Shown piece by piece: positions 1 through 32,000 of a DNA stretch of 32,000 nucleotides (the stretch's first letter is position 1; every line of letters starts with the position of its first letter). The translations under genes and the position numbers were made by a program. Below the pieces are notes generated by a model, which made no database searches, was not told the origin of the DNA, and worked only from the letters and a program-made list of their open reading frames with translations. The DNA comes from Candidatus Iainarchaeum sp. (GTDB lineage Archaea; Iainarchaeota; Iainarchaeia; Iainarchaeales; 0-14-0-20-34-12). The stretch is taken from positions 23,228 to 55,227 of the forward strand of contig JAUSKK010000054.1 in the NCBI GenBank assembly GCA_030649345.1. The letters run 5' to 3'.

Positions 1-3000
1 TTTGCACTGTTGGATTGCCCATTTGTGCTGCAATAGCTGCGGCATCTCCGCTGGCTAATAATTCTCCAATAGCTGGTGTTACCTCTAAAGCAATTCCTTT
101 TTCTCCAATGCTTTTCGCTGCAGCTTCAGCTGCAGTTAATGCTTGAGTTCGAATTCCTTTTCTGGCATCGATTACTGCATCTTCTACTTTTTGTAATTCT
201 TCAGCATATCCTGCTCCAGGTGCTCGGTATCTTGGAGCTAAAGCAGCATTGCTTGCTCCAATTTCTTGATACAATGTTCTGAATCTTTGAGCCAATGCTG
301 GATCTGCTTTGGCATGCGTTAATGCAGCATCAAATTCTGTTTGCAATAATTGTGCTGTTACTATTGTTTTGGCTCTTTGCAATGCTGTAATTCGTTCTTG
401 AATACTGTGTTCTAAAATGGCATGCAATTCATTTCGAATTAAACCCCAATTTACAGGCCTGGGGATGGGTGCTGCTCCATACAATCTGTTTCCAATAGCT
501 TCAATTGAATTGTTAGTCATTAATTGGGTTACTTCAGCTACTTGTCCTGCGGTTAAAATTTTTCCACTGACTTGCAAGTATTCTCCAATAAATGCTCCAA
601 TTGTTACACTGGTTAATGCTTGTTCTAATCTTCCGCCAATTATGCCAGTGTCATTATTGTTGGCTGCATCAATGACTGCTTGTCTGGGATCAGGCGTAGG
701 CAAATTTTGGTAAGCTGTAATGTCTTGACTTAAATTATAAGGCGGTAAAACATAGTCTCCTAAATTTTTCAAAGTTTGAGAATAATCCACTCCCGGCATA
801 TTGAATAAAGCAGAGCCTGCTGTAATTCCGCAATCTCCGGCAACACTTAAAGCCAATCCGCCTAAACCTATTCCTCCACGGAATGAAATTGCATTGCAGG
901 CTATAGATACGGCTGCACAGGTTCCAGTGTATCCTGCTAAAGCCCATTTTTTGGCTGTTCGAACTTCTTGATAATATTCGGGTTGTCCAGCCAATGTTGC
1001 ACTCGTAGATCCAAAGAATACGTCAGCTTGTTTTCTTTTTTCTGGATCATTTAATCCTTCTTCTTGTCTTCTGGCAACTACTTCGAGTAAAATATCATCT
1101 ACACTTAATTCATCTGGGCCAGTCCAAGCTACATTCGGAATATAGTACGAGCCTACATCTAATTTGATTAATCTGGAAACCAAATCATACGGGCTTAGTC
1201 CACAGCTTTCTAATTTAATTAAAGCTTCATTGCTTTCTCTTGTTACTTTGTCTTTGGCTCTAGCTTTAACTTTCAATTGAGTGCTTAATGCATTTTTGAT
1301 TTGAGTTACATCTCCTACTGCACATAATTTTACTGCAAAAGAATAATTGGTCAAATTTTTTGGATCTTGTTTTAATTGAATTACTGTTCCTTCAATTTTA
1401 TTAGTTGGATCATCGGAGTATTCTTGAATAATTTCATCTTTTTTAATATCATTTAATCCAGGAATTCCTGTTTGTTCTTCGTTAGCTAATAAATAAACCG
1501 GTGTTTTTGCATTTGCTCGAATGACTTTTGTAATGTCTGCAAATCCTGCTGTGCTAATTTTTCCATTTTTGGCATCTTCTACTAATTGAGCCCAATTGGT
1601 TTGCAGAATAATTCGTTCTCCAATGGTGCTGGATACATTCATATCCAAACAAGTTTCTGTAGAATACAAAGCCAAAGCTGCTTTAGGATCAGGCTGGCTG
1701 GGATTAACTTGAGGTCTGGCTGAAGTTGGCAAGTCTCTTAGTACTAATTCTGTTTTGTCTGCATTCATGCATCCATTGCCTTCCAATCCTCCTTTGGCTA
1801 AACTATCTATTCCTTTTCCAATTTCTGTGCCTAATTGTTTTTGGAATTCTGGATTGCTGGAAACATAAATGTCATTAATAATGGCATCAATTTTGACTGG
1901 TTTTACATTGCCTTCAGCGTCTGTGACTTTTTCCATTTTTAATTTGATTACTCCAGAGCCTTCGACTGGCCCAACTGTTAAATTCAAGTAATTATTGTTT
2001 CCGCTTTTTCCTGTTCTGCCTTCATTTTTTCCAAACAAGCTTTTTGCTAAACTACTTTTTAATTCTTCAAATTGTTTGGCATCTGTATTCGCTGGAGTGT
2101 CTCCTGCAACTGTTCCCAAAAAAGTATTGCTTCTTGTATTCAAAGTTAAGTCTTCGTCTTTGGGTAAAAAATTCATTACATTTTGTATTTGTTCAGTACA
2201 TTCTGCAGTAATTTTTCGTTCATCTTGTAATTGGAAAGAAAATACCAATCCTTCGTCGCTGAATTTTCCGCCTATATTTTGTACAGCTCCATCCAAGCTA
2301 ATTCTGTATCTTCCACAGCCTGCTAAAATTCTAGGAACTCGAATTTGGTGGACTGAAAAACTGGAAGTAATTAATTCTGCACTTTCTTCTATGGTGTTGA
2401 CTGCATATCCTTTGATTTCTTTGAACTTGGTGCTGTCATCTAATATTTTTTTGACCAATTCACTGGTAACTACATCGTTTTGCAAGTATACTTCTAGGAA
2501 AGGAACACTAATTCCAAGAGAACTGAATGAACAAAATGTTTGGGTTGGATCACAACTTCCTGCATTGCGTGCATCATAGCTTATTTCTCTTAATCTTCTG
2601 CGTACATCTCCTGCCAATCTGTTTATTTTTCCCAAAACATGCTGAGTCATTTGTTTGGCGTCACAATAATGAGCTGAACAATCGGCTTCATTTTGGGTTG
2701 CAATATCCGGCAATTTAATGCTTACTGTTGTTTTTTCGTCTCCGCAAATTGGCATTTCAAAACTAGCTGTAGCTTTTCCTTCTTCGCTTAATTCTTTTCC
2801 CAATAAAATAGTAGCCAATAACTTGTTGGATTTACTGAATTGCTGGCTGCGTACTAAAAATCCTTTGACACTAATGGCTTCAGGTCTTTGTCCTGGACTA
2901 ACATAGTCTGATTTTTTTCCTAAAGTTAATTTGTATTCTTGGCTTTCTCCTGGATTCAATACAGTACTTGCGCCTTCAAGTTTGAGTTCATTTTGTCCGA

Positions 3001-6000
3001 ATAAAGTTCGGTCTAAAGTTAATTCTCTAACTTCTTCTGCACAATTGTTTTGGATTCTAATTTTTTTCTCCAATACTCCGGCTGAACTAACTTCACTTTG
3101 GAATCGTAAAGGTTCTACTTCAAATACTTTCAGGCATTCTCCGCCGGAAATATAAACTTGTAAATCTACTGCAGTTAATTCAATTCTTCGGCCATTCACT
3201 GAACCCCAAATAATAATTCGTGCAGGAATTGTTTTTCCTTCCAAGGCTTTGGTAGCTGCAGTGCTTAAGTAAATTGTTTTCGGAGGATTCAATTGTTGTC
3301 CTGGCATTAACATTCCTTGCCATAAACTTTTTTGGCTTCCGAAATAAGTAAAATTATTAGAGCCAAGCTGACTGAATGAATTGTTTGGATTTCCAAATTG
3401 GGTTTGTCCAAATCCTTGATTGTATCCTAAATTATATCCGCCAGTTGGACTGGAATTAAATCCTCCAAAGCCAGGCTGTTGGCTGAGTGCATACATTGGA
3501 TTTTGCAAAGGATTATTGGGCACACCGTATTGGGGTGTATCGTAGGGCAATACTTCTGGTCTTTGATACAATGTTTGATTGTCATAACTTGGCTGTGTTC
3601 CTTGTGTTGATTGATATCCTGTAGCAAACAAGGCATTGCCTCCAGATTCTACTGGCAAAATATCAATGTCTAAACTACCTGAAAATCCAGGTGCTAAAAC
3701 TGTAGTGAATTGCAATGCATTGATTGGGAATTCTCCCACGTTTTTAATATACAAAGGCAAGTATCCTGTGGCTCTTTCTTGTAAATTTCCAGTAGTTTGG
3801 TTTTCTCCTTTGGCTAAAAATACTTGTCCATTATTTCCTGCAATAGCCTGCAATCCAAATTGCGGTGGAACTACTCGGACAAATAAAGGAATACTGGCAG
3901 TCATTTGCGGAGAATTGAAAAATATTCTATACGGGTATTGTAAAATTCCTTGTCTTGGAATCCGGTTGGATAAACTTAAGCTAATGCTTTTTTCTTCTCC
4001 AATTTGTAAACTCAAAGAAGGAGCTGTAATGGTTAATTGCTGGTCTTGTTCCAATCCTTCAATTCGGGTTGAAAAACTTAAAGCTTGCGAGCATTCATTT
4101 CGTACAATAATGTCTACTCTTGCACTGGTATTATCTAAGCCTAACAAGAAAGCTTGAGCTTGCGGTGTATTAAACACCAAACAATCTTGGGGTAATTCTT
4201 TATTGTAATTTACTGTTACTCTTGTTCTGATTTCCACTGGGAAAACATCTTCAACTGTACCGCGAACAATTACTTCAGCTTCGCCGTGCAGTCTTTCTTC
4301 TGGATTGGTTCCTTTAAATCGTGCATTCAAATTTAGTGAACCTGTTTCATTTTCGCTTAAAGCGCTTTGAATTTGTGCTTCAAGTACTAAATTTTCCGGC
4401 CAAAATTCAGATTCTTGTACTTCTACAGTTAAAGATTTAATTTTGAACGAACTTTTGTTTTGAATATTGATTCGTTTGCTTTCGGTTTTTTTATTGGGCT
4501 GTAAATCAAACAAAGTAGTTTCCTGTAAAGTTAAAACATCTGTTTTTCCAATGAAAATAGATTGTTCGATTTTTCTATAATTGGGTGCAGTAACTTCTAC
4601 AATTAATACTCCAGCTGGCAGTCCTGCAGGAAAACCATATTCTCCGTTTCTTCCTTTTTTACCAGCATTATTTCCAATGACACTTCGTAAAGATTTTTTC
4701 TTTCCATCCAATATGCGTACAGTTGCATTGCTTACAAATTCACTGCTTTCTGAATCTTTGACTTGAATGGTAAACGGCTGTCCAATCACAATTTTTTCAG
4801 GAACAATTTTGAGGTCCATTTCTTTTTCAGAATATACTGTAAAAAAGTGTGTTTTTTCTGTTTCTGTTTCTCCAACTTTGACTTTGATTTGCAGGAAAGT
4901 ATTTTCTGCTTTTTTGGTTCTAAATGTTATGCGAATCTTTTTTTCTTCTCCTTGAGTTAATTGCAGTAAATCAATGCGGTCTTCTACATCCAAAGAATCT
5001 TCCTGTGAAAATACATTGCTGAGTTGTCCAATTTGTCTTCCATTCAATCCAATTTTGGGGTTTTGTTTATCTGTGCTTACCGTAATAATAGGCCGGGCAT
5101 TTTGGGTTGCTTTTAATGTTAATTCCAATGCATAAGTTCGATTCGTTAAAGGATTGAATTCATGTTCTAAAAATTTGTTGCCTTGATCGTCTACAAATAT
5201 GCTGGAAAAACAAACAGTGTTTACACATTCGGGTGTATCTTCAAATAATGGAATGGCTGCAAGTTTAGCTTCTGCATACAATGCACTTCTATGTTCATTC
5301 GAATTAGCTGTTTCCAAAACTGAGTCTAAAGGTTCTCTGAAAAATTCTCCATTGAGTGTACTCCAAGCTCTGTATCTGACTGTAATCTCATTTTCTTGCA
5401 ATGTTTCTCTGGCTCGAATTTTTAATCGTACAATTTCGACTGTATTGGGTTTGTCAAAATATAAATCCAGCCATTTATTGTATGAATTTGCAGTTCCTTT
5501 ATTGCTGCGGTCCAATCCTTCATTGCCGGGTTCAGGTGTAGCCATATAGGTTCTGCCATATGCAAAATTGCTGGCTGTGGAATCAAATCCTAAAATTCCT
5601 GAACTTTGAGAGTCTGCGAATTTTACAGAATCATCTCCGATTCTAAAATGAGCCCCTGAAGACAATTGAGTTGGACTAAATTCTAATTTGAATTTTAGCC
5701 AATAAAATTTTTCTTTCGAAATTCCTTCAACTATTTTTCCATGCTCGTCTTCAATTCCAATGAATTCAATTTTTGGGCTTAATCCTGCAGTGCTTTTGGA
5801 TAAAGTAATATCTGCAGTTTTTCTTCCATTCATTTGAATTTCTTGAGAAAAAGTATTTCCATCCAAAAAAGTTGCCTGCAGTATAAAGTTTTCTTTGCCC
5901 AATCCATCAAAACTAACTTGGCCTAAATTACTAGGCCCAGTGTATAAAACTGTTCCATCTTTGGCTGTGATAACCAAATTTCCGTCAATGATTTGTCCTG

Positions 6001-7564
6001 TTTCGTCTTTTAAATTTAAAGTAACCAAAGTCAAAGGCTTAATTAATTGAATTTTGATTTCATTTCTTTTTCCAGACTCAATACTTGTACTTCCTGTTCC
6101 TGCTTCAAAGTCTTTTCTGGCTTTGGCTTTAATTTGAGTATTCAATCGCACAGTAGCTTGCTGATATCCTGTTAAGTCTGTAACACTCGAAGGATAACCT
6201 GCAGGCCATTCTTTTCCATCTATAATTTCCAATAATTCAATGGTTGCATTATTGGCTGGTCTAAGCAATGAATCCAATACAAAAATATTCAATAAAGTAG
6301 AATTTCGGCTATGCACTGGTTCTAAGTTTAAATTTACAGTTGGCTGATCTACTGGTTTGATTGTTTTATGTTCTGGTAAATATCCTGCTTTAAATCCTGT
6401 GACAATATATTCTGTGTTTTGATCCAAGCCTCGGAATTCTATTGTGCCAGATAAATCAGTTGTTTTTTCTTCCAGTAAAGTATTTTCCAATGAATAAATT
6501 TTTACAATTCCATCACTTAAAGGAACACTGCCTTGATCCAATAAATGTACTTCAATACTTTCTCCGCCTTGTTCTAAAAATGCTTCTACAATTTCTTGTT
6601 CTTGTCTTAATGTTCTGGCTGAAATTTCTGTACTAATGTATCCTAATTTTTCGACTGTAATTCGTACACTGGTTCCAGTATCCAATAATTCAGTATAACT
6701 TCCATCTTCGTCTTGGACTTCAGAAATTAAATCATTGGTTAAACCGTCAAAAATTTTTATTTTAACTGCAGTTAATTGCTGCTGTGTTTGTTTGTCTTTG
6801 GCTACAATTAATAATTGGGTTTTTCCTTGAAATGAAATAATGCTGGGCTTTAATTCAAATAAAGTAATTTGTTCGCTGTCAAATACAAATGGATCACTGC
6901 TTTGTTCATAGCCATTGGCTCGGGTAATTAAAAATCCCTGCAAGCCTACTGGAATTCCAGTAAATGAAAATACATTATCTGTTCCTAGAATTCCGTCAAT
7001 TGTTTTTTCTGCAACTACAAACTGGGCTTGCACTTCACTGACTGGTAAACCGGATTCAGAGTCTACAAATTTAATTTTTCCATCTACATAGCTTAAAATT
7101 TTATTCAAAGTTAAACGCAATGAAAGTTGTTCTGATTCTAAAACAATTTCTTGTTCTGTGCTTTCATATCCTTCTTTGCTGGCCCGCACTAAAAGTGTAC
7201 TGCCAATTTTGAGTCCTTCCAAGGAAAGCGTTTGATTGGCGGAAACAATTTCTCGCTTGATTGAATTACCGGCTGCGTCCAAAATTTCTAAAGTGACTCC
7301 GCTAAGAGATTGATCAAAATTATCTTGTAAGCGTAAAGAAATTTCTGGATTAATGGATGTTCCCAAAGGAGACAAAGAAAATACAGCAACAAAAATTAAA
7401 ATAATTAAAGCCAAAGTTACAGGCAAACTCGGCAAGCCTTTGCTTTCCCAAAAATTATTGTATACATGAACTGGAATGCCGCGTGAATCCAAAGCTTCCA
7501 GCAAAGCATACCATTTGTCTTCAATGCCTGCATAAATTCTGCCTAAAATGTCAGAGATTCCCAT
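1..7564 (-). CDS. Giant N-terminally anchored surface protein. The N-terminal 2,521 codons are in the window; the C-terminus lies beyond the left edge.
   Basis: ATG at 7564-7562 gives MGISDILGRIYAGIEDKWYALLEALDSRGIPVHVYNNFWESKG, followed by the hydrophobic helix LPVTLALIILIFVAVFSL. I checked this minus frame (codons starting at positions = 2 mod 3) by hand and found no stops at 2-60, 722-1080, 2522-2580, 3362-3420, 5522-5580 and 7262-7564. The supplied track lists no ORF fragment at all in this frame over 7.5 kb. That fits a single ORF running off the window, since open-ended ORFs appear not to be listed. After the anchor come about six beta-rich modules of roughly 90 aa that resemble carboxypeptidase-regulatory-like / Ig-like folds (e.g. 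GVTLEILDAAGNSIKREIVSANQTLSLEGLKIGSTLLVRASKEGYES). Downstream of these are unrecognised domains, a Q/N/G/Y-rich tract and a Cys/Gly-rich segment. Confidence 0.8.
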   Translation of the reverse strand, partial: MGISDILGRIYAGIEDKWYALLEALDSRGIPVHVYNNFWESKGLPSLPVTLALIILIFVAVFSLSPLGTSINPEISLRLQDNFDQSLSGVTLEILDAAGNSIKREIVSANQTLSLEGLKIGSTLLVRASKEGYESTEQEIVLESEQLSLRLTLNKILSYVDGKIKFVDSESGLPVSEVQAQFVVAEKTIDGILGTDNVFSFTGIPVGLQGFLITRANGYEQSSDPFVFDSEQITLFELKPSIISFQGKTQLLIVAKDKQTQQQLTAVKIKIFDGLTNDLISEVQDEDGSYTELLDTGTSVRITVEKLGYISTEISARTLRQEQEIVEAFLEQGGESIEVHLLDQGSVPLSDGIVKIYSLENTLLEEKTTDLSGTIEFRGLDQNTEYIVTGFKAGYLPEHKTIKPVDQPTVNLNLEPVHSRNSTLLNIFVLDSLLRPANNATIELLEIIDGKEWPAGYPSSVTDLTGYQQATVRLNTQIKAKARKDFEAGTGSTSIESGKRNEIKIQLIKPLTLVTLNLKDETGQIIDGNLVITAKDGTVLYTGPSNLGQVSFDGLGKENFILQATFLDGNTFSQEIQMNGRKTADITLSKSTAGLSPKIEFIGIEDEHGKIVEGISKEKFYWLKFKLEFSPTQLSSGAHFRIGDDSVKFADSQSSGILGFDSTASNFAYGRTYMATPEPGNEGLDRSNKGTANSYNKWLDLYFDKPNTVEIVRLKIRARETLQENEITVRYRAWSTLNGEFFREPLDSVLETANSNEHRSALYAEAKLAAIPLFEDTPECVNTVCFSSIFVDDQGNKFLEHEFNPLTNRTYALELTLKATQNARPIITVSTDKQNPKIGLNGRQIGQLSNVFSQEDSLDVEDRIDLLQLTQGEEKKIRITFRTKKAENTFLQIKVKVGETETEKTHFFTVYSEKEMDLKIVPEKIVIGQPFTIQVKDSESSEFVSNATVRILDGKKKSLRSVIGNNAGKKGRNGEYGFPAGLPAGVLIVEVTAPNYRKIEQSIFIGKTDVLTLQETTLFDLQPNKKTESKRINIQNKSSFKIKSLTVEVQESEFWPENLVLEAQIQSALSENETGSLNLNARFKGTNPEERLHGEAEVIVRGTVEDVFPVEIRTRVTVNYNKELPQDCLVFNTPQAQAFLLGLDNTSARVDIIVRNECSQALSFSTRIEGLEQDQQLTITAPSLSLQIGEEKSISLSLSNRIPRQGILQYPYRIFFNSPQMTASIPLFVRVVPPQFGLQAIAGNNGQVFLAKGENQTTGNLQERATGYLPLYIKNVGEFPINALQFTTVLAPGFSGSLDIDILPVESGGNALFATGYQSTQGTQPSYDNQTLYQRPEVLPYDTPQYGVPNNPLQNPMYALSQQPGFGGFNSSPTGGYNLGYNQGFGQTQFGNPNNSFSQLGSNNFTYFGSQKSLWQGMLMPGQQLNPPKTIYLSTAATKALEGKTIPARIIIWGSVNGRRIELTAVDLQVYISGGECLKVFEVEPLRFQSEVSSAGVLEKKIRIQNNCAEEVRELTLDRTLFGQNELKLEGASTVLNPGESQEYKLTLGKKSDYVSPGQRPEAISVKGFLVRSQQFSKSNKLLATILLGKELSEEGKATASFEMPICGDEKTTVSIKLPDIATQNEADCSAHYCDAKQMTQHVLGKINRLAGDVRRRLREISYDARNAGSCDPTQTFCSFSSLGISVPFLEVYLQNDVVTSELVKKILDDSTKFKEIKGYAVNTIEESAELITSSFSVHQIRVPRILAGCGRYRISLDGAVQNIGGKFSDEGLVFSFQLQDERKITAECTEQIQNVMNFLPKDEDLTLNTRSNTFLGTVAGDTPANTDAKQFEELKSSLAKSLFGKNEGRTGKSGNNNYLNLTVGPVEGSGVIKLKMEKVTDAEGNVKPVKIDAIINDIYVSSNPEFQKQLGTEIGKGIDSLAKGGLEGNGCMNADKTELVLRDLPTSARPQVNPSQPDPKAALALYSTETCLDMNVSSTIGERIILQTNWAQLVEDAKNGKISTAGFADITKVIRANAKTPVYLLANEEQTGIPGLNDIKKDEIIQEYSDDPTNKIEGTVIQLKQDPKNLTNYSFAVKLCAVGDVTQIKNALSTQLKVKARAKDKVTRESNEALIKLESCGLSPYDLVSRLIKLDVGSYYIPNVAWTGPDELSVDDILLEVVARRQEEGLNDPEKRKQADVFFGSTSATLAGQPEYYQEVRTAKKWALAGYTGTCAAVSIACNAISFRGGIGLGGLALSVAGDCGITAGSALFNMPGVDYSQTLKNLGDYVLPPYNLSQDITAYQNLPTPDPRQAVIDAANNNDTGIIGGRLEQALTSVTIGAFIGEYLQVSGKILTAGQVAEVTQLMTNNSIEAIGNRLYGAAPIPRPVNWGLIRNELHAILEHSIQERITALQRAKTIVTAQLLQTEFDAALTHAKADPALAQRFRTLYQEIGASNAALAPRYRAPGAGYAEELQKVEDAVIDARKGIRTQALTAAEAAAKSIGEKGIALEVTPAIGELLASGDAAAIAAQMGNPTVQ

Positions 7565-7760
7565 ACAGTTCACATTTCACTAAGTATAATTAATTAAACC
7601 TAATTCCCTTAATTAATCTAATGTTTAGCAGAATGTTGAATATTTGCTAATTCAATATACTGAAATCAAGCATATTCTTTTATTTGTTCAACATTCTGTT
7701 CTTATAATATATAAATGTAAATAATAAATAAACCAGTAGGGTTATTTTTGGGTTGATTCA

Positions 7761-8357
7761 ATGGTTTCTGCAAGGCCAAGTGCTCGTTTTCGTGTTTTAG
7801 GCTCTAAACTTTTGGCTGAACTTCGCAGGCCTAGAACAGGCAAACATAGTATACTTCAAAAAAGAAGCAGACTTAAAGCAGCTTTTGAAAAACGTTTAGG
7901 CCAATTTCAGCAAGTTTTCAAGTTTTATAAATTGGACCAAATTTCTGTTTCTGCAAAATTATTAAGATCTCCGAAAGGCTTGCAAAAATTTCGCGGAATT
8001 TTGGTTGAAATTTCCAGAGTTGAAAAAGAATATGGCAGTGAATCTAGAAAAATTAATTTATTGAGAACTGAATTGACTGAAATGGCGCAAGCAACCAGAG
8101 CACGCAGAGGTCCGCATTTGACTGCCTTGGAAAATTTGTATACTTTGCAAGCTGTGAATTTTTCTTTGGAACGCGAATGGCAAACGCGTGCATTGCATAA
8201 TCGTTTAAGAATTCTTTCCAATAATCCAGAAGCGCATTTTGATGTTTTGAAAAATGACTTGATTTATTTTCAAAACATTCAGGCATCTATGGCTGCCAAT
8301 GTAAAAGAAATGGAACGCATTCAAGGCAGTTTAAGAAAAAGTTATTTTGTTCAATAA
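7761..8357 (+). CDS. Hypothetical basic, probably helical or coiled-coil protein (198 aa)
   Basis: ORF in the track, Arg/Lys-rich (MVSARPSARFRVLGSKLLAELRRPRTGKH...). An AT-rich intergenic region with TATA-like runs (about 7700-7735) precedes it and is shared divergently with the giant gene. It ends 1 nt before the stop of the convergent 2,184-aa gene. No family recognised. Confidence 0.45.
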   Translation: MVSARPSARFRVLGSKLLAELRRPRTGKHSILQKRSRLKAAFEKRLGQFQQVFKFYKLDQISVSAKLLRSPKGLQKFRGILVEISRVEKEYGSESRKINLLRTELTEMAQATRARRGPHLTALENLYTLQAVNFSLEREWQTRALHNRLRILSNNPEAHFDVLKNDLIYFQNIQASMAANVKEMERIQGSLRKSYFVQ

Positions 8358-8358
8358 T

Positions 8359-11300
8359 TTATGCAAAATCCGTTACTTGAATTCGTACAGCTGTAGTGAA
8401 TGGATTAATTTGAATGACTAATTGTCTGTCCTGAATTTTTATTTGTGCTTGATTTCCTGAAGTAAATTGCAAGCTAACATTTTTGTAAAGTGTTTTGGCA
8501 AAATCTCTGGGCAAAATAATTTCCAAATAATTTACATTGGGTACATTTTTAGTTTCAAATACTTCCGTGATTCGTACTTGAACTGGTACAATTCCCTGCT
8601 GGTCAAATTCTTGTACTTTTTGTTTATTCCAATAAATTACTTTAACTCGATCCCATTCAATTTGGAATACTGTGAAGTCATTGCTTTTGCTTCCAGCCAA
8701 TAATCCGCCAATCATTCCTGCGCCTTGAAATTCAAATACAACTTCTTTTCCTGCTTGTGTTCCAATTCCAGTTATTTTACTAACTGCTGCTTGGGCTTGA
8801 TTGTCTGCCAATACTTTGCTGTGAAAACTAAAATCTGCTGCATGCAATACTTGAGGCGCAGTTCCTTCTTCTGGGAATGAACTTCCAAGATTGGCGGCTT
8901 GTCGTAAATCCATTTCTACAATATTTAAATTTTCCATTACTTTGGTATACCGTTTTAAGTGCAAAAGTTCTAAAGTTTCTCCGCTGCCTAAAGCTTCTCT
9001 TAATTCTGCTCTTCGTTCTGTACTAAATCCTTTAATAATTTCCAATAAATTTTCTCCAGCTGCATTACGCGTTTCCACTTCATCAATGACAGAACCAATT
9101 CTGCAATTGGGGCTGGCCTGCAATCCTCTTTGACATAAAGCATTTAGTTTTTGAACTATTTCTTCTAAAGGCCGAGCCATAGCTGCTTGGGTTTTTTGCA
9201 AAGCAGAATCTGTTCCAGTGATAACCAAAAATTGTTGTTCAACTTCACTGTTTAAAGCTTTAGCTGCAGCCCAGCTGGCTTCAATGCCGGGAGTACTGGC
9301 ATGCAAGGCTGGCTGAATATTGTTGACTTCCATCATTCGGTCGGTCAATTTTTTGACTGCTTGAATTAAAGCATAATCTTGATCACTTAACATTCCTTGC
9401 CTGTGCAGTACTTCTGCAGTGTCTGCAATTCTAGCCAGTCTTAAATTTTGCAATCGTAAAACATCTGCTCCAGCTACTTCAATTCCTTCTCCTGTAACCG
9501 GTACAATGGTTGGAATAAATTTTCCACTCGAATGCCGTACAAATCGATAGGTTGCTGCATTGGGTGCCAATTCTTCGAATACAATTCTTTTTCCTAAATC
9601 TGCTTGCAATGCAATTATGGGTTCGCCAAGTTTGTTTTTTAAAATTCCCACAACACTACAGGCAGCTCCAGCTGGAGTAATATTAATTACATTGGGTCCA
9701 GCACATTGTGTTTTGTTTCCAATTCCTACAACTTCAATGTACAAGTCTCTGGAAACTTCTTCAGGCGTTATCTGAATTACTGCAGACTCAATACTGTCTG
9801 CTTCAATGCCTCGAACCAATTCTCCGTCTGCATATATTTTATACATAGCCCATTCACTTTCTTTTCCAGCCCATTTCCCTAAACGCAGTTTGAATGGAAC
9901 AGATGTACTTATTTTTTTCCAAAATACTTGCCTGGTTCTTTTTACAGTTTCTGTTTTATATGTTAAAACTTCCATTGTGTTTTGAATTCCTTTCAAAAAA
10001 TTCATGCTGGCTTTTGCAATTATTGTTTTTCCAGTCTGCAAACTTTCTGCATTCAATACTTTTCCCAATAATACTTCAGTTACATCTACAAATGCAGTGC
10101 TTCCTTTTTGAATTCCTTTTCGTGCAAGCACAAATAATTCTTTTCCGAGTGTTCCAATTTTTGTTTTCAATAAAGCTTTTCCAGCTGTGCCCATTAAACG
10201 CGCAGCTGGCATAATAACTATTTCGCCGGCAATAATTCCAATTACATTCCAGCGCAAGTCTAAAAATGCTCTGGCGAATTCTGTTTCTGTATTGTGTTTT
10301 TCAATTGCTTGAACTAAATTTCCAGCCAATCCTTTGTTTCTATAAAATTCATTCAATTCACTGGTTTGTATTCCCAATGTTGCAGGATTGTATTCTGTTA
10401 AAAATTCTCCTGATTCTTCAATTCCTAAATCTGTACTTAATTTCAGCATATTTTTTGCTTGAGCAAATGCCAGCATTCCTTCTTTTTGTTTGTCTAAATT
10501 TTGGTTTTGATTCCATTGAGTTTGAACCTGAATCCATTTTTGCAAAATCGGATTATTTTCAGCCAATTCTTCCGGTAAATTTCGCTCCGGGAAAGGGCAA
10601 ACTGTAGTAATACACTTGTCATTAACTGCTGCAGATTGCACAAAATATGTATTTCCAGCTAATTTAACTTGAATCTCCAAATTAGCAATTTGATGGGTTA
10701 AAATGCTTTCCGTGGCTGTATTTGGAATCCATTGATTTGAATTGCTTAATTCTGTTTTGGACACAATTATAACTGGACTGGATTCAAACACAATACTTCC
10801 AGTGCTTTGTCCATTATCTGTTTGTTCAACTGCATTATAGAATTCAATTCCTGTGTCTGTGAATTTAATTTTTCCCAATAAAACTGTACTAGTATAGGTT
10901 CCTGCAGATTCACTCATTCCTTCAGCTGTCTCCAGGCCAATAGTCTGCGTGGAATGACTGGTTACAAATAATTCTTCGCCTGTATTAAAATTTCTTGCAA
11001 TATTTCTAGGTTTTTCAATGTTTGAAAAAGTTTGCGTTACTCCATCCAAATATTTTACCAAGCCGCCCAAGACATATGCACCGGAAGGAATTTTGCTTTC
11101 ATCTCTAGCTTGCTTTAGTCTAGCTGTTTTAATTTCAGTTTGAGCCGAACTTAAATTCAAATTTCGTTCATTCATTTGTCCAGCTAAACTTGTTTGAATT
11201 AATTTTAGTTTTATTTCCATTTGAACTAATTCTTTTCTTCGCAAGCCTTGAATGCTTTGCAAGTTTTCATTAATTCCAGTCAATTCTTCAATGGCATAAA

Positions 11301-14300
11301 ACCAATCGTATACTTTTCTATACTGTGTAAATGTTTCTGTTTGTTCTTGATCTAATTGAGCCAATCGAATTTTAGTAAATGTTAATTTTTCGCTGACTTC
11401 TTTTACTGCATTGTCTAAAGCCAAAGCTTGCAAATGTTGCCTGGCTTTTTCTCTGGCTTGCTTTTCCATTTCTGTTTGTTCAGAATCTTCTGCAGTTAAT
11501 CCAATAGTTATCAAATCTAAATTCAATTCCAATCGCACAGCATCTTGCTGGAGCTGAATATTTTGAGGATCCCGGTCCAATAAGTCTTGCGTAATTCTTA
11601 ATTCTTGTAACACAGAAACCCATTCTTTAACTTCCGGTAAAACTTCTTTGGTTTGTTTTAATTTTTCCAATACTGGATCAAATTTTTGAATCAATTTAGC
11701 ATAGCCTTGTTCGCTTTCATTTAATGCATTATTTAATTCAGTTTTAGCCTTGTTTAAAAATTCTGCAATTTTTGTTTTATTAACCCCAGTACCGGAACTT
11801 AAGTGATTCCAAAATTCTGAATTTTCCGAAAACTCTAAAAAACCCAAAGCATCTGGAAACAATTGATTCCAAGCAATGGCCTGCATTTGTTCTAAACCAT
11901 AATAAAATTCATTCAAATGTTTGACTTCTTGATCCACAGAATCCAAATCTTGTAAAAGTTTCAAAACCCAAATTTGTTGATTTTGTGTTGGATTATTTTC
12001 TAAATTTTTCATTTCTAAATCCAAAGCCTTTTGTCCTAAAATTTGTGCTTTTAGTAATTTTGTTTTTGCAAAACAATTATTGTAATAGAATTCTGCCAAT
12101 TTGGTTCCTTGCTTTAAATCAGTCCATTTCAAGCCTAAAAAGGTCTTTCCTGTAAATTCTGGAAATGCACATTCTGGTTTATGCAGTAAGTCTTGCTGGC
12201 TAATCATTTCCCAGACAAAGGCTTCTTTCGGCAATTCTTGCGTACGTACATTTTCTTGTTGAAAGTAATCAATGTATTCTGTGAATGCAGAACTAGAACT
12301 AATGGTGCTGAGTTCAGGTAATCCGGATGTCTTGTTGGCTTGCAAGAATAAACTTAAATCAATTCTAGCTCGTTCATTTATTTTTTGATATTCTTCGAAT
12401 GCCTGTTGGCTTTCTTGCGCATAACAATTAGCAACAATGTCTGTAGTCCATCCGTTTTCTTTTTGTTTTCTTAAACATTCATTGTTTCCTAAATTGATTT
12501 CAATTTCTTGTTTTCCTCCAAACAATAAACCATAATTTAAAATAATTTTTCCGGTTTTGGTTTCATTGAATCCAATTTTTTCTCTTCCTGTTGTTCTGGT
12601 AAATATTCGTTTTACAATCAAAGAATTTTCTTCTGGAATCCAGGTAATCCAATACAATCCTTTTCCATTTTGAGTTAAAACAATAAACGGCTGGCTTTGT
12701 GTTAATTGAATATTTTGAATACTTTGGTAACTGGTTCCATTTTTGGAGAACAAAGATTCATTGTCTAATTCAATTTTGCGCGCAGTGCTTTCCATTTCAT
12801 TTGATCGTGTGGGTTCACTCATTAGTTCTGGTGTTATATTTACATTTTTAATTTCAACAATATTTCCTTTTTTTTCCAGTACAAAATCCAATGCTCCAAA
12901 ATCTAAAGTATCGGTGACTGCATCATTGTCTTCTAAAGTGTATCTTTGCAATTCCACAATTCTGGAAACTTGTACATTGTTTATTCCAGCTTCAACTGTT
13001 GTATTGGTTCCAAGCAAATCTCCTGTACTGATTCGATCTTGTTCTGGTAAATAGTTTGTTCCATCTAACCAAACTTTTAATCTAAATGGTTCAATTTTTC
13101 CATTGACAGTTACATGCATTCCTTGAGCAATTCCTTGTTTGCTTTCCAGTGAAGGTGCTGTAGATTGCCATTCATTTCCTAGGTTTGGCAAAGTATTTGG
13201 GTTGGTGAATAAAAATTCTTGTTCAATTTCAGGTGCTTGCTCCGAGAAATAAATTGGCAAAGGCTGAGGCAAAGCATAGTTTGTTTGCAGTTGTTTTCTT
13301 GGAGTTAAGTCTTCGGCTTTAAATTCAATTTCTAAATACGGATTTTCAGTTTCCACTTGAGCTCGTTCTTCTTCGAAAGTTGCTTTAATTGTTCCAGAAT
13401 TGCCTGCTTTCCATTGTTTGTATTCTTGAAGTATTTCTTGTCTACAAGCTGCTTGGGTGCCTCCTTGAGGGCATGTATTGAAATCTGTACAATAAGGGCA
13501 TAATTTAAAAGCCAAACAATCAGCAATAATTCCTTCAGGAACTGTTTTTTCCCAATATCTGTCAGGTTCCGGTGTTCCACATTCAGTGAATACTTCTTTT
13601 TTGTACATGGAAGTTTCCCAGTAAGCTTCTTCGGTTGCTTTTCTTGTGCAGCTCATTGCTTGACCTGCATCTCTTAATCCATCCTGAGTTGCATTTCGGT
13701 CACATTCATCTGCTTTTTCTTCAATTTTTTTTCCCCATTCTCCAAAATCAGTATTTCCGTTTCGAATTTCTGTAACAGCTTCATTAATGGTTGTCATTAC
13801 TTGTGCAAATTCTGCTTCAGTATATCTATCAGATTCAATGGGTATTACTTTTTGTCCCACCTGCGCAGCAATACTGTCTGCAATATATCCGCCGAAATTA
13901 TTATTTGCTGAATTGCAGGACAAATTCAAGTTTTCAATATTTTGAACCATTTGCTCTAATTCAGCTCTATGTCTTACAGCCATTTCCAGATTGCTTAAAG
14001 GATAAATAAAAAGTGAGTGCAGGCAATTCTGTCCCCCGGCTAATTTAATTTCAACTGTTCCAAATGGATCATCCGGTGAATCCCCAGTAAAAATTACCGG
14101 ATCATCTAAAACAACAGTTGATTCTCCAGCTCCCGTAATTTGTACATCACTTGCTTTTTGCGCCAAACTTTTAGGAACTAAAATTAATAATCCAGTTCCA
14201 GGCACGTGTGTTTCTGGATTAAATGTAATGGTTTCAGTATGCTTTACTCCATCATCTGTAACTTGTACAATTCCATAATTGTTTTCATCTCCAATTGAAT

Positions 14301-14913
14301 ATTCAAATTCATACGGTTGAAACACCATGGCCGTTGTTGGAGTTTGTTCCAATAAAATTTTGGTTCCAAATTCTGCGCTTAATTTTGCATTCAGTCTTTC
14401 TTCGCTTTGATTTACTTTTGTACAATCCCATGCAATGCTTTCAAATTCTGCAAATTCTTCTACAATTTCCTGCAATTCATTTTGAGTTAATTCATCAAAA
14501 ACTGTTTTCGGCAAAAGCACAGCCATAGAGCAACCATTTCGATCTGCGCTTGAATATTCAATTCTGTAATCTAAATTTCCTTGATCGGTTTCAGACTTTA
14601 CAACAATGGGTTTGGTTAACAAAACGCTTTGTTTTTGGTTTCCCTGAAAACTTAAAGCACTTACTCTTGAAACCAACGAACTGGGAACAAAATTCAAGAA
14701 GACTAATTGTTCTGCGTTTTCTTGAATTGTGTATTTTTCAATATGCTGGTTTTGGTTTACTGAAATTGTTTTTTGAACTTCAATTCCAGCAAAATTCAAA
14801 GAATAGGTTTTCTCACTTAAAGTAGATTCAGGAACTATTGGTTTAGAATAAAATACAAACCAGCCGGCCAATACCAAAACTAAAATAATCCCAATTGCGA
14901 GTTTATTATTCAT
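8359..14913 (-). CDS. Giant secreted or membrane-anchored protein (2,184 aa), function unknown
   Basis: Complete ORF in the track. N-terminal signal/anchor MNNKLAIGIILVLVLAGWFVFYS. Cys-rich module around nt 13416-13701 (CTRKATEE...CLAFKLCPYCTDFNTCPQGGTQAAC). Long helical, coiled-coil-like Q/E/K/L-rich region around nt 10700-12300. Moderately hydrophobic segment NVIGIIAGEIVIMPAA at 10208-10260. The C-terminus has no hydrophobic sorting signal. No catalytic motif recognised. Confidence 0.85.
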   Translation of the reverse strand: MNNKLAIGIILVLVLAGWFVFYSKPIVPESTLSEKTYSLNFAGIEVQKTISVNQNQHIEKYTIQENAEQLVFLNFVPSSLVSRVSALSFQGNQKQSVLLTKPIVVKSETDQGNLDYRIEYSSADRNGCSMAVLLPKTVFDELTQNELQEIVEEFAEFESIAWDCTKVNQSEERLNAKLSAEFGTKILLEQTPTTAMVFQPYEFEYSIGDENNYGIVQVTDDGVKHTETITFNPETHVPGTGLLILVPKSLAQKASDVQITGAGESTVVLDDPVIFTGDSPDDPFGTVEIKLAGGQNCLHSLFIYPLSNLEMAVRHRAELEQMVQNIENLNLSCNSANNNFGGYIADSIAAQVGQKVIPIESDRYTEAEFAQVMTTINEAVTEIRNGNTDFGEWGKKIEEKADECDRNATQDGLRDAGQAMSCTRKATEEAYWETSMYKKEVFTECGTPEPDRYWEKTVPEGIIADCLAFKLCPYCTDFNTCPQGGTQAACRQEILQEYKQWKAGNSGTIKATFEEERAQVETENPYLEIEFKAEDLTPRKQLQTNYALPQPLPIYFSEQAPEIEQEFLFTNPNTLPNLGNEWQSTAPSLESKQGIAQGMHVTVNGKIEPFRLKVWLDGTNYLPEQDRISTGDLLGTNTTVEAGINNVQVSRIVELQRYTLEDNDAVTDTLDFGALDFVLEKKGNIVEIKNVNITPELMSEPTRSNEMESTARKIELDNESLFSKNGTSYQSIQNIQLTQSQPFIVLTQNGKGLYWITWIPEENSLIVKRIFTRTTGREKIGFNETKTGKIILNYGLLFGGKQEIEINLGNNECLRKQKENGWTTDIVANCYAQESQQAFEEYQKINERARIDLSLFLQANKTSGLPELSTISSSSAFTEYIDYFQQENVRTQELPKEAFVWEMISQQDLLHKPECAFPEFTGKTFLGLKWTDLKQGTKLAEFYYNNCFAKTKLLKAQILGQKALDLEMKNLENNPTQNQQIWVLKLLQDLDSVDQEVKHLNEFYYGLEQMQAIAWNQLFPDALGFLEFSENSEFWNHLSSGTGVNKTKIAEFLNKAKTELNNALNESEQGYAKLIQKFDPVLEKLKQTKEVLPEVKEWVSVLQELRITQDLLDRDPQNIQLQQDAVRLELNLDLITIGLTAEDSEQTEMEKQAREKARQHLQALALDNAVKEVSEKLTFTKIRLAQLDQEQTETFTQYRKVYDWFYAIEELTGINENLQSIQGLRRKELVQMEIKLKLIQTSLAGQMNERNLNLSSAQTEIKTARLKQARDESKIPSGAYVLGGLVKYLDGVTQTFSNIEKPRNIARNFNTGEELFVTSHSTQTIGLETAEGMSESAGTYTSTVLLGKIKFTDTGIEFYNAVEQTDNGQSTGSIVFESSPVIIVSKTELSNSNQWIPNTATESILTHQIANLEIQVKLAGNTYFVQSAAVNDKCITTVCPFPERNLPEELAENNPILQKWIQVQTQWNQNQNLDKQKEGMLAFAQAKNMLKLSTDLGIEESGEFLTEYNPATLGIQTSELNEFYRNKGLAGNLVQAIEKHNTETEFARAFLDLRWNVIGIIAGEIVIMPAARLMGTAGKALLKTKIGTLGKELFVLARKGIQKGSTAFVDVTEVLLGKVLNAESLQTGKTIIAKASMNFLKGIQNTMEVLTYKTETVKRTRQVFWKKISTSVPFKLRLGKWAGKESEWAMYKIYADGELVRGIEADSIESAVIQITPEEVSRDLYIEVVGIGNKTQCAGPNVINITPAGAACSVVGILKNKLGEPIIALQADLGKRIVFEELAPNAATYRFVRHSSGKFIPTIVPVTGEGIEVAGADVLRLQNLRLARIADTAEVLHRQGMLSDQDYALIQAVKKLTDRMMEVNNIQPALHASTPGIEASWAAAKALNSEVEQQFLVITGTDSALQKTQAAMARPLEEIVQKLNALCQRGLQASPNCRIGSVIDEVETRNAAGENLLEIIKGFSTERRAELREALGSGETLELLHLKRYTKVMENLNIVEMDLRQAANLGSSFPEEGTAPQVLHAADFSFHSKVLADNQAQAAVSKITGIGTQAGKEVVFEFQGAGMIGGLLAGSKSNDFTVFQIEWDRVKVIYWNKQKVQEFDQQGIVPVQVRITEVFETKNVPNVNYLEIILPRDFAKTLYKNVSLQFTSGNQAQIKIQDRQLVIQINPFTTAVRIQVTDFA

Positions 14914-14995
14914 TTATATAATATAGGACTTTTTGCTTAAAAATAGTTACTTTTGCAGTAATTCTTTGTTAAACCTTTTTAAACCTAAATGAATT

Positions 14996-15319
14996 ATGTC
15001 TGAAATTTCCTGCGAAGAATTGAATGAAAAACTCAAATCTAAAAAAAAACCTTTTTTGTTGGACGTGCGTACTTCCGAAGAATATGCTAAAGCTCACTTG
15101 GAAGATTCTAAATTAATTCCAATTCAAGAATTTGCAGAAAGAATAAACGAATTGCCTGCAGACAAAACAACAGAAATTGTGGTTTATTGCCATTACGGCG
15201 GACGTTCGACTCGAGTCATGCAGTTTATGAAAACTCAGGGATTCACCAATGTAAAATCTTTAGAAGGCGGTTTAAGCTTTTGGGAATTACGCAAACTTCC
15301 GATGAAATGCAAACTTTAA
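14996..15319 (+). CDS. Single-domain rhodanese-like sulfurtransferase (107 aa)
   Basis: Typical rhodanese layout: LLDVRTSEEYAKAHLEDSKLIP, active-site loop CHYGGRS (C-x2-G-x-R-S/T), then LEGGLSFW. A TATA-like tttttaaacc lies about 20-30 nt upstream of the ATG. Confidence 0.85.
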   Translation: MSEISCEELNEKLKSKKKPFLLDVRTSEEYAKAHLEDSKLIPIQEFAERINELPADKTTEIVVYCHYGGRSTRVMQFMKTQGFTNVKSLEGGLSFWELRKLPMKCKL

Positions 15320-15832
15320 TTTTCCAATACTCCAAGCAAACCAAATAAAATAAAATCCTGCAATTACAATAAACAAAGTCAAACGAAACAAAACATTGTG
15401 CACTAAATCAATGGTTTGAATATCTGAATTGAAAATAAATAAAACTGTTGCAAAAATTCGAATTAAATTAAATATTTGGGTCCCAATCACAGCAAATACT
15501 ATTCCCTTGATTCTCTTGTTCCACTCAATTCCATGCGAAGCTAAAATTGCAGAAACCAAAACAATTAATTCCAAAAAACCAGTGCACAAATAACTAATTG
15601 CAATTTCTGTAGTTTCTGTGCTTAATAAAATCGGTTCCTGAAAAGTTAACACGGTAGGTTTTCCAATAAATGACAAAAATTGCTGCGTAAACCAAGCAGT
15701 CGGCCATTCTAAAAACTGTAAAGGAATCAAAGAAATAACTAAACTTAAAACTATAAAAAATAATGCAAAACCGGAAAGAAAAATAATGCTTTTCTTGATT
15801 TCTGTTTTAATTTGTTGTTCTGTAATCTGCAT
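15287..15832 (-). CDS. Minimal exosortase/archaeosortase-family integral membrane protein (181 aa)
   Basis: Polytopic membrane protein with the family's three signature positions in the expected order: Cys in ISYLCTGFLEL, Asn/Arg in IFNLIRIF, His in LVHNVLFR. Its start lies 2 nt after the mutY stop, so the two are probably co-transcribed. Its 3' end overlaps the convergent rhodanese gene by 33 nt. Confidence 0.55.
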   Translation of the reverse strand: MQITEQQIKTEIKKSIIFLSGFALFFIVLSLVISLIPLQFLEWPTAWFTQQFLSFIGKPTVLTFQEPILLSTETTEIAISYLCTGFLELIVLVSAILASHGIEWNKRIKGIVFAVIGTQIFNLIRIFATVLFIFNSDIQTIDLVHNVLFRLTLFIVIAGFYFIWFAWSIGKLKFAFHRKFA

Positions 15833-15834
15833 AA

Positions 15835-16968
15835 TTATTTCAGCTCTTTTAAACTTAAAATTTTTCCAGCCTGTAAATCTTTTAAAGATTGTTTAATCTG
15901 TTTTATTTCATCCAATGAGAGTTTAATATCTGTGTTTGAAGTCATCCATTTTTCCAAAATTTTGTGATTCACTTTGCTTAACGCCAGCTTTCGAATTTGG
16001 TTGTGGCTAAAAAATTGCAGGGAATTGTTTTCTTTAATCTTTGCTTTCCAAATCCAAACTTCTTGCTTGAAGTGAGTATATGAATGTTTTACTTTGCCCA
16101 ATCCTTTTTCCAATTTAACTTCTAAATTTAGTTCTTTTTTAATTTTTTGCTCCAGCTCAGCTTTGTCCAAGAAATTGGGCTTAGTTTCAATGAGTGGAAA
16201 CTCCCACAAATTTTTCAATAATCCTTGTTCAGTTCGTTTTCTTAAAAATAGTTTTCTATTTTGTTCTAGTACAAGTCCTATAAACTTTTTTACTGGAACT
16301 TTTTTCTTTTTTATTTTTTTTGGAAACTTTTCTTGCGCTTTGTTTTCAAATGCATAACAGTTTTCTTGCAAAGGACATTTCATGCACTCTGGATTTTTTG
16401 GCAAACAAATCAATGCGCCTAATTCCATTAACCCTTGATTGAAATTTCTGGCTTTTCCTTTGGGCAAAATTTTTTCTGCAATTGTTGAAAAATATGTTCG
16501 TTCTTGCAAGCTTTTATTCAATCCATAAAATCGAGATAAAACGCGAACCACATTTCCATCCACAACTGCTTCATTTTGTTCAAATGCAATGCTGGCCACA
16601 GCTGAACTAATATAAGGCCCAAAGCCAGGTAATTTTTCTAATTCGTTTTTTGTTCTTGGAATTTTTCCATCCAATTGGTTTACTATTTCTTTTGCTGCTT
16701 GATGCAAATTTCTTGCTCTGGAATAATATCCCAATCCTTCCCATGCTTTCAATACTGAGTCTTCTTTAGCTTTTGCCAAGCTTTCTAGATTGGGAAATTG
16801 TTTTATGAATAGTTCAAAATAAGGCACAGCTTGATCCATTCTGGTTTGCTGTAACATGACTTCGCTGACCCAAACTTCGTATGGATTATACTGTTTTCGC
16901 CAAGGCAAGTTTCTTTGATTTTTTTGAAGCCAATTCAAAAGTTTTTGAGCTGGAAATTTTGTTTCCAT
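15835..16968 (-). CDS. mutY: A/G-specific adenine DNA glycosylase (MutY family), with a C-terminal NUDIX-like domain and a short extra tail
   Basis: LPWRKQYNPYEVWVSEVMLQQTRMDQAVPYF, GLGYYSRARNLHQAA, LPGFGPYISSAVASIAF, catalytic VDGNVVRVLSR, and a 4Fe-4S ligand pattern C-x6-C-x2-C-x5-C (CLPKNPECMKCPLQENC). Confidence 0.9.
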   Translation of the reverse strand: METKFPAQKLLNWLQKNQRNLPWRKQYNPYEVWVSEVMLQQTRMDQAVPYFELFIKQFPNLESLAKAKEDSVLKAWEGLGYYSRARNLHQAAKEIVNQLDGKIPRTKNELEKLPGFGPYISSAVASIAFEQNEAVVDGNVVRVLSRFYGLNKSLQERTYFSTIAEKILPKGKARNFNQGLMELGALICLPKNPECMKCPLQENCYAFENKAQEKFPKKIKKKKVPVKKFIGLVLEQNRKLFLRKRTEQGLLKNLWEFPLIETKPNFLDKAELEQKIKKELNLEVKLEKGLGKVKHSYTHFKQEVWIWKAKIKENNSLQFFSHNQIRKLALSKVNHKILEKWMTSNTDIKLSLDEIKQIKQSLKDLQAGKILSLKELK

Positions 16969-16999
16969 TTAAGAATTAGCTTTATTCTCTTTTTGAATG

Positions 17000-17383
17000 T
17001 TATTGTGTTTCTGCAGTCAGTATGCCATCTACTTTTTGATCGATTCTGCAATCATATGAAGATAAATCCAAAGGCGCTGGGGCATTTGGATTTTCTTGGG
17101 TTAAAATTTGTTCGCCTACTTTGGTTCCCTGAGAATTATAATAATAACTTTCTGCGTCATATCCGGAGCTTCCAGTTACTACAAATATGAGTTCATTTTC
17201 TTTTTCGCACACAGTAATTGCTGCTCCGGCTCCTTGGGCGTGTTTTTCAATCAATGTTTGGAAGTGCTCAAAAACAATGGCTGGACGTATTCTTTCTTCC
17301 GAATTGGCGGCGTTGGGCTGAGTGCATCCTGCTAAAATTAAGAATACAATTAAACTTGATAAAATTGCAAATTTGAAATTCAT
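17000..17383 (-). CDS. Small lipobox lipoprotein (127 aa)
   Basis: Signal peptide with lipobox MNFKFAILSSLIVFLILAGC. The C-terminal domain is paralogous to the one in the next gene (QGAGAAITVCEKENELIFVVTGSSG...YYYNSQGTKVGE...PAPLDLSSYDC). Confidence 0.7.
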   Translation of the reverse strand: MNFKFAILSSLIVFLILAGCTQPNAANSEERIRPAIVFEHFQTLIEKHAQGAGAAITVCEKENELIFVVTGSSGYDAESYYYNSQGTKVGEQILTQENPNAPAPLDLSSYDCRIDQKVDGILTAETQ

Positions 17384-17413
17384 AAAAAACTAACCCATTT
17401 CTTATTTATAAAT

Positions 17414-18073
17414 TTATTCGGTCTTAGCTACGATTTGGCATTCATCCATTTCCAAAGAAACTGGCGGCCCTGGATCTCTGGGATCAATAACGTCGCCCCA
17501 GTTATATTTTCCTATAAAATTTCCATTGGTGTCAAAATAATTATTTTGTCCATTGTCTCCAGCATTTCCTTTCACCAAATAGACTATTTTATTGTCTTTA
17601 AAGCAAGCCAATAATTCTGCTCCTTGAATGTTTTCATAAAGTGGTTTGATTTCTTCAAACTTTTGCTTAACTAGTTCAGGTACTTGTTCTAATTCAATAG
17701 TTGGAATAATAGCACAATGGTTTTCAATGCAGTCAATTCTTCCAATTCCACAATCTAAAGGGCCTTCACAGCGTTCAGAACAAGCAAATTCAAAAGGCCC
17801 ATCTTCTAGAAAAGCTTTATTGATTGCTTTATCTGGATGACAGGTTTTATTCGGAACACAATCTGTTTTAGTTTCGCAAAAATTTTGAACTGGCTCTACT
17901 ATAGGCTCATTATTGTCTGGAATTGTACTAGTACAATCCGCATAGCAGGATTCAATGCTTTCTCCGAATTCACAATACGTATTTCCGCATTTTGGACTGC
18001 CTTCTGGATTAATACAGCCTGCTAAAAATAAGACCAATAATACTAAACTGATTCCGAAAAATTTGAATTTCAT
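17414..18073 (-). CDS. Cys-rich lipobox lipoprotein (219 aa), paralogue of the 17000-17383 product
   Basis: MKFKFFGISLVLLVLFLAGC lipobox. N-terminal Cys-rich module (about 16 Cys). The C-terminal domain aligns with the neighbouring gene (QGAELLACFKDNKIVYLVKGNAG...NYFDTNGNFIGK...PPVSLEMDEC). Confidence 0.7.
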   Translation of the reverse strand: MKFKFFGISLVLLVLFLAGCINPEGSPKCGNTYCEFGESIESCYADCTSTIPDNNEPIVEPVQNFCETKTDCVPNKTCHPDKAINKAFLEDGPFEFACSERCEGPLDCGIGRIDCIENHCAIIPTIELEQVPELVKQKFEEIKPLYENIQGAELLACFKDNKIVYLVKGNAGDNGQNNYFDTNGNFIGKYNWGDVIDPRDPGPPVSLEMDECQIVAKTE

Positions 18074-18227
18074 TCAATATGGGGTGTTTTTTCTTTATTA
18101 TATATTTTTCTCTAACCATGAGAATCCTTATATATTACTTTTAACTATTAGTACATTGTCCTTGCAGAGATGCAGGGTTCAGTTTAATGGGTGAAAATTA
18201 AGTTTTGAAAAAATTTCTTTAACTCAA

Positions 18228-18248
18228 CTTTTTTGCTTGACAAAAAAG
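18228..18248 (+). promoter_or_regulatory. Perfect 8-bp stem / 5-nt loop hairpin in the putative 5' leader of the pilus ATPase
   Basis: cttttttg cttga caaaaaag ends 15 nt before the ATG at 18264, just upstream of the SD-like GGGTG. Confidence 0.4.
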
Positions 18249-18263
18249 GGCTCGGGTGTTTGA

Positions 18264-20567
18264 ATGAAGATTGGTGGATTTGAAGTAGGAGACTGGGCAG
18301 TTAAAGAAGAAGCAGGAAAACGAAACTTAATTTTTGCATGTAGAGATTGTATTTATTCTGCCAATGTTGTCACAGATCAAGCTTGTAGATTTCATGTTCT
18401 AAAAATTTTATCCGAAGTTCAAGCAGACATTACTGTTTTATCCGAAGTCTATGAACGTGTTTATGATGAACTTCAAACTCAGCAATTATCTGAAGTTGGA
18501 CAATTATTAAACAAGTTTGCAATTGAAAGTGTTTGGGCTACCAATAATTTAGGCAATCCTTTGGGAAAAGCCGATGAAGCTTACTTAAGCAATCGGTACA
18601 GAATTGTGGTAACCATTGCACAAGATTTATTGGCGTTTGATCCAATTCGAGCTTACATTACTTGCTTGCAGGAATTACTGCGCGAACAAGGAAGATTTGA
18701 TAAAGGAAATGAAGAATACAAAAAAGGAAGCAGTGTTTTTTTAAAAACTTTAAATTATTTGCGTACAGAGTTTGAAAAAACTTTAATGATTAAAACTGCT
18801 AAAAAATTTCTCACACAATTGAAAGAAGTTCCAGACACCAAAGAAATTTATCAAACTATGCTGGAAGCTGAAGTCAAGCCTTCGTTTATTGGTTCTCGTT
18901 TATTGTTTGAAGAAGCTGAAGAATTAGAATTGTTAGACGAATATTCTGTTGGAAAAACTTCTGTGCAAATTTTCAGGCATCCGTTGCGTACAGAATCTTT
19001 GTATTTTATTAATCCTCCGGAATATTCTTTGAGTCCGGAAAAATATTTTGTTTTAAGTAAAACTAGAGAAATTGTTGCAGGATACAAACCTGGAAAATCC
19101 AGCTTAAGTGCTTTGTCTAAAGCGCGTACTTATTTTGAACGCATTTATCAGAGTACCATTGCAGATGTTGCTTTGCAAAATAATATTAAATTAGAAAAAG
19201 ATGAAGTCAAAGAACTCAGTGCCATTGTTGCACGTTATTCGATTGGTTATGGGATTTTAGAAATTTTGTTATCCGACCGAAGACTTACAGATATTTATAT
19301 TGATTCTCCGATTGGGCAAAATCCAATTTATGCTGTTCACTCAGATTACGGTCAAGTGAAAACCAATATTTTGTATACTGAAGGCGAAGCTCAATCCATG
19401 GTCACTAAACTAAGAGCTATGAGTGCACGGCCATTCGATGAAGCTCATCCAGTTTTAGACTTTGATTTGCCAGACTTAGATACTCGTGTGGCAACCATTG
19501 GACCGCCTTTGGCTACAGATGGAGTTGCGTTTGCTTTTCGTTTGCATAAATTAACTCCTTGGACTTTATCTCAATTCATTGACGTCAAATATTTGAATTC
19601 AACTGCAGCTGGCTTAATTTCGTTTTTCATTGACAACCAATTAACCATTATTGTTGCAGGTTCTCGTGGATCTGGAAAAACTTCTTTGTTGGGAGCTAAC
19701 TTATTAGAGATTCCAAAAAATACCAGAATATTAATTCAAGAAGACACATTAGAATTGCCAGTTCCGTACATGAAAAAAATTGGATTCAATGTCCAAAGAC
19801 TTAAAACGCAAAGTGCGATTGGCGGAGCAGCTTCCGAAATTGAAATGCCGGCCGATGAAGCTTTGCGGACAACTTTGCGTTTAGGAAATAGTGCCATTAT
19901 TTTGGGTGAAGTTAGAAGCAAAGAAGCCAAAACATTGTATGAAGCCATGCGAGTCGGATCAGCCGGTGGAATTGTCATGGGAACATTGCACGCTGACTCT
20001 GCCTATTCTGTCTGGGACAGAGTTGTTAATGATTTAGAGGTTCCGAATACTTCCTTTAAAGCCACAGACTTAATTATGGTTGCGCGTCCAATTCGTTTCT
20101 CAGGTTCATTGAAGAGTGCCAGAAGAATTGTTCAAATTACAGAAGTCAAAAAACATTGGGTGGATGATCCAGAACGCGAAGAAGGACTGTTGGACTTAAT
20201 GAGTTATGATGCTAAAAAAGATTCTTTGGAATTAATGGAAGACAATTTGAAGGAATCAGAATTATTTGAACGCGTCCGAAAAATGTCAGGCTTAAACTTT
20301 GATGAAATTTGGGCTGAAATTAAAATGCGCGGAGAATCCAAACAATATTTAGTAGATCTTAAACGCGAAAAAAAATTGCCTCAATTATTGGAAGCCGAAT
20401 ATACTTCTTTGGCCAATGATAAATGGCTGTTACTTAAAGAAAAGTTTTTAGAAGAAAATACAAAATTGGACCATGCAGAAATTTTAGGTGAATGGAAAAA
20501 CTGGGTGAATACTTCTTTGCTGAAACGAGTAACTGGTTCCATAAAACCGGAGAAAGGTAAAGAATAA
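18264..20567 (+). CDS. Archaeal type IV pilus/archaellum-type assembly ATPase (FlaI / VirB11 / GspE superfamily), enlarged to 767 aa
   Basis: Walker A AGSRGSGKTS. ILIQEDTLELP (Asp box / Walker B region). RLGNSAIILGEVR. His box GTLHADSA. About 330 aa of unrecognised N-terminal sequence and a K/E-rich C-terminal tail. A probable SD, GGGTG, lies 5 nt upstream. Confidence 0.85.
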   Translation: MKIGGFEVGDWAVKEEAGKRNLIFACRDCIYSANVVTDQACRFHVLKILSEVQADITVLSEVYERVYDELQTQQLSEVGQLLNKFAIESVWATNNLGNPLGKADEAYLSNRYRIVVTIAQDLLAFDPIRAYITCLQELLREQGRFDKGNEEYKKGSSVFLKTLNYLRTEFEKTLMIKTAKKFLTQLKEVPDTKEIYQTMLEAEVKPSFIGSRLLFEEAEELELLDEYSVGKTSVQIFRHPLRTESLYFINPPEYSLSPEKYFVLSKTREIVAGYKPGKSSLSALSKARTYFERIYQSTIADVALQNNIKLEKDEVKELSAIVARYSIGYGILEILLSDRRLTDIYIDSPIGQNPIYAVHSDYGQVKTNILYTEGEAQSMVTKLRAMSARPFDEAHPVLDFDLPDLDTRVATIGPPLATDGVAFAFRLHKLTPWTLSQFIDVKYLNSTAAGLISFFIDNQLTIIVAGSRGSGKTSLLGANLLEIPKNTRILIQEDTLELPVPYMKKIGFNVQRLKTQSAIGGAASEIEMPADEALRTTLRLGNSAIILGEVRSKEAKTLYEAMRVGSAGGIVMGTLHADSAYSVWDRVVNDLEVPNTSFKATDLIMVARPIRFSGSLKSARRIVQITEVKKHWVDDPEREEGLLDLMSYDAKKDSLELMEDNLKESELFERVRKMSGLNFDEIWAEIKMRGESKQYLVDLKREKKLPQLLEAEYTSLANDKWLLLKEKFLEENTKLDHAEILGEWKNWVNTSLLKRVTGSIKPEKGKE

Positions 20568-20584
20568 TTGTGTAGGCTTCTTGC

Positions 20585-22891
20585 ATGGGTAAAGATATTC
20601 GTTACAAAAAAGGAATCAGTCCAGGAGAATTGTATTCTGAAATTATTGTTGAACGCTCGTTCGAAGAAGAAGATGACGAAAAATTAGTTAAAGAAAAACC
20701 CAGTGTATTTGTTTCTTTTTGTAAACGTTTGTATGCTTTTGCTCCTTCTTTGGGGCAAAATGCAAAATTTACTCCCGAGCTCCAAGAAGCTGTGCGTTTT
20801 CTAAATTGGGATTTAAAGCCAGCAGAATTTAGTGCAGCTTCCAAGTTAGCATTAATTATTTCTTTATTGATTGGATTAATCATTGCAGTTATTGCCATTA
20901 ATTTAGGTCCAGTTTCAGACTTTTTGAAAGGAGCCATTGGAGACTTAGGTCCAATGGTTGTATTTGCCGTTCCTTTAGTTTTGGCTTTGTATATTACCAA
21001 TTTTATTCAACAATTTCCATTGAATGCTGCTTTAATGGAACAAAGAAAAGCTTTGACTTATGTCCCAGAAATTATCGGCTATCTAATCATGTCTTTGAAA
21101 TTAACTCCGAATTTAGAAAAAGGTTTAGAGTTTGCCAGCAAAAACGGAAAAGGAAAAATTTCTGAAGATTTCAAAAAAATATTATGGGACATTCAATTGG
21201 GAACCTATGATACTGTGGCTGAAGCTTTAGATGAACTGGCATACAAATGGGGAAAATACAGTTCTGAATTCAAGCAAGCCTTAATGATGGTTCGTGCTTC
21301 CATTCTGGAAGAAACCGAAGCCAAACGATATGCTTTATTGGATAAGACCATGGAAAATATTTTGGCCAGTATTAAAGACAAAATGGAACAATATGCACGC
21401 GATTTATCTCAGCCTTCCATTGTTTTGTTTTACATTGGAGTATTGCTTCCATTAATTTTAATTATAATTCTTCCAGTTGGTTCTGCTTTTACAGGAAGTC
21501 CTTTGGCTCAGCCTTTGGTTTTAATTTTAATTTATAATGTTGGAATTCCTTTGTTTGCCTATTTTTATGCTTTAAAAGTAATTCGAACACGACCTCCAAC
21601 TTACGAGCCTCCAATAATTCAAGACAATTATCCAGGCTTGCCGAAGAAATGGAAAATGAAATTAGGCACAACTGAAATGGATGTGCGTTTTTTGGTTGCA
21701 ATTGTTTTTGTTTTAGGAATTATTTTTTCAGTTGGTTTATCTACTCAAGGTTTGCCGCCGAAATTTTTAATGCCGGATCAAACAGAACAACAAATTGTAG
21801 CTGCAGATAAAAGTTATGCAGAAGTTTTAGACCGAGCTGGACGAACCCCAGACTATTTTGATGACACTGGAACTTTATATCAGCAATATGTCCGGCAAGG
21901 ATTAAGTGAAGAAAAAGCTTTAGATAAAGTTAAACTCGATCGCGCTCAATTTTTTAATACAGCCGAAAACGATGTAACTCCCAGTTTATTGGTGTTTGGT
22001 GTAATCATTACTTTTGCAATTTGTATTTATTTATTTTTTCATTACAGTACAGTGTACAAACGAAAAGCTCAAATGGAAATCATGGAATTGGAATCAGAGT
22101 TTAAAGATTCATTGTATGTTTTGGCTTCTCGTTTAGGTGAATCCAGGCCAGTCGAAGAAGCTTTAGAGCATACGCGTAGATTTTTGCCGAATCTTAAAAT
22201 TTCCGAACGAGTCTTTGGTAAAACCATTGACAATATTCGAATGATGAGCCTGCCTTTAGAGCAAGCAGTATTCCATCCAGTGTATGGTTCTTTGGTCAAT
22301 GTTCCGTCGAAGATTGTTCAAGGCGGAATGAAAATCATGGTAGACTCAGTTCAATTAGGAGTGAATGTAGCAGCCAAAACTTTAATTTCTTTGTCTTTGC
22401 AGTTAGAGAATTCAGAAAAAGTCAATAAAGTCATGCGGGATTTAGTTTCAGAAATTACGAATATGATGATTACCATGTCGACTTTTATTGCACCAGTTGT
22501 CTTGGGAATTACAACTGCTTTACAAAAAGTAGTCATGGTTACTTTAGCTTCCATTATTGGCTCTAACATTTCCAACGAACCTCAAGGTTCTTCTTTGAAT
22601 TTACCGCCGGGTGTTCCTTTAGGTTCTGATATTAGTTCAGGTGTGAGCGGAAATTTTTTGAAGCCAGATGCATTCGGTTCCATGGTAACTCCTTTGCAGT
22701 TTTTATTAATTGTCGGCTTTTATGTAATTGAATTAGCTGTGATTATGATTTTTTATGTAACCAAAGTCCAAGAAGACAATGACTTAATGTTTAAAATGAA
22801 TTTAGCCAAATTTTTGCCCATTTCTATGGTGGCATTTGTGGCTGCTGTAATTGCATCCAATTTAGTGGTTGCAGGATTCGGCGGAGGATAA
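20585..22891 (+). CDS. Polytopic pilus platform protein (FlaJ/TadC/PilC-like, T2SS-F superfamily), 768 aa
   Basis: Sits immediately downstream of the ATPase (17-nt gap). Many hydrophobic helices alternate with soluble loops, which is the usual partner arrangement for FlaI-type ATPases. I could not verify a strong sequence motif by eye. Confidence 0.65.
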   Translation: MGKDIRYKKGISPGELYSEIIVERSFEEEDDEKLVKEKPSVFVSFCKRLYAFAPSLGQNAKFTPELQEAVRFLNWDLKPAEFSAASKLALIISLLIGLIIAVIAINLGPVSDFLKGAIGDLGPMVVFAVPLVLALYITNFIQQFPLNAALMEQRKALTYVPEIIGYLIMSLKLTPNLEKGLEFASKNGKGKISEDFKKILWDIQLGTYDTVAEALDELAYKWGKYSSEFKQALMMVRASILEETEAKRYALLDKTMENILASIKDKMEQYARDLSQPSIVLFYIGVLLPLILIIILPVGSAFTGSPLAQPLVLILIYNVGIPLFAYFYALKVIRTRPPTYEPPIIQDNYPGLPKKWKMKLGTTEMDVRFLVAIVFVLGIIFSVGLSTQGLPPKFLMPDQTEQQIVAADKSYAEVLDRAGRTPDYFDDTGTLYQQYVRQGLSEEKALDKVKLDRAQFFNTAENDVTPSLLVFGVIITFAICIYLFFHYSTVYKRKAQMEIMELESEFKDSLYVLASRLGESRPVEEALEHTRRFLPNLKISERVFGKTIDNIRMMSLPLEQAVFHPVYGSLVNVPSKIVQGGMKIMVDSVQLGVNVAAKTLISLSLQLENSEKVNKVMRDLVSEITNMMITMSTFIAPVVLGITTALQKVVMVTLASIIGSNISNEPQGSSLNLPPGVPLGSDISSGVSGNFLKPDAFGSMVTPLQFLLIVGFYVIELAVIMIFYVTKVQEDNDLMFKMNLAKFLPISMVAFVAAVIASNLVVAGFGGG

Positions 22892-22893
22892 TT

Positions 22894-23004
22894 GTGAATT
22901 CAAAATTTGCAATTTTGAAAATTTGTGAAAATTTAAGAGATTTCCACAATTATAAAATTCAGAAGAATTTTATATATTTAAAATTCCAGGGGAATTTTAA
23001 ATGA
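22894..23004 (+). repeat. Copy A of a conserved pre-pilin intergenic module. It carries the TATA-like box ttttatatatttaaaa (22968-22983) and can also be read as a 36-codon small ORF.
   Basis: Near-identical to 28826-28963: gaattcaaaat..attttgaaaatttgtgaaaattta.g.gatttc...cacaattataaaatt....aattttatatatttaaaattccagg. It starts 2 nt after the platform gene's stop, and its TGA overlaps the pilin ATG (ATGA). Confidence 0.7.
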
Positions 23005-23498
23005 ATTCGCGCGGTCAAGCTGGAGCAGTTTTTCGTTTTCTAGTTGAAGTCATTATGGGTGCTTTAATTTTAGCCATTATTTTGGGAGCAGTCAATTATT
23101 TTTCGCAAGCTCGCATTGACGTAAGTGAACGCAGACTCAGCAATGCGTTTGAAAATGCATTTGAAAAAGTCATTGGAAATCCAGATCCAACAACTCAAAG
23201 TGTAGTACTTGAAAAAGACTTGTTAATGCAGCCCATTATTTATGGAACCAAACAATTTTCTTCAGGCTATGATATTGAAGATGTTTGTATTGATTTTATT
23301 TCTAGTTCTAATAAAGTATTTCAAGTTGGCCAAGGTAATAAAACCATTGAAATCAAGCAAAGCATTCAAACCAATGTATTCATGCAATGTTTTGCAGCTT
23401 CAGCAGTTCCAATTAGCTCTCCTTCGGTTTCAGATCCAACAAATTGTCCGATTTATTGCATTATTTCTTTTGGAAAACCTTTGCCTTTGCCGGCATAG
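23001..23498 (+). CDS. Archaeal type IV pilin-like protein with class III signal peptide (165 aa)
   Basis: MNSRG|QAGAVFRFLVEVIMGALILAIILGAV: short basic leader, [KR]G-Q cleavage motif, then a hydrophobic helix. The C-terminal end is Cys-containing (CPIYCIISFGKPLPLPA). Confidence 0.75.
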   Translation: MNSRGQAGAVFRFLVEVIMGALILAIILGAVNYFSQARIDVSERRLSNAFENAFEKVIGNPDPTTQSVVLEKDLLMQPIIYGTKQFSSGYDIEDVCIDFISSSNKVFQVGQGNKTIEIKQSIQTNVFMQCFAASAVPISSPSVSDPTNCPIYCIISFGKPLPLPA

Positions 23499-23546
23499 TT
23501 ATTCAATCCAGTCATCTCATTTTTGCCATTATTTACGATATGTTTA

Positions 23547-23567
23547 AATTCTGTAATTTACAGAATT
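23547..23567. promoter_or_regulatory. Perfect 10-bp inverted repeat (aattctgtaa t ttacagaatt), candidate operator for the Doc cassette
   Basis: The palindrome is read directly from the sequence and ends 5 nt before the doc ATG. It overlaps a TATA-like tttaaatt. Confidence 0.45.
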
Positions 23568-23572
23568 AGTGC

Positions 23573-23935
23573 ATGGCCAAGATTTTTGCCAAAACACTTT
23601 CCAAAGAAGTAATTGTGAATGTAAATAAACAGTTTACAGACGGAAGTATTCGAAGCGAAGGAGAAATTGATTTTATTGTATTTAGAGTTGCTAATGTTCG
23701 AGGCATTGATCAAAAAGCAGCAACTTTGTTAATGGAAATTGCCAGAAGGCATGCCTTTGTTGACGGAAACAAGCGAACTGCTTTTGAATGCATGATAACG
23801 TTTTTAGAATTGAATGGAAAGAAATTAATTGTAGGAGAAACCTCTAGATTTAATGTAGTGGTCTGGAGTGTGAAACCTAAAACAAAATTGGACGAAATTG
23901 TAACCTGGATTGCCAATCACACAAGGAAAGAATGA
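23573..23935 (+). CDS. doc: Doc (death-on-curing) family Fic-fold toxin (120 aa)
   Basis: Doc-type variant of the Fic motif, HAFVDGNKRTAF (H-x-F-x-D-[AG]-N-K-R). The size and helical context are typical of Doc. Confidence 0.8.
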   Translation: MAKIFAKTLSKEVIVNVNKQFTDGSIRSEGEIDFIVFRVANVRGIDQKAATLLMEIARRHAFVDGNKRTAFECMITFLELNGKKLIVGETSRFNVVVWSVKPKTKLDEIVTWIANHTRKE

Positions 23936-23940
23936 TTTTT

Positions 23941-24069
23941 ATGCAAATAATTAAAATTAAAGGAAAACGTGAACCCATTACTTTAGCTGAATGGAAAGAC
24001 GTCAAACATATTGTAAAAGCTCATTTAAAAGAATACAAAGACTTTTACGCTCAGCTGGCTGAACTATAA
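23941..24069 (+). CDS. 42-aa ORF co-oriented with doc and 5 nt downstream of it. Candidate cognate antitoxin in reversed gene order.
   Basis: Hand translation: MQIIKIKGKREPITLAEWKDVKHIVKAHLKEYKDFYAQLAEL. It falls below the track's length cutoff. No family recognised. No Phd-like gene lies upstream of doc. Confidence 0.35.
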   Translation: MQIIKIKGKREPITLAEWKDVKHIVKAHLKEYKDFYAQLAEL

Positions 24070-24071
24070 AC

Positions 24072-24110
24072 TGTATTATTTCCTTTGGCAGACCTTTACC
24101 TTTGCATTGA
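24072..24110 (+). pseudogene. Orphan duplicate of the 3' end of the pilin gene at 23001-23498
   Basis: tgtattatttcctttggcagacctttacctttgcattga reads CIISFGRPLPLH*. The intact gene end at 23457-23498, tgcattatttcttttggaaaacctttgcctttgccggcatag, reads CIISFGKPLPLPA*. There is no upstream pilin coding sequence attached. Confidence 0.7.
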
Positions 24111-24185
24111 TTACCGCAATTTATTTAAATTCAAGAAACCCAATAATACTAAGTTTTTTGTTTAAATAAAAAGGTGATTTTTTTA

Positions 24186-24710
24186 ATGAATTCAAGAGGA
24201 CAGGCATTTTCAACATTTCAATTGCTGATTGCTGCAATTGTAGCTATTGCTATTTTGGCAATTTTATTCCAGATTATTGGAATCATTCCAGGCATTGGAC
24301 AACAAGAACCTAGTTCGAATGCAGCTAATTTAGTGAAAGACTTAGTCAACAAACCCTATACTCCGAAAACCAGTTCTCAAGTGACTTTCAAAAGCGGAGA
24401 CAGTATTAATGTCAAAGCTATTGCAGCAGCCAGTCAAGCTGGTGCAACAGAAGAAAATATTATTTTAAGCTTAGGAGACTTTGAAGGAACCACTGGATTT
24501 GAAGGTAGCGGATCACTGATTACTTACACGGCTGGTTCATCTAAAAATGTAAAATTATGGGCAGTTTGCTCTCCTAAAGGTGAAATCGGTACTACGGTAC
24601 AAAGTTTAGGTCCATCTGAAAAAATTAGAGCTGCTAGTGAATCATGTACTACTGACAGCGATGAAGACATCTGTTGTTTAATTGCTTTGCGAACCACAGG
24701 CTCTGGCTAA
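24186..24710 (+). CDS. Archaeal type IV pilin-like protein with class III signal peptide (174 aa from the ATG at 24186)
   Basis: MNSRG|QAFSTFQLLIAAIVAIAILAILF. The SD-like AGGTGA lies about 9 nt upstream of the ATG at 24186. The track's GTG start at 24174 is probably an over-extension. C-terminal Cys motif DICCLIALR. Confidence 0.8.
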   Translation: MNSRGQAFSTFQLLIAAIVAIAILAILFQIIGIIPGIGQQEPSSNAANLVKDLVNKPYTPKTSSQVTFKSGDSINVKAIAAASQAGATEENIILSLGDFEGTTGFEGSGSLITYTAGSSKNVKLWAVCSPKGEIGTTVQSLGPSEKIRAASESCTTDSDEDICCLIALRTTGSG

Positions 24711-24731
24711 ACGAAGTTTAGCCTTTTTTTT
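24705..24731 (+). terminator. Stem-loop plus T8 tract at the end of the pilin gene
   Basis: ggctaaac gaa gtttagcc is a perfect 8-bp stem containing the TAA stop. It is followed by tttttttt and a second T-run. Oligo-T is the archaeal termination signal. Confidence 0.55.
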
Positions 24732-24751
24732 CTTTTTCATTATTCTTTACT

Positions 24752-24856
24752 GCAATTAAAACGAAAACGTTTTAATGCTGGACTAAGCCCTATTTGATCA
24801 CCGCAATTAAAACCCTGGGTTTTAATGCGCACTAAAAGCATTGCTTTTAGTTGCGG
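24752..24856. repeat. Three related palindromic hairpin elements
   Basis: gcaattaaaacg-aaa-cgttttaatgc (24752-24778), gcaattaaaac-cctgg-gttttaatgc (24803-24828) and gcgcactaaaagc-att-gcttttagttgcg (24827-24856). The arms share the core GCAAyTAAAAs. Confidence 0.6.
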
Positions 24857-24967
24857 AAATACCGGAAACGTAGTCTCGAATTGTTTTTAAACAAAGTCCA
24901 ATTAATATATCTTGAACTGGCATAAATTAGTGTGATATGGCAAAGCAAGAATAAAACAGGCGAAACT

Positions 24968-25816
24968 ATGGATAAAAATATTATTACAAAGCTTCAGCAA
25001 ACATTTGAAGATTGCGTTCAAACAGCAGGTGGATTAGACTTTTGGTTTGCGCGAGACTTGCAGAAACTTCTTGGCTATGATAAATGGGAAAACTTTATCA
25101 AGGTTATTGAAAAAGCAAAAACCGCCTGTAAGAATTCAGGCTATGAAATAAATGACCATTTTCTTGATTCCAGGAAAAAGGTCGAGATTGGATCTGGGGC
25201 AGAAAGGGAAATTGAAGACGCAATGCTTACACGATATGCGTGTTACATGGTTGCACAAAATGGAGATTCCAGAAAAGAAGAAATTGCATTTGCGCAAAGC
25301 TATTTTGCAGTTCAGACAAGAAAACAAGAGTTAATTGAGCAAAGAATAGCATTACAAGAAAGATTTGAAGCAAGAAGTAAATTCATTGCATCCGAAACAG
25401 AATTATCTAAATTAATCTACGAACGCGGGGTTGATAATGCTGGTTTTGCAAGAATACGAAGTAAAGGTGACCAAATTCTTTTTGGTGGTTATACAACTGC
25501 TCAAATGAAAAATAAACTGGGTGTTTCTGAAACTAAACCGCTTGCAGACTTTCTTCCGACAATAACTGTTACAGCAAAGAATTTTGCCACAGAAATAACA
25601 AACTTTAATTTAAAAAAAGAAGAACTAAAAGGAGAAGAATCCATAACCAAAGAACATATGAAAAATAATGCCGGTGTTCGCGGATTGCTGAAGAAAAGAG
25701 GAATAAAACCAGAAGAACTGCCTCCTGAAGAAGATATTAAAAAATTAGAACGAAAAGTTAAGAAAGACGAACAGAGACTTGCAAATAATTCTAGTGAAAA
25801 GAAAAAGCTAAAATAA
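24968..25816 (+). CDS. dinD: DNA damage-inducible protein D (DinD)-like protein (282 aa from the ATG at 24968)
   Basis: From memory, it resembles E. coli DinD along its length: WFARDLQKLLGYDKWENFIKVIEKAKTACKNSGYEINDHF, LTRYACYMVAQNGDSRKEEIAFAQSYFAVQTRKQE, and PEELPPEEDIKKLE near the C-terminus. The track's GTG start at 24932 is probably an over-extension. Confidence 0.75.
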   Translation: MDKNIITKLQQTFEDCVQTAGGLDFWFARDLQKLLGYDKWENFIKVIEKAKTACKNSGYEINDHFLDSRKKVEIGSGAEREIEDAMLTRYACYMVAQNGDSRKEEIAFAQSYFAVQTRKQELIEQRIALQERFEARSKFIASETELSKLIYERGVDNAGFARIRSKGDQILFGGYTTAQMKNKLGVSETKPLADFLPTITVTAKNFATEITNFNLKKEELKGEESITKEHMKNNAGVRGLLKKRGIKPEELPPEEDIKKLERKVKKDEQRLANNSSEKKKLK

Positions 25817-25909
25817 AGCTCTAAATTGCCTTTAAGTTAAGTACTTTTTCAGCTGATGTTTGTGAATTTTCAAAACCTTTAAATAAAACAATGCTTGCTA
25901 TTATAGTAT

Positions 25910-26089
25910 ATGGTATTGAAGCTTTCAAAAACTGAATTCGAACAGTTACAGGAAGAATTGCATGAAATTAGAATGGAACGCTTAAGTTTCACTCTCCGTT
26001 TTTGCACATGGATTCACAATCGAATGCATCCAGATATGTTTAAGCGTTATCCACAAAAATTTCTTCCAGAACCAATTGCATGTGATTAA
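25910..26089 (+). CDS. Hypothetical 59-aa protein
   Basis: Hand translation: MVLKLSKTEFEQLQEELHEIRMERLSFTLRFCTWIHNRMHPDMFKRYPQKFLPEPIACD. A TATA-like ctttaaataaaa lies about 25-30 nt upstream. Its stop (26087-26089) sits 1 nt before the ATG of the next gene. It is one codon short of the track cutoff. Confidence 0.35.
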   Translation: MVLKLSKTEFEQLQEELHEIRMERLSFTLRFCTWIHNRMHPDMFKRYPQKFLPEPIACD

Positions 26090-26090
26090 A

Positions 26091-26288
26091 ATGAACTTCA
26101 AAAACTTAATTGAAAAAATTAAAACTTTCTTCAAAAGCGAACGCGCTCAAAACGAATGGAGCACAGTTTACTTATTGATTGTTTTAATTATTGCCGCGCT
26201 GGTATTAATTGCTGTAGTCAAACCCATGTTCCAACAATCCCAAGATGTAGTGGCTAGAACAACTCAAAGTGTCCAGCAAGGCCCGTAA
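26091..26288 (+). CDS. Small class III signal-peptide pilin (65 aa), candidate major pilin
   Basis: MNFKNLIEKIKTFFKSERA|QNEWSTVYLLIVLIIAALVLIAVVKPMF. This is the layout of short archaeal pilins: basic leader, [KR]A-Q, then a roughly 22-aa hydrophobic helix and a short tail. The track's TTG start at 26076 is probably an over-extension. Confidence 0.7.
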   Translation: MNFKNLIEKIKTFFKSERAQNEWSTVYLLIVLIIAALVLIAVVKPMFQQSQDVVARTTQSVQQGP

Positions 26289-26319
26289 CTTATTTAATTG
26301 TTTTCAAGATTGACTTGTT

Positions 26320-26841
26320 ATGAAGTTTAGATACAAATTTGTTTTGTTTTTAGTTATTTTGGCTTTAATTTATTATTTATTTTCTTTTATTGGCTTAGGC
26401 TCAGCAGTCTTGTCTTTGTATAAGTATGCTTTTTTTGGAATGCTGGCTTTTTTGCTTTTAGTTATTTTGTTGTTAGTTTACCTTGCGTATAGTTTCAGAA
26501 AACGAATGAAAAAAGTTGAAAAAATGTTCAACGAAAAATTTGCACACATGCAAAATATTGATCAAGATTATTGGAAAAATAATGCACCCGAAGAAGTGAA
26601 TTCAAAAATTGTGGAAGAATTAACTCAAGTAACTGAAAAATATAAATCAACGCTAGAAGAATTGGGTGCATTTCCTCCATTGCAAGAAGTCATGTATGTT
26701 TTGGGCCAAAATGAATCCAATTTTAAGCAATTTTACGTTAATCCAAATTTAGAAAAACTAATTTTAGAAGAAAAACAAAACCTTAGTTTTGTCACTATTG
26801 AATACTGCAAAAAAGAATTCGAAAACAAATTCCCGCATTAA
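26320..26841 (+). CDS. Hypothetical membrane protein (2 TM helices plus a soluble K/E-rich domain), 173 aa
   Basis: The N-terminal 60 aa form two hydrophobic helices (FVLFLVILALIYYLFSFIG, FFGMLAFLLLVILLLVYLAY), followed by RKRMKK. No family recognised. It is embedded in the pilus locus. Confidence 0.6.
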   Translation: MKFRYKFVLFLVILALIYYLFSFIGLGSAVLSLYKYAFFGMLAFLLLVILLLVYLAYSFRKRMKKVEKMFNEKFAHMQNIDQDYWKNNAPEEVNSKIVEELTQVTEKYKSTLEELGAFPPLQEVMYVLGQNESNFKQFYVNPNLEKLILEEKQNLSFVTIEYCKKEFENKFPH

Positions 26842-26905
26842 ACACTGGTTTTCTGCAGTTTGTGTATTAAAGTATTAAATAATAGAATTTCCTTAATAGT
26901 GGTAT

Positions 26906-27481
26906 ATGCTTTTTTTCCGAAATTCTAAAGCTCAAATGAGTGCACCCTTTGAGTTATTGGTGGCAGTCATTATTATGGGCTTTGTGATTGTAGTAGGCAT
27001 GCAAGCCTTAGAACAATTAAGAGTAGAACAATGTAAAGGACAAATTCAAAAAAGTATGCAAGATTTTAAATCTGCAATTGAAGAATCAACTAATTTGGGA
27101 ACTCCTCAAAATTTTATTTTTGCTCCTCCGTCTTGTTTTCATTTAGAAACCAGCACAGGAAGAAGAACTGGCGGAGATGAAATTTCAGTCAAGCGTTCCA
27201 CCAATAGTTTTTTGTGCTCGCGTTTATGCGGCGGAACCAAAAACGAATGTGTCTTAATGGAATATTTCAGCCAAGAATATTCTGAACGAGTCTGCATTAA
27301 TATTAGTCCAGTGACGTATTTTATTAGTACCCAGACTGGTGATTGTCCTGCTGAAGATGATCCAAGTAAATACGATCCTGTTGATCCAGCTGTAGCTGTA
27401 TTGCGCGGAAATTATACTTCTATTAATCAAAAAGAAACCGGTGATCCGTTTGACACTATGTGTTTGTATCGAAGAAAATAG
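26906..27481 (+). CDS. Cys-rich archaeal pilin-like protein with class III signal peptide (191 aa)
   Basis: MLFFRNSKA|QMSAPFELLVAVIIMGFVIVVG. The globular part has multiple Cys. The C-terminal end DTMCLYRRK resembles those of the 23001 and 24186 pilins. Confidence 0.75.
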   Translation: MLFFRNSKAQMSAPFELLVAVIIMGFVIVVGMQALEQLRVEQCKGQIQKSMQDFKSAIEESTNLGTPQNFIFAPPSCFHLETSTGRRTGGDEISVKRSTNSFLCSRLCGGTKNECVLMEYFSQEYSERVCINISPVTYFISTQTGDCPAEDDPSKYDPVDPAVAVLRGNYTSINQKETGDPFDTMCLYRRK

Positions 27482-27493
27482 AGTTGAACATTT

Positions 27494-28147
27494 ATGGTGA
27501 TGGTTGGATTTACTTTAAGTAAAATTAATTTGCTGATTTTTGTTACAGCCATGTTTGTGATTATTGTCTATTTTACGTTTGGATTCAGTGAAGTTTTACT
27601 CAAACAACAAACTGCTCAAATGATTAACCGGTACGCAGGCGAAGCTTTAAGCTTGGTGAATTCTAAAAGTTTGTGCGTGCAAAATACCATTACTTTCCCA
27701 GACTCTATTTCGTATGTTGGAAGCCAGCGTATTTTTTATATTTTAAAAATTGAAAAAGTTGAGTCTTTAGATGAAACCAAACCGAATAGTTTAATTTTTA
27801 CAATTTTTCCCAGAAAAGAACCCAACAAAGTTTTGGCTTCCCGAAGAATTGATACTTTGGCTGAAATTCACTTTTTTAATCAACTGCTGGGATCTCCAGC
27901 CGGATTTGAAACAGATGCATTATTTGTTTTAATTGATTCGCAATCCGTGCCTCCCTTGGATTCTTTGTTTATTGCCAAAGAAAGTTTTCAAGGAAACGAA
28001 TTCATTTACTTAACGAACTGTTCTTCTACCACGACCGGCGGTTGTTTTGGAAATGTTCGAGCAGTTGGAAACTGGATTGCGAATTCAGCAGCTGAACGAA
28101 GCAGTGTTTCTTTATGTGTTCCGTATACTGCGAGTGGATCATCCTGA
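27494..28147 (+). CDS. Pilin-like protein with a bacterial-style G|FTL prepilin motif (217 aa)
   Basis: MVMVG|FTLSKINLLIFVTAMFVIIVYFTFGF matches the bacterial type IV prepilin pattern G-F-T-L-x-E plus hydrophobic helix, except that position +5 is Lys rather than Glu. Confidence 0.6.
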   Translation: MVMVGFTLSKINLLIFVTAMFVIIVYFTFGFSEVLLKQQTAQMINRYAGEALSLVNSKSLCVQNTITFPDSISYVGSQRIFYILKIEKVESLDETKPNSLIFTIFPRKEPNKVLASRRIDTLAEIHFFNQLLGSPAGFETDALFVLIDSQSVPPLDSLFIAKESFQGNEFIYLTNCSSTTTGGCFGNVRAVGNWIANSAAERSSVSLCVPYTASGSS

Positions 28148-28824
28148 AAAAAAATTTATTTTCTCAAAAAGGTTCTGCGAAGCATTTTTTGGTAAAGCTT
28201 TTGTGCTTCAGCAAAAAAGGTTTTCTAGGTCCAATTGGAGATGACTTGCCGAGTTTAATTCCTTTGTTGTTTGGTTTGGTGATTTTTTTTGCAACTTTTT
28301 CTTTTGCTTTTCAAGTATTTGACCGGGGCAATTTAGCTTTTGATGATGCTGTCAAAATTGTAAAAATCAGCCAAGGCCTAAAAGGAGATTCGTATTTAGG
28401 AAGTGCAGAAGAATTTTTTCAGTCTTGCCAAGAAGTCAGTGTCCGAGGCTTAAACTTTAAAGCATTTATTGTAGATTATCCTAAGGCAACTATTGCAATG
28501 GGGGCTCCAGGGCCTCCGCGTTTTAAAATTTTAGAATTAACCAATGAATATCCCTCTACTTTGCATAACTTCGGCGTGTTTTCTGTAGCTGATGTTCCTA
28601 ACTGTCCTTTCGAAAGTCTTAATCCTTGTCCTTTAGCTTGTGTTTCTTCTTCAGATTTGCCTATATTAACTGGAAATGAACGCATTCAAACCAGAATGTT
28701 TCCGATTGCTTTTCAAGATCAAAAAAAATGCATGCCTTTTGAAAATCCTTTAACTGACTTTTGTAATAACAGTGGTTTTATTGTTCGTCCTTTGACTTTA
28801 GTGGTTGTAACTTGGAGAGGCTAA
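28114..28824 (+). CDS. Pilin-like or pilus-accessory protein. The start is uncertain (ATG 28114 or in-frame TTG 28189).
   Basis: The ATG at 28114 overlaps the upstream gene by 34 nt. An in-frame TTG at 28189 would give (M)VKLLCFSKKG|FLGPIGDDLPSLIPLLFGLVIFFATFSFAF, a class III-like leader plus hydrophobic helix. Confidence 0.55.
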   Translation: MCSVYCEWIILKKNLFSQKGSAKHFLVKLLCFSKKGFLGPIGDDLPSLIPLLFGLVIFFATFSFAFQVFDRGNLAFDDAVKIVKISQGLKGDSYLGSAEEFFQSCQEVSVRGLNFKAFIVDYPKATIAMGAPGPPRFKILELTNEYPSTLHNFGVFSVADVPNCPFESLNPCPLACVSSSDLPILTGNERIQTRMFPIAFQDQKKCMPFENPLTDFCNNSGFIVRPLTLVVVTWRG

Positions 28825-28825
28825 A

Positions 28826-28963
28826 ATGAATTCAAAATTGCTGATTTTGAAAATTTGTGAAAATTTAGGGGATTTCAAAATAGTTGTTGAAAACTTAATA
28901 GGTTTTCACAATTATAAAATTAAAAATAATTTTATATATTTAAAATTCCAGGAGGGCTTTTAA
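28826..28963 (+). repeat. Copy B of the conserved pre-pilin module. It carries the TATA-like box at 28930-28945 and can be read as a 45-codon ORF.
   Basis: Same sequence as 22894-23004 plus a 30-nt in-frame internal duplication (about 28877-28906; gaaaatttaggggatttc vs gaaaacttaataggttttc). It starts 1 nt after the upstream stop, and its TAA directly abuts the pilin ATG at 28964. Confidence 0.7.
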
Positions 28964-29851
28964 ATGCTTAATCTGAAAAAAGTGTTTAATTCGCGAGCTC
29001 AATCTTCGGTCACAGATGCCATGTATTTTTTGATTATTATTGCCGGCTTGTCTGCTTTTATGTTTGTGATTTCCAATAGCTATGGTCAAAGCATTGACCG
29101 GCAAATGGATTCCCAGTACAGAGTTGAGTATGCGAATTCTGCGTTGAAAACAGTTTTGTATTCAAGTCTGCCGAGAAATGTAAATCAATCTTTAGCTGAA
29201 TCTACGGAAGTGGATTATTTGCTGACTGCCATTAAAGAAGATTATGCTAACACGCGTTCATTAAGTCCGCAAACTCAACTCATTGTTTTAGATACTGTAA
29301 AAGCAGTCATGCAACCGGTTTCAAGTGCATTTGATTTTATGTTTTTTATTTATTTGCCAGAACGTGTATTTGCAGACATTACTCCTTCAGGTACAGGTAC
29401 TGGAGGAACTGCAGTTAGCACTCCAGGCGGAACAGGGACTGATGCAAGCACAACTCCGCAAGCCAGTCAATTGGTTTTATTGATTTTAAAAAAGACACCC
29501 ATTCAAACTGGTTCACCTATTTCAGGCAGGCCAGATTTAGGGAACGAAATTCCAACTGGGCGAAATGCATTTCTGGTGAATAATGAAGTTTATTTCTTTT
29601 GTCAGCCTCCGGATTTTCAATTTATCACCAACCGAATTCTTCCAAGATTAGCAAACTTAGCCAAGCCTTTGGAAAGCCGAGTGTATTTGTCTGTATTTCA
29701 ACGCTTGGGTGCAGGCACTGGCACAGAAACATTTGATGCAAGAGCAAATTTAATTTTATGGACTCCTACTCAATTTACTGATGATGAATTAACGAAATTA
29801 GATTGCGATCCTGAAAGTACAGTGCGTGCCAGTTTGCCTGCAAGTCCTTAA
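28964..29851 (+). CDS. Large pilin-like protein with class III signal peptide and a Thr/Gly-rich linker (295 aa)
   Basis: MLNLKKVFNSRA|QSSVTDAMYFLIIIAGLSAFMFVI. Internal low-complexity tract TPSGTGTGGTAVSTPGGTGTDASTTPQAS. Confidence 0.7.
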   Translation: MLNLKKVFNSRAQSSVTDAMYFLIIIAGLSAFMFVISNSYGQSIDRQMDSQYRVEYANSALKTVLYSSLPRNVNQSLAESTEVDYLLTAIKEDYANTRSLSPQTQLIVLDTVKAVMQPVSSAFDFMFFIYLPERVFADITPSGTGTGGTAVSTPGGTGTDASTTPQASQLVLLILKKTPIQTGSPISGRPDLGNEIPTGRNAFLVNNEVYFFCQPPDFQFITNRILPRLANLAKPLESRVYLSVFQRLGAGTGTETFDARANLILWTPTQFTDDELTKLDCDPESTVRASLPASP

Positions 29852-30802
29852 TTATTTTTTAGAAAACGAATTTACAGTCTTACATTTTGGGCACTGAATT
29901 TTAATTTTTCCAGCCACTATTTCTTTATTGAGTCCGCAATTTTCACAAAAACTAAACCCGCACTTGGAACAATACAAATTTTTTAAAGTTGGTTTTTTGC
30001 AATTCGAACATTTTCCTTTTTCTTCTTCAAATTCTTCCAAGGATTCAATTTCTTCTCCTTCCGCTCCTTCTGTTTCCTCTAAATTTCCTAAACCTAAATC
30101 TTCACTGCCTTCTATTTCTTCCGTTCCTTCTTCACTTTTTAATAATTGTTGAAAATCCATATTTTCTTCTGTGCCTTCCATAGGCTCCAGGGCTTCTTTT
30201 TCTTCTGTTTTCTTTTCTTCCTTTTTTTCTTCCGGTTTCTTTTTGCGTTCATGCCTTTTAGGTTTTTCGTCTTCTTTTTTTTCTTTTTCTTGGCCTTGAA
30301 TGCGTTCTTGTCTTCGTTTCAAAAATCGTTCTCTAGGGCCTTCGGAAGTACTATTTGATGGTTCAAGCACTGCTTCTTCGGTTGGAATTCCCTGAATTTT
30401 TTCTTTTGGAGTTTCTGGTTTTCCTTCTTCTAAGTCTTCCTGCAAAATCATTTCAGCCATTTCATCCAATTCTTCTTCAGTAGGAACCCTATTTTTTTCT
30501 TCTGCAAATTTTTCCAACTCTTGCTGGCTTAGGACTTGAACTTTTTTCTCGGCTTCTTTTTCTTCTTTTTGTTTTTCCATTCGTTTAAAAAAGCGGGCAA
30601 AAAATCCAAGTTTTTGTGTTTCAGGACTTTGAGCTGTCTGTTCTTTTTTTAATGCATTTAATTTTTTCGCTAACTTTTTTCGTTCTTCCGTCATAGGCCG
30701 AAAGCTTTCAGAAAATACTTTTTCAGATTCTGCAGCTTGCGCTGGGGTTGTTTCTTCAGATTGCTGTATTTTTCGCTGCTCGCGTTGTTCTCTTCGGTTC
30801 AT
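29852..30802 (-). CDS. E/K-rich low-complexity protein with a C-terminal double zinc ribbon (316 aa)
   Basis: About 260 aa of charged E/K/Q-rich sequence, then CSNCKKPTLKNLYCSKCGFSFCENCGLNKEIVAGKIKIQCPKCK (four CxxC pairs). Confidence 0.65.
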   Translation of the reverse strand: MNRREQREQRKIQQSEETTPAQAAESEKVFSESFRPMTEERKKLAKKLNALKKEQTAQSPETQKLGFFARFFKRMEKQKEEKEAEKKVQVLSQQELEKFAEEKNRVPTEEELDEMAEMILQEDLEEGKPETPKEKIQGIPTEEAVLEPSNSTSEGPRERFLKRRQERIQGQEKEKKEDEKPKRHERKKKPEEKKEEKKTEEKEALEPMEGTEENMDFQQLLKSEEGTEEIEGSEDLGLGNLEETEGAEGEEIESLEEFEEEKGKCSNCKKPTLKNLYCSKCGFSFCENCGLNKEIVAGKIKIQCPKCKTVNSFSKK

Positions 30803-30806
30803 ACTT

Positions 30807-31850
30807 TTATTCCTTTTTTCCCAATTTTTTTAATTTATCGAATAATCCTTCGCGTACTTTTTTTGTTTCTTGTTTTTGTTCTTCTCGTTTTTGAAATTCT
30901 TGAACTTTTTCCGGGATTCGTTCGCTGATGGGTTCGTCTATAGTTATTTCTTCCAATCCGCTTTTTAACTTTTTGACATTGATTCTGTCTTTTTTAATTG
31001 TTTTTCCTTGGTTAATTTCTTGAATTCTTTGGGTTTCATTTTCTGACATTTCTTTTTCTTCAATGCCCAAGGCATGCTGTATTTCCCAAGGCTTGGTTTG
31101 TCCTTCGGTTTTTGTTTGGCTCATTTTTTGAAGTTTTTCTCTTAATTTTCGCAATACTTCCAGTTTTTCTTCAGTACTTTTTTCTGCCGATTGTTCTTCA
31201 ACTGGATTAACTGGTTCTACTTTGGGCTCAATTTTCTTTTCAGGAAATGCTTTAGTCTCTATTTTTTGAATGGATTCTTCTGGTTTTTCTTTTACTTTCA
31301 ATCGTTCTTCCAATTCTTTTTCCAATAATTTTTGTTCGTCTTGCAGATTTTCGCTGGCTTGTTTTTGGGTTTCTTCTTTTTGTTTTCGTTCTTCTATTCT
31401 TTTTTGTTTTTCAGTTTCTTTTCGAAATTGTTCTTCTTCCATGGATTTTTTTGCTTTTTCTAAAATGATTTGTTTGATTTTTTCTTTTTCTGTTAATTCT
31501 GGAATTTCTTCTTGGTATTGAATTTTTTGTTTGGGTTCATATTTTTGTTCTGTTTTTTGAACTGTTTGTTCTGTTTTTGGTTTAATAAATTGAATAAATG
31601 TAATGACTACTAGTAAAGCGCTGGCCAGTCCTGTGATTGCAATCCAGCTGGTTTTCCAGTTTAATGCAAAATCCAGCATATATCCTAAAACTAAAATGAC
31701 TCCTGAAATTACTAAACCATAGCCTGCACTGTAAATGATTTTTGCTGAGTTGGATTTTTTAAATTCCATTTTTCGCAAGACCAACCAGCCCAACGACGTG
31801 CTTCCCAAGACCAAGTAGGCCATTAAAGCAAGTTCAAATAGGGTAGGCAT
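30807..31850 (-). CDS. Membrane-anchored (about 3 TM helices) E/K-rich coiled-coil-like protein (347 aa)
   Basis: N-terminal helices LALMAYLVLGSTSLGWLVL, IIYSAGYGLVISGVILVLGYML and WIAITGLASALLVVITFIQFI, then about 250 aa of K/E/Q-rich sequence. It lies 4 nt upstream of the zinc-ribbon gene and is probably co-transcribed with it. Confidence 0.65.
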   Translation of the reverse strand: MPTLFELALMAYLVLGSTSLGWLVLRKMEFKKSNSAKIIYSAGYGLVISGVILVLGYMLDFALNWKTSWIAITGLASALLVVITFIQFIKPKTEQTVQKTEQKYEPKQKIQYQEEIPELTEKEKIKQIILEKAKKSMEEEQFRKETEKQKRIEERKQKEETQKQASENLQDEQKLLEKELEERLKVKEKPEESIQKIETKAFPEKKIEPKVEPVNPVEEQSAEKSTEEKLEVLRKLREKLQKMSQTKTEGQTKPWEIQHALGIEEKEMSENETQRIQEINQGKTIKKDRINVKKLKSGLEEITIDEPISERIPEKVQEFQKREEQKQETKKVREGLFDKLKKLGKKE

Positions 31851-31918
31851 TCAATCACAACTTTTTTATATGTCTTACGTGCTATTCGTATTTTAGTATT
31901 TAGCATATTCCGATTATT

Positions 31919-32000
31919 ATGTCTTCCCCTTCAATTCCAGACTTGATTTTTTCATGGTTAATTTCAGTTTTTGATTTGCTGAAAGGAAGTTTGATTTTAT
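31919..32000 (+). CDS. Possible 5' end of an ORF running off the right edge
   Basis: The ATG at 31919 gives MSSPSIPDLIFSWLISVFDLLKGSLIL and stays open to the window end. AT-rich TATA-like sequence lies upstream. It is too short to judge. Confidence 0.25.
   Translation, partial: MSSPSIPDLIFSWLISVFDLLKGSLIL

Follow-up and report, generated by a model that had tools for sequence, protein, structure and literature searches.

The question raised by this locus is whether two neighbouring giant genes, here called A and B, belong to a cell-surface or cell-cell contact island, as a preliminary description of the sequence had proposed, and what they might do there. Both lie in a window of 32,000 nucleotides (the whole stretch of DNA that was analysed) from Candidatus Iainarchaeum sp. 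We consider it somewhat better than an even bet that this stretch belongs to a cell-contact island in the genome of this Iainarchaeia (Diapherotrites, DPANN) archaeon, in which A would reach and breach bacterial walls and B would be accessory.

Gene structures and neighbours

A and B are genuine native genes. A occupies a minus-strand open frame of 2,525 codons (window 2-7576). Counted from the first Met at 7564, which matches the start position in all orthologs by alignment, it encodes 2,521 aa without reaching a stop before the window edge, and its terminal module lies outside the window. Both genes follow the order GC1 > GC2 > GC3 (0.47/0.39/0.23 for A and 0.47/0.35/0.23 for B). In codon usage they are near identical to each other (RSCU r = 0.98), and the neighbouring genes resemble them closely (r = 0.86-0.89). 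The head-to-tail arrangement described earlier holds for their orientation, but a plus-strand ORF, for which no homolog was found, stands between them (Table 1). Since this ORF and the plus-strand rhodanese gene upstream of B separate them into different transcription units, A and B are not one operon.

Topology was assessed with hydrophobicity scales only (KD and Hessa dG), at a threshold at which the multi-pass T2SSF and archaeosortase proteins of the window yield many segments. One strong segment was found in each giant and no further segment above the threshold in either: residues 46-64 of A (KD 2.65, Hessa dG -1.5), the sole segment of A with Hessa dG <= 4, and residues 5-23 of B (KD 2.46, Hessa dG -2.1). 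The scales agree with the proposed single N-terminal anchor and predicted extracellular bulk for both proteins, although A does not open with its anchor, which sits behind a conserved 45-aa leader. The two giants, in which no obvious mutual resemblance had been noticed earlier, are unrelated: BLAST between them returned only E > 2 and hhalign of the A-family profile against B gave a probability of 0.3%. Searches of Pfam, NCBIfam, PHROGs and PDB sequences found no catalytic domain in visible A or in B, and no known domain of any kind in B. The earlier statement that catalytic motifs are absent is thus correct for the parts inside the window, but some A orthologs bear C-terminal peptidoglycan-hydrolase domains.

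The archaeosortase-like gene, lipoproteins and multi-pilin locus named in the preliminary description are all present. The short archaeosortase, whose gene is overlapped by the 3' end of the rhodanese gene, keeps its Cys, Arg and His in 17 orthologs (LCtG..E, FN..R, H...FR). The two lipobox proteins have no homologs in related loci. The ATPase is of the FlaI/PilB (type-IV-pilus) type and is 60-66% identical to orthologs flanking A orthologs, with 46-53% identity for the platform protein. The run of pilin-like genes, whose class III signals include RGQA, KAQM and RAQS, is interrupted by Fic and Bro-N genes and one small membrane-protein gene, and their orthologs keep the same order in loci L002, L007, L012, L016 and L017.

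Table 1. Coordinates of the features in the window, with the basis or character of each
Feature	Position	Strand	Basis or character
Gene A, partial CDS	2..7564	-	at least 2,521 aa; C-terminus past window edge
A variable tail start, residues 2255-2521	2..802	-	Ala-rich, helical (composition)
A DCG segment, residues 2208-2254	803..943	-	conserved, G/A/C-rich, moderately hydrophobic
A Cys-rich conserved core, residues 1420-2150	1115..3307	-	ortholog alignment
A low-complexity linker, residues ~1300-1420	3305..3667	-	Q/N/G/Y/P-rich composition
A beta-sandwich array, residues ~65-1300	3665..7372	-	CarboxypepD_reg / prealbumin-like domains
A TM anchor, residues 46-64	7373..7429	-	SLPVTLALIILIFVAVFSL
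A leader, residues 1-45	7430..7564	-	two tandem GIP motifs, conserved
Basic ORF between A and B, 198 aa	7761..8357	+	codon bias coding-like; called in Logan contig
Gene B, complete CDS incl. stop codon	8359..14913	-	2,184 aa, acidic
B helix-former-rich region, residues ~830-1290	11044..12426	-	composition only
B 8-Cys module, residues 385-521	13351..13761	-	metagenomic relative
B anchor-proximal domain copy 2, residues 195-338	13900..14331	-	profile matches
B anchor-proximal domain copy 1, residues 19-183	14365..14859	-	common to other large archaeal proteins
B TM / signal anchor, residues 5-23	14845..14901	-	LAIGIILVLVLAGWFVFYS
Rhodanese-domain gene	14996..15319	+	PF00581, 70.6 bits; divergent from B
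Archaeosortase/exosortase-family protein, short, 181 aa	15287..15832	-	TIGR04178, 32.5 bits (cut-off 23)
Two LAGC-lipobox proteins, 127 and 219 aa	17000..18073	-	lipobox
Pilus assembly ATPase (767 aa) and T2SSF platform (768 aa)	18264..22891	+	domain matches
Six pilin-like genes	23001..29851	+	class III signals
Pilin-like genes 1-3	23001-23498, 24174-24710, 26906-27481	+	
Pilin-like genes 4-6	27494-28147, 28114-28824, 28964-29851	+	

The A family: conserved body and mosaic tails

B is nearly an orphan. A is no singleton and can be placed in a conserved family whose architecture can be defined. Members of 2,500-3,100 aa are found in about 20 Iainarchaeia/Micrarchaeota genomes and are 25-34% identical over residues 1 to ~2,250. 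The gene order is nearly always the same: pilin, platform and ATPase genes read one way, and a short archaeosortase, the giant, a pilin-like protein of ~550 aa and further giants read the other. The A ortholog has the archaeosortase gene directly upstream of it in about 17 loci. At least 13 of these also have, in divergent orientation to the ortholog, T2SSE/T2SSF/pilin genes with 46-66% identity to those of the window; this confirms for A the suspected synteny with pilus loci. Moreover, A orthologs are followed in at least 20 loci by the ~550-aa protein, which carries a KGF(T/N)LFTALV class III signal. Its presence links the giants to the pilus genes. By this sortase and pilus synteny the idea of a cell-surface or cell-contact island stands for A, but not for B as its partner.

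The leader has the consensus MG..D.L..IY.GIEDKWY...D.LD..GIPV.VY...F.E.KG(I/L)PS. This was built from 55 giant proteins in fetched loci picked with two regular expressions, which imposed the central E and the P of IPSFP, so that the invariance of this E and this P is circular. No such choice was made for the Tyr before IEDKYY, which is invariant across the set, and G43, P45 and P48 are invariant in 12 of 12 full-length orthologs chosen without regular expressions. Leaders of this type (IEDKYY...GIP...GIPSFP followed by a TM helix, ~45 aa) are common to dozens of DPANN giants and have no match in Pfam or NCBIfam.

Behind the anchor, the beta-sandwich array contains a CarboxypepD_reg domain (PF13620, residues 75-148, 59.8 bits), a weak SpaA/prealbumin match (residues 336-398) and, around residues 600-800, a block that stands out in the conservation profile as strongly conserved. 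PDB matches of the array profile were solely to transglutaminase-family, tail-fibre and fibronectin-binding beta-sandwich chains. The linker is mostly an insertion particular to gene A (gap fraction 0.70 at residues 1301-1400 among 12 orthologs). About 15 Cys of the core are invariant, among them C1477, C1508, C1607, C1629, C1634, C1671, C1678, C1750, C1789, C1932, C1972, C2081 and C2121. The AF2 model of this core was unusable (pLDDT 39.9) and a second AlphaFold model also stayed below 40, so neither gives fold evidence. The CarboxypepD_reg/prealbumin domains, the invariant Cys and the single N-terminal TM helix point to an extracellular location of A.

Orthologs are detectably homologous only as far as the DCG segment, which ends with an invariant D2244-C2245; all tblastn matches end at residues 2153-2344, and the tails beyond are mosaic. 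Three of 16 complete orthologs carry C-terminal peptidoglycan-hydrolase domains above Pfam cut-offs: an SLT domain in L012 (44.5 bits, cut-off 21.3), a glucosaminidase in L018 (37.7 bits, cut-off 30.2), and an amidase_3 (41.5 bits) together with a glucosaminidase (43.3 bits) in L005. Eight others share a divergent tail domain whose lysozyme-like character was not supported by PDB search (sole match MltC, E = 0.67) or by hhalign against an SLT tail (probability 1.7%), and four (L010, L023, L026, L036) are apparently without any terminal module. The visible tail of A itself (267 aa) resembles none of the ortholog tails.

Proposed contact with bacterial cells and competing readings

On the reading that we favour, A would be a type II membrane protein and the conserved core giant of the island. 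Its cytoplasmic leader and one TM helix would hold it in the archaeal membrane, and ~1,300 aa of beta-sandwich domains, the flexible linker and the presumably disulfide-rich core would give it a long extracellular reach. The hydrophobic DCG segment may be the switch point to an exchangeable C-terminal effector region, which in several orthologs terminates in a murein hydrolase. The co-encoded type-IV-like pilus could draw a neighbouring bacterial cell close and A could bind it; the likeliest job of A would then be to open the peptidoglycan of the bound cell locally, and A itself may carry such an activity. With structure predictions having failed (pLDDT < 40), we can only infer this mechanism. 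The muralytic tails in relatives of A hint that these archaea attack or tap bacteria.

In Woesearchaeota and other DPANN, large lytic murein transglycosylases have been read as anti-bacterial or predation tools (Castelle 2015 AR20; Vigneron et al., 2022, PMC9723730). Like the A family, they are very large, are secreted or anchored in small-genome archaea, and have GH23/SLT-type domains against bacterial peptidoglycan. What sets the A family apart is a conserved body of ~2,250 aa, its particular N-terminal leader and its fixed sortase and pilus synteny; hydrolases are one kind among several exchangeable tails (SLT, GH73-type glucosaminidase, amidase_3, unknown), and the A of this window has no hydrolase domain in the part inside it. 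In Omnitrophota, T2SS/T4P-like systems that include many small pilin-like genes precede the giant genes (Archaeovorins), which occasionally encode SLT domains and are proposed to act in prey binding and wall degradation (bioRxiv 10.1101/2023.11.21.568195). These giants are bacterial, 10-40 times longer, and contain glycosyltransferases and C39/S8 peptidases; as they have no sequence relationship to the A family, the resemblance is at most convergent. Polymorphic toxins and contact-dependent effectors (CdiA, Rhs, MafB) are laid out like the A family: the N-terminal body is long and conserved, a short conserved motif marks the boundary, and the C-terminal module varies between close relatives. 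However, A shows no TPS/FHA, Rhs or PT-domain similarity and no immunity gene was identified. Its anchor is an N-terminal TM helix instead of the outer-membrane transporter of that comparison, and the identified tails of the family are wall hydrolases instead of intracellular toxins.

It is unlikely, though worth weighing, that the N-terminus of A is an unusually long class III signal and that the giants are pilin-like and pilus-mounted. Prepilin peptidase would cut after the invariant Gly of (K/R)G|(I/L/V)PS(L/F)P, and the hydrophobic helix would dock the giant, together with the ~550-aa pilin-like protein, at the tip of the filament that the neighbouring ATPase and platform protein build. 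In fact, G43 is invariant, every A ortholog has K, R, N or H at position -2, a hydrophobic helix of ~20 residues follows, and the giants sit within a pilus gene set beside a large protein with a textbook KG|FTLFTAL signal. Bacteria are known to have minor pilins that are modular and large (S. sanguinis PilB, PMC8179133), and large proteins of archaeal T4P loci, such as PilY-like DUF2341 proteins, have been proposed as tip adhesins (PMC4858521); like A, these are large adhesive proteins with a Gly before an N-terminal hydrophobic helix. On the other hand, the leader of A is ~43 aa long and highly conserved, whereas known pilin leaders are short and basic and those of the window measure 4-12 aa. 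Of 55 paralogous giants with an A-type leader, 23 have N, V or S at position -1, Pro at +2 is atypical, the window has no prepilin peptidase gene, B has no such cleavage site, and neither DUF2341 nor a pilin domain was detected in A-family giants. To our knowledge, giants of 2,500-3,000 aa are larger than any pilin.

A and B might instead be structural envelope or general adhesion proteins (an S-layer-like coat, or biofilm or substrate adhesins) that attack no partner, the muralytic tails of a few orthologs being lineage-specific add-ons. Generic beta-sandwich domains do make up most of A, hydrolase domains occur in a minority of orthologs only, and DPANN commonly have large strain-specific surface proteins, for which an adhesin role is the usual reading (PMC5498576). 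Yet no S-layer domain (PF05123 or others) was found in A or B with Pfam and NCBIfam, and the characterised S-layer protein of Micrarchaeota is a different, 101-kDa protein (bioRxiv 10.1101/2021.04.28.441871). Tight pilus synteny and a modular exchangeable tail would also be unexpected for a coat protein, and we hold this account to be improbable.

Still more doubtful is that (I/L/V)PS(F/L)P and the TM helix form an N-terminal sorting signal read by the adjacent archaeosortase, which would process or tether the giants or join sortase-anchored proteins to them. Known substrates (PGF-CTERM, VPXXXP-CTERM, PEF-CTERM) likewise have a Pro-containing motif directly before a TM helix and a dedicated archaeosortase adjacent, and the enzyme beside A has its catalytic residues conserved. 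Among 402,589 ORF residues, 40 of 48 [ILV]PS[FLIM]P occurrences are in the leader of giants just before the TM helix. One of the 48 is a C-terminal signal (NLPSLPEE-TM-RIRINKNKN) in a 1,651-aa sortase neighbour in L048; similar signals (NPSILP, VPSIPDN, LPTEP, then TM and basic tail) end other neighbours. However, this link is based on one or two C-terminal examples. The element in A is N-terminal, without a basic tail and in the opposite membrane orientation; the motif would lie on the cytoplasmic side of an N-in anchor, whereas the sortase Cys/His are predicted at the outer face, and cleavage there would free the ectodomain instead of anchoring it. Canonical substrates need a C-terminal TM helix and basic tail, and B and all complete A orthologs lack both. 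Since inspection of the sequences found no C-terminal archaeosortase sorting signal in A orthologs or B, the conserved sortase adjacency is left without an explanation on the contact-island reading.

Gene B in a variable slot

B sits between the archaeosortase gene and A, in a slot that is empty in most genomes and that holds unrelated surface-protein genes in some others. A and B are thus no pair, B being an accessory gene in a variable slot. In the contact island it would be a second surface protein, unrelated to A, anchored at its N-terminus and evolving fast, whose most plausible role is that of an accessory adhesin or specificity factor. It is highly improbable that B is not a working protein but an ORF that is decaying, non-functional or an artefact of annotation: almost no homologs exist past the first 340 aa and one Cys-rich module, but its 2,184 codons run uninterrupted in 35% GC DNA with strong codon-position GC bias and codon usage matching A over the full length, and the same ORF was independently assembled in a Logan contig.

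The anchor-proximal domain of B is duplicated, with ~170 aa per copy. The first copy gave 22 matches (E 9.5e-15 to 5e-4) and an hhalign probability of 97.7%; the second copy is matched by P0019 over residues 195-338 (iE 6e-13) and by L050 over residues 198-291. The 8-Cys module is 54% identical to a 202-aa metagenomic protein (P0005, E 2.5e-32). Residues ~830-1290, which are 49-63% A/E/L/K/Q/R/M and poor in Pro and Gly, presumably form an alpha-helical stalk, to judge from composition only.

The N-terminal domain, which B shares solely with other large archaeal proteins, defines a loose family; one member bears a C25-peptidase. Three of five such B-type proteins sit among housekeeping genes, so the link of B to the island may be incidental. 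In L048, a B-type protein adjoins the archaeosortase gene and the closest A ortholog.

Gene models and anchors of the two giants

Gene A, whose 3' part lies beyond the window edge, and the complete gene B are found in DNA with a GC content of 33-38%. GC at the three codon positions is 0.47/0.39/0.23 in A and 0.47/0.35/0.23 in B. Synonymous codon usage is nearly the same in both (r = 0.98) and close to that of the neighbouring pilus and housekeeping genes (r 0.86-0.89), and the first Met of A aligns with the first residue in all relatives. A and B are real, native genes. The preliminary description called them a head-to-tail pair. They do share the minus strand, but they are not one transcription unit, because a plus-strand ORF lies between them and the plus-strand rhodanese gene lies upstream of B. 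An inverted repeat was also noted here, one arm abutting the B start codon and the other lying upstream of the intervening ORF; it may be a shared AT-rich promoter/start context, or chance.

Positions of features in the window and, with an L prefix, in related loci from other archaeal genomes
Feature	Position	Strand	Size	Remarks
Gene A, open frame	2-7576	minus	2,521 codons	codons counted from first Met at 7564; still open at window edge
Linker of A	3305-3667	minus		A residues ~1300-1420
Leader of A	7430-7564	minus	45 aa	A residues 1-45
Inverted repeat	7700-7717 / 14911-14928		18 nt	89% complementary (TCTTATAATATATAAATG / CATTTATATAATATAGGA)
ORF between A and B	7761-8357	plus	198 aa	
Gene B	8359-14913	minus	2,184 aa	complete
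Rhodanese/archaeosortase overlap	15287-15319	plus/minus	33 nt	3' ends overlap convergently
Archaeosortase gene	15287-15832	minus	181 aa	
Pilus ATPase and platform genes	18264-22891		767 and 768 aa	
Fic/DOC gene	23573-23935		120 aa	
BRO-N gene	24932-25816		294 aa	
Two-TM protein gene	26320-26841			
Acidic protein and membrane protein	29852-31850		316 and 347 aa	
Pilin-like protein (example)	L002:18437-20188		~550 aa	
Second giant	L002:20394-27569			
Second giant	L010:11557-20697			
Neighbour gene	L014:4026-8612			C-terminal signal 'LPTEP...'
Neighbour gene	L042:3-3821			C-terminal signal 'VPSIPDN...'
Region matching window 29852-31850	L048:180-2265			
Flank of sortase gene	L048:2976-7931			C-terminal signal 'NLPSLPEE-TM-RIRINKNKN'
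Flank of sortase gene	L048:15196-15813			C-terminal signal 'NPSILP-TM-RRELKNEKQKD'
P0013	L052:10001-13471		1,156 aa	B-type anchor domain + Peptidase_C25

On the Hessa biological scale (19-residue windows, threshold <= 4 kcal/mol), each giant was found to have exactly one strongly hydrophobic segment, at residues 46-64 of A and 5-23 of B, and no further segment of either reaches the threshold. Many segments do so in the window's own T2SSF and archaeosortase proteins, used as controls. The claim that each giant begins with a single hydrophobic anchor is right as to number, but the anchor of A is preceded by the leader. Extra TM helices, prompted by flanking charge asymmetry, were considered at A 2208-2254, at B 1557-1575 and in a G-rich segment near the ortholog C-termini, and were rejected since none passes the threshold passed by all control TM helices. 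The two giants were also said to be unlike each other, and this stands: no relatedness was found by BLAST, and hhalign of B against the A-family profile gives a probability of 0.3%. Searches of Pfam, NCBIfam, PHROGs and PDB sequences returned no domain in B; A gave a CarboxypepD_reg match (59.8 bits) and, weakly, a prealbumin-like one, and nothing more. Self-BLAST revealed no internal repeats in either. An identity as ordinary S-layer or SPEARE-like proteins was rejected, as supporting Pfam/NCBIfam domains were absent and there was no S-layer match at E <= 1. The S-layer protein of Micrarchaeota, a 101-kDa PF05123 protein, differs from A and B (bioRxiv 10.1101/2021.04.28.441871).

The A family and its gene neighbourhood

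A is a member of an Iainarchaeia giant-protein family with a collinear body of ~2,250 aa, an invariant set of core Cys and a DCG motif at 2244. A word-index protein search with A returned three relatives (2,733-3,065 aa, 23-30% identity), and a scan in which each GTDB species was represented by one genome yielded 44 loci, ~20 of which carry collinear A orthologs. These are 2,534-3,074 aa long and 25-31% identical to A over residues 1 to ~2,250. The closest ortholog, from a separate look-up, is a 2,949-aa protein of a Hainich groundwater archaeon (locus L048) with 34% identity. Among the source genomes, whose labels read Iainarchaeum, Diapherotrites, Micrarchaeota or 'archaeon', is the one obtained from a single cell of Ca. 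Iainarchaeum andersonii (L017).

The leader has the consensus 'mgLkdfY.gIEDKYY.flD.Ld.KGIPVYk.vDpIE.kGIPSFP', with two tandem GIP motifs and the TM helix directly after it, and matches nothing in Pfam or NCBIfam. It is common to 55 giants of 0.6-3 kaa in the fetched loci (L002-L047), which belong to several paralogous families; among them are the cluster's second and third giants as well as Micrarchaeota proteins. The 55 sequences were picked by two regular expressions requiring the central E and the P of the IPSFP motif, so the invariance of these two positions in the set is circular; G43, P45 and P48 are invariant in 12/12 full-length orthologs, a set not selected on the motif. Beyond the anchor, residues ~65-1300 form beta-sandwich domains, the only domains in the PDB matched by the family profile, with a strongly conserved block at residues 600-800 in the conservation profile. 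A Q/N/G/Y/P-rich low-complexity linker, absent in ~70% of orthologs, then leads to a Cys-rich core (residues 1420-2150) with 13 invariant Cys. The linker contains FG/GY-like repeats (GFGGFNSSPTGGYNLGYNQGFGQTQFGNPNN). An AlphaFold2 model of residues 1590-2300 from a 3-sequence alignment was unusable (pLDDT 39.9). The last shared element is a conserved G/A/C-rich, moderately hydrophobic segment (residues 2208-2254) ending in an invariant 'DC(G/I/V)', and all detectable homology between A and its orthologs stops at this boundary.

All window proteins were mapped onto the ORFs of the related loci. In the recurring order, 5-6 pilin-like genes, a T2SSF platform gene and a T2SSE ATPase gene form an operon divergent from a short archaeosortase gene, the A ortholog, a ~550-aa protein and 1-3 further giants. 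In ~17 loci the A ortholog comes after the sortase gene. Synteny with pilus loci had been proposed as a check, and A orthologs were indeed found beside T2SSE/T2SSF/pilin genes in at least 13 loci, with the ATPase and platform proteins 46-66% identical to those of the window. The window's own cluster is expanded: mutY and two LAGC-lipobox genes separate the ATPase gene from the sortase gene, and the rhodanese gene, B and the 198-aa ORF separate the latter from A. Its ATPase has a ~300-aa N-terminal extension before a FlaI/TadA-like core, its platform protein has a dozen or more hydrophobic windows in the Hessa scan, and the orthologs are of similar size (ATPase 685-761 aa, platform protein 755-857 aa).

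In at least 20 loci the gene for the ~550-aa protein comes right after the A ortholog and separates the first giant from the second. It is conserved and Cys-rich and lacks a Pfam match. Its N-terminus, 'M.(K/R)(K/R)GF(T/N)LFTALVsFvLI', is a bacterial-looking class III (prepilin-type) signal, which makes it a large pilin-like protein. This flanking protein and the conserved order place the giants within the pilus gene set. The second giants constitute a separate family, dense in CarboxypepD_reg/Big_1/MG domains; many end in a '...C(F/V)....(L/F).WN(P/K)...' motif, and the C-terminal end of one is CAP/SCP-like when read by eye.

Ortholog tails and a possible role at bacterial walls

After the DCG motif the ortholog tails extend for 350-1,165 aa and share pieces only patchily. 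A hydrophobic segment of small residues occurs in most of them together with a short beta domain and a 'DC' motif, and many then add a terminal module. In three orthologs this module exceeds the Pfam cut-offs for murein hydrolases, namely SLT in L012 (44.5 bits, cut-off 21.3), glucosaminidase in L018 (37.7 bits, cut-off 30.2), and both amidase_3 (41.5 bits) and glucosaminidase (43.3 bits) in L005. Eight further orthologs have in common a divergent ~150-aa module with the motif 'v.EaLLvAvliv.PE..GC', which looks like the region before the SLT catalytic Glu. Its sole match in a PDB profile search was MltC at a non-significant E of 0.67, and hhalign gave probabilities of 1.7% against the SLT tail and 0.1% against the glucosaminidase tail. 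AlphaFold2 with 2 sequences produced an unusable model (pLDDT 35.7) for the C-terminal 245 aa of the homologous protein P0001. The orthologs in L010, L023, L026 and L036 appear to have no terminal module. The preliminary description saw no catalytic motif, which remains true of A residues 1-2521 and of B, where SLT/GH23, glucosaminidase/GH73 and amidase_3 domains were all absent, but not of the family, given the three orthologs with hydrolases. The visible tail of A (267 aa, Ala-rich) matches no ortholog tail, and the terminal ~0-550 aa of the protein lie beyond the window. A Logan contig from run SRR13727527 reaches only residue 262 of A, and an exact-DNA scan of JGI metagenomes gave no match to the remainder.

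By established enzymology, the substrate of SLT, GH73 and amidase_3 enzymes is MurNAc-containing peptidoglycan, a wall material not known from archaea; amidase_3 cuts the MurNAc-L-Ala bond, which is absent from pseudomurein. From this we infer that the target is bacterial murein. Most of A and of B is probably extracellular: beta-sandwich domains and conserved Cys point that way, and a wall hydrolase would have no use within an archaeal cell. That pilus and giants act together is further suggested by the synteny. Taken as a whole, the account towards which we lean, with reserve, is that A is an N-terminally anchored contact device. It would form a far-reaching fibre whose distal effector can be exchanged. 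The pilus would bring or hold a bacterial cell, the distal module would open its wall, and B would add or modulate adhesion.

The beta-sandwich body, and the fact that hydrolase domains occur in a minority of orthologs, would also suit giants that are purely structural or adhesive; this is unlikely. It is equally improbable that the A-family giants are giant tip pilins. An invariant Gly at -1, mostly K/R at -2, a hydrophobic helix and the pilus locus all agree with a class III signal, whereas the leader is conserved and, at ~43 aa, long, with N, V or S taking the -1 position in paralogs. B contains no class III cleavage-type site.

Another reading takes the leader motif for a sortase-dependent N-terminal sorting element. 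The neighbouring 181-aa protein belongs to the exosortase/archaeosortase family (TIGR04178, 32.5 bits against a cut-off of 23), although no named archaeosortase subfamily model reaches its own cut-off, and the Cys/Arg/His catalytic residues are kept in 17 orthologs. In an archaeosortase substrate one expects a motif at the C-terminus, then a TM helix and a basic tail. Such a tripartite signal is absent from B (C-terminal KD 0.93, no TM) and from all complete A orthologs, and is present in a few neighbour genes (L014, L042 and L048). The pattern [ILV]PS[FLIM]P occurs 48 times in the 402,589 ORF residues of all loci; 40 of these occurrences are in the giants' leader directly before the TM helix, and one is in a C-terminal signal of L048. 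Judged by these sequences, a '(L/V)PS(L/I)P'-type motif may be what this sortase recognizes. The pentapeptide link between leader and sortase is a lead and not a result, and it conflicts with topology: the leader motif is expected at the cytoplasmic face, but the catalytic residues of the sortase are predicted at the outer face. We regard a sortase-dependent leader as quite unlikely. A broader proposal is a dedicated export and mounting pathway, not described in the libraries and literature covered, in which leader and helix would be recognized by the short archaeosortase and/or the pilus machinery. Giants of 2,500-3,000 aa, tipped with exchangeable murein hydrolases, would thereby be placed on a type-IV-like filament or next to it. 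This is doubtful, though less so than the sorting element. If true, it would amount to an archaeal contact-dependent device for breaching bacterial walls and would imply bacterial rather than archaeal partners or prey for these DPANN archaea. To our knowledge, every cultivated DPANN archaeon lives on another archaeon, and no host or partner of Iainarchaeia is named in the literature compared.

The A/B island is a variant of something already known, namely giant contact proteins in small cells with an episymbiotic or predatory life. Large lytic transglycosylases of Woesearchaeota were read as a sign of predation on bacteria (PMC9723730), and in Omnitrophota giant genes, some with SLT domains, follow T2SS/T4P-like systems (bioRxiv 10.1101/2023.11.21.568195). 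A role as tip adhesins was proposed for large proteins at archaeal T4P loci (PMC4858521), and large surface proteins are linked to T4P loci in the micrarchaeon Mia14 (PMC5498576). The likeness to polymorphic toxin systems is limited to the conserved body and variable tail; a trafficking or pre-toxin Pfam domain was sought in the A family and not found, and what follows A orthologs is the gene for the conserved pilin-like protein rather than a variable immunity gene. A full-text literature search returned no paper naming both Iainarchaeota and archaeosortase. Neither the leader nor the fixed sortase-giant-pilin-giant order is described in the related papers compared here.

A conserved giant that is tied to a pilus system, and whose relatives end in three murein-cleaving enzymes, is concrete genomic evidence that some of these DPANN archaea engage bacteria. 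The leader could serve as a tag to find and classify dozens of giant DPANN proteins missed by domain libraries. The tightly conserved pairing of the giants with a short archaeosortase for which no substrate is obvious nearby is relevant to target choice by archaeal sortases. The cluster is usable as a screening marker, and the tail domains and leader as handles for activity and processing assays.

Gene B and its slot

A word-index search of 5.8 billion proteins with B returned only B itself, an NCBI hypothetical protein from a 'Candidatus Diapherotrites archaeon' MAG. BLAST and phmmer found no match in 47 related loci, JGI metagenomes and IMG/VR held no close relative, and the N-terminus has no IEDKYY/GIP leader. 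A HMMER pass of residues 1-1200 against 1.84 billion cluster representatives gave 24 matches. Among them is one metagenomic protein, of 202 aa, with 54% identity to an 8-Cys module (residues 385-521). The others cover only the N-terminal TM helix and a ~170-aa domain (residues ~5-195; phmmer E 9.5e-15 to 5e-4), a second copy of which, at residues 195-338, was found via external homologs and is matched by one hit. Other large archaeal proteins, 953-2,233 aa long, carry this domain at their N-terminus. B shares its N-terminal TM helix and ~170-aa domain with P0018, P0021, P0023, P0025, P0013 and others (hhalign 97.7% over 192 columns), with nothing in common beyond residue ~340. P0013 joins the domain to a gingipain-like Peptidase_C25, which indicates that the anchor domain serves diverse large surface proteins. 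With so few relatives B might be taken for a dead ORF, but it was assembled independently in a Logan contig from run SRR13727527 and has native codon usage, so that this reading is scarcely credible.

Three of four B-type proteins examined in context lie among housekeeping genes. The fourth (1,731 aa) is encoded in L048, two genes upstream of the pair formed by the archaeosortase ortholog and the closest A ortholog. Most genomes have nothing in the slot that separates A from the sortase gene; in others it is occupied by genes for unrelated surface or membrane proteins, namely an 831-aa protein (L006), a 664-aa lipoprotein-like protein (L013) and a 1,528-aa sortase-signal protein (L014). A mobile-element origin of B was rejected; there were no tRNA genes, Rfam matches, convincing flanking repeats, IMG/VR relatives or PHROG matches. 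By composition, residues ~830-1290 are rich in helix formers and presumably form a stalk. B reads best as an accessory surface protein that diverges fast and fills a variable slot in the island. It illustrates the speed at which accessory surface giants diverge, with only the anchor-proximal domain staying recognisable.

Further along the window, the acidic 316-aa protein has a C-terminal zinc ribbon, and its neighbour is a membrane protein with a long charged tail. Over its C-terminal ~75 residues the 316-aa protein is 41% identical to an ORF of L048, a locus that also holds B-type and A-type giants. At the matching position L048 encodes a 369-aa membrane ORF of like build, without BLAST similarity to the 347-aa protein. 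The Fic/DOC, BRO-N and two-TM protein genes interrupt the pilin operon and look like mobile or defence-type insertions, since the operon is contiguous in orthologous loci.

What the first reader, a model, noticed from the sequence alone, without database searches (positions are those of the whole stretch)
18264..29851. Archaeal type IV pilus-like locus with about seven divergent pilin-like genes and no prepilin peptidase
An ATPase and a platform gene are followed by pilin-like ORFs starting at 23001, 24186, 26091, 26906, 27494, 28114/28189 and 28964. Five show the leader-[KR][GA]-Q-hydrophobic helix pattern: NSRG|Q, NSRG|Q, SERA|Q, NSKA|Q and NSRA|Q. The products range from 65 to 295 aa, and three (23001, 24186, 26906) share a C-terminal Cys-hydrophobic-basic ending. 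No PibD/FlaK/EppA-type aspartyl peptidase is present, and no FlaG/F/H/X or KaiC-like accessory proteins, so the locus does not match the archaellum layout or any named adhesive-pilus layout I know. The number and diversity of pilins, the size of the core proteins and the adjacency to giant surface proteins suggest a specialised, possibly host-contact, filament.
Basis: partly seen in the sequence, partly recalled or inferred. Interest (0 to 1): 0.7.

Follow-up and report, generated by a model that had tools for sequence, protein, structure and literature searches.

The report
Conserved type IV pilus locus of Iainarchaeota
This is the standard, well conserved type IV pilus gene cluster of a group of tiny uncultured archaea (Iainarchaeota, formerly Diapherotrites): an assembly ATPase, a membrane platform and seven pilin-like proteins of unannotated families; it is real and intact, but it is a lineage-specific version of a known machine rather than a new kind.

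Summary
Genes 18264-29851 (+) encode a T2SSE-family ATPase with all four catalytic motifs, a 9-TM T2SSF-family platform and seven proteins that each have one N-terminal membrane helix. Five carry [KR][GA]|Q. One (p6) carries KG|F. One (p5) has G|F with no charged -2 residue.

The window is from a Ca. Diapherotrites (Iainarchaeota, DPANN) MAG. Related contigs keep the same order: ATPase, platform, pil1, pil2, pil3, pil4, p5, p6, pil7. So the seven are one-to-one orthologous families, not a local oddity.

Four further genes inside the cluster are absent from the relatives. They are a Doc toxin, a Bro-N protein, a 59-aa ORF and a 2-TM protein.

None of the seven families hits Pfam or NCBIfam. AlphaFold models of pil2 and p6 show a long N-terminal helix plus a globular head, with no Foldseek match in the PDB.

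A prepilin peptidase missing from the locus is normal for archaea, so it does not make the locus unusual. The layout combines features of published archaeal system 1 (Epd) and system 2. T4P islands with unannotated pilins in DPANN are already published.

Verdict: a non-archaellum, probably adhesive, type IV filament; a new variant of a known kind. Interest is moderate to low. The host-contact role is untested.

The parts
18264..20567 (+). Assembly ATPase (PilB/FlaI/TadA superfamily), 767 aa, with an N-terminal extension of about 300 aa
   Evidence: Pfam T2SSE E=1.1e-19. Walker A, Asp box, Walker B and His box are intact. NCBIfam FlaI 148 bits against a cutoff of 550, TadA 127 against 373, BasE 85 against 1000. 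Best solved relatives: A. fulgidus GspE 2OAP 113 bits, FlaI 93, CpaF 85, all aligning only from residue ~297-324 onward. 100% identical to an NCBI protein of a Ca. Diapherotrites MAG.
20585..22891 (+). Membrane platform protein (TadC/FlaJ/PilC-like), 768 aa, 9 predicted TM helices
   Evidence: Pfam T2SSF 25.3 bits against a cutoff of 25.2, residues 166-297. 12 of 12 orthologs hit T2SSF at E<=0.05. TM scan. It always follows the ATPase directly. No second T2SSF repeat is detectable by hhalign of the N half against the C half.
23001..23498 (+). pil1: pilin-like, 165 aa, MNSRG|Q, C-terminal C-x3-C-x-[VI]SFGK
   Evidence: Single N-terminal TM. Cleavage-type motif and Cys motif conserved in 11 orthologs. 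No Pfam or NCBIfam hit.
24186..24710 (+). pil2: pilin-like, 174 aa, MNSRG|Q. Candidate major pilin, tandemly duplicated in L003 and L005
   Evidence: Invariant G5, Q6 and hydrophobic helix in 26 homologs, all labelled 'hypothetical' and from Diapherotrites. AF2 pLDDT 86: helix 5-31 plus an alpha/beta head, with the last strand carrying the CC motif. No Foldseek PDB hit below E=0.4. Duplications seen.
26091..26288 (+). pil3: 65-aa helix-only pilin-like protein, KSERA|Q, mature about 46 aa. Alternative candidate major pilin (Flp/EpdE-sized)
   Evidence: The most conserved of the seven, 50-74% identity to orthologs. Motif A|Q-x-EW-S-x-VY...VKPMFQQ is shared by 8 orthologs.
26906..27481 (+). pil4: Cys-rich pilin-like, 191 aa, RNSKA|Q, C-terminal C-x-Y-x-[KR]
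   Evidence: Conserved G/A|Q-E-x-APFE-LL start and Cys pattern in 8 orthologs. Duplicated in L015.
27494..28147 (+). p5: pilin-like protein without a canonical class III site (M-x(1-5)-G|FTLSK, no charged -2 residue), 217 aa
   Evidence: N-terminus G-F-[TI]-L-S-K-x-N-L-L-I conserved in 7 orthologs (A replaces G in one); single TM. A charged -2 residue is reported as critical for archaeal peptidases (PMC4371748), so processing is doubtful.
28201..28824 (+). p6: pilin-like, 207 aa (TTG start at 28201, or at 28189), KKG|F followed by invariant GPxGDDLPSLIP
   Evidence: 202 homologs, all unnamed or Diapherotrites, no Pfam. Invariant G-P-x-G-D-D-L-P-S-L-I-P in 110 sequences. AF2 pLDDT 84: a 46-residue N-terminal helix (20-65) plus a beta-sheet head. 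No Foldseek PDB hit below E=0.28. Start codon.
28964..29851 (+). pil7: largest pilin-like protein, 295 aa, FNSRA|Q-S-S-V-T-D, with a Thr/Gly-rich insert
   Evidence: Conserved [KR][GA]|Q-[SA]-[SA]-[VI]-T-D-A start in 5 orthologs; always last in the cluster.
23573..24069 (+). Insertion: Doc/Fic-family toxin gene plus an overlapping 45-aa ORF. Not part of the machine
   Evidence: Pfam Fic/DOC E=1.1e-8. The 45-aa ORF overlaps it by 4 nt. Absent from orthologous clusters.
24932..26089 (+). Insertion: Bro-N domain protein and a 59-aa ORF. Not part of the machine
   Evidence: Pfam Bro-N E=3.5e-9. No homolog in related loci.
26320..26841 (+). Window-specific 2-TM protein, 173 aa. Not pilin-like
   Evidence: Two TM helices and no class III motif. 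No homolog in related loci.
15287..15832 (-). Small archaeosortase/exosortase-family protein, a frequent neighbour of the ATPase gene
   Evidence: NCBIfam TIGR04178 32.5 bits against a cutoff of 23. Conserved LCTG..E, N..RI and H[ND].LFR motifs. Present beside the ATPase in L003-L006, L008, L010, L013 and L014, and after pil2 in L002. No protein with a C-terminal sorting signal was found in any locus.
2..7564 (-). Giant surface protein (more than 2521 aa; its 3' end runs off the window start), orthologs of which recur beside the locus
   Evidence: Open frame. N-terminal cytoplasmic stub, then a TM helix, then CarboxypepD_reg repeats. Orthologs lie next to the archaeosortase-like gene or the ATPase in L002-L006, L008, L013 and L014.
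29852..31850 (-). Two Lys/Glu-rich proteins convergent on pil7: a 316-aa protein with a C-terminal multi-CxxC zinc ribbon, and a 347-aa protein with 3 N-terminal TM helices. Recurrent neighbours of unknown role
   Evidence: Homologs sit in the same position in L005, L006 and L015. No significant Pfam hit.

Best explanation
The locus encodes a non-motility type IV filament (an adhesive-type pilus) of an Iainarchaeota (DPANN) archaeon.

Shown:
- A catalytically intact PilB/FlaI-superfamily ATPase and a polytopic T2SSF-family platform are followed by seven intact genes.
- Each of the seven products is a single-pass protein with an N-terminal hydrophobic helix.
- Six carry a conserved [KR][GA]| site just before that helix.
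- The seven are one-to-one orthologous families kept in a fixed order across the phylum.
- Two of them (pil2 and p6) model as a long N-terminal helix plus a globular head.

Inferred:
- The precursors insert into the membrane.
- An A24-type prepilin peptidase encoded elsewhere removes the short basic leader. The conserved +1 Gln of five of them fits the substrate rule reported for EppA-type enzymes.
- The ATPase, docked on the platform, lifts the subunits out of the membrane and polymerises them through their N-terminal helices.
- One or two families are the major subunit. pil2 is tandemly duplicated in some genomes. pil3 is a helix-only protein of about 46 aa when mature, and is the most conserved of the seven.
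- The other families (pil1, pil4, p5, p6, pil7) act as minor pilins in a priming, tip or base complex.
- The filament most likely mediates attachment to surfaces or partner cells. It may work together with the neighbouring giant surface protein.
For: - ATPase: T2SSE domain and all four nucleotide-binding motifs. Nearest solved relatives are archaeal GspE, FlaI and CpaF.
- Platform: T2SSF in 12 of 12 orthologs, 9 TM helices.
- Pilins: one N-terminal TM helix each. The [KR][GA]|Q pattern is found only in these genes in the window. The sites are conserved in orthologs.
- Published processing rules: G/A/S at -1 and a charged -2 residue for archaeal peptidases; +1 Gln required by EppA; Epd pilin sites RAQI and KGQV (PMC4371748).
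- Models: pil2 pLDDT 86 and p6 pLDDT 84 both show a helix-plus-head shape. The p6 helix is 46 residues long.
- Synteny: ATPase, platform, pil1, pil2, pil3, pil4, p5, p6, pil7 in the same order in L005, L006 (where pil1 and pil3 were recovered), L008 (as far as the contig runs), L014, L015 and L017. In L002 the pil3-pil7 block is inverted.
- All seven genes are full length relative to their orthologs.
- Not an archaellum: there are no FlaH, FlaF/G, FlaX or archaellin hits, and the FlaI equivalog model scores 148 bits against a cutoff of 550.
- Literature: system 2 is described as having N-extended ATPases, a single platform gene, pilins with and without SPIII, and large adhesin-like proteins. 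Clade 1 has major pilins of about 70 aa and at least 5 minor pilins. T4P is already annotated in Diapherotrites genomes (PMC8561730).
Against: - No prepilin peptidase was found in the window or in about 250 kb of related loci. I could not search whole genomes.
- None of the seven families matches a Pfam or NCBIfam pilin model.
- Neither model has a significant Foldseek match to solved pilins. Pilin identity therefore rests on N-terminal features, overall shape and gene context.
- p5 lacks the charged -2 residue. One pil3 ortholog has E at -1 and another has N at -2.
- The C-terminal half of the platform shows no detectable second T2SSF repeat, and the platform profile finds nothing in the PDB.
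- Four foreign genes interrupt the cluster in this genome, which could disturb co-expression.
- There is no expression, filament or function evidence. The sequence comes from a MAG.
Confidence: 0.78

Rival explanations
1. Host-contact apparatus. The pilus, the neighbouring giant surface protein and the small archaeosortase-family enzyme form one functional unit. An episymbiotic Iainarchaeota cell uses it to seize, and perhaps breach, a partner cell. This refines the best explanation rather than excluding it.
For: - An archaeosortase-family gene lies beside the ATPase in 8 related loci and within the cluster in L002.
- A giant-protein ortholog lies next to it in 8 loci, at ATPase identities of only 61-68%.
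- In L005 and L014 a further class III-type gene (MN[QE][RK]A|FNLFTAL) flanks the giant gene.
- The L005 giant protein ends in an SLT transglycosylase domain, E=2.3e-10.
- Type IV pili trigger episymbiosis in the analogous ultrasmall Saccharibacteria (PMC9894109, title and abstract only).
Against: - L015/L016 and L017 have the full pilus cluster but no archaeosortase-like or giant gene beside it.
- L013 keeps the giant gene, the archaeosortase-like gene and the ATPase, but has no platform or pilin genes nearby.
- No SLT hit is on record for the L013 and L014 giant proteins.
- No protein with a C-terminal sorting signal was found, so the archaeosortase has no visible substrate here.
- In the window, five unrelated genes separate the giant genes from the ATPase.
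- No host is known for this lineage.
Confidence: 0.2
2. A short pseudopilus or uptake machine, like the ComG competence pilus or a bindosome or type II secretion pseudopilus, rather than a long adhesive filament. The ATPase-platform-pilin operon would build a short fibre that takes up DNA or nutrients, or helps export or display surface proteins.
For: - The operon plan, with an ATPase and a platform followed by a run of one major and several minor pilin genes, is the plan of the bacterial comG operon (my own knowledge).
- Many SPIII proteins in archaea are proposed to functionalise TFF machines for substrate scavenging (bioRxiv 10.64898/2026.04.22.720090).
- DPANN organisms depend on external nucleotides and metabolites (general knowledge).
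Against: - No ComEA or ComEC, no substrate-binding-protein domains and no secretin-like partners are in the window.
- The BasE (bindosome ATPase) model scores 85 bits against a cutoff of 1000.
- None of the seven proteins has a solute-binding fold signature.
Confidence: 0.12
3. Archaellum (motility filament).
For: The best NCBIfam hit of the ATPase is the FlaI model, E=4.3e-43.
Against: - That score is 148 bits against a cutoff of 550.
- There are no FlaH/KaiC, FlaF, FlaG, FlaX or FlaC/D/E proteins and no archaellin-family protein.
- All archaella carry those seven components (PMC4858521).
- The ATPase has a 300-aa N-terminal extension, whereas archaellum ATPases are described as the minimal form.
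Confidence: 0.01
4. The downstream ORFs are unrelated small membrane or secreted proteins, and the pilin-like N-termini are coincidental.
For: No pilin family model and no solved pilin structure matches them.
Against: - Conserved [KR][GA]| sites lie directly before the only TM helix in six families, across many genomes.
- Order and linkage to the ATPase and platform are fixed.
- The pattern is absent from other ORFs of the window.
- The AF2 models have a helix-plus-head shape.
Confidence: 0.04

Closest known systems
Archaeal TFF 'system 2' / Makarova clade 2 (euryarchaeal T4P, e.g. the Haloferax volcanii PilB4-type locus with its own pilin set)
   Same: - ATPase with an extended N-terminal region.
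- A single platform gene.
- Several distinct pilin genes in the locus, some with and some without a canonical class III motif.
- Large adhesin-like proteins nearby.
- Peptidase encoded elsewhere.
- The nearest solved ATPase is A. fulgidus GspE. A. fulgidus is named among organisms with system 2 loci.
- More distant ATPase relatives come from Thermoplasmata, Methanomassiliicoccales and Hadarchaeales as well as other DPANN.
   Different: - No detectable PilA-family or arCOG02911-type pilin; I had no arCOG profiles, and Pfam and NCBIfam are negative.
- The seven pilin families are confined to Iainarchaeota in my searches.
- Five sites have +1 Gln, which is the Epd/EppA hallmark.
- A helix-only pilin of about 46 aa is present.
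- ATPase clade membership was not established by phylogeny.
Epd pilus of Methanococcus maripaludis / 'system 1' (clade 1)
   Same: - Class III sites of the [KR][GA]|Q type (Epd: RAQI, KGQV, KGQL, KGQI).
- A very short pilin of about 70 aa or less, which is the major subunit in Epd pili.
- Five or more further pilin-like genes in the locus.
- Large adhesin-like neighbours.
- System 1 is reported in some DPANN.
   Different: - System 1 has two platform genes; this locus has one of 768 aa.
- EppA and a MinD/FleN ATPase are often in the system 1 locus; both are absent here.
- No DUF2341 adhesin.
- pil3 lies inside the cluster rather than standing alone.
- No hit to the Pfam class III signal or pilin models.
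DPANN T4P 'dark matter' islands (Makarova, Wolf and Koonin 2019, PMC6393860, Fig. 2A)
   Same: The same idea: in some DPANN genomes, FlaI-like and TadC-like genes are flanked by unannotated proteins with signal peptides, which the authors interpret as diverse pilins.
   Different: That paper gives examples only. It does not describe the seven-family fixed-order module, the conserved N-terminal motifs, or the recurrent archaeosortase-like and giant neighbours reported here. I could not see which genomes the figure shows.
Bacterial Tad/Flp pilus and ComG competence pilus operons
   Same: - A helix-only pilin of about 45-50 aa (as in Flp).
- An operon with an ATPase, a platform and then a run of major and minor pilin genes (as in ComG).
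- The TadA-family model is the second-best NCBIfam hit, 127 bits.
   Different: - The archaeal-type charged -2 residue and +1 Gln, rather than G|xxxxEY or G|FTLxE.
- No TadV, secretin, or ComEA/ComEC.
- All scores are far below the family cutoffs.
Archaellum
   Same: Homologous ATPase and platform; class III-processed subunits.
   Different: No FlaH, FlaF, FlaG, FlaX or FlaCDE and no archaellins. The ATPase is far below the FlaI cutoff and carries an N-terminal extension.

Membership tests
Type IV filament (TFF) superfamily, archaeal branch | Secretion ATPase of the T2SSE/VirB11 family with intact nucleotide-binding motifs | tested here: met
   Pfam T2SSE E=1.1e-19. Walker A, Asp box, Walker B and His box present. 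Archaeal GspE and FlaI are the best PDB hits.
Type IV filament (TFF) superfamily, archaeal branch | Polytopic platform protein of the T2SSF (TadC/FlaJ/PilC) family next to the ATPase | tested here: met
   T2SSF 25.3 bits against a cutoff of 25.2. 12 of 12 orthologs hit at E<=0.05. 9 TM helices. Only one T2SSF repeat is detectable.
Type IV filament (TFF) superfamily, archaeal branch | Filament subunits with a class III signal peptide: G/A/S at -1, a charged -2 residue, and the cleavage site preceding the hydrophobic domain | tested here: met
   Six of seven families fit, and the sites are conserved in orthologs. Rule taken from PMC4371748. p5 does not fit because it has no charged -2 residue. 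Cleavage itself was not tested.
Type IV filament (TFF) superfamily, archaeal branch | Class III (A24) prepilin peptidase in the genome | not testable with these tools
   None in the 32-kb window or in the related loci, by Pfam and NCBIfam scans of the called proteins and by a motif scan. Whole genomes could not be searched. Look-ups meant to extend the contig failed.
Archaellum | FlaH (KaiC-like), FlaF, FlaG, FlaX or FlaC/D/E, and archaellins alongside FlaI and FlaJ | tested here: not met
   No such Pfam or NCBIfam hits in the window. The seven-component requirement is from PMC4858521.
Archaellum | ATPase reaches the FlaI equivalog score | tested here: not met
   NF058587: 147.8 bits against a cutoff of 550.
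Archaeal TFF system 1 (Epd) | Two separate platform genes | tested here: not met
   One 768-aa platform gene here and in all related loci.
Archaeal TFF system 1 (Epd) | Dedicated EppA (9-TM) peptidase, often in the locus | tested here: not met
   Absent from the window and from the related loci.
Archaeal TFF system 1 (Epd) | +1 Gln in pilin processing sites and a short (~70 aa) pilin of the size of the Epd major pilin | tested here: met
   Five [KR][GA]|Q sites. pil3 is 65 aa here and 50-69 aa in orthologs. Rules. That pil3 is the major subunit is an inference.
Archaeal TFF system 2 | N-terminally extended ATPase, a single platform gene, several pilins with and without SPIII, and large adhesin-like genes in or near the locus | tested here: met
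   Solved homologs align only from residue ~297-324 of the 767-aa ATPase. Gene content. Description of system 2.
Archaeal TFF system 2 | ATPase branches in clade 2; signature pilin arCOG02911 and a PilA-family major pilin | not tested
   - No reference set of clade-labelled ATPases and no arCOG profiles were available.
- Indirect indication: afGspE 113 bits, above FlaI 93, CpaF 85 and BasE 85.
- Relatives come from Thermoplasmata, Methanomassiliicoccales, Hadarchaeales, Altiarchaeota and Nanoarchaeota.
Bindosome (Bas) system | BasE-type ATPase | tested here: not met
   NF053672: 84.9 bits against a cutoff of 1000.
Exosortase/archaeosortase family (gene 15287-15832) | Family signature model and the conserved Cys/Arg/His motifs | tested here: met
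   TIGR04178 32.5 bits against a cutoff of 23. All named subfamily models score far below their cutoffs. LCTG, RI and H..LFR are conserved in 10 orthologs.
Exosortase/archaeosortase family (gene 15287-15832) | Cognate substrate with a C-terminal motif, TM helix and basic tail | tested here: not met
   No such protein in the window or in L002-L014; only the sortases themselves matched the pattern. The pilin C-terminal Cys endings are too short to be a TM sorting signal.

The most novel reading that the evidence does not exclude
The locus is the core of a TFF subsystem specific to Iainarchaeota that fits neither published system 1 nor system 2. It combines a single fused-size platform and an N-extended ATPase, as in system 2, with +1-Gln pilins and a helix-only Flp/EpdE-like subunit, as in system 1. 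It has five further pilin families of new folds. It is coupled to a dedicated small archaeosortase-family enzyme and a giant surface protein, forming a host-contact device. A stronger form of the idea is that these genomes lack a canonical A24 peptidase and process the pilins by another route.
Probability: 0.15. Interest if true: 0.65.

Novelty: new variant of a known kind. Interest (0 to 1): 0.33.

Why it matters
Iainarchaeota (Diapherotrites) have no cultured member, and it is unsettled whether they live freely or on hosts. In the comparable ultrasmall Saccharibacteria, type IV pili trigger episymbiosis (PMC9894109, title and abstract only).

This locus is the phylum's conserved surface-filament machine. 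Nearly all of it is annotated as 'hypothetical' in the public records I saw.

Defining the seven orthologous pilin families and their diagnostic motifs would allow:
- proper annotation (new Pfam or arCOG families, MacSyFinder models);
- targeted proteomics for processed N-termini;
- cryo-ET interpretation.

Examples of diagnostic motifs are G-P-x-G-D-D-L-P-S-L-I-P in p6 and A|Q-x-EW-S-x-VY in pil3.

The mixture of system 1 and system 2 traits also bears on how archaeal TFF systems, and the bacterial Tad pilus thought to derive from Epd-like systems, diversified. None of this overturns current understanding.

Tried and rejected
1. Extending the contig to look for the peptidase. Exact-protein look-ups of window genes returned one 1.8-kb Logan contig or nothing.

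2. Motif scan for A24 peptidases (D-[LIVM]-[KR]..., G-x-[GA]-D-x-[KR]) over the window and L001-L012. It found nothing.

3. I recalled the M. maripaludis FlaK sequence and validated it against 3S0X. I ran no further search on it. Close methanogen relatives would have filled the 120 listed hits, so a negative result for Iainarchaeota would have meant nothing.

4. Foldseek of the pil2 and p6 models against the PDB gave no significant hits. This neither supports nor excludes a pilin fold, because the models are dominated by one long helix.

5. The platform profile against PDB sequences gave no hit at E<=1. hhalign of the platform N half against its C half found no repeat.

6. I considered the conserved C-terminal Cys endings as archaeosortase sorting signals and rejected this. 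They have only 3-5 hydrophobic residues and no TM segment. A disulfide-tethered last beta-strand is more likely; the pil2 model ends in strand 162-170, which carries the CC motif.

7. I considered building an ATPase tree with afGspE, FlaI and CpaF and dropped it. All 150 nearest cluster representatives score at least 252 bits, against about 113 bits for the best reference. The references would only act as outgroups and could not assign a Makarova clade.

8. Rejected from gene content: archaellum; a conjugation or Ced/Ted-type system (no VirB4/HerA-type genes); and a competence system.

9. No tRNA or Rfam family is in the window.

Full report
**Origin of the window**

The ATPase gene product is 100% identical to an NCBI protein of a 'Candidatus Diapherotrites archaeon' MAG, on a contig of 55,227 bp. 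pil2 and p6 match hypothetical proteins Q7S92_07175 and Q7S92_07210 of the same record. NCBI taxonomy places such organisms in Archaea, Nanobdellati (DPANN), Candidatus Iainarchaeota. G+C is 31-41%. There are no tRNA genes and no Rfam matches.

**Gene content**

On the - strand:
- a giant ORF at 2-7564, more than 2521 aa, whose 3' end runs off the window start;
- a 2184-aa ORF at 8359-14913;
- a small archaeosortase-family gene at 15287-15832;
- MutY at 15835-16968;
- two lipobox proteins at 17000-17383 and 17414-18073.

On the + strand:
- a rhodanese gene at 14996-15319;
- from 18264 to 29851, the ATPase, the platform and eleven further ORFs.

Two Lys/Glu-rich genes at 29852-31850 (- strand) converge on the end of the cluster.

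**Check of the observation**

The ATPase is 767 aa.
- It has a T2SSE domain, E=1.1e-19.
- It has intact Walker A, Asp box, Walker B and His box motifs.

The platform is 768 aa.
- It has 9 predicted TM helices.
- It has a T2SSF domain just at the Pfam threshold.
- All 12 orthologs I aligned hit the same model at E<=0.05.

Each of the seven pilin-like ORFs has exactly one N-terminal TM helix.
- Five have [KR][GA]|Q.
- p6 has KKG|F. It starts at a TTG, at 28201 or 28189, not at the 28114 ATG.
- p5 starts MVMVG|FTLSK, with no basic residue before the glycine.

In a six-frame control over the window, the [KR][GA]Q-plus-hydrophobic pattern occurs only in these genes. No A24 peptidase and no archaellum accessory protein is in the window.

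One correction applies: four non-pilin genes sit inside the cluster. They are a Doc/Fic gene, a Bro-N gene, a 59-aa ORF and a 2-TM ORF.

**Comparative evidence**

- The ATPase has hundreds of full-length orthologs at 59-70% identity. Almost all that carry a name are from Diapherotrites.
- I read sixteen related loci.
- They show a fixed order: ATPase, platform, pil1, pil2 (one or two copies), pil3, pil4 (one or two copies), p5, p6, pil7.
- L014 is the compact form. Its seven genes of 151, 183, 62, 177, 215, 210 and 248 aa abut one another.
- L002 has the pil3-pil7 block inverted upstream of the ATPase.
- L013 has the ATPase without the rest.
- The Doc, Bro-N, 59-aa and 2-TM genes of the window have no counterpart in the related loci. 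L015 instead carries a PIN/MazE pair after pil3. Toxin-antitoxin and mobile genes evidently insert into this cluster repeatedly.
- Identity of orthologs to the window proteins:
  - ATPase 61-68%
  - platform 46-56% (BLASTP 46-55%; up to 56% in the A3 alignment)
  - pil3 50-74%
  - the other six families 24-55% (full-length matches 24-40%)

**The pilin families**

Alignments show conserved processing-type sites and family-specific N-termini:
- pil2: G|QAFSTFQLLIAAIVA
- pil3: A|Q-x-EW-S-x-VY...VKPMFQQ
- pil4: G/A|Q-E-x-APFE-LL
- p5: G-F-[TI]-L-S-K-x-N-L-L-I (A replaces G in one ortholog)
- p6: G|F-L-G-P-I-G-D-D-L-P-S-L-I-P, invariant in 110 sequences
- pil7: G/A|Q-[SA]-[SA]-[VI]-T-D-A

None of the seven hits Pfam or NCBIfam, in the window or in L014. 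Database homologs of pil2 (28) and p6 (202) are all unnamed or from Diapherotrites, and have no Pfam domain on record.

AlphaFold models:
- pil2, pLDDT 86: helix 5-31, a short linker, and an alpha/beta head whose last strand carries the CC motif.
- p6, pLDDT 84: a 46-residue N-terminal helix and a beta-sheet head.

This is the general shape of type IV pilins. Foldseek finds no significant PDB match for either model, so fold-level homology to solved pilins is not shown.

**Mechanism**

The most likely reading is a non-motility type IV filament.

Published rules say that archaeal prepilin peptidases need G/A/S at -1 and a charged -2 residue. EppA of Methanococcus needs +1 Gln, and the Epd pilin sites read RAQI, KGQV and similar (PMC4371748). 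Six of the seven families fit the general rule, and five fit the EppA-type rule. I therefore predict an A24 peptidase, possibly EppA-like, encoded elsewhere in the genome.

Its absence from the locus is ordinary. Makarova et al. 2016 report a peptidase in most archaea that have a secretion ATPase, and report only EppA as often found in the system's own gene context.

Which family forms the bulk of the filament is open.
- pil2 is tandemly duplicated in L003 and L005, and duplication is typical of major pilins.
- pil3 is the best conserved. It is a helix-only subunit of about 46 aa when mature, like Flp or the ~70-aa clade 1 major pilins.

The remaining families are most simply minor pilins.

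p5 lacks a canonical site. [quoted passage not shown]

**Comparison with known systems**

Archaellum: excluded. There is no FlaH, FlaF/G, FlaX or archaellin. The FlaI model scores 148 bits against a cutoff of 550.

BasE: excluded, at 85 bits against a cutoff of 1000.

System 2, as described in the 2026 preprint of Sivabalasarma and Albers, fits well. Its features are N-extended ATPases, one platform gene, several pilins with and without SPIII, and large adhesin-like genes.

Three features point instead to system 1 (Epd), which the same preprint reports in some DPANN:
- the +1 Gln sites;
- the very short pilin;
- at least five further pilin genes.

But system 1 has two platform genes and often has EppA and MinD in the locus. 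None of these is present here.

I could not place the ATPase in Makarova's clades. The nearest solved structures are:
- A. fulgidus GspE, 113 bits
- FlaI, 93 bits
- CpaF, 85 bits

All three align only from residue ~297-324 onward.

An exhaustive search of 1.84 billion cluster representatives found 305 clusters at E<=1e-30.
- Full-length relatives at 31-52% identity include other DPANN and Altiarchaeota.
- A wider set shares only residues ~200-750. It includes Thermoplasmata, Methanomassiliicoccales, Hadarchaeales and Nanoarchaeota.
- None of the 20 representatives I looked up comes from a cultured model organism.

The first ~200 residues, which include a conserved C-R-[DN]-C motif, are confined to the narrower group.

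**Prior knowledge and novelty**

- T4P genes are routinely noted in Diapherotrites genomes (PMC8561730).
- Makarova, Wolf and Koonin (2019) showed DPANN islands in which FlaI-like and TadC-like genes are flanked by unannotated signal-peptide proteins, which they read as pilins.

What I did not find described:
- the seven-family, fixed-order module of Iainarchaeota;
- its diagnostic motifs;
- its mixed system 1 and system 2 character.

I rate it a new variant of a known kind, with moderate to low interest.

**Neighbours**

A small archaeosortase-family gene accompanies the locus.
- TIGR04178 scores above its cutoff, and the Cys/Arg/His motifs are conserved.
- It lies beside the ATPase in eight related loci, and inside the cluster in L002.

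An ortholog of the first giant protein sits next to the archaeosortase-like gene or the ATPase in eight loci.
- Its build is an N-terminal cytoplasmic stub, a TM helix and CarboxypepD_reg repeats.
- In L005 and L014 another class III-type gene flanks the giant gene.
- The L005 giant protein ends in an SLT transglycosylase domain. No SLT hit is on record for the L013 and L014 orthologs.

Evidence that weakens a functional link:
- L015/L016 and L017 have the pilus cluster without these neighbours.
- No protein with a C-terminal sorting signal was found in any locus.

A functional link between pilus, sortase and giant protein is therefore possible but unproven. The 'host-contact' idea remains a hypothesis.

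**Limits**

- Everything rests on sequence, synteny and predicted structure from metagenome assemblies.
- Cleavage, polymerisation, expression and function are all inferred.
- The genome-wide presence of a prepilin peptidase could not be tested with the tools and look-ups available.

Noticed in passing
window 22895-23001 and 28827-28963: The intergenic regions upstream of pil1 and pil7 are about 85% identical over roughly 107 nt. Each holds a perfect palindrome TTCAAAATT-N3-AATTTTGAA (22899-22919 and 28831-28851) and a TTTATATATTTAAA box about 25 nt before the ATG. This looks like a duplicated promoter and operator, which would suggest co-regulation by one DNA-binding factor. In L014 the two genes abut their upstream neighbours, so the duplication may be specific to this genome.
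   Followed up: partly
window 23573-24069, 24932-26089, 26320-26841; L015 7386-8047: Foreign genes sit inside the pilin cluster. In the window they are a Doc/Fic toxin with an overlapping downstream 45-aa ORF, a Bro-N protein with a 59-aa ORF, and a 2-TM protein. In L015 a PIN/MazE pair lies at a similar position, with ParE and HicAB genes nearby. The cluster appears to be a recurrent landing site for toxin-antitoxin or mobile genes.
   Followed up: partly
L007 2251-6081, L008 9992-13828, L012 2943-6764; P0003, P0063, P0078 and others: Many ATPase orthologs are 1270-1290 aa long and carry an intein (PF14528, PF14890). It is inserted after the residue equivalent to ~496, at the Asp box (ILIQEDTLE, 489-497). 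The window's ATPase has no intein.
   Followed up: no
window 15287-15832 (-); orthologs in L002-L006, L008, L010, L013, L014: A small (174-242 aa) exosortase/archaeosortase-family protein. It passes the family signature model but none of the named subfamily models. It recurs next to the pilus ATPase gene, and no cognate C-terminal sorting-signal substrate is visible in any locus.
   Followed up: partly
window 2-7564 (-); L005 441-9155 (-); L013 68-9010; L014 480-8681: A giant surface-protein family of 2700-2980 aa. It has a conserved cytoplasmic N-terminal stub of about 40 aa (..EDKWY.LLD.L..KGIP..), one TM helix and CarboxypepD_reg repeats. The L005 member ends in an SLT lytic transglycosylase domain, E=2.3e-10, which is odd for an archaeon without murein and would suggest a bacterial target. 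No SLT hit is on record for the L013 and L014 members. The C-terminus of the window's copy lies outside the window.
   Followed up: partly
L005 1-395 (-); L014 1-463 (-): A further class III-type gene (MNQRA|FNLFTALVAF..., MNEKA|FNLFTALLSF...) lies just beyond the giant gene. It may be an eighth pilin-like family associated with the giant protein. The equivalent position lies outside the window.
   Followed up: no
window 8359-14913 (-): A second giant protein of 2184 aa, with an N-terminal signal anchor, no Pfam hit at all and no homolog in the related loci.
   Followed up: no
window 29852-30802 (-) and 30807-31850 (-); L005 20654-22255, L006 18353-19120, L015 12024-13947: Two Lys/Glu-rich proteins recur immediately downstream of pil7 on the opposite strand. 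One has a C-terminal cluster of CxxC zinc-ribbon motifs and is conserved in L005, L006 and L015. The other has three N-terminal TM helices and has a detected homolog only in L015. Their function is unknown; they could be accessory or regulatory parts of the system.
   Followed up: no
window 17000-17383 (-) and 17414-18073 (-): Two small secreted proteins with archaeal lipobox-like signal peptides (...LAGC) and Cys-rich bodies lie between MutY and the ATPase. They are not conserved in the related loci.
   Followed up: no
L003 (JAFCBY010000012.1); P0275: A contig carrying the complete archaeal locus is deposited under 'Candidatus Falkowbacteria bacterium', and a close ATPase homolog is labelled '[bacterium]'. 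These are probably binning or labelling errors in public MAGs.
   Followed up: no
L012 37-1949: Directly upstream of the pilus locus in this relative lie the 3' part of a second T2SSE-type ATPase gene and two membrane-protein genes. This suggests a second secretion or TFF-like system in some Iainarchaeota.
   Followed up: no

Follow-up and report, generated by a model that had tools for sequence, protein, structure and literature searches.

In an archaeon of the Iainarchaeota we find that the 3′ end of a pilin-like gene is present twice, and that the two copies enclose a single small unit, which encodes a Doc-family toxin and a conserved 42-residue partner. We suggest, with moderate confidence, that this duplication is an attL/attR-type footprint, left by the att- or Campbell-type integration of a doc-orf42 toxin-antitoxin (TA) cassette with a recombinase acting in trans, the cassette then being kept by addiction; we draw this from the same cassette being bounded by tRNA-Tyr 3′ ends elsewhere. 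What is unusual here is the site, a pilin gene instead of tRNA-Tyr.

The pilus-gene locus and its direct repeat

The window that we analysed is a 32,000-nt stretch of Candidatus Iainarchaeum sp. (GTDB lineage Archaea; Iainarchaeota; Iainarchaeia; Iainarchaeales; 0-14-0-20-34-12), taken from assembly GCA_030649345.1, contig JAUSKK010000054.1, forward strand, 23,228-55,227; all positions given here (Table 1) are counted within it. The label “pilin” for gene 1 is inferred from motif and context, since the gene has no Pfam or NCBIfam match: its N-terminus reads MNSRGQ and then a hydrophobic stretch, with no pilin profile matched, and the C-termini of its orthologues are CVVSFGKPFE, CIVSFEKELKKP, CIVSFGLELK, CIVSFGQDLQ and CAISFGKKLPILPPTN. 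Orthologous loci were located with the TadC-like gene as anchor, the TadC-like proteins of loci L002-L006 having 46-53% identity to that of the window. An independent Logan assembly (L001, SRR13727527) is 100% identical to the window over 1,001 nt (23300-24300), and its genes stand in the same order across 8.7 kb; thus an assembly chimera, a danger that had been named beforehand, is unlikely. No tRNA was found in the window in a search allowing introns, and no tRNA-Tyr fragments at ≤1 mismatch. A flanking repeat was also looked for at the neighbouring DinD insertion, and none beyond chance was seen.

Table 1. Features of the locus, in window positions.
Feature	Position	Strand	Basis
Pilus assembly ATPase (context)	18264..20567	+	Pfam T2SSE, E 1e-19
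TadC/T2SSF-like polytopic membrane protein (context)	20585..22891	+	Weak precomputed PF00482 T2SSF match
Pilin-like gene 1	23001..23498	+	ORF; N-terminal MNSRGQ and hydrophobic helix; C-terminal C-[IV]-[IV]-S-F-G
Repeat copy A (attL-like): last 13 codons of pilin 1 (functional), stop and ~9 nt; core 23457-23490	23457..23507	+	Alignment
Variable cassette leader; weak tatttttgcc motif common to some other copies	23508..23534	+	Flank comparison; boundary approximate
Conserved doc-orf42 cassette core	23535..24069	+	Blastn, 72-74% identity to 11 loci in other genomes
TATA-like TTTAAAT (23543-23549) overlapping perfect 10-1-10 palindrome AATTCTGTAATTTACAGAATT (23547-23567)	23543..23567	+	5 nt upstream of doc ATG
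doc, Fic/Doc-family toxin, 120 aa, motif HAFVDGNKR	23573..23935	+	Pfam PF02661, E 1e-8; TIGR01550
orf42, conserved 42-aa partner, candidate antitoxin, 3′ of toxin	23941..24069	+	30 unnamed homologues
Repeat copy A′ (attR-like): orphan pilin-1 3′ end; pseudo-ORF 24072-24110, CIISFGRPLPLH and stop	24072..24122	+	Alignment
Native pilin 1-pilin 2 intergenic region, 75 nt, kept 3′ of the orphan	24111..24185	+	Spacing like L002/L003/L006 (57-78 nt)
Pilin-like gene 2 (MNSRGQAFSTFQLLIAAIVA...)	24186..24710	+	ORF; DNA similarity to L006 pilin-2 genes

The initial annotation had noticed that the end of pilin-like gene 1 recurs downstream, and this repeat holds up well on alignment: 29 of 34 nt are identical between 23457-23490 and 24072-24105, and the local alignment score of 24 compares with 11.8 ± 1.4 (maximum 17) when the downstream 2 kb is Markov-shuffled 300 times, a distance of ~9 standard deviations. 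The pair is also the top of 1250 equally spaced flank pairs (100 nt per flank, 560 nt apart) across the window, for which the mean score was 9.3 (sd 2.2) and the next best 20, and a degenerate 34-mer finds only these two sites at ≤3 mismatches. The similarity is in register with the coding frame, copy A translating as CIISFGKPLPLPA and copy A′ as CIISFGRPLPLH, each followed by a stop; the frame of the orphan is open only from 24063, being preceded by a TGA at 24060-24062. The further extension that had been proposed for the repeat (ttattcaat against ttaccgcaat) is plausible and weak, a gapped alignment carrying the similarity to ~23510 and ~24122 with 39 of 56 columns. No dyad symmetry or hairpin was seen in the att-like segment. 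Unbroken identity between the copies extends over 8 nt at most, little for homologous recombination if they have not diverged since, and this counts against our main explanation.

A and A′ differ by five substitutions, four of which are synonymous and fall at third codon positions. For these n = 5 substitutions, the synonymous excess has P = 0.012 if the orphan alone has decayed and P = 0.07 if the functional copy has been drifting too. Because synonymous changes exceed the expectation for mere decay of an orphan, the five substitutions suggest that A and A′ may have diverged as coding sequence, one of them having come with the cassette.

The doc-orf42 cassette

As had been annotated, the space between the repeat copies (~0.56 kb, 23508-24071) holds one discrete unit, made up of a TATA-like box, a palindrome, doc and a small ORF, and the homology of this unit to cassettes in other genomes has sharp limits. 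Blastn matches (a comparison which excluded L105-L113) begin at 23535, or at 23538 for L015, and 5 of 11 extend to 24069, the stop codon of orf42, with the remainder ending 6-22 nt short, within the end of orf42; the gap from that stop to repeat copy A′ is only 2 nt. A motif, TTTAAATTCTGTA[AG][AT]TTACAGAAT, is almost invariant across all cassette copies, and the TATA-like box and palindrome are presumed to be the promoter and the putative operator of a leaderless transcript. The ends of the cassette carry no terminal inverted repeats (score 7, against 7.9 ± 1.6 for shuffles), neither junction showed a structure when both its strands were folded (z-scores -0.16 to 0.52), and there was no Rfam match. 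Of the GC and codon deviation that had been put forward as a check, nothing is seen in GC or GC3, the values for doc (GC 0.353, GC3 0.289) being like those of neighbouring genes. No recombinase, integrase or transposase was found in the cassette, which holds doc and orf42 only, or among ~20 window ORFs that were scanned, and this too counts against our main explanation.

The toxin is a Fic/Doc-family protein by its HxFx(D/E)GNKR motif, its length within the ~120-130 aa range and its profile matches: it scores 36.2 bits against Pfam PF02661 (cut-off 24) and 51.2 bits against TIGR01550 DOC_P1 (cut-off 38.65), and the Doc family profile matches the PDB Doc chains 9vzc, 3k33 and 3dd7. The 42-codon length given earlier for the small ORF is borne out by its homologues, which place the start at ATG 23941, 5 nt beyond the stop of doc; taken mechanically from 23932, the ORF would have 45 codons. 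All 30 homologues of orf42 (62-86% identity) are unnamed. Among the 29 close cassette loci for which genes were called, 26 have orf42 called beside doc, the exceptions being L095, L107 (where the contig ends at doc) and L111. An AF2 model of Orf42 (pLDDT 82) gives a beta-hairpin plus helix; no Pfam, NCBIfam or PDB fold match was found, and the structural neighbours are uninformative. As in type II TA systems, the toxin gene shares its operon with a small cognate partner gene; the upstream Phd/YefM (or other known) antitoxin of a type II phd-doc system is absent, the partner here lying downstream. Judged from sequence, doc-orf42 is probably a TA module, with Doc as the putative toxin and Orf42 as the candidate antitoxin.

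Doc with its 42-aa partner is a discrete and strongly constrained module, represented in more than 190 Diapherotrites/DPANN sequences, and the conserved limits of the cassette are identical across the many different contexts in which it occurs. The earlier view of it as a bacterial-type module, unusual in an archaeon, is not supported: this Doc falls in a large clade which is almost exclusive to Diapherotrites/DPANN MAGs. Third-codon-position identity to other cassette copies is 38-54%, which we interpret as saturated, and so the family appears to be old and constrained, not recently spread. A recent foreign import was considered and rejected on this saturation and on the GC and GC3 of doc and orf42, which equal those of host genes. 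Searching IMG/VR for viral carriage with the operator pattern, Doc peptide patterns and back-translated VDGNKRTAFE(S/C)M found nothing. Metagenomes were scanned by Doc alignment, the pattern DGNKRTA[FY] being too general, and gave 3 close cassettes among 80 loci. Within 4 kb of other cassette copies no recombinase was found, except for an rve-family gene beside tRNA-Tyr in L014.

Empty sites and tRNA-Tyr parallels

In three related Iainarchaeota genomes (L002, L003 and L006), which are distant ones with a TadC-like protein 48-53% identical to that of the window, pilin 1 is followed directly by pilin 2, 57-78 nt away. The unit is therefore an insertion, as first proposed, and not a wrecked second pilin. 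The search for close relatives of pilin 1 yielded a single one, 54% identical and lying on a contig of 565 nt. Of the features by which an integrated element is recognised, the locus has the flanking repeats of the target 3′ end with the gene restored, and the empty site in distant relatives; an integrase of its own is missing, the cassette being doc and orf42 alone.

The same cassette has a comparable setting at tRNA-Tyr. L008-L010 and L015 share one layout: an intron-bearing tRNA-Tyr comes first, the cassette stands behind it, and next to the cassette there is an orphan of 21-27 nt from the T-arm and acceptor end of the tRNA, with repeat scores of 21-23 against 8-10 ± 1 for shuffles. L007, which is the same site in another sample, has the same repeat, and ARAGORN calls no tRNA-Tyr there; L109 and L110 are also arranged in this way, their repeat being shorter (12 exact nt). 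The L113 cassette has a tRNA-Tyr fragment on either side, both matching that genome's own variant tRNA-Tyr, and it is because the fragments co-vary with each genome's own tRNA-Tyr that we take them to be host-derived. One contig, L011, carries at least 5 integrase-less Fic/TA units with tRNA-Tyr 3′ fragments between them, all intergenic and on one strand, including 4 exact copies of GGAGGCGGGA where ~0.01 would be expected (an estimate from 10-mer frequency). Time after time the tRNA-Tyr repeats begin within the T arm and stop 1-3 nt beyond the tRNA, and the orientation of the cassette relative to the repeat is the same in every case. Repeat length across sites runs from 12 to ~50 nt (12-27 nt at sites other than the pilin). 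Cassettes in the contexts L014, L105, L108 and L111 have no flanking repeat, an observation against our main explanation.

Archaeal tRNA genes, intron-bearing ones included, are the usual targets of integration, and insertion by archaeal integrases into the 3′ part of a tRNA with the gene restored is the rule; protein-coding targets are also known (PMC8371274). We considered whether the pilin might be a secondary site of a tRNA-Tyr-specific enzyme and rejected this: the window has no tRNA, and no tRNA-Tyr fragments at ≤1 mismatch, and such use of the pilin is unsupported because the pilin repeat copies align with three tRNA-Tyr att segments of other genomes no better than background.

Discussion

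We propose that the cassette at 23508-24071 is a self-contained, autoregulated doc-orf42 TA unit of a family widespread in Diapherotrites, and that in the lineage of the window it would have been inserted ~10 nt past the stop codon of pilin-like gene 1. The event could have been a conservative recombination in which the pilin 3′ end met a short stretch carried by the incoming cassette DNA, probably a circle, in the manner of Campbell or attP × attB integration. The attL-like copy would then keep pilin 1 at full length, and the attR-like orphan would be joined to the native upstream region of pilin 2, with neither pilus gene being damaged. A recombinase is not encoded by the cassette and is therefore likely to be supplied in trans, either as an integrase encoded elsewhere or by the host homologous-recombination machinery, which would make the cassette comparable to a cis-mobilizable element. 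Upkeep could be by addiction, with Doc, a kinase-type Fic-fold toxin, neutralised by its 42-aa partner and the pair repressing its own promoter at the palindrome.

We prefer recombination across a shared segment because repeat lengths vary, terminal inverted repeats are absent and the differences between the copies are mostly synonymous. These same features make it distinctly unlikely that the repeat is a true target-site duplication, in which a transposase-like enzyme cut the pilin 3′ end with a stagger of ~35-50 nt, gap repair and then 15% divergence following. Such an event would place direct repeats of host sequence against the cassette on both sides, as is seen, and would suit the host-derived tRNA fragments; however, there is no transposase, repeats of 12 to ~50 nt are unlike a fixed stagger, the substitutions are biased to synonymous sites, and it is integrases, not transposases, that typically return to a site such as the tRNA-Tyr 3′ end. 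Thus the earlier statement that the insertion “duplicated its target” stands as a flanking duplication of a gene 3′ end, for which tRNA-Tyr offers the parallels, and fits less well as a transposase-like duplication. Unlikely too, if somewhat less so, is homology-facilitated illegitimate recombination with linear DNA from a related strain which already had the cassette behind its pilin 1: homologous exchange on the upstream side, within pilin 1 or the TadC-like gene, would be coupled to an illegitimate join 42 nt before the recipient's pilin stop, so that copy A is the donor's gene end and A′ that of the recipient. No integrase would be needed, in keeping with the absence of one; the synonymous differences would be the divergence of orthologues; and both the differing repeat lengths from site to site and the native intergenic region 3′ of A′ would be accounted for. 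But this leaves unexplained how the cassette came to lie behind the donor's pilin 1, no donor-like genome is known, and the recurrence of tRNA-Tyr repeats from the T arm to just past the tRNA looks site-specific.

That the orphan is the last remnant of a tandem pilin-1 paralogue, its body deleted or replaced when the cassette arrived, we regard as very improbable. Pilin paralogues do occur in tandem, L006 having two pilin-2 genes, and the orphan has retained an open 13-codon frame with its stop; yet two pilin-1 genes are found in none of L002, L003, L004 and L006, the end points of the deletion would have to match the conserved limits of the cassette exactly, and the same geometry is seen at single-copy tRNA-Tyr. 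The initial annotation had offered the replacement of a second tandem pilin as its alternative, and there is no room between the cassette and the repeat for any pilin remnant beyond the 13 codons. Chance similarity or an assembly artefact is scarcely credible: in this AT-rich sequence a score of 20 is reached by some other flank pairs of the window, but the repeat lies far above shuffles and heads all placements, keeps the register of the coding frame, and stands in an independent assembly with the same sequence and gene order.

Besides those of the tRNA-targeting integrases of archaea and bacteria, elements which insert at the 3′ end of a gene with a replacement end are known at E. coli icd (e14, phage 21) and at fda (ICESt1/3). 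Like these 3′-end-targeting elements, the doc cassette lies between direct repeats of the target 3′ end, with an intact gene on the attL side and an orphan on the attR side, and in both the copies may differ synonymously since one came with the element; it is unlike them in being only 0.56 kb, in lacking an integrase and an att dyad or hairpin, and in its pilin-like target. CIMEs, described as decayed ICEs or IMEs of firmicutes, and tandem accretion arrays at a single att site (PMC5704250) similarly have attL/attR-type bounds and no integration genes, the tandem build-up at one tRNA gene in L011 and L113 resembles their accretion, and TA cargo could stabilise such units. In contrast to CIMEs, the doc-orf42 units are minimal, their host is a DPANN archaeon and no cognate integrase was found among the scanned window ORFs; their decay from larger elements is not evident, because many genomes carry the two-gene module in the same intact form.

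With phd-doc of phage P1 the cassette shares the Doc/Fic motif, a toxin of ~120-126 aa which passes TIGR01550, a small adjacent partner and a palindrome at the promoter, whereas its gene order is reversed (toxin first) and the 42-aa partner has no Phd/YefM similarity. Integron cassettes, including those of archaeal integrons (PMC9668308), are likewise small, often TA-encoding, promoter-bearing, arrayed and without a recombinase of their own; the archaeal integron paper does not mention Diapherotrites or Iainarchaeota (PMC9668308). Unlike them, the doc cassette is flanked by repeats which are host-gene fragments, and we rejected an integron cassette here on the lack of an attC-like hairpin, of an Rfam match and of an integrase, IntI being absent from the scanned window ORFs. 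A transposon or insertion sequence was rejected too, there being neither terminal inverted repeats nor a transposase, and repeat lengths of 12 to ~50 nt. The pTN3-type archaeal tyrosine recombinase of Thermococcales recombines any pair of similar sequences (PMC5495485), an activity shown on segments of at least 104 bp; an enzyme of this type could explain att-like footprints at targets as unrelated as tRNA-Tyr and a pilin. None was found here.

More speculatively, and we think this possible though doubtful, Diapherotrites may host an undescribed class of minimal, integrase-less cassettes (doc-orf42, other Fic, PemK, VapBC) which spread by capturing and duplicating host-gene 3′ ends, in a homology-guided and trans-catalysed way that uses no single attachment sequence. 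The usual target of such cassettes may be intron-bearing tRNA-Tyr, where arrays form, with protein genes such as the pilin also used, and they may be integron-like in function, with host-gene ends in place of attC sites.

Gene movement in DPANN archaea, whose small genomes are mostly metagenomic, is hardly understood, and the cassette offers something concrete and testable from which to approach an integration system: one TA module with sharp limits is found in many contexts, with repeated att-like footprints at the tRNA-Tyr end in several genomes and at the pilin end here. Two further outcomes are a new family of 42-aa partners and a conserved Doc toxin in reversed gene order; the cassette also indicates that operons for surface structures can accept selfish cassettes without losing function.

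A pilin gene end is repeated on either side of the doc-orf42 cassette

The initial annotation's observation that the 3′ end of a pilin gene (pilin 1) is duplicated around the doc unit stands. The left copy (A) and the orphan right copy (A′) form a direct repeat identical at 29 of 34 nt, with a local alignment score of 24 against 11.8 +/- 1.4 (maximum 17) for shuffled downstream sequence, and they rank top among 1250 equally spaced flank pairs across the window; a degenerate 34-mer of the repeat, allowing 3 mismatches at most, had no further site in the window. Copy A is the final 13 codons of pilin 1 (CIISFGKPLPLPA), and A′ translates as CIISFGRPLPLH in a frame that opens just three codons before. 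The weaker similarity noted beyond the repeat was also recovered, over ~10 nt past the stop codons in a gapped alignment (39 of 56 columns overall). The window belongs to a MAG of Candidatus Diapherotrites (Iainarchaeota, DPANN). In L001, an independent assembly from Logan, gene order agrees over 8.7 kb and the 1 kb compared (23300-24300) is 100% identical.

In the window-wide control, flank pairs 660 nt apart with starts near 10476 and 30826 score 20, which suggests that the 2184-aa and 347-aa ORFs may contain internal repeats; the 347-aa ORF matched no Pfam family.

Features of the cassette, the pilus locus and other window ORFs
Feature	Position	Strand	Remarks
2184-aa ORF	8359-14913	-	
T2SSE-family ATPase	18264-20567		family match
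TadC/T2SSF-like membrane protein	20585-22891		
Row of small pilin-like genes, including pilin 1 and pilin 2			MNSRGQ-type N-termini, then hydrophobic helices
Pilin 1	23001-23498	+	
Repeat copy A	23457-23490		attL-like
TATA-like box	23543-23549		TTTAAAT
Palindrome	23547-23567		perfect, 10-1-10
doc	23573-23935		HAFVDGNKR motif
orf42	23941-24069		42 codons; begins 5 nt past doc stop
Repeat copy A′	24072-24105		attR-like, orphan
Pilin 2	24186-24710	+	
DNA-damage-inducible protein D equivalog	24932/24968-25816		NF008573, 355 bits; Bro-N domain
59-aa ORF	25910-26089		within second pilin-array insertion
347-aa ORF	30807-31850	-	

The cassette encodes a conserved archaeal Doc and a candidate antitoxin

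Doc matches the Pfam Fic/Doc family, TIGR01550 (above cut-off) and solved Doc structures. P1 Doc is a Fic-fold kinase-type toxin acting on translation elongation, and family membership suggests the same for the cassette protein. Here the toxin gene comes first, the opposite of the phd-doc gene order. The orf42 protein has 30 homologues (62-86% identity), every one unnamed, and a predicted fold of a beta-hairpin plus helix (pLDDT 82); it had no match in Pfam, NCBIfam or PDB folds. We consider it a candidate antitoxin: this conserved, adjoining 42-aa protein is the obvious candidate neutraliser and co-repressor, and the invariant palindrome between TATA box and start codon is a putative site at which a repressor would keep a leaderless transcript from being initiated.

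More than 190 Doc homologues were found, the best 120 at 66-86% identity and, where named, from Diapherotrites, 'archaeon' or Micrarchaeota MAGs; other relatives in the metagenome scan reach 48% identity at most, save two short partial matches. Of the close cassette loci recovered, only three had no 42-aa gene called beside doc. DNA alignments to the window copy start 38 nt 5′ of the doc ATG, at 23535 (at 23538 in a single locus), and so take in the TATA box and palindrome; five reach the orf42 stop (24069) and the others end 6-22 nt short of it. The neighbours vary by genome (PAP2 and a methyltransferase; elsewhere a Fic/TA island, HAD hydrolase, chaperonin, PHP phosphoesterase, IF5A and others), and the cassette was not found in IMG/VR viral contigs.

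Because cassette copies share only 38-54% of third codon positions versus 73-83% of amino acids, and GC and GC3 are the same as in neighbouring genes, the doc-orf42 module is old and under strong constraint in this archaeal group. It is no recent bacterial import, and the earlier description of a 'bacterial-type module' fits neither these values nor the archaeal homologues. The cassette is one of a family of small units, spread across Diapherotrites, that have att-like footprints and no integrase.

Relatives have empty sites between pilin 1 and pilin 2

Since no pilin profile matched the small MNSRGQ-type proteins of the window, 'pilin' is here a putative identity, suggested by motif and context. 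Orthologous loci were found in other genomes via the TadC-like protein. In L002, L003 and L006 a pilin-1 orthologue (C-termini CIVSFEKELKKP, CIVSFGLELK and CVVSFGKPFE*) is followed 57-78 nt on by a pilin-2 orthologue with no doc between, and the proposal that the cassette is an insertion is right. In the window 75 nt separate the orphan stop codon from pilin 2, so that A′ retains the native pilin 1-pilin 2 intergenic region.

Relative to the same three loci, the pilin array holds a further insert, 24711-26090, which carries the DNA-damage-inducible protein D gene; its flanks showed no repeat beyond chance. Nearby, the start region of a small membrane-protein gene (ATG 26091) is partly duplicated and rearranged (25924-25975 versus 26064-26121; ~120-170 nt 5′, 77-80% over 25-30 nt), a likeness that may be chance in AT-rich DNA. 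In L006, a TnpB-like 413-aa ORF (12363-13604), identified from the sequence alone, separates the TadC-like gene from the pilin-1 orthologue and is probably another mobile element that inserted into this pilus locus in a related genome.

In the sampled loci the cassette is most often found with tRNA-Tyr fragments

Among the loci sampled, the cassette is most commonly associated with tRNA-Tyr fragments; the window copy lies at a pilin gene end. In L008-L010 and L015 it lies directly 3′ of a tRNA-Tyr(GTA) gene whose intron measures 136-218 nt and which ARAGORN calls solely with introns allowed; L007 (the L008 site in another sample) has the repeat and a tRNA uncalled by ARAGORN. At the tRNA-Tyr loci an orphan T-arm and acceptor end (21-27 nt; score 21-23 versus 8-10 +/- 1 for shuffles) follows 8-17 nt beyond the orf42 stop. 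L109 and L110 share this arrangement with a more decayed repeat, and in L113 the two flanking fragments match that genome's own tRNA variant (GCAACTCTGGGAGGGG...), and therefore the repeats are host-derived. The fragment is left only in L106 and right only in L016 and L017. L011 (JGI Ga0117905_1010239, 1-6526) strings together five or more Fic/Doc/PemK units that lack an integrase, with tRNA-Tyr 3′ fragments of 20-25 nt at 11, 623, 2321, 4843 and 5981, all intergenic and on one strand; between them lie a Fic protein, doc-orf42 with three other genes, two more Fic units and RHH-PemK. DUF2666-PAP2-tRNA-Tyr synteny was seen repeatedly (in L014 no doc follows that tRNA), and this conserved neighbourhood acts as an integration hot spot.

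These loci match the known pattern in which att-flanked elements accumulate in tandem at a single tRNA gene, some of them units that lost or never had an integrase (cis-mobilizable elements, CIMEs; PMC5704250). For archaeal integrases, integration into the 3′ part of a tRNA gene, with the gene restored, is the rule, and protein-coding targets are also on record (PMC8371274).

Diapherotrites tRNA-Tyr(GTA) introns measure 101-218 nt, at position 38 (L008 4648-4938, L015 2733-2941, L014 8280-8477, L113 966-1139); in default mode ARAGORN misses the genes of L008 and L014, the two loci run both ways. The intact T arm of L007 (~4915-4941) differs from that of L008 (GGGGCAAACACTGG versus GGTGCAAATCCTGG), with identical orphan copies; the difference is a polymorphism, an error of assembly or damage to the tRNA. 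In L014, 79 nt 3′ of the doc-free tRNA-Tyr, is an rve-family (DDE integrase/transposase) gene (8556-9434, minus strand), beyond which the search for an orphan tRNA fragment found none. At L095-L104, AGGCTTGGC occurs just past the upstream gene's stop and again 13 nt past the orf42 stop; borderline against chance expectation, it could be a decayed footprint of like kind at another protein-gene end.

How the cassette may have entered the pilin array

The pilin site has the tRNA-Tyr geometry: to the left the intact gene end borders the cassette leader, to the right the orphan follows 2 nt beyond the orf42 stop, and the cassette is oriented as at tRNA-Tyr. Because of this shared geometry and direction we read A and A′ as attL-like and attR-like, formed when a short stretch of the incoming cassette DNA recombined conservatively with the pilin 1 3′ end. 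Of the five substitutions between A and A′, four are synonymous, at the third position (P = 0.012 with decay of the orphan only; 0.07 with the functional copy drifting too), and this bias, at five sites only, suggests that one copy may have come in with the cassette as coding sequence. Such recombination would have been guided by homology, through host recombination or a relaxed-specificity integrase such as Int-pTN3 (PMC5495485), or the cassette would previously have acquired a pilin end. The pilin repeat bears no resemblance to the tRNA-Tyr attachment segments. Neither the cassette nor the scanned ORFs of the window yielded a recombinase, and the cassette showed no terminal inverted repeats and no attC-like hairpin.

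A serious rival is that DNA of a donor strain entered by homologous recombination on one side and an illegitimate join on the other. A transposase-type target duplication would also leave flanking repeats and is less likely. Also less likely is the initial annotation's alternative that the cassette replaced a second, tandem pilin paralogue, which would account for an orphan pilin end; no relative's locus compared has two pilin-1 genes.

Integration into gene 3′ ends and CIME-like cassettes are both already known, and the cassette at a pilin gene end is a variant of these.
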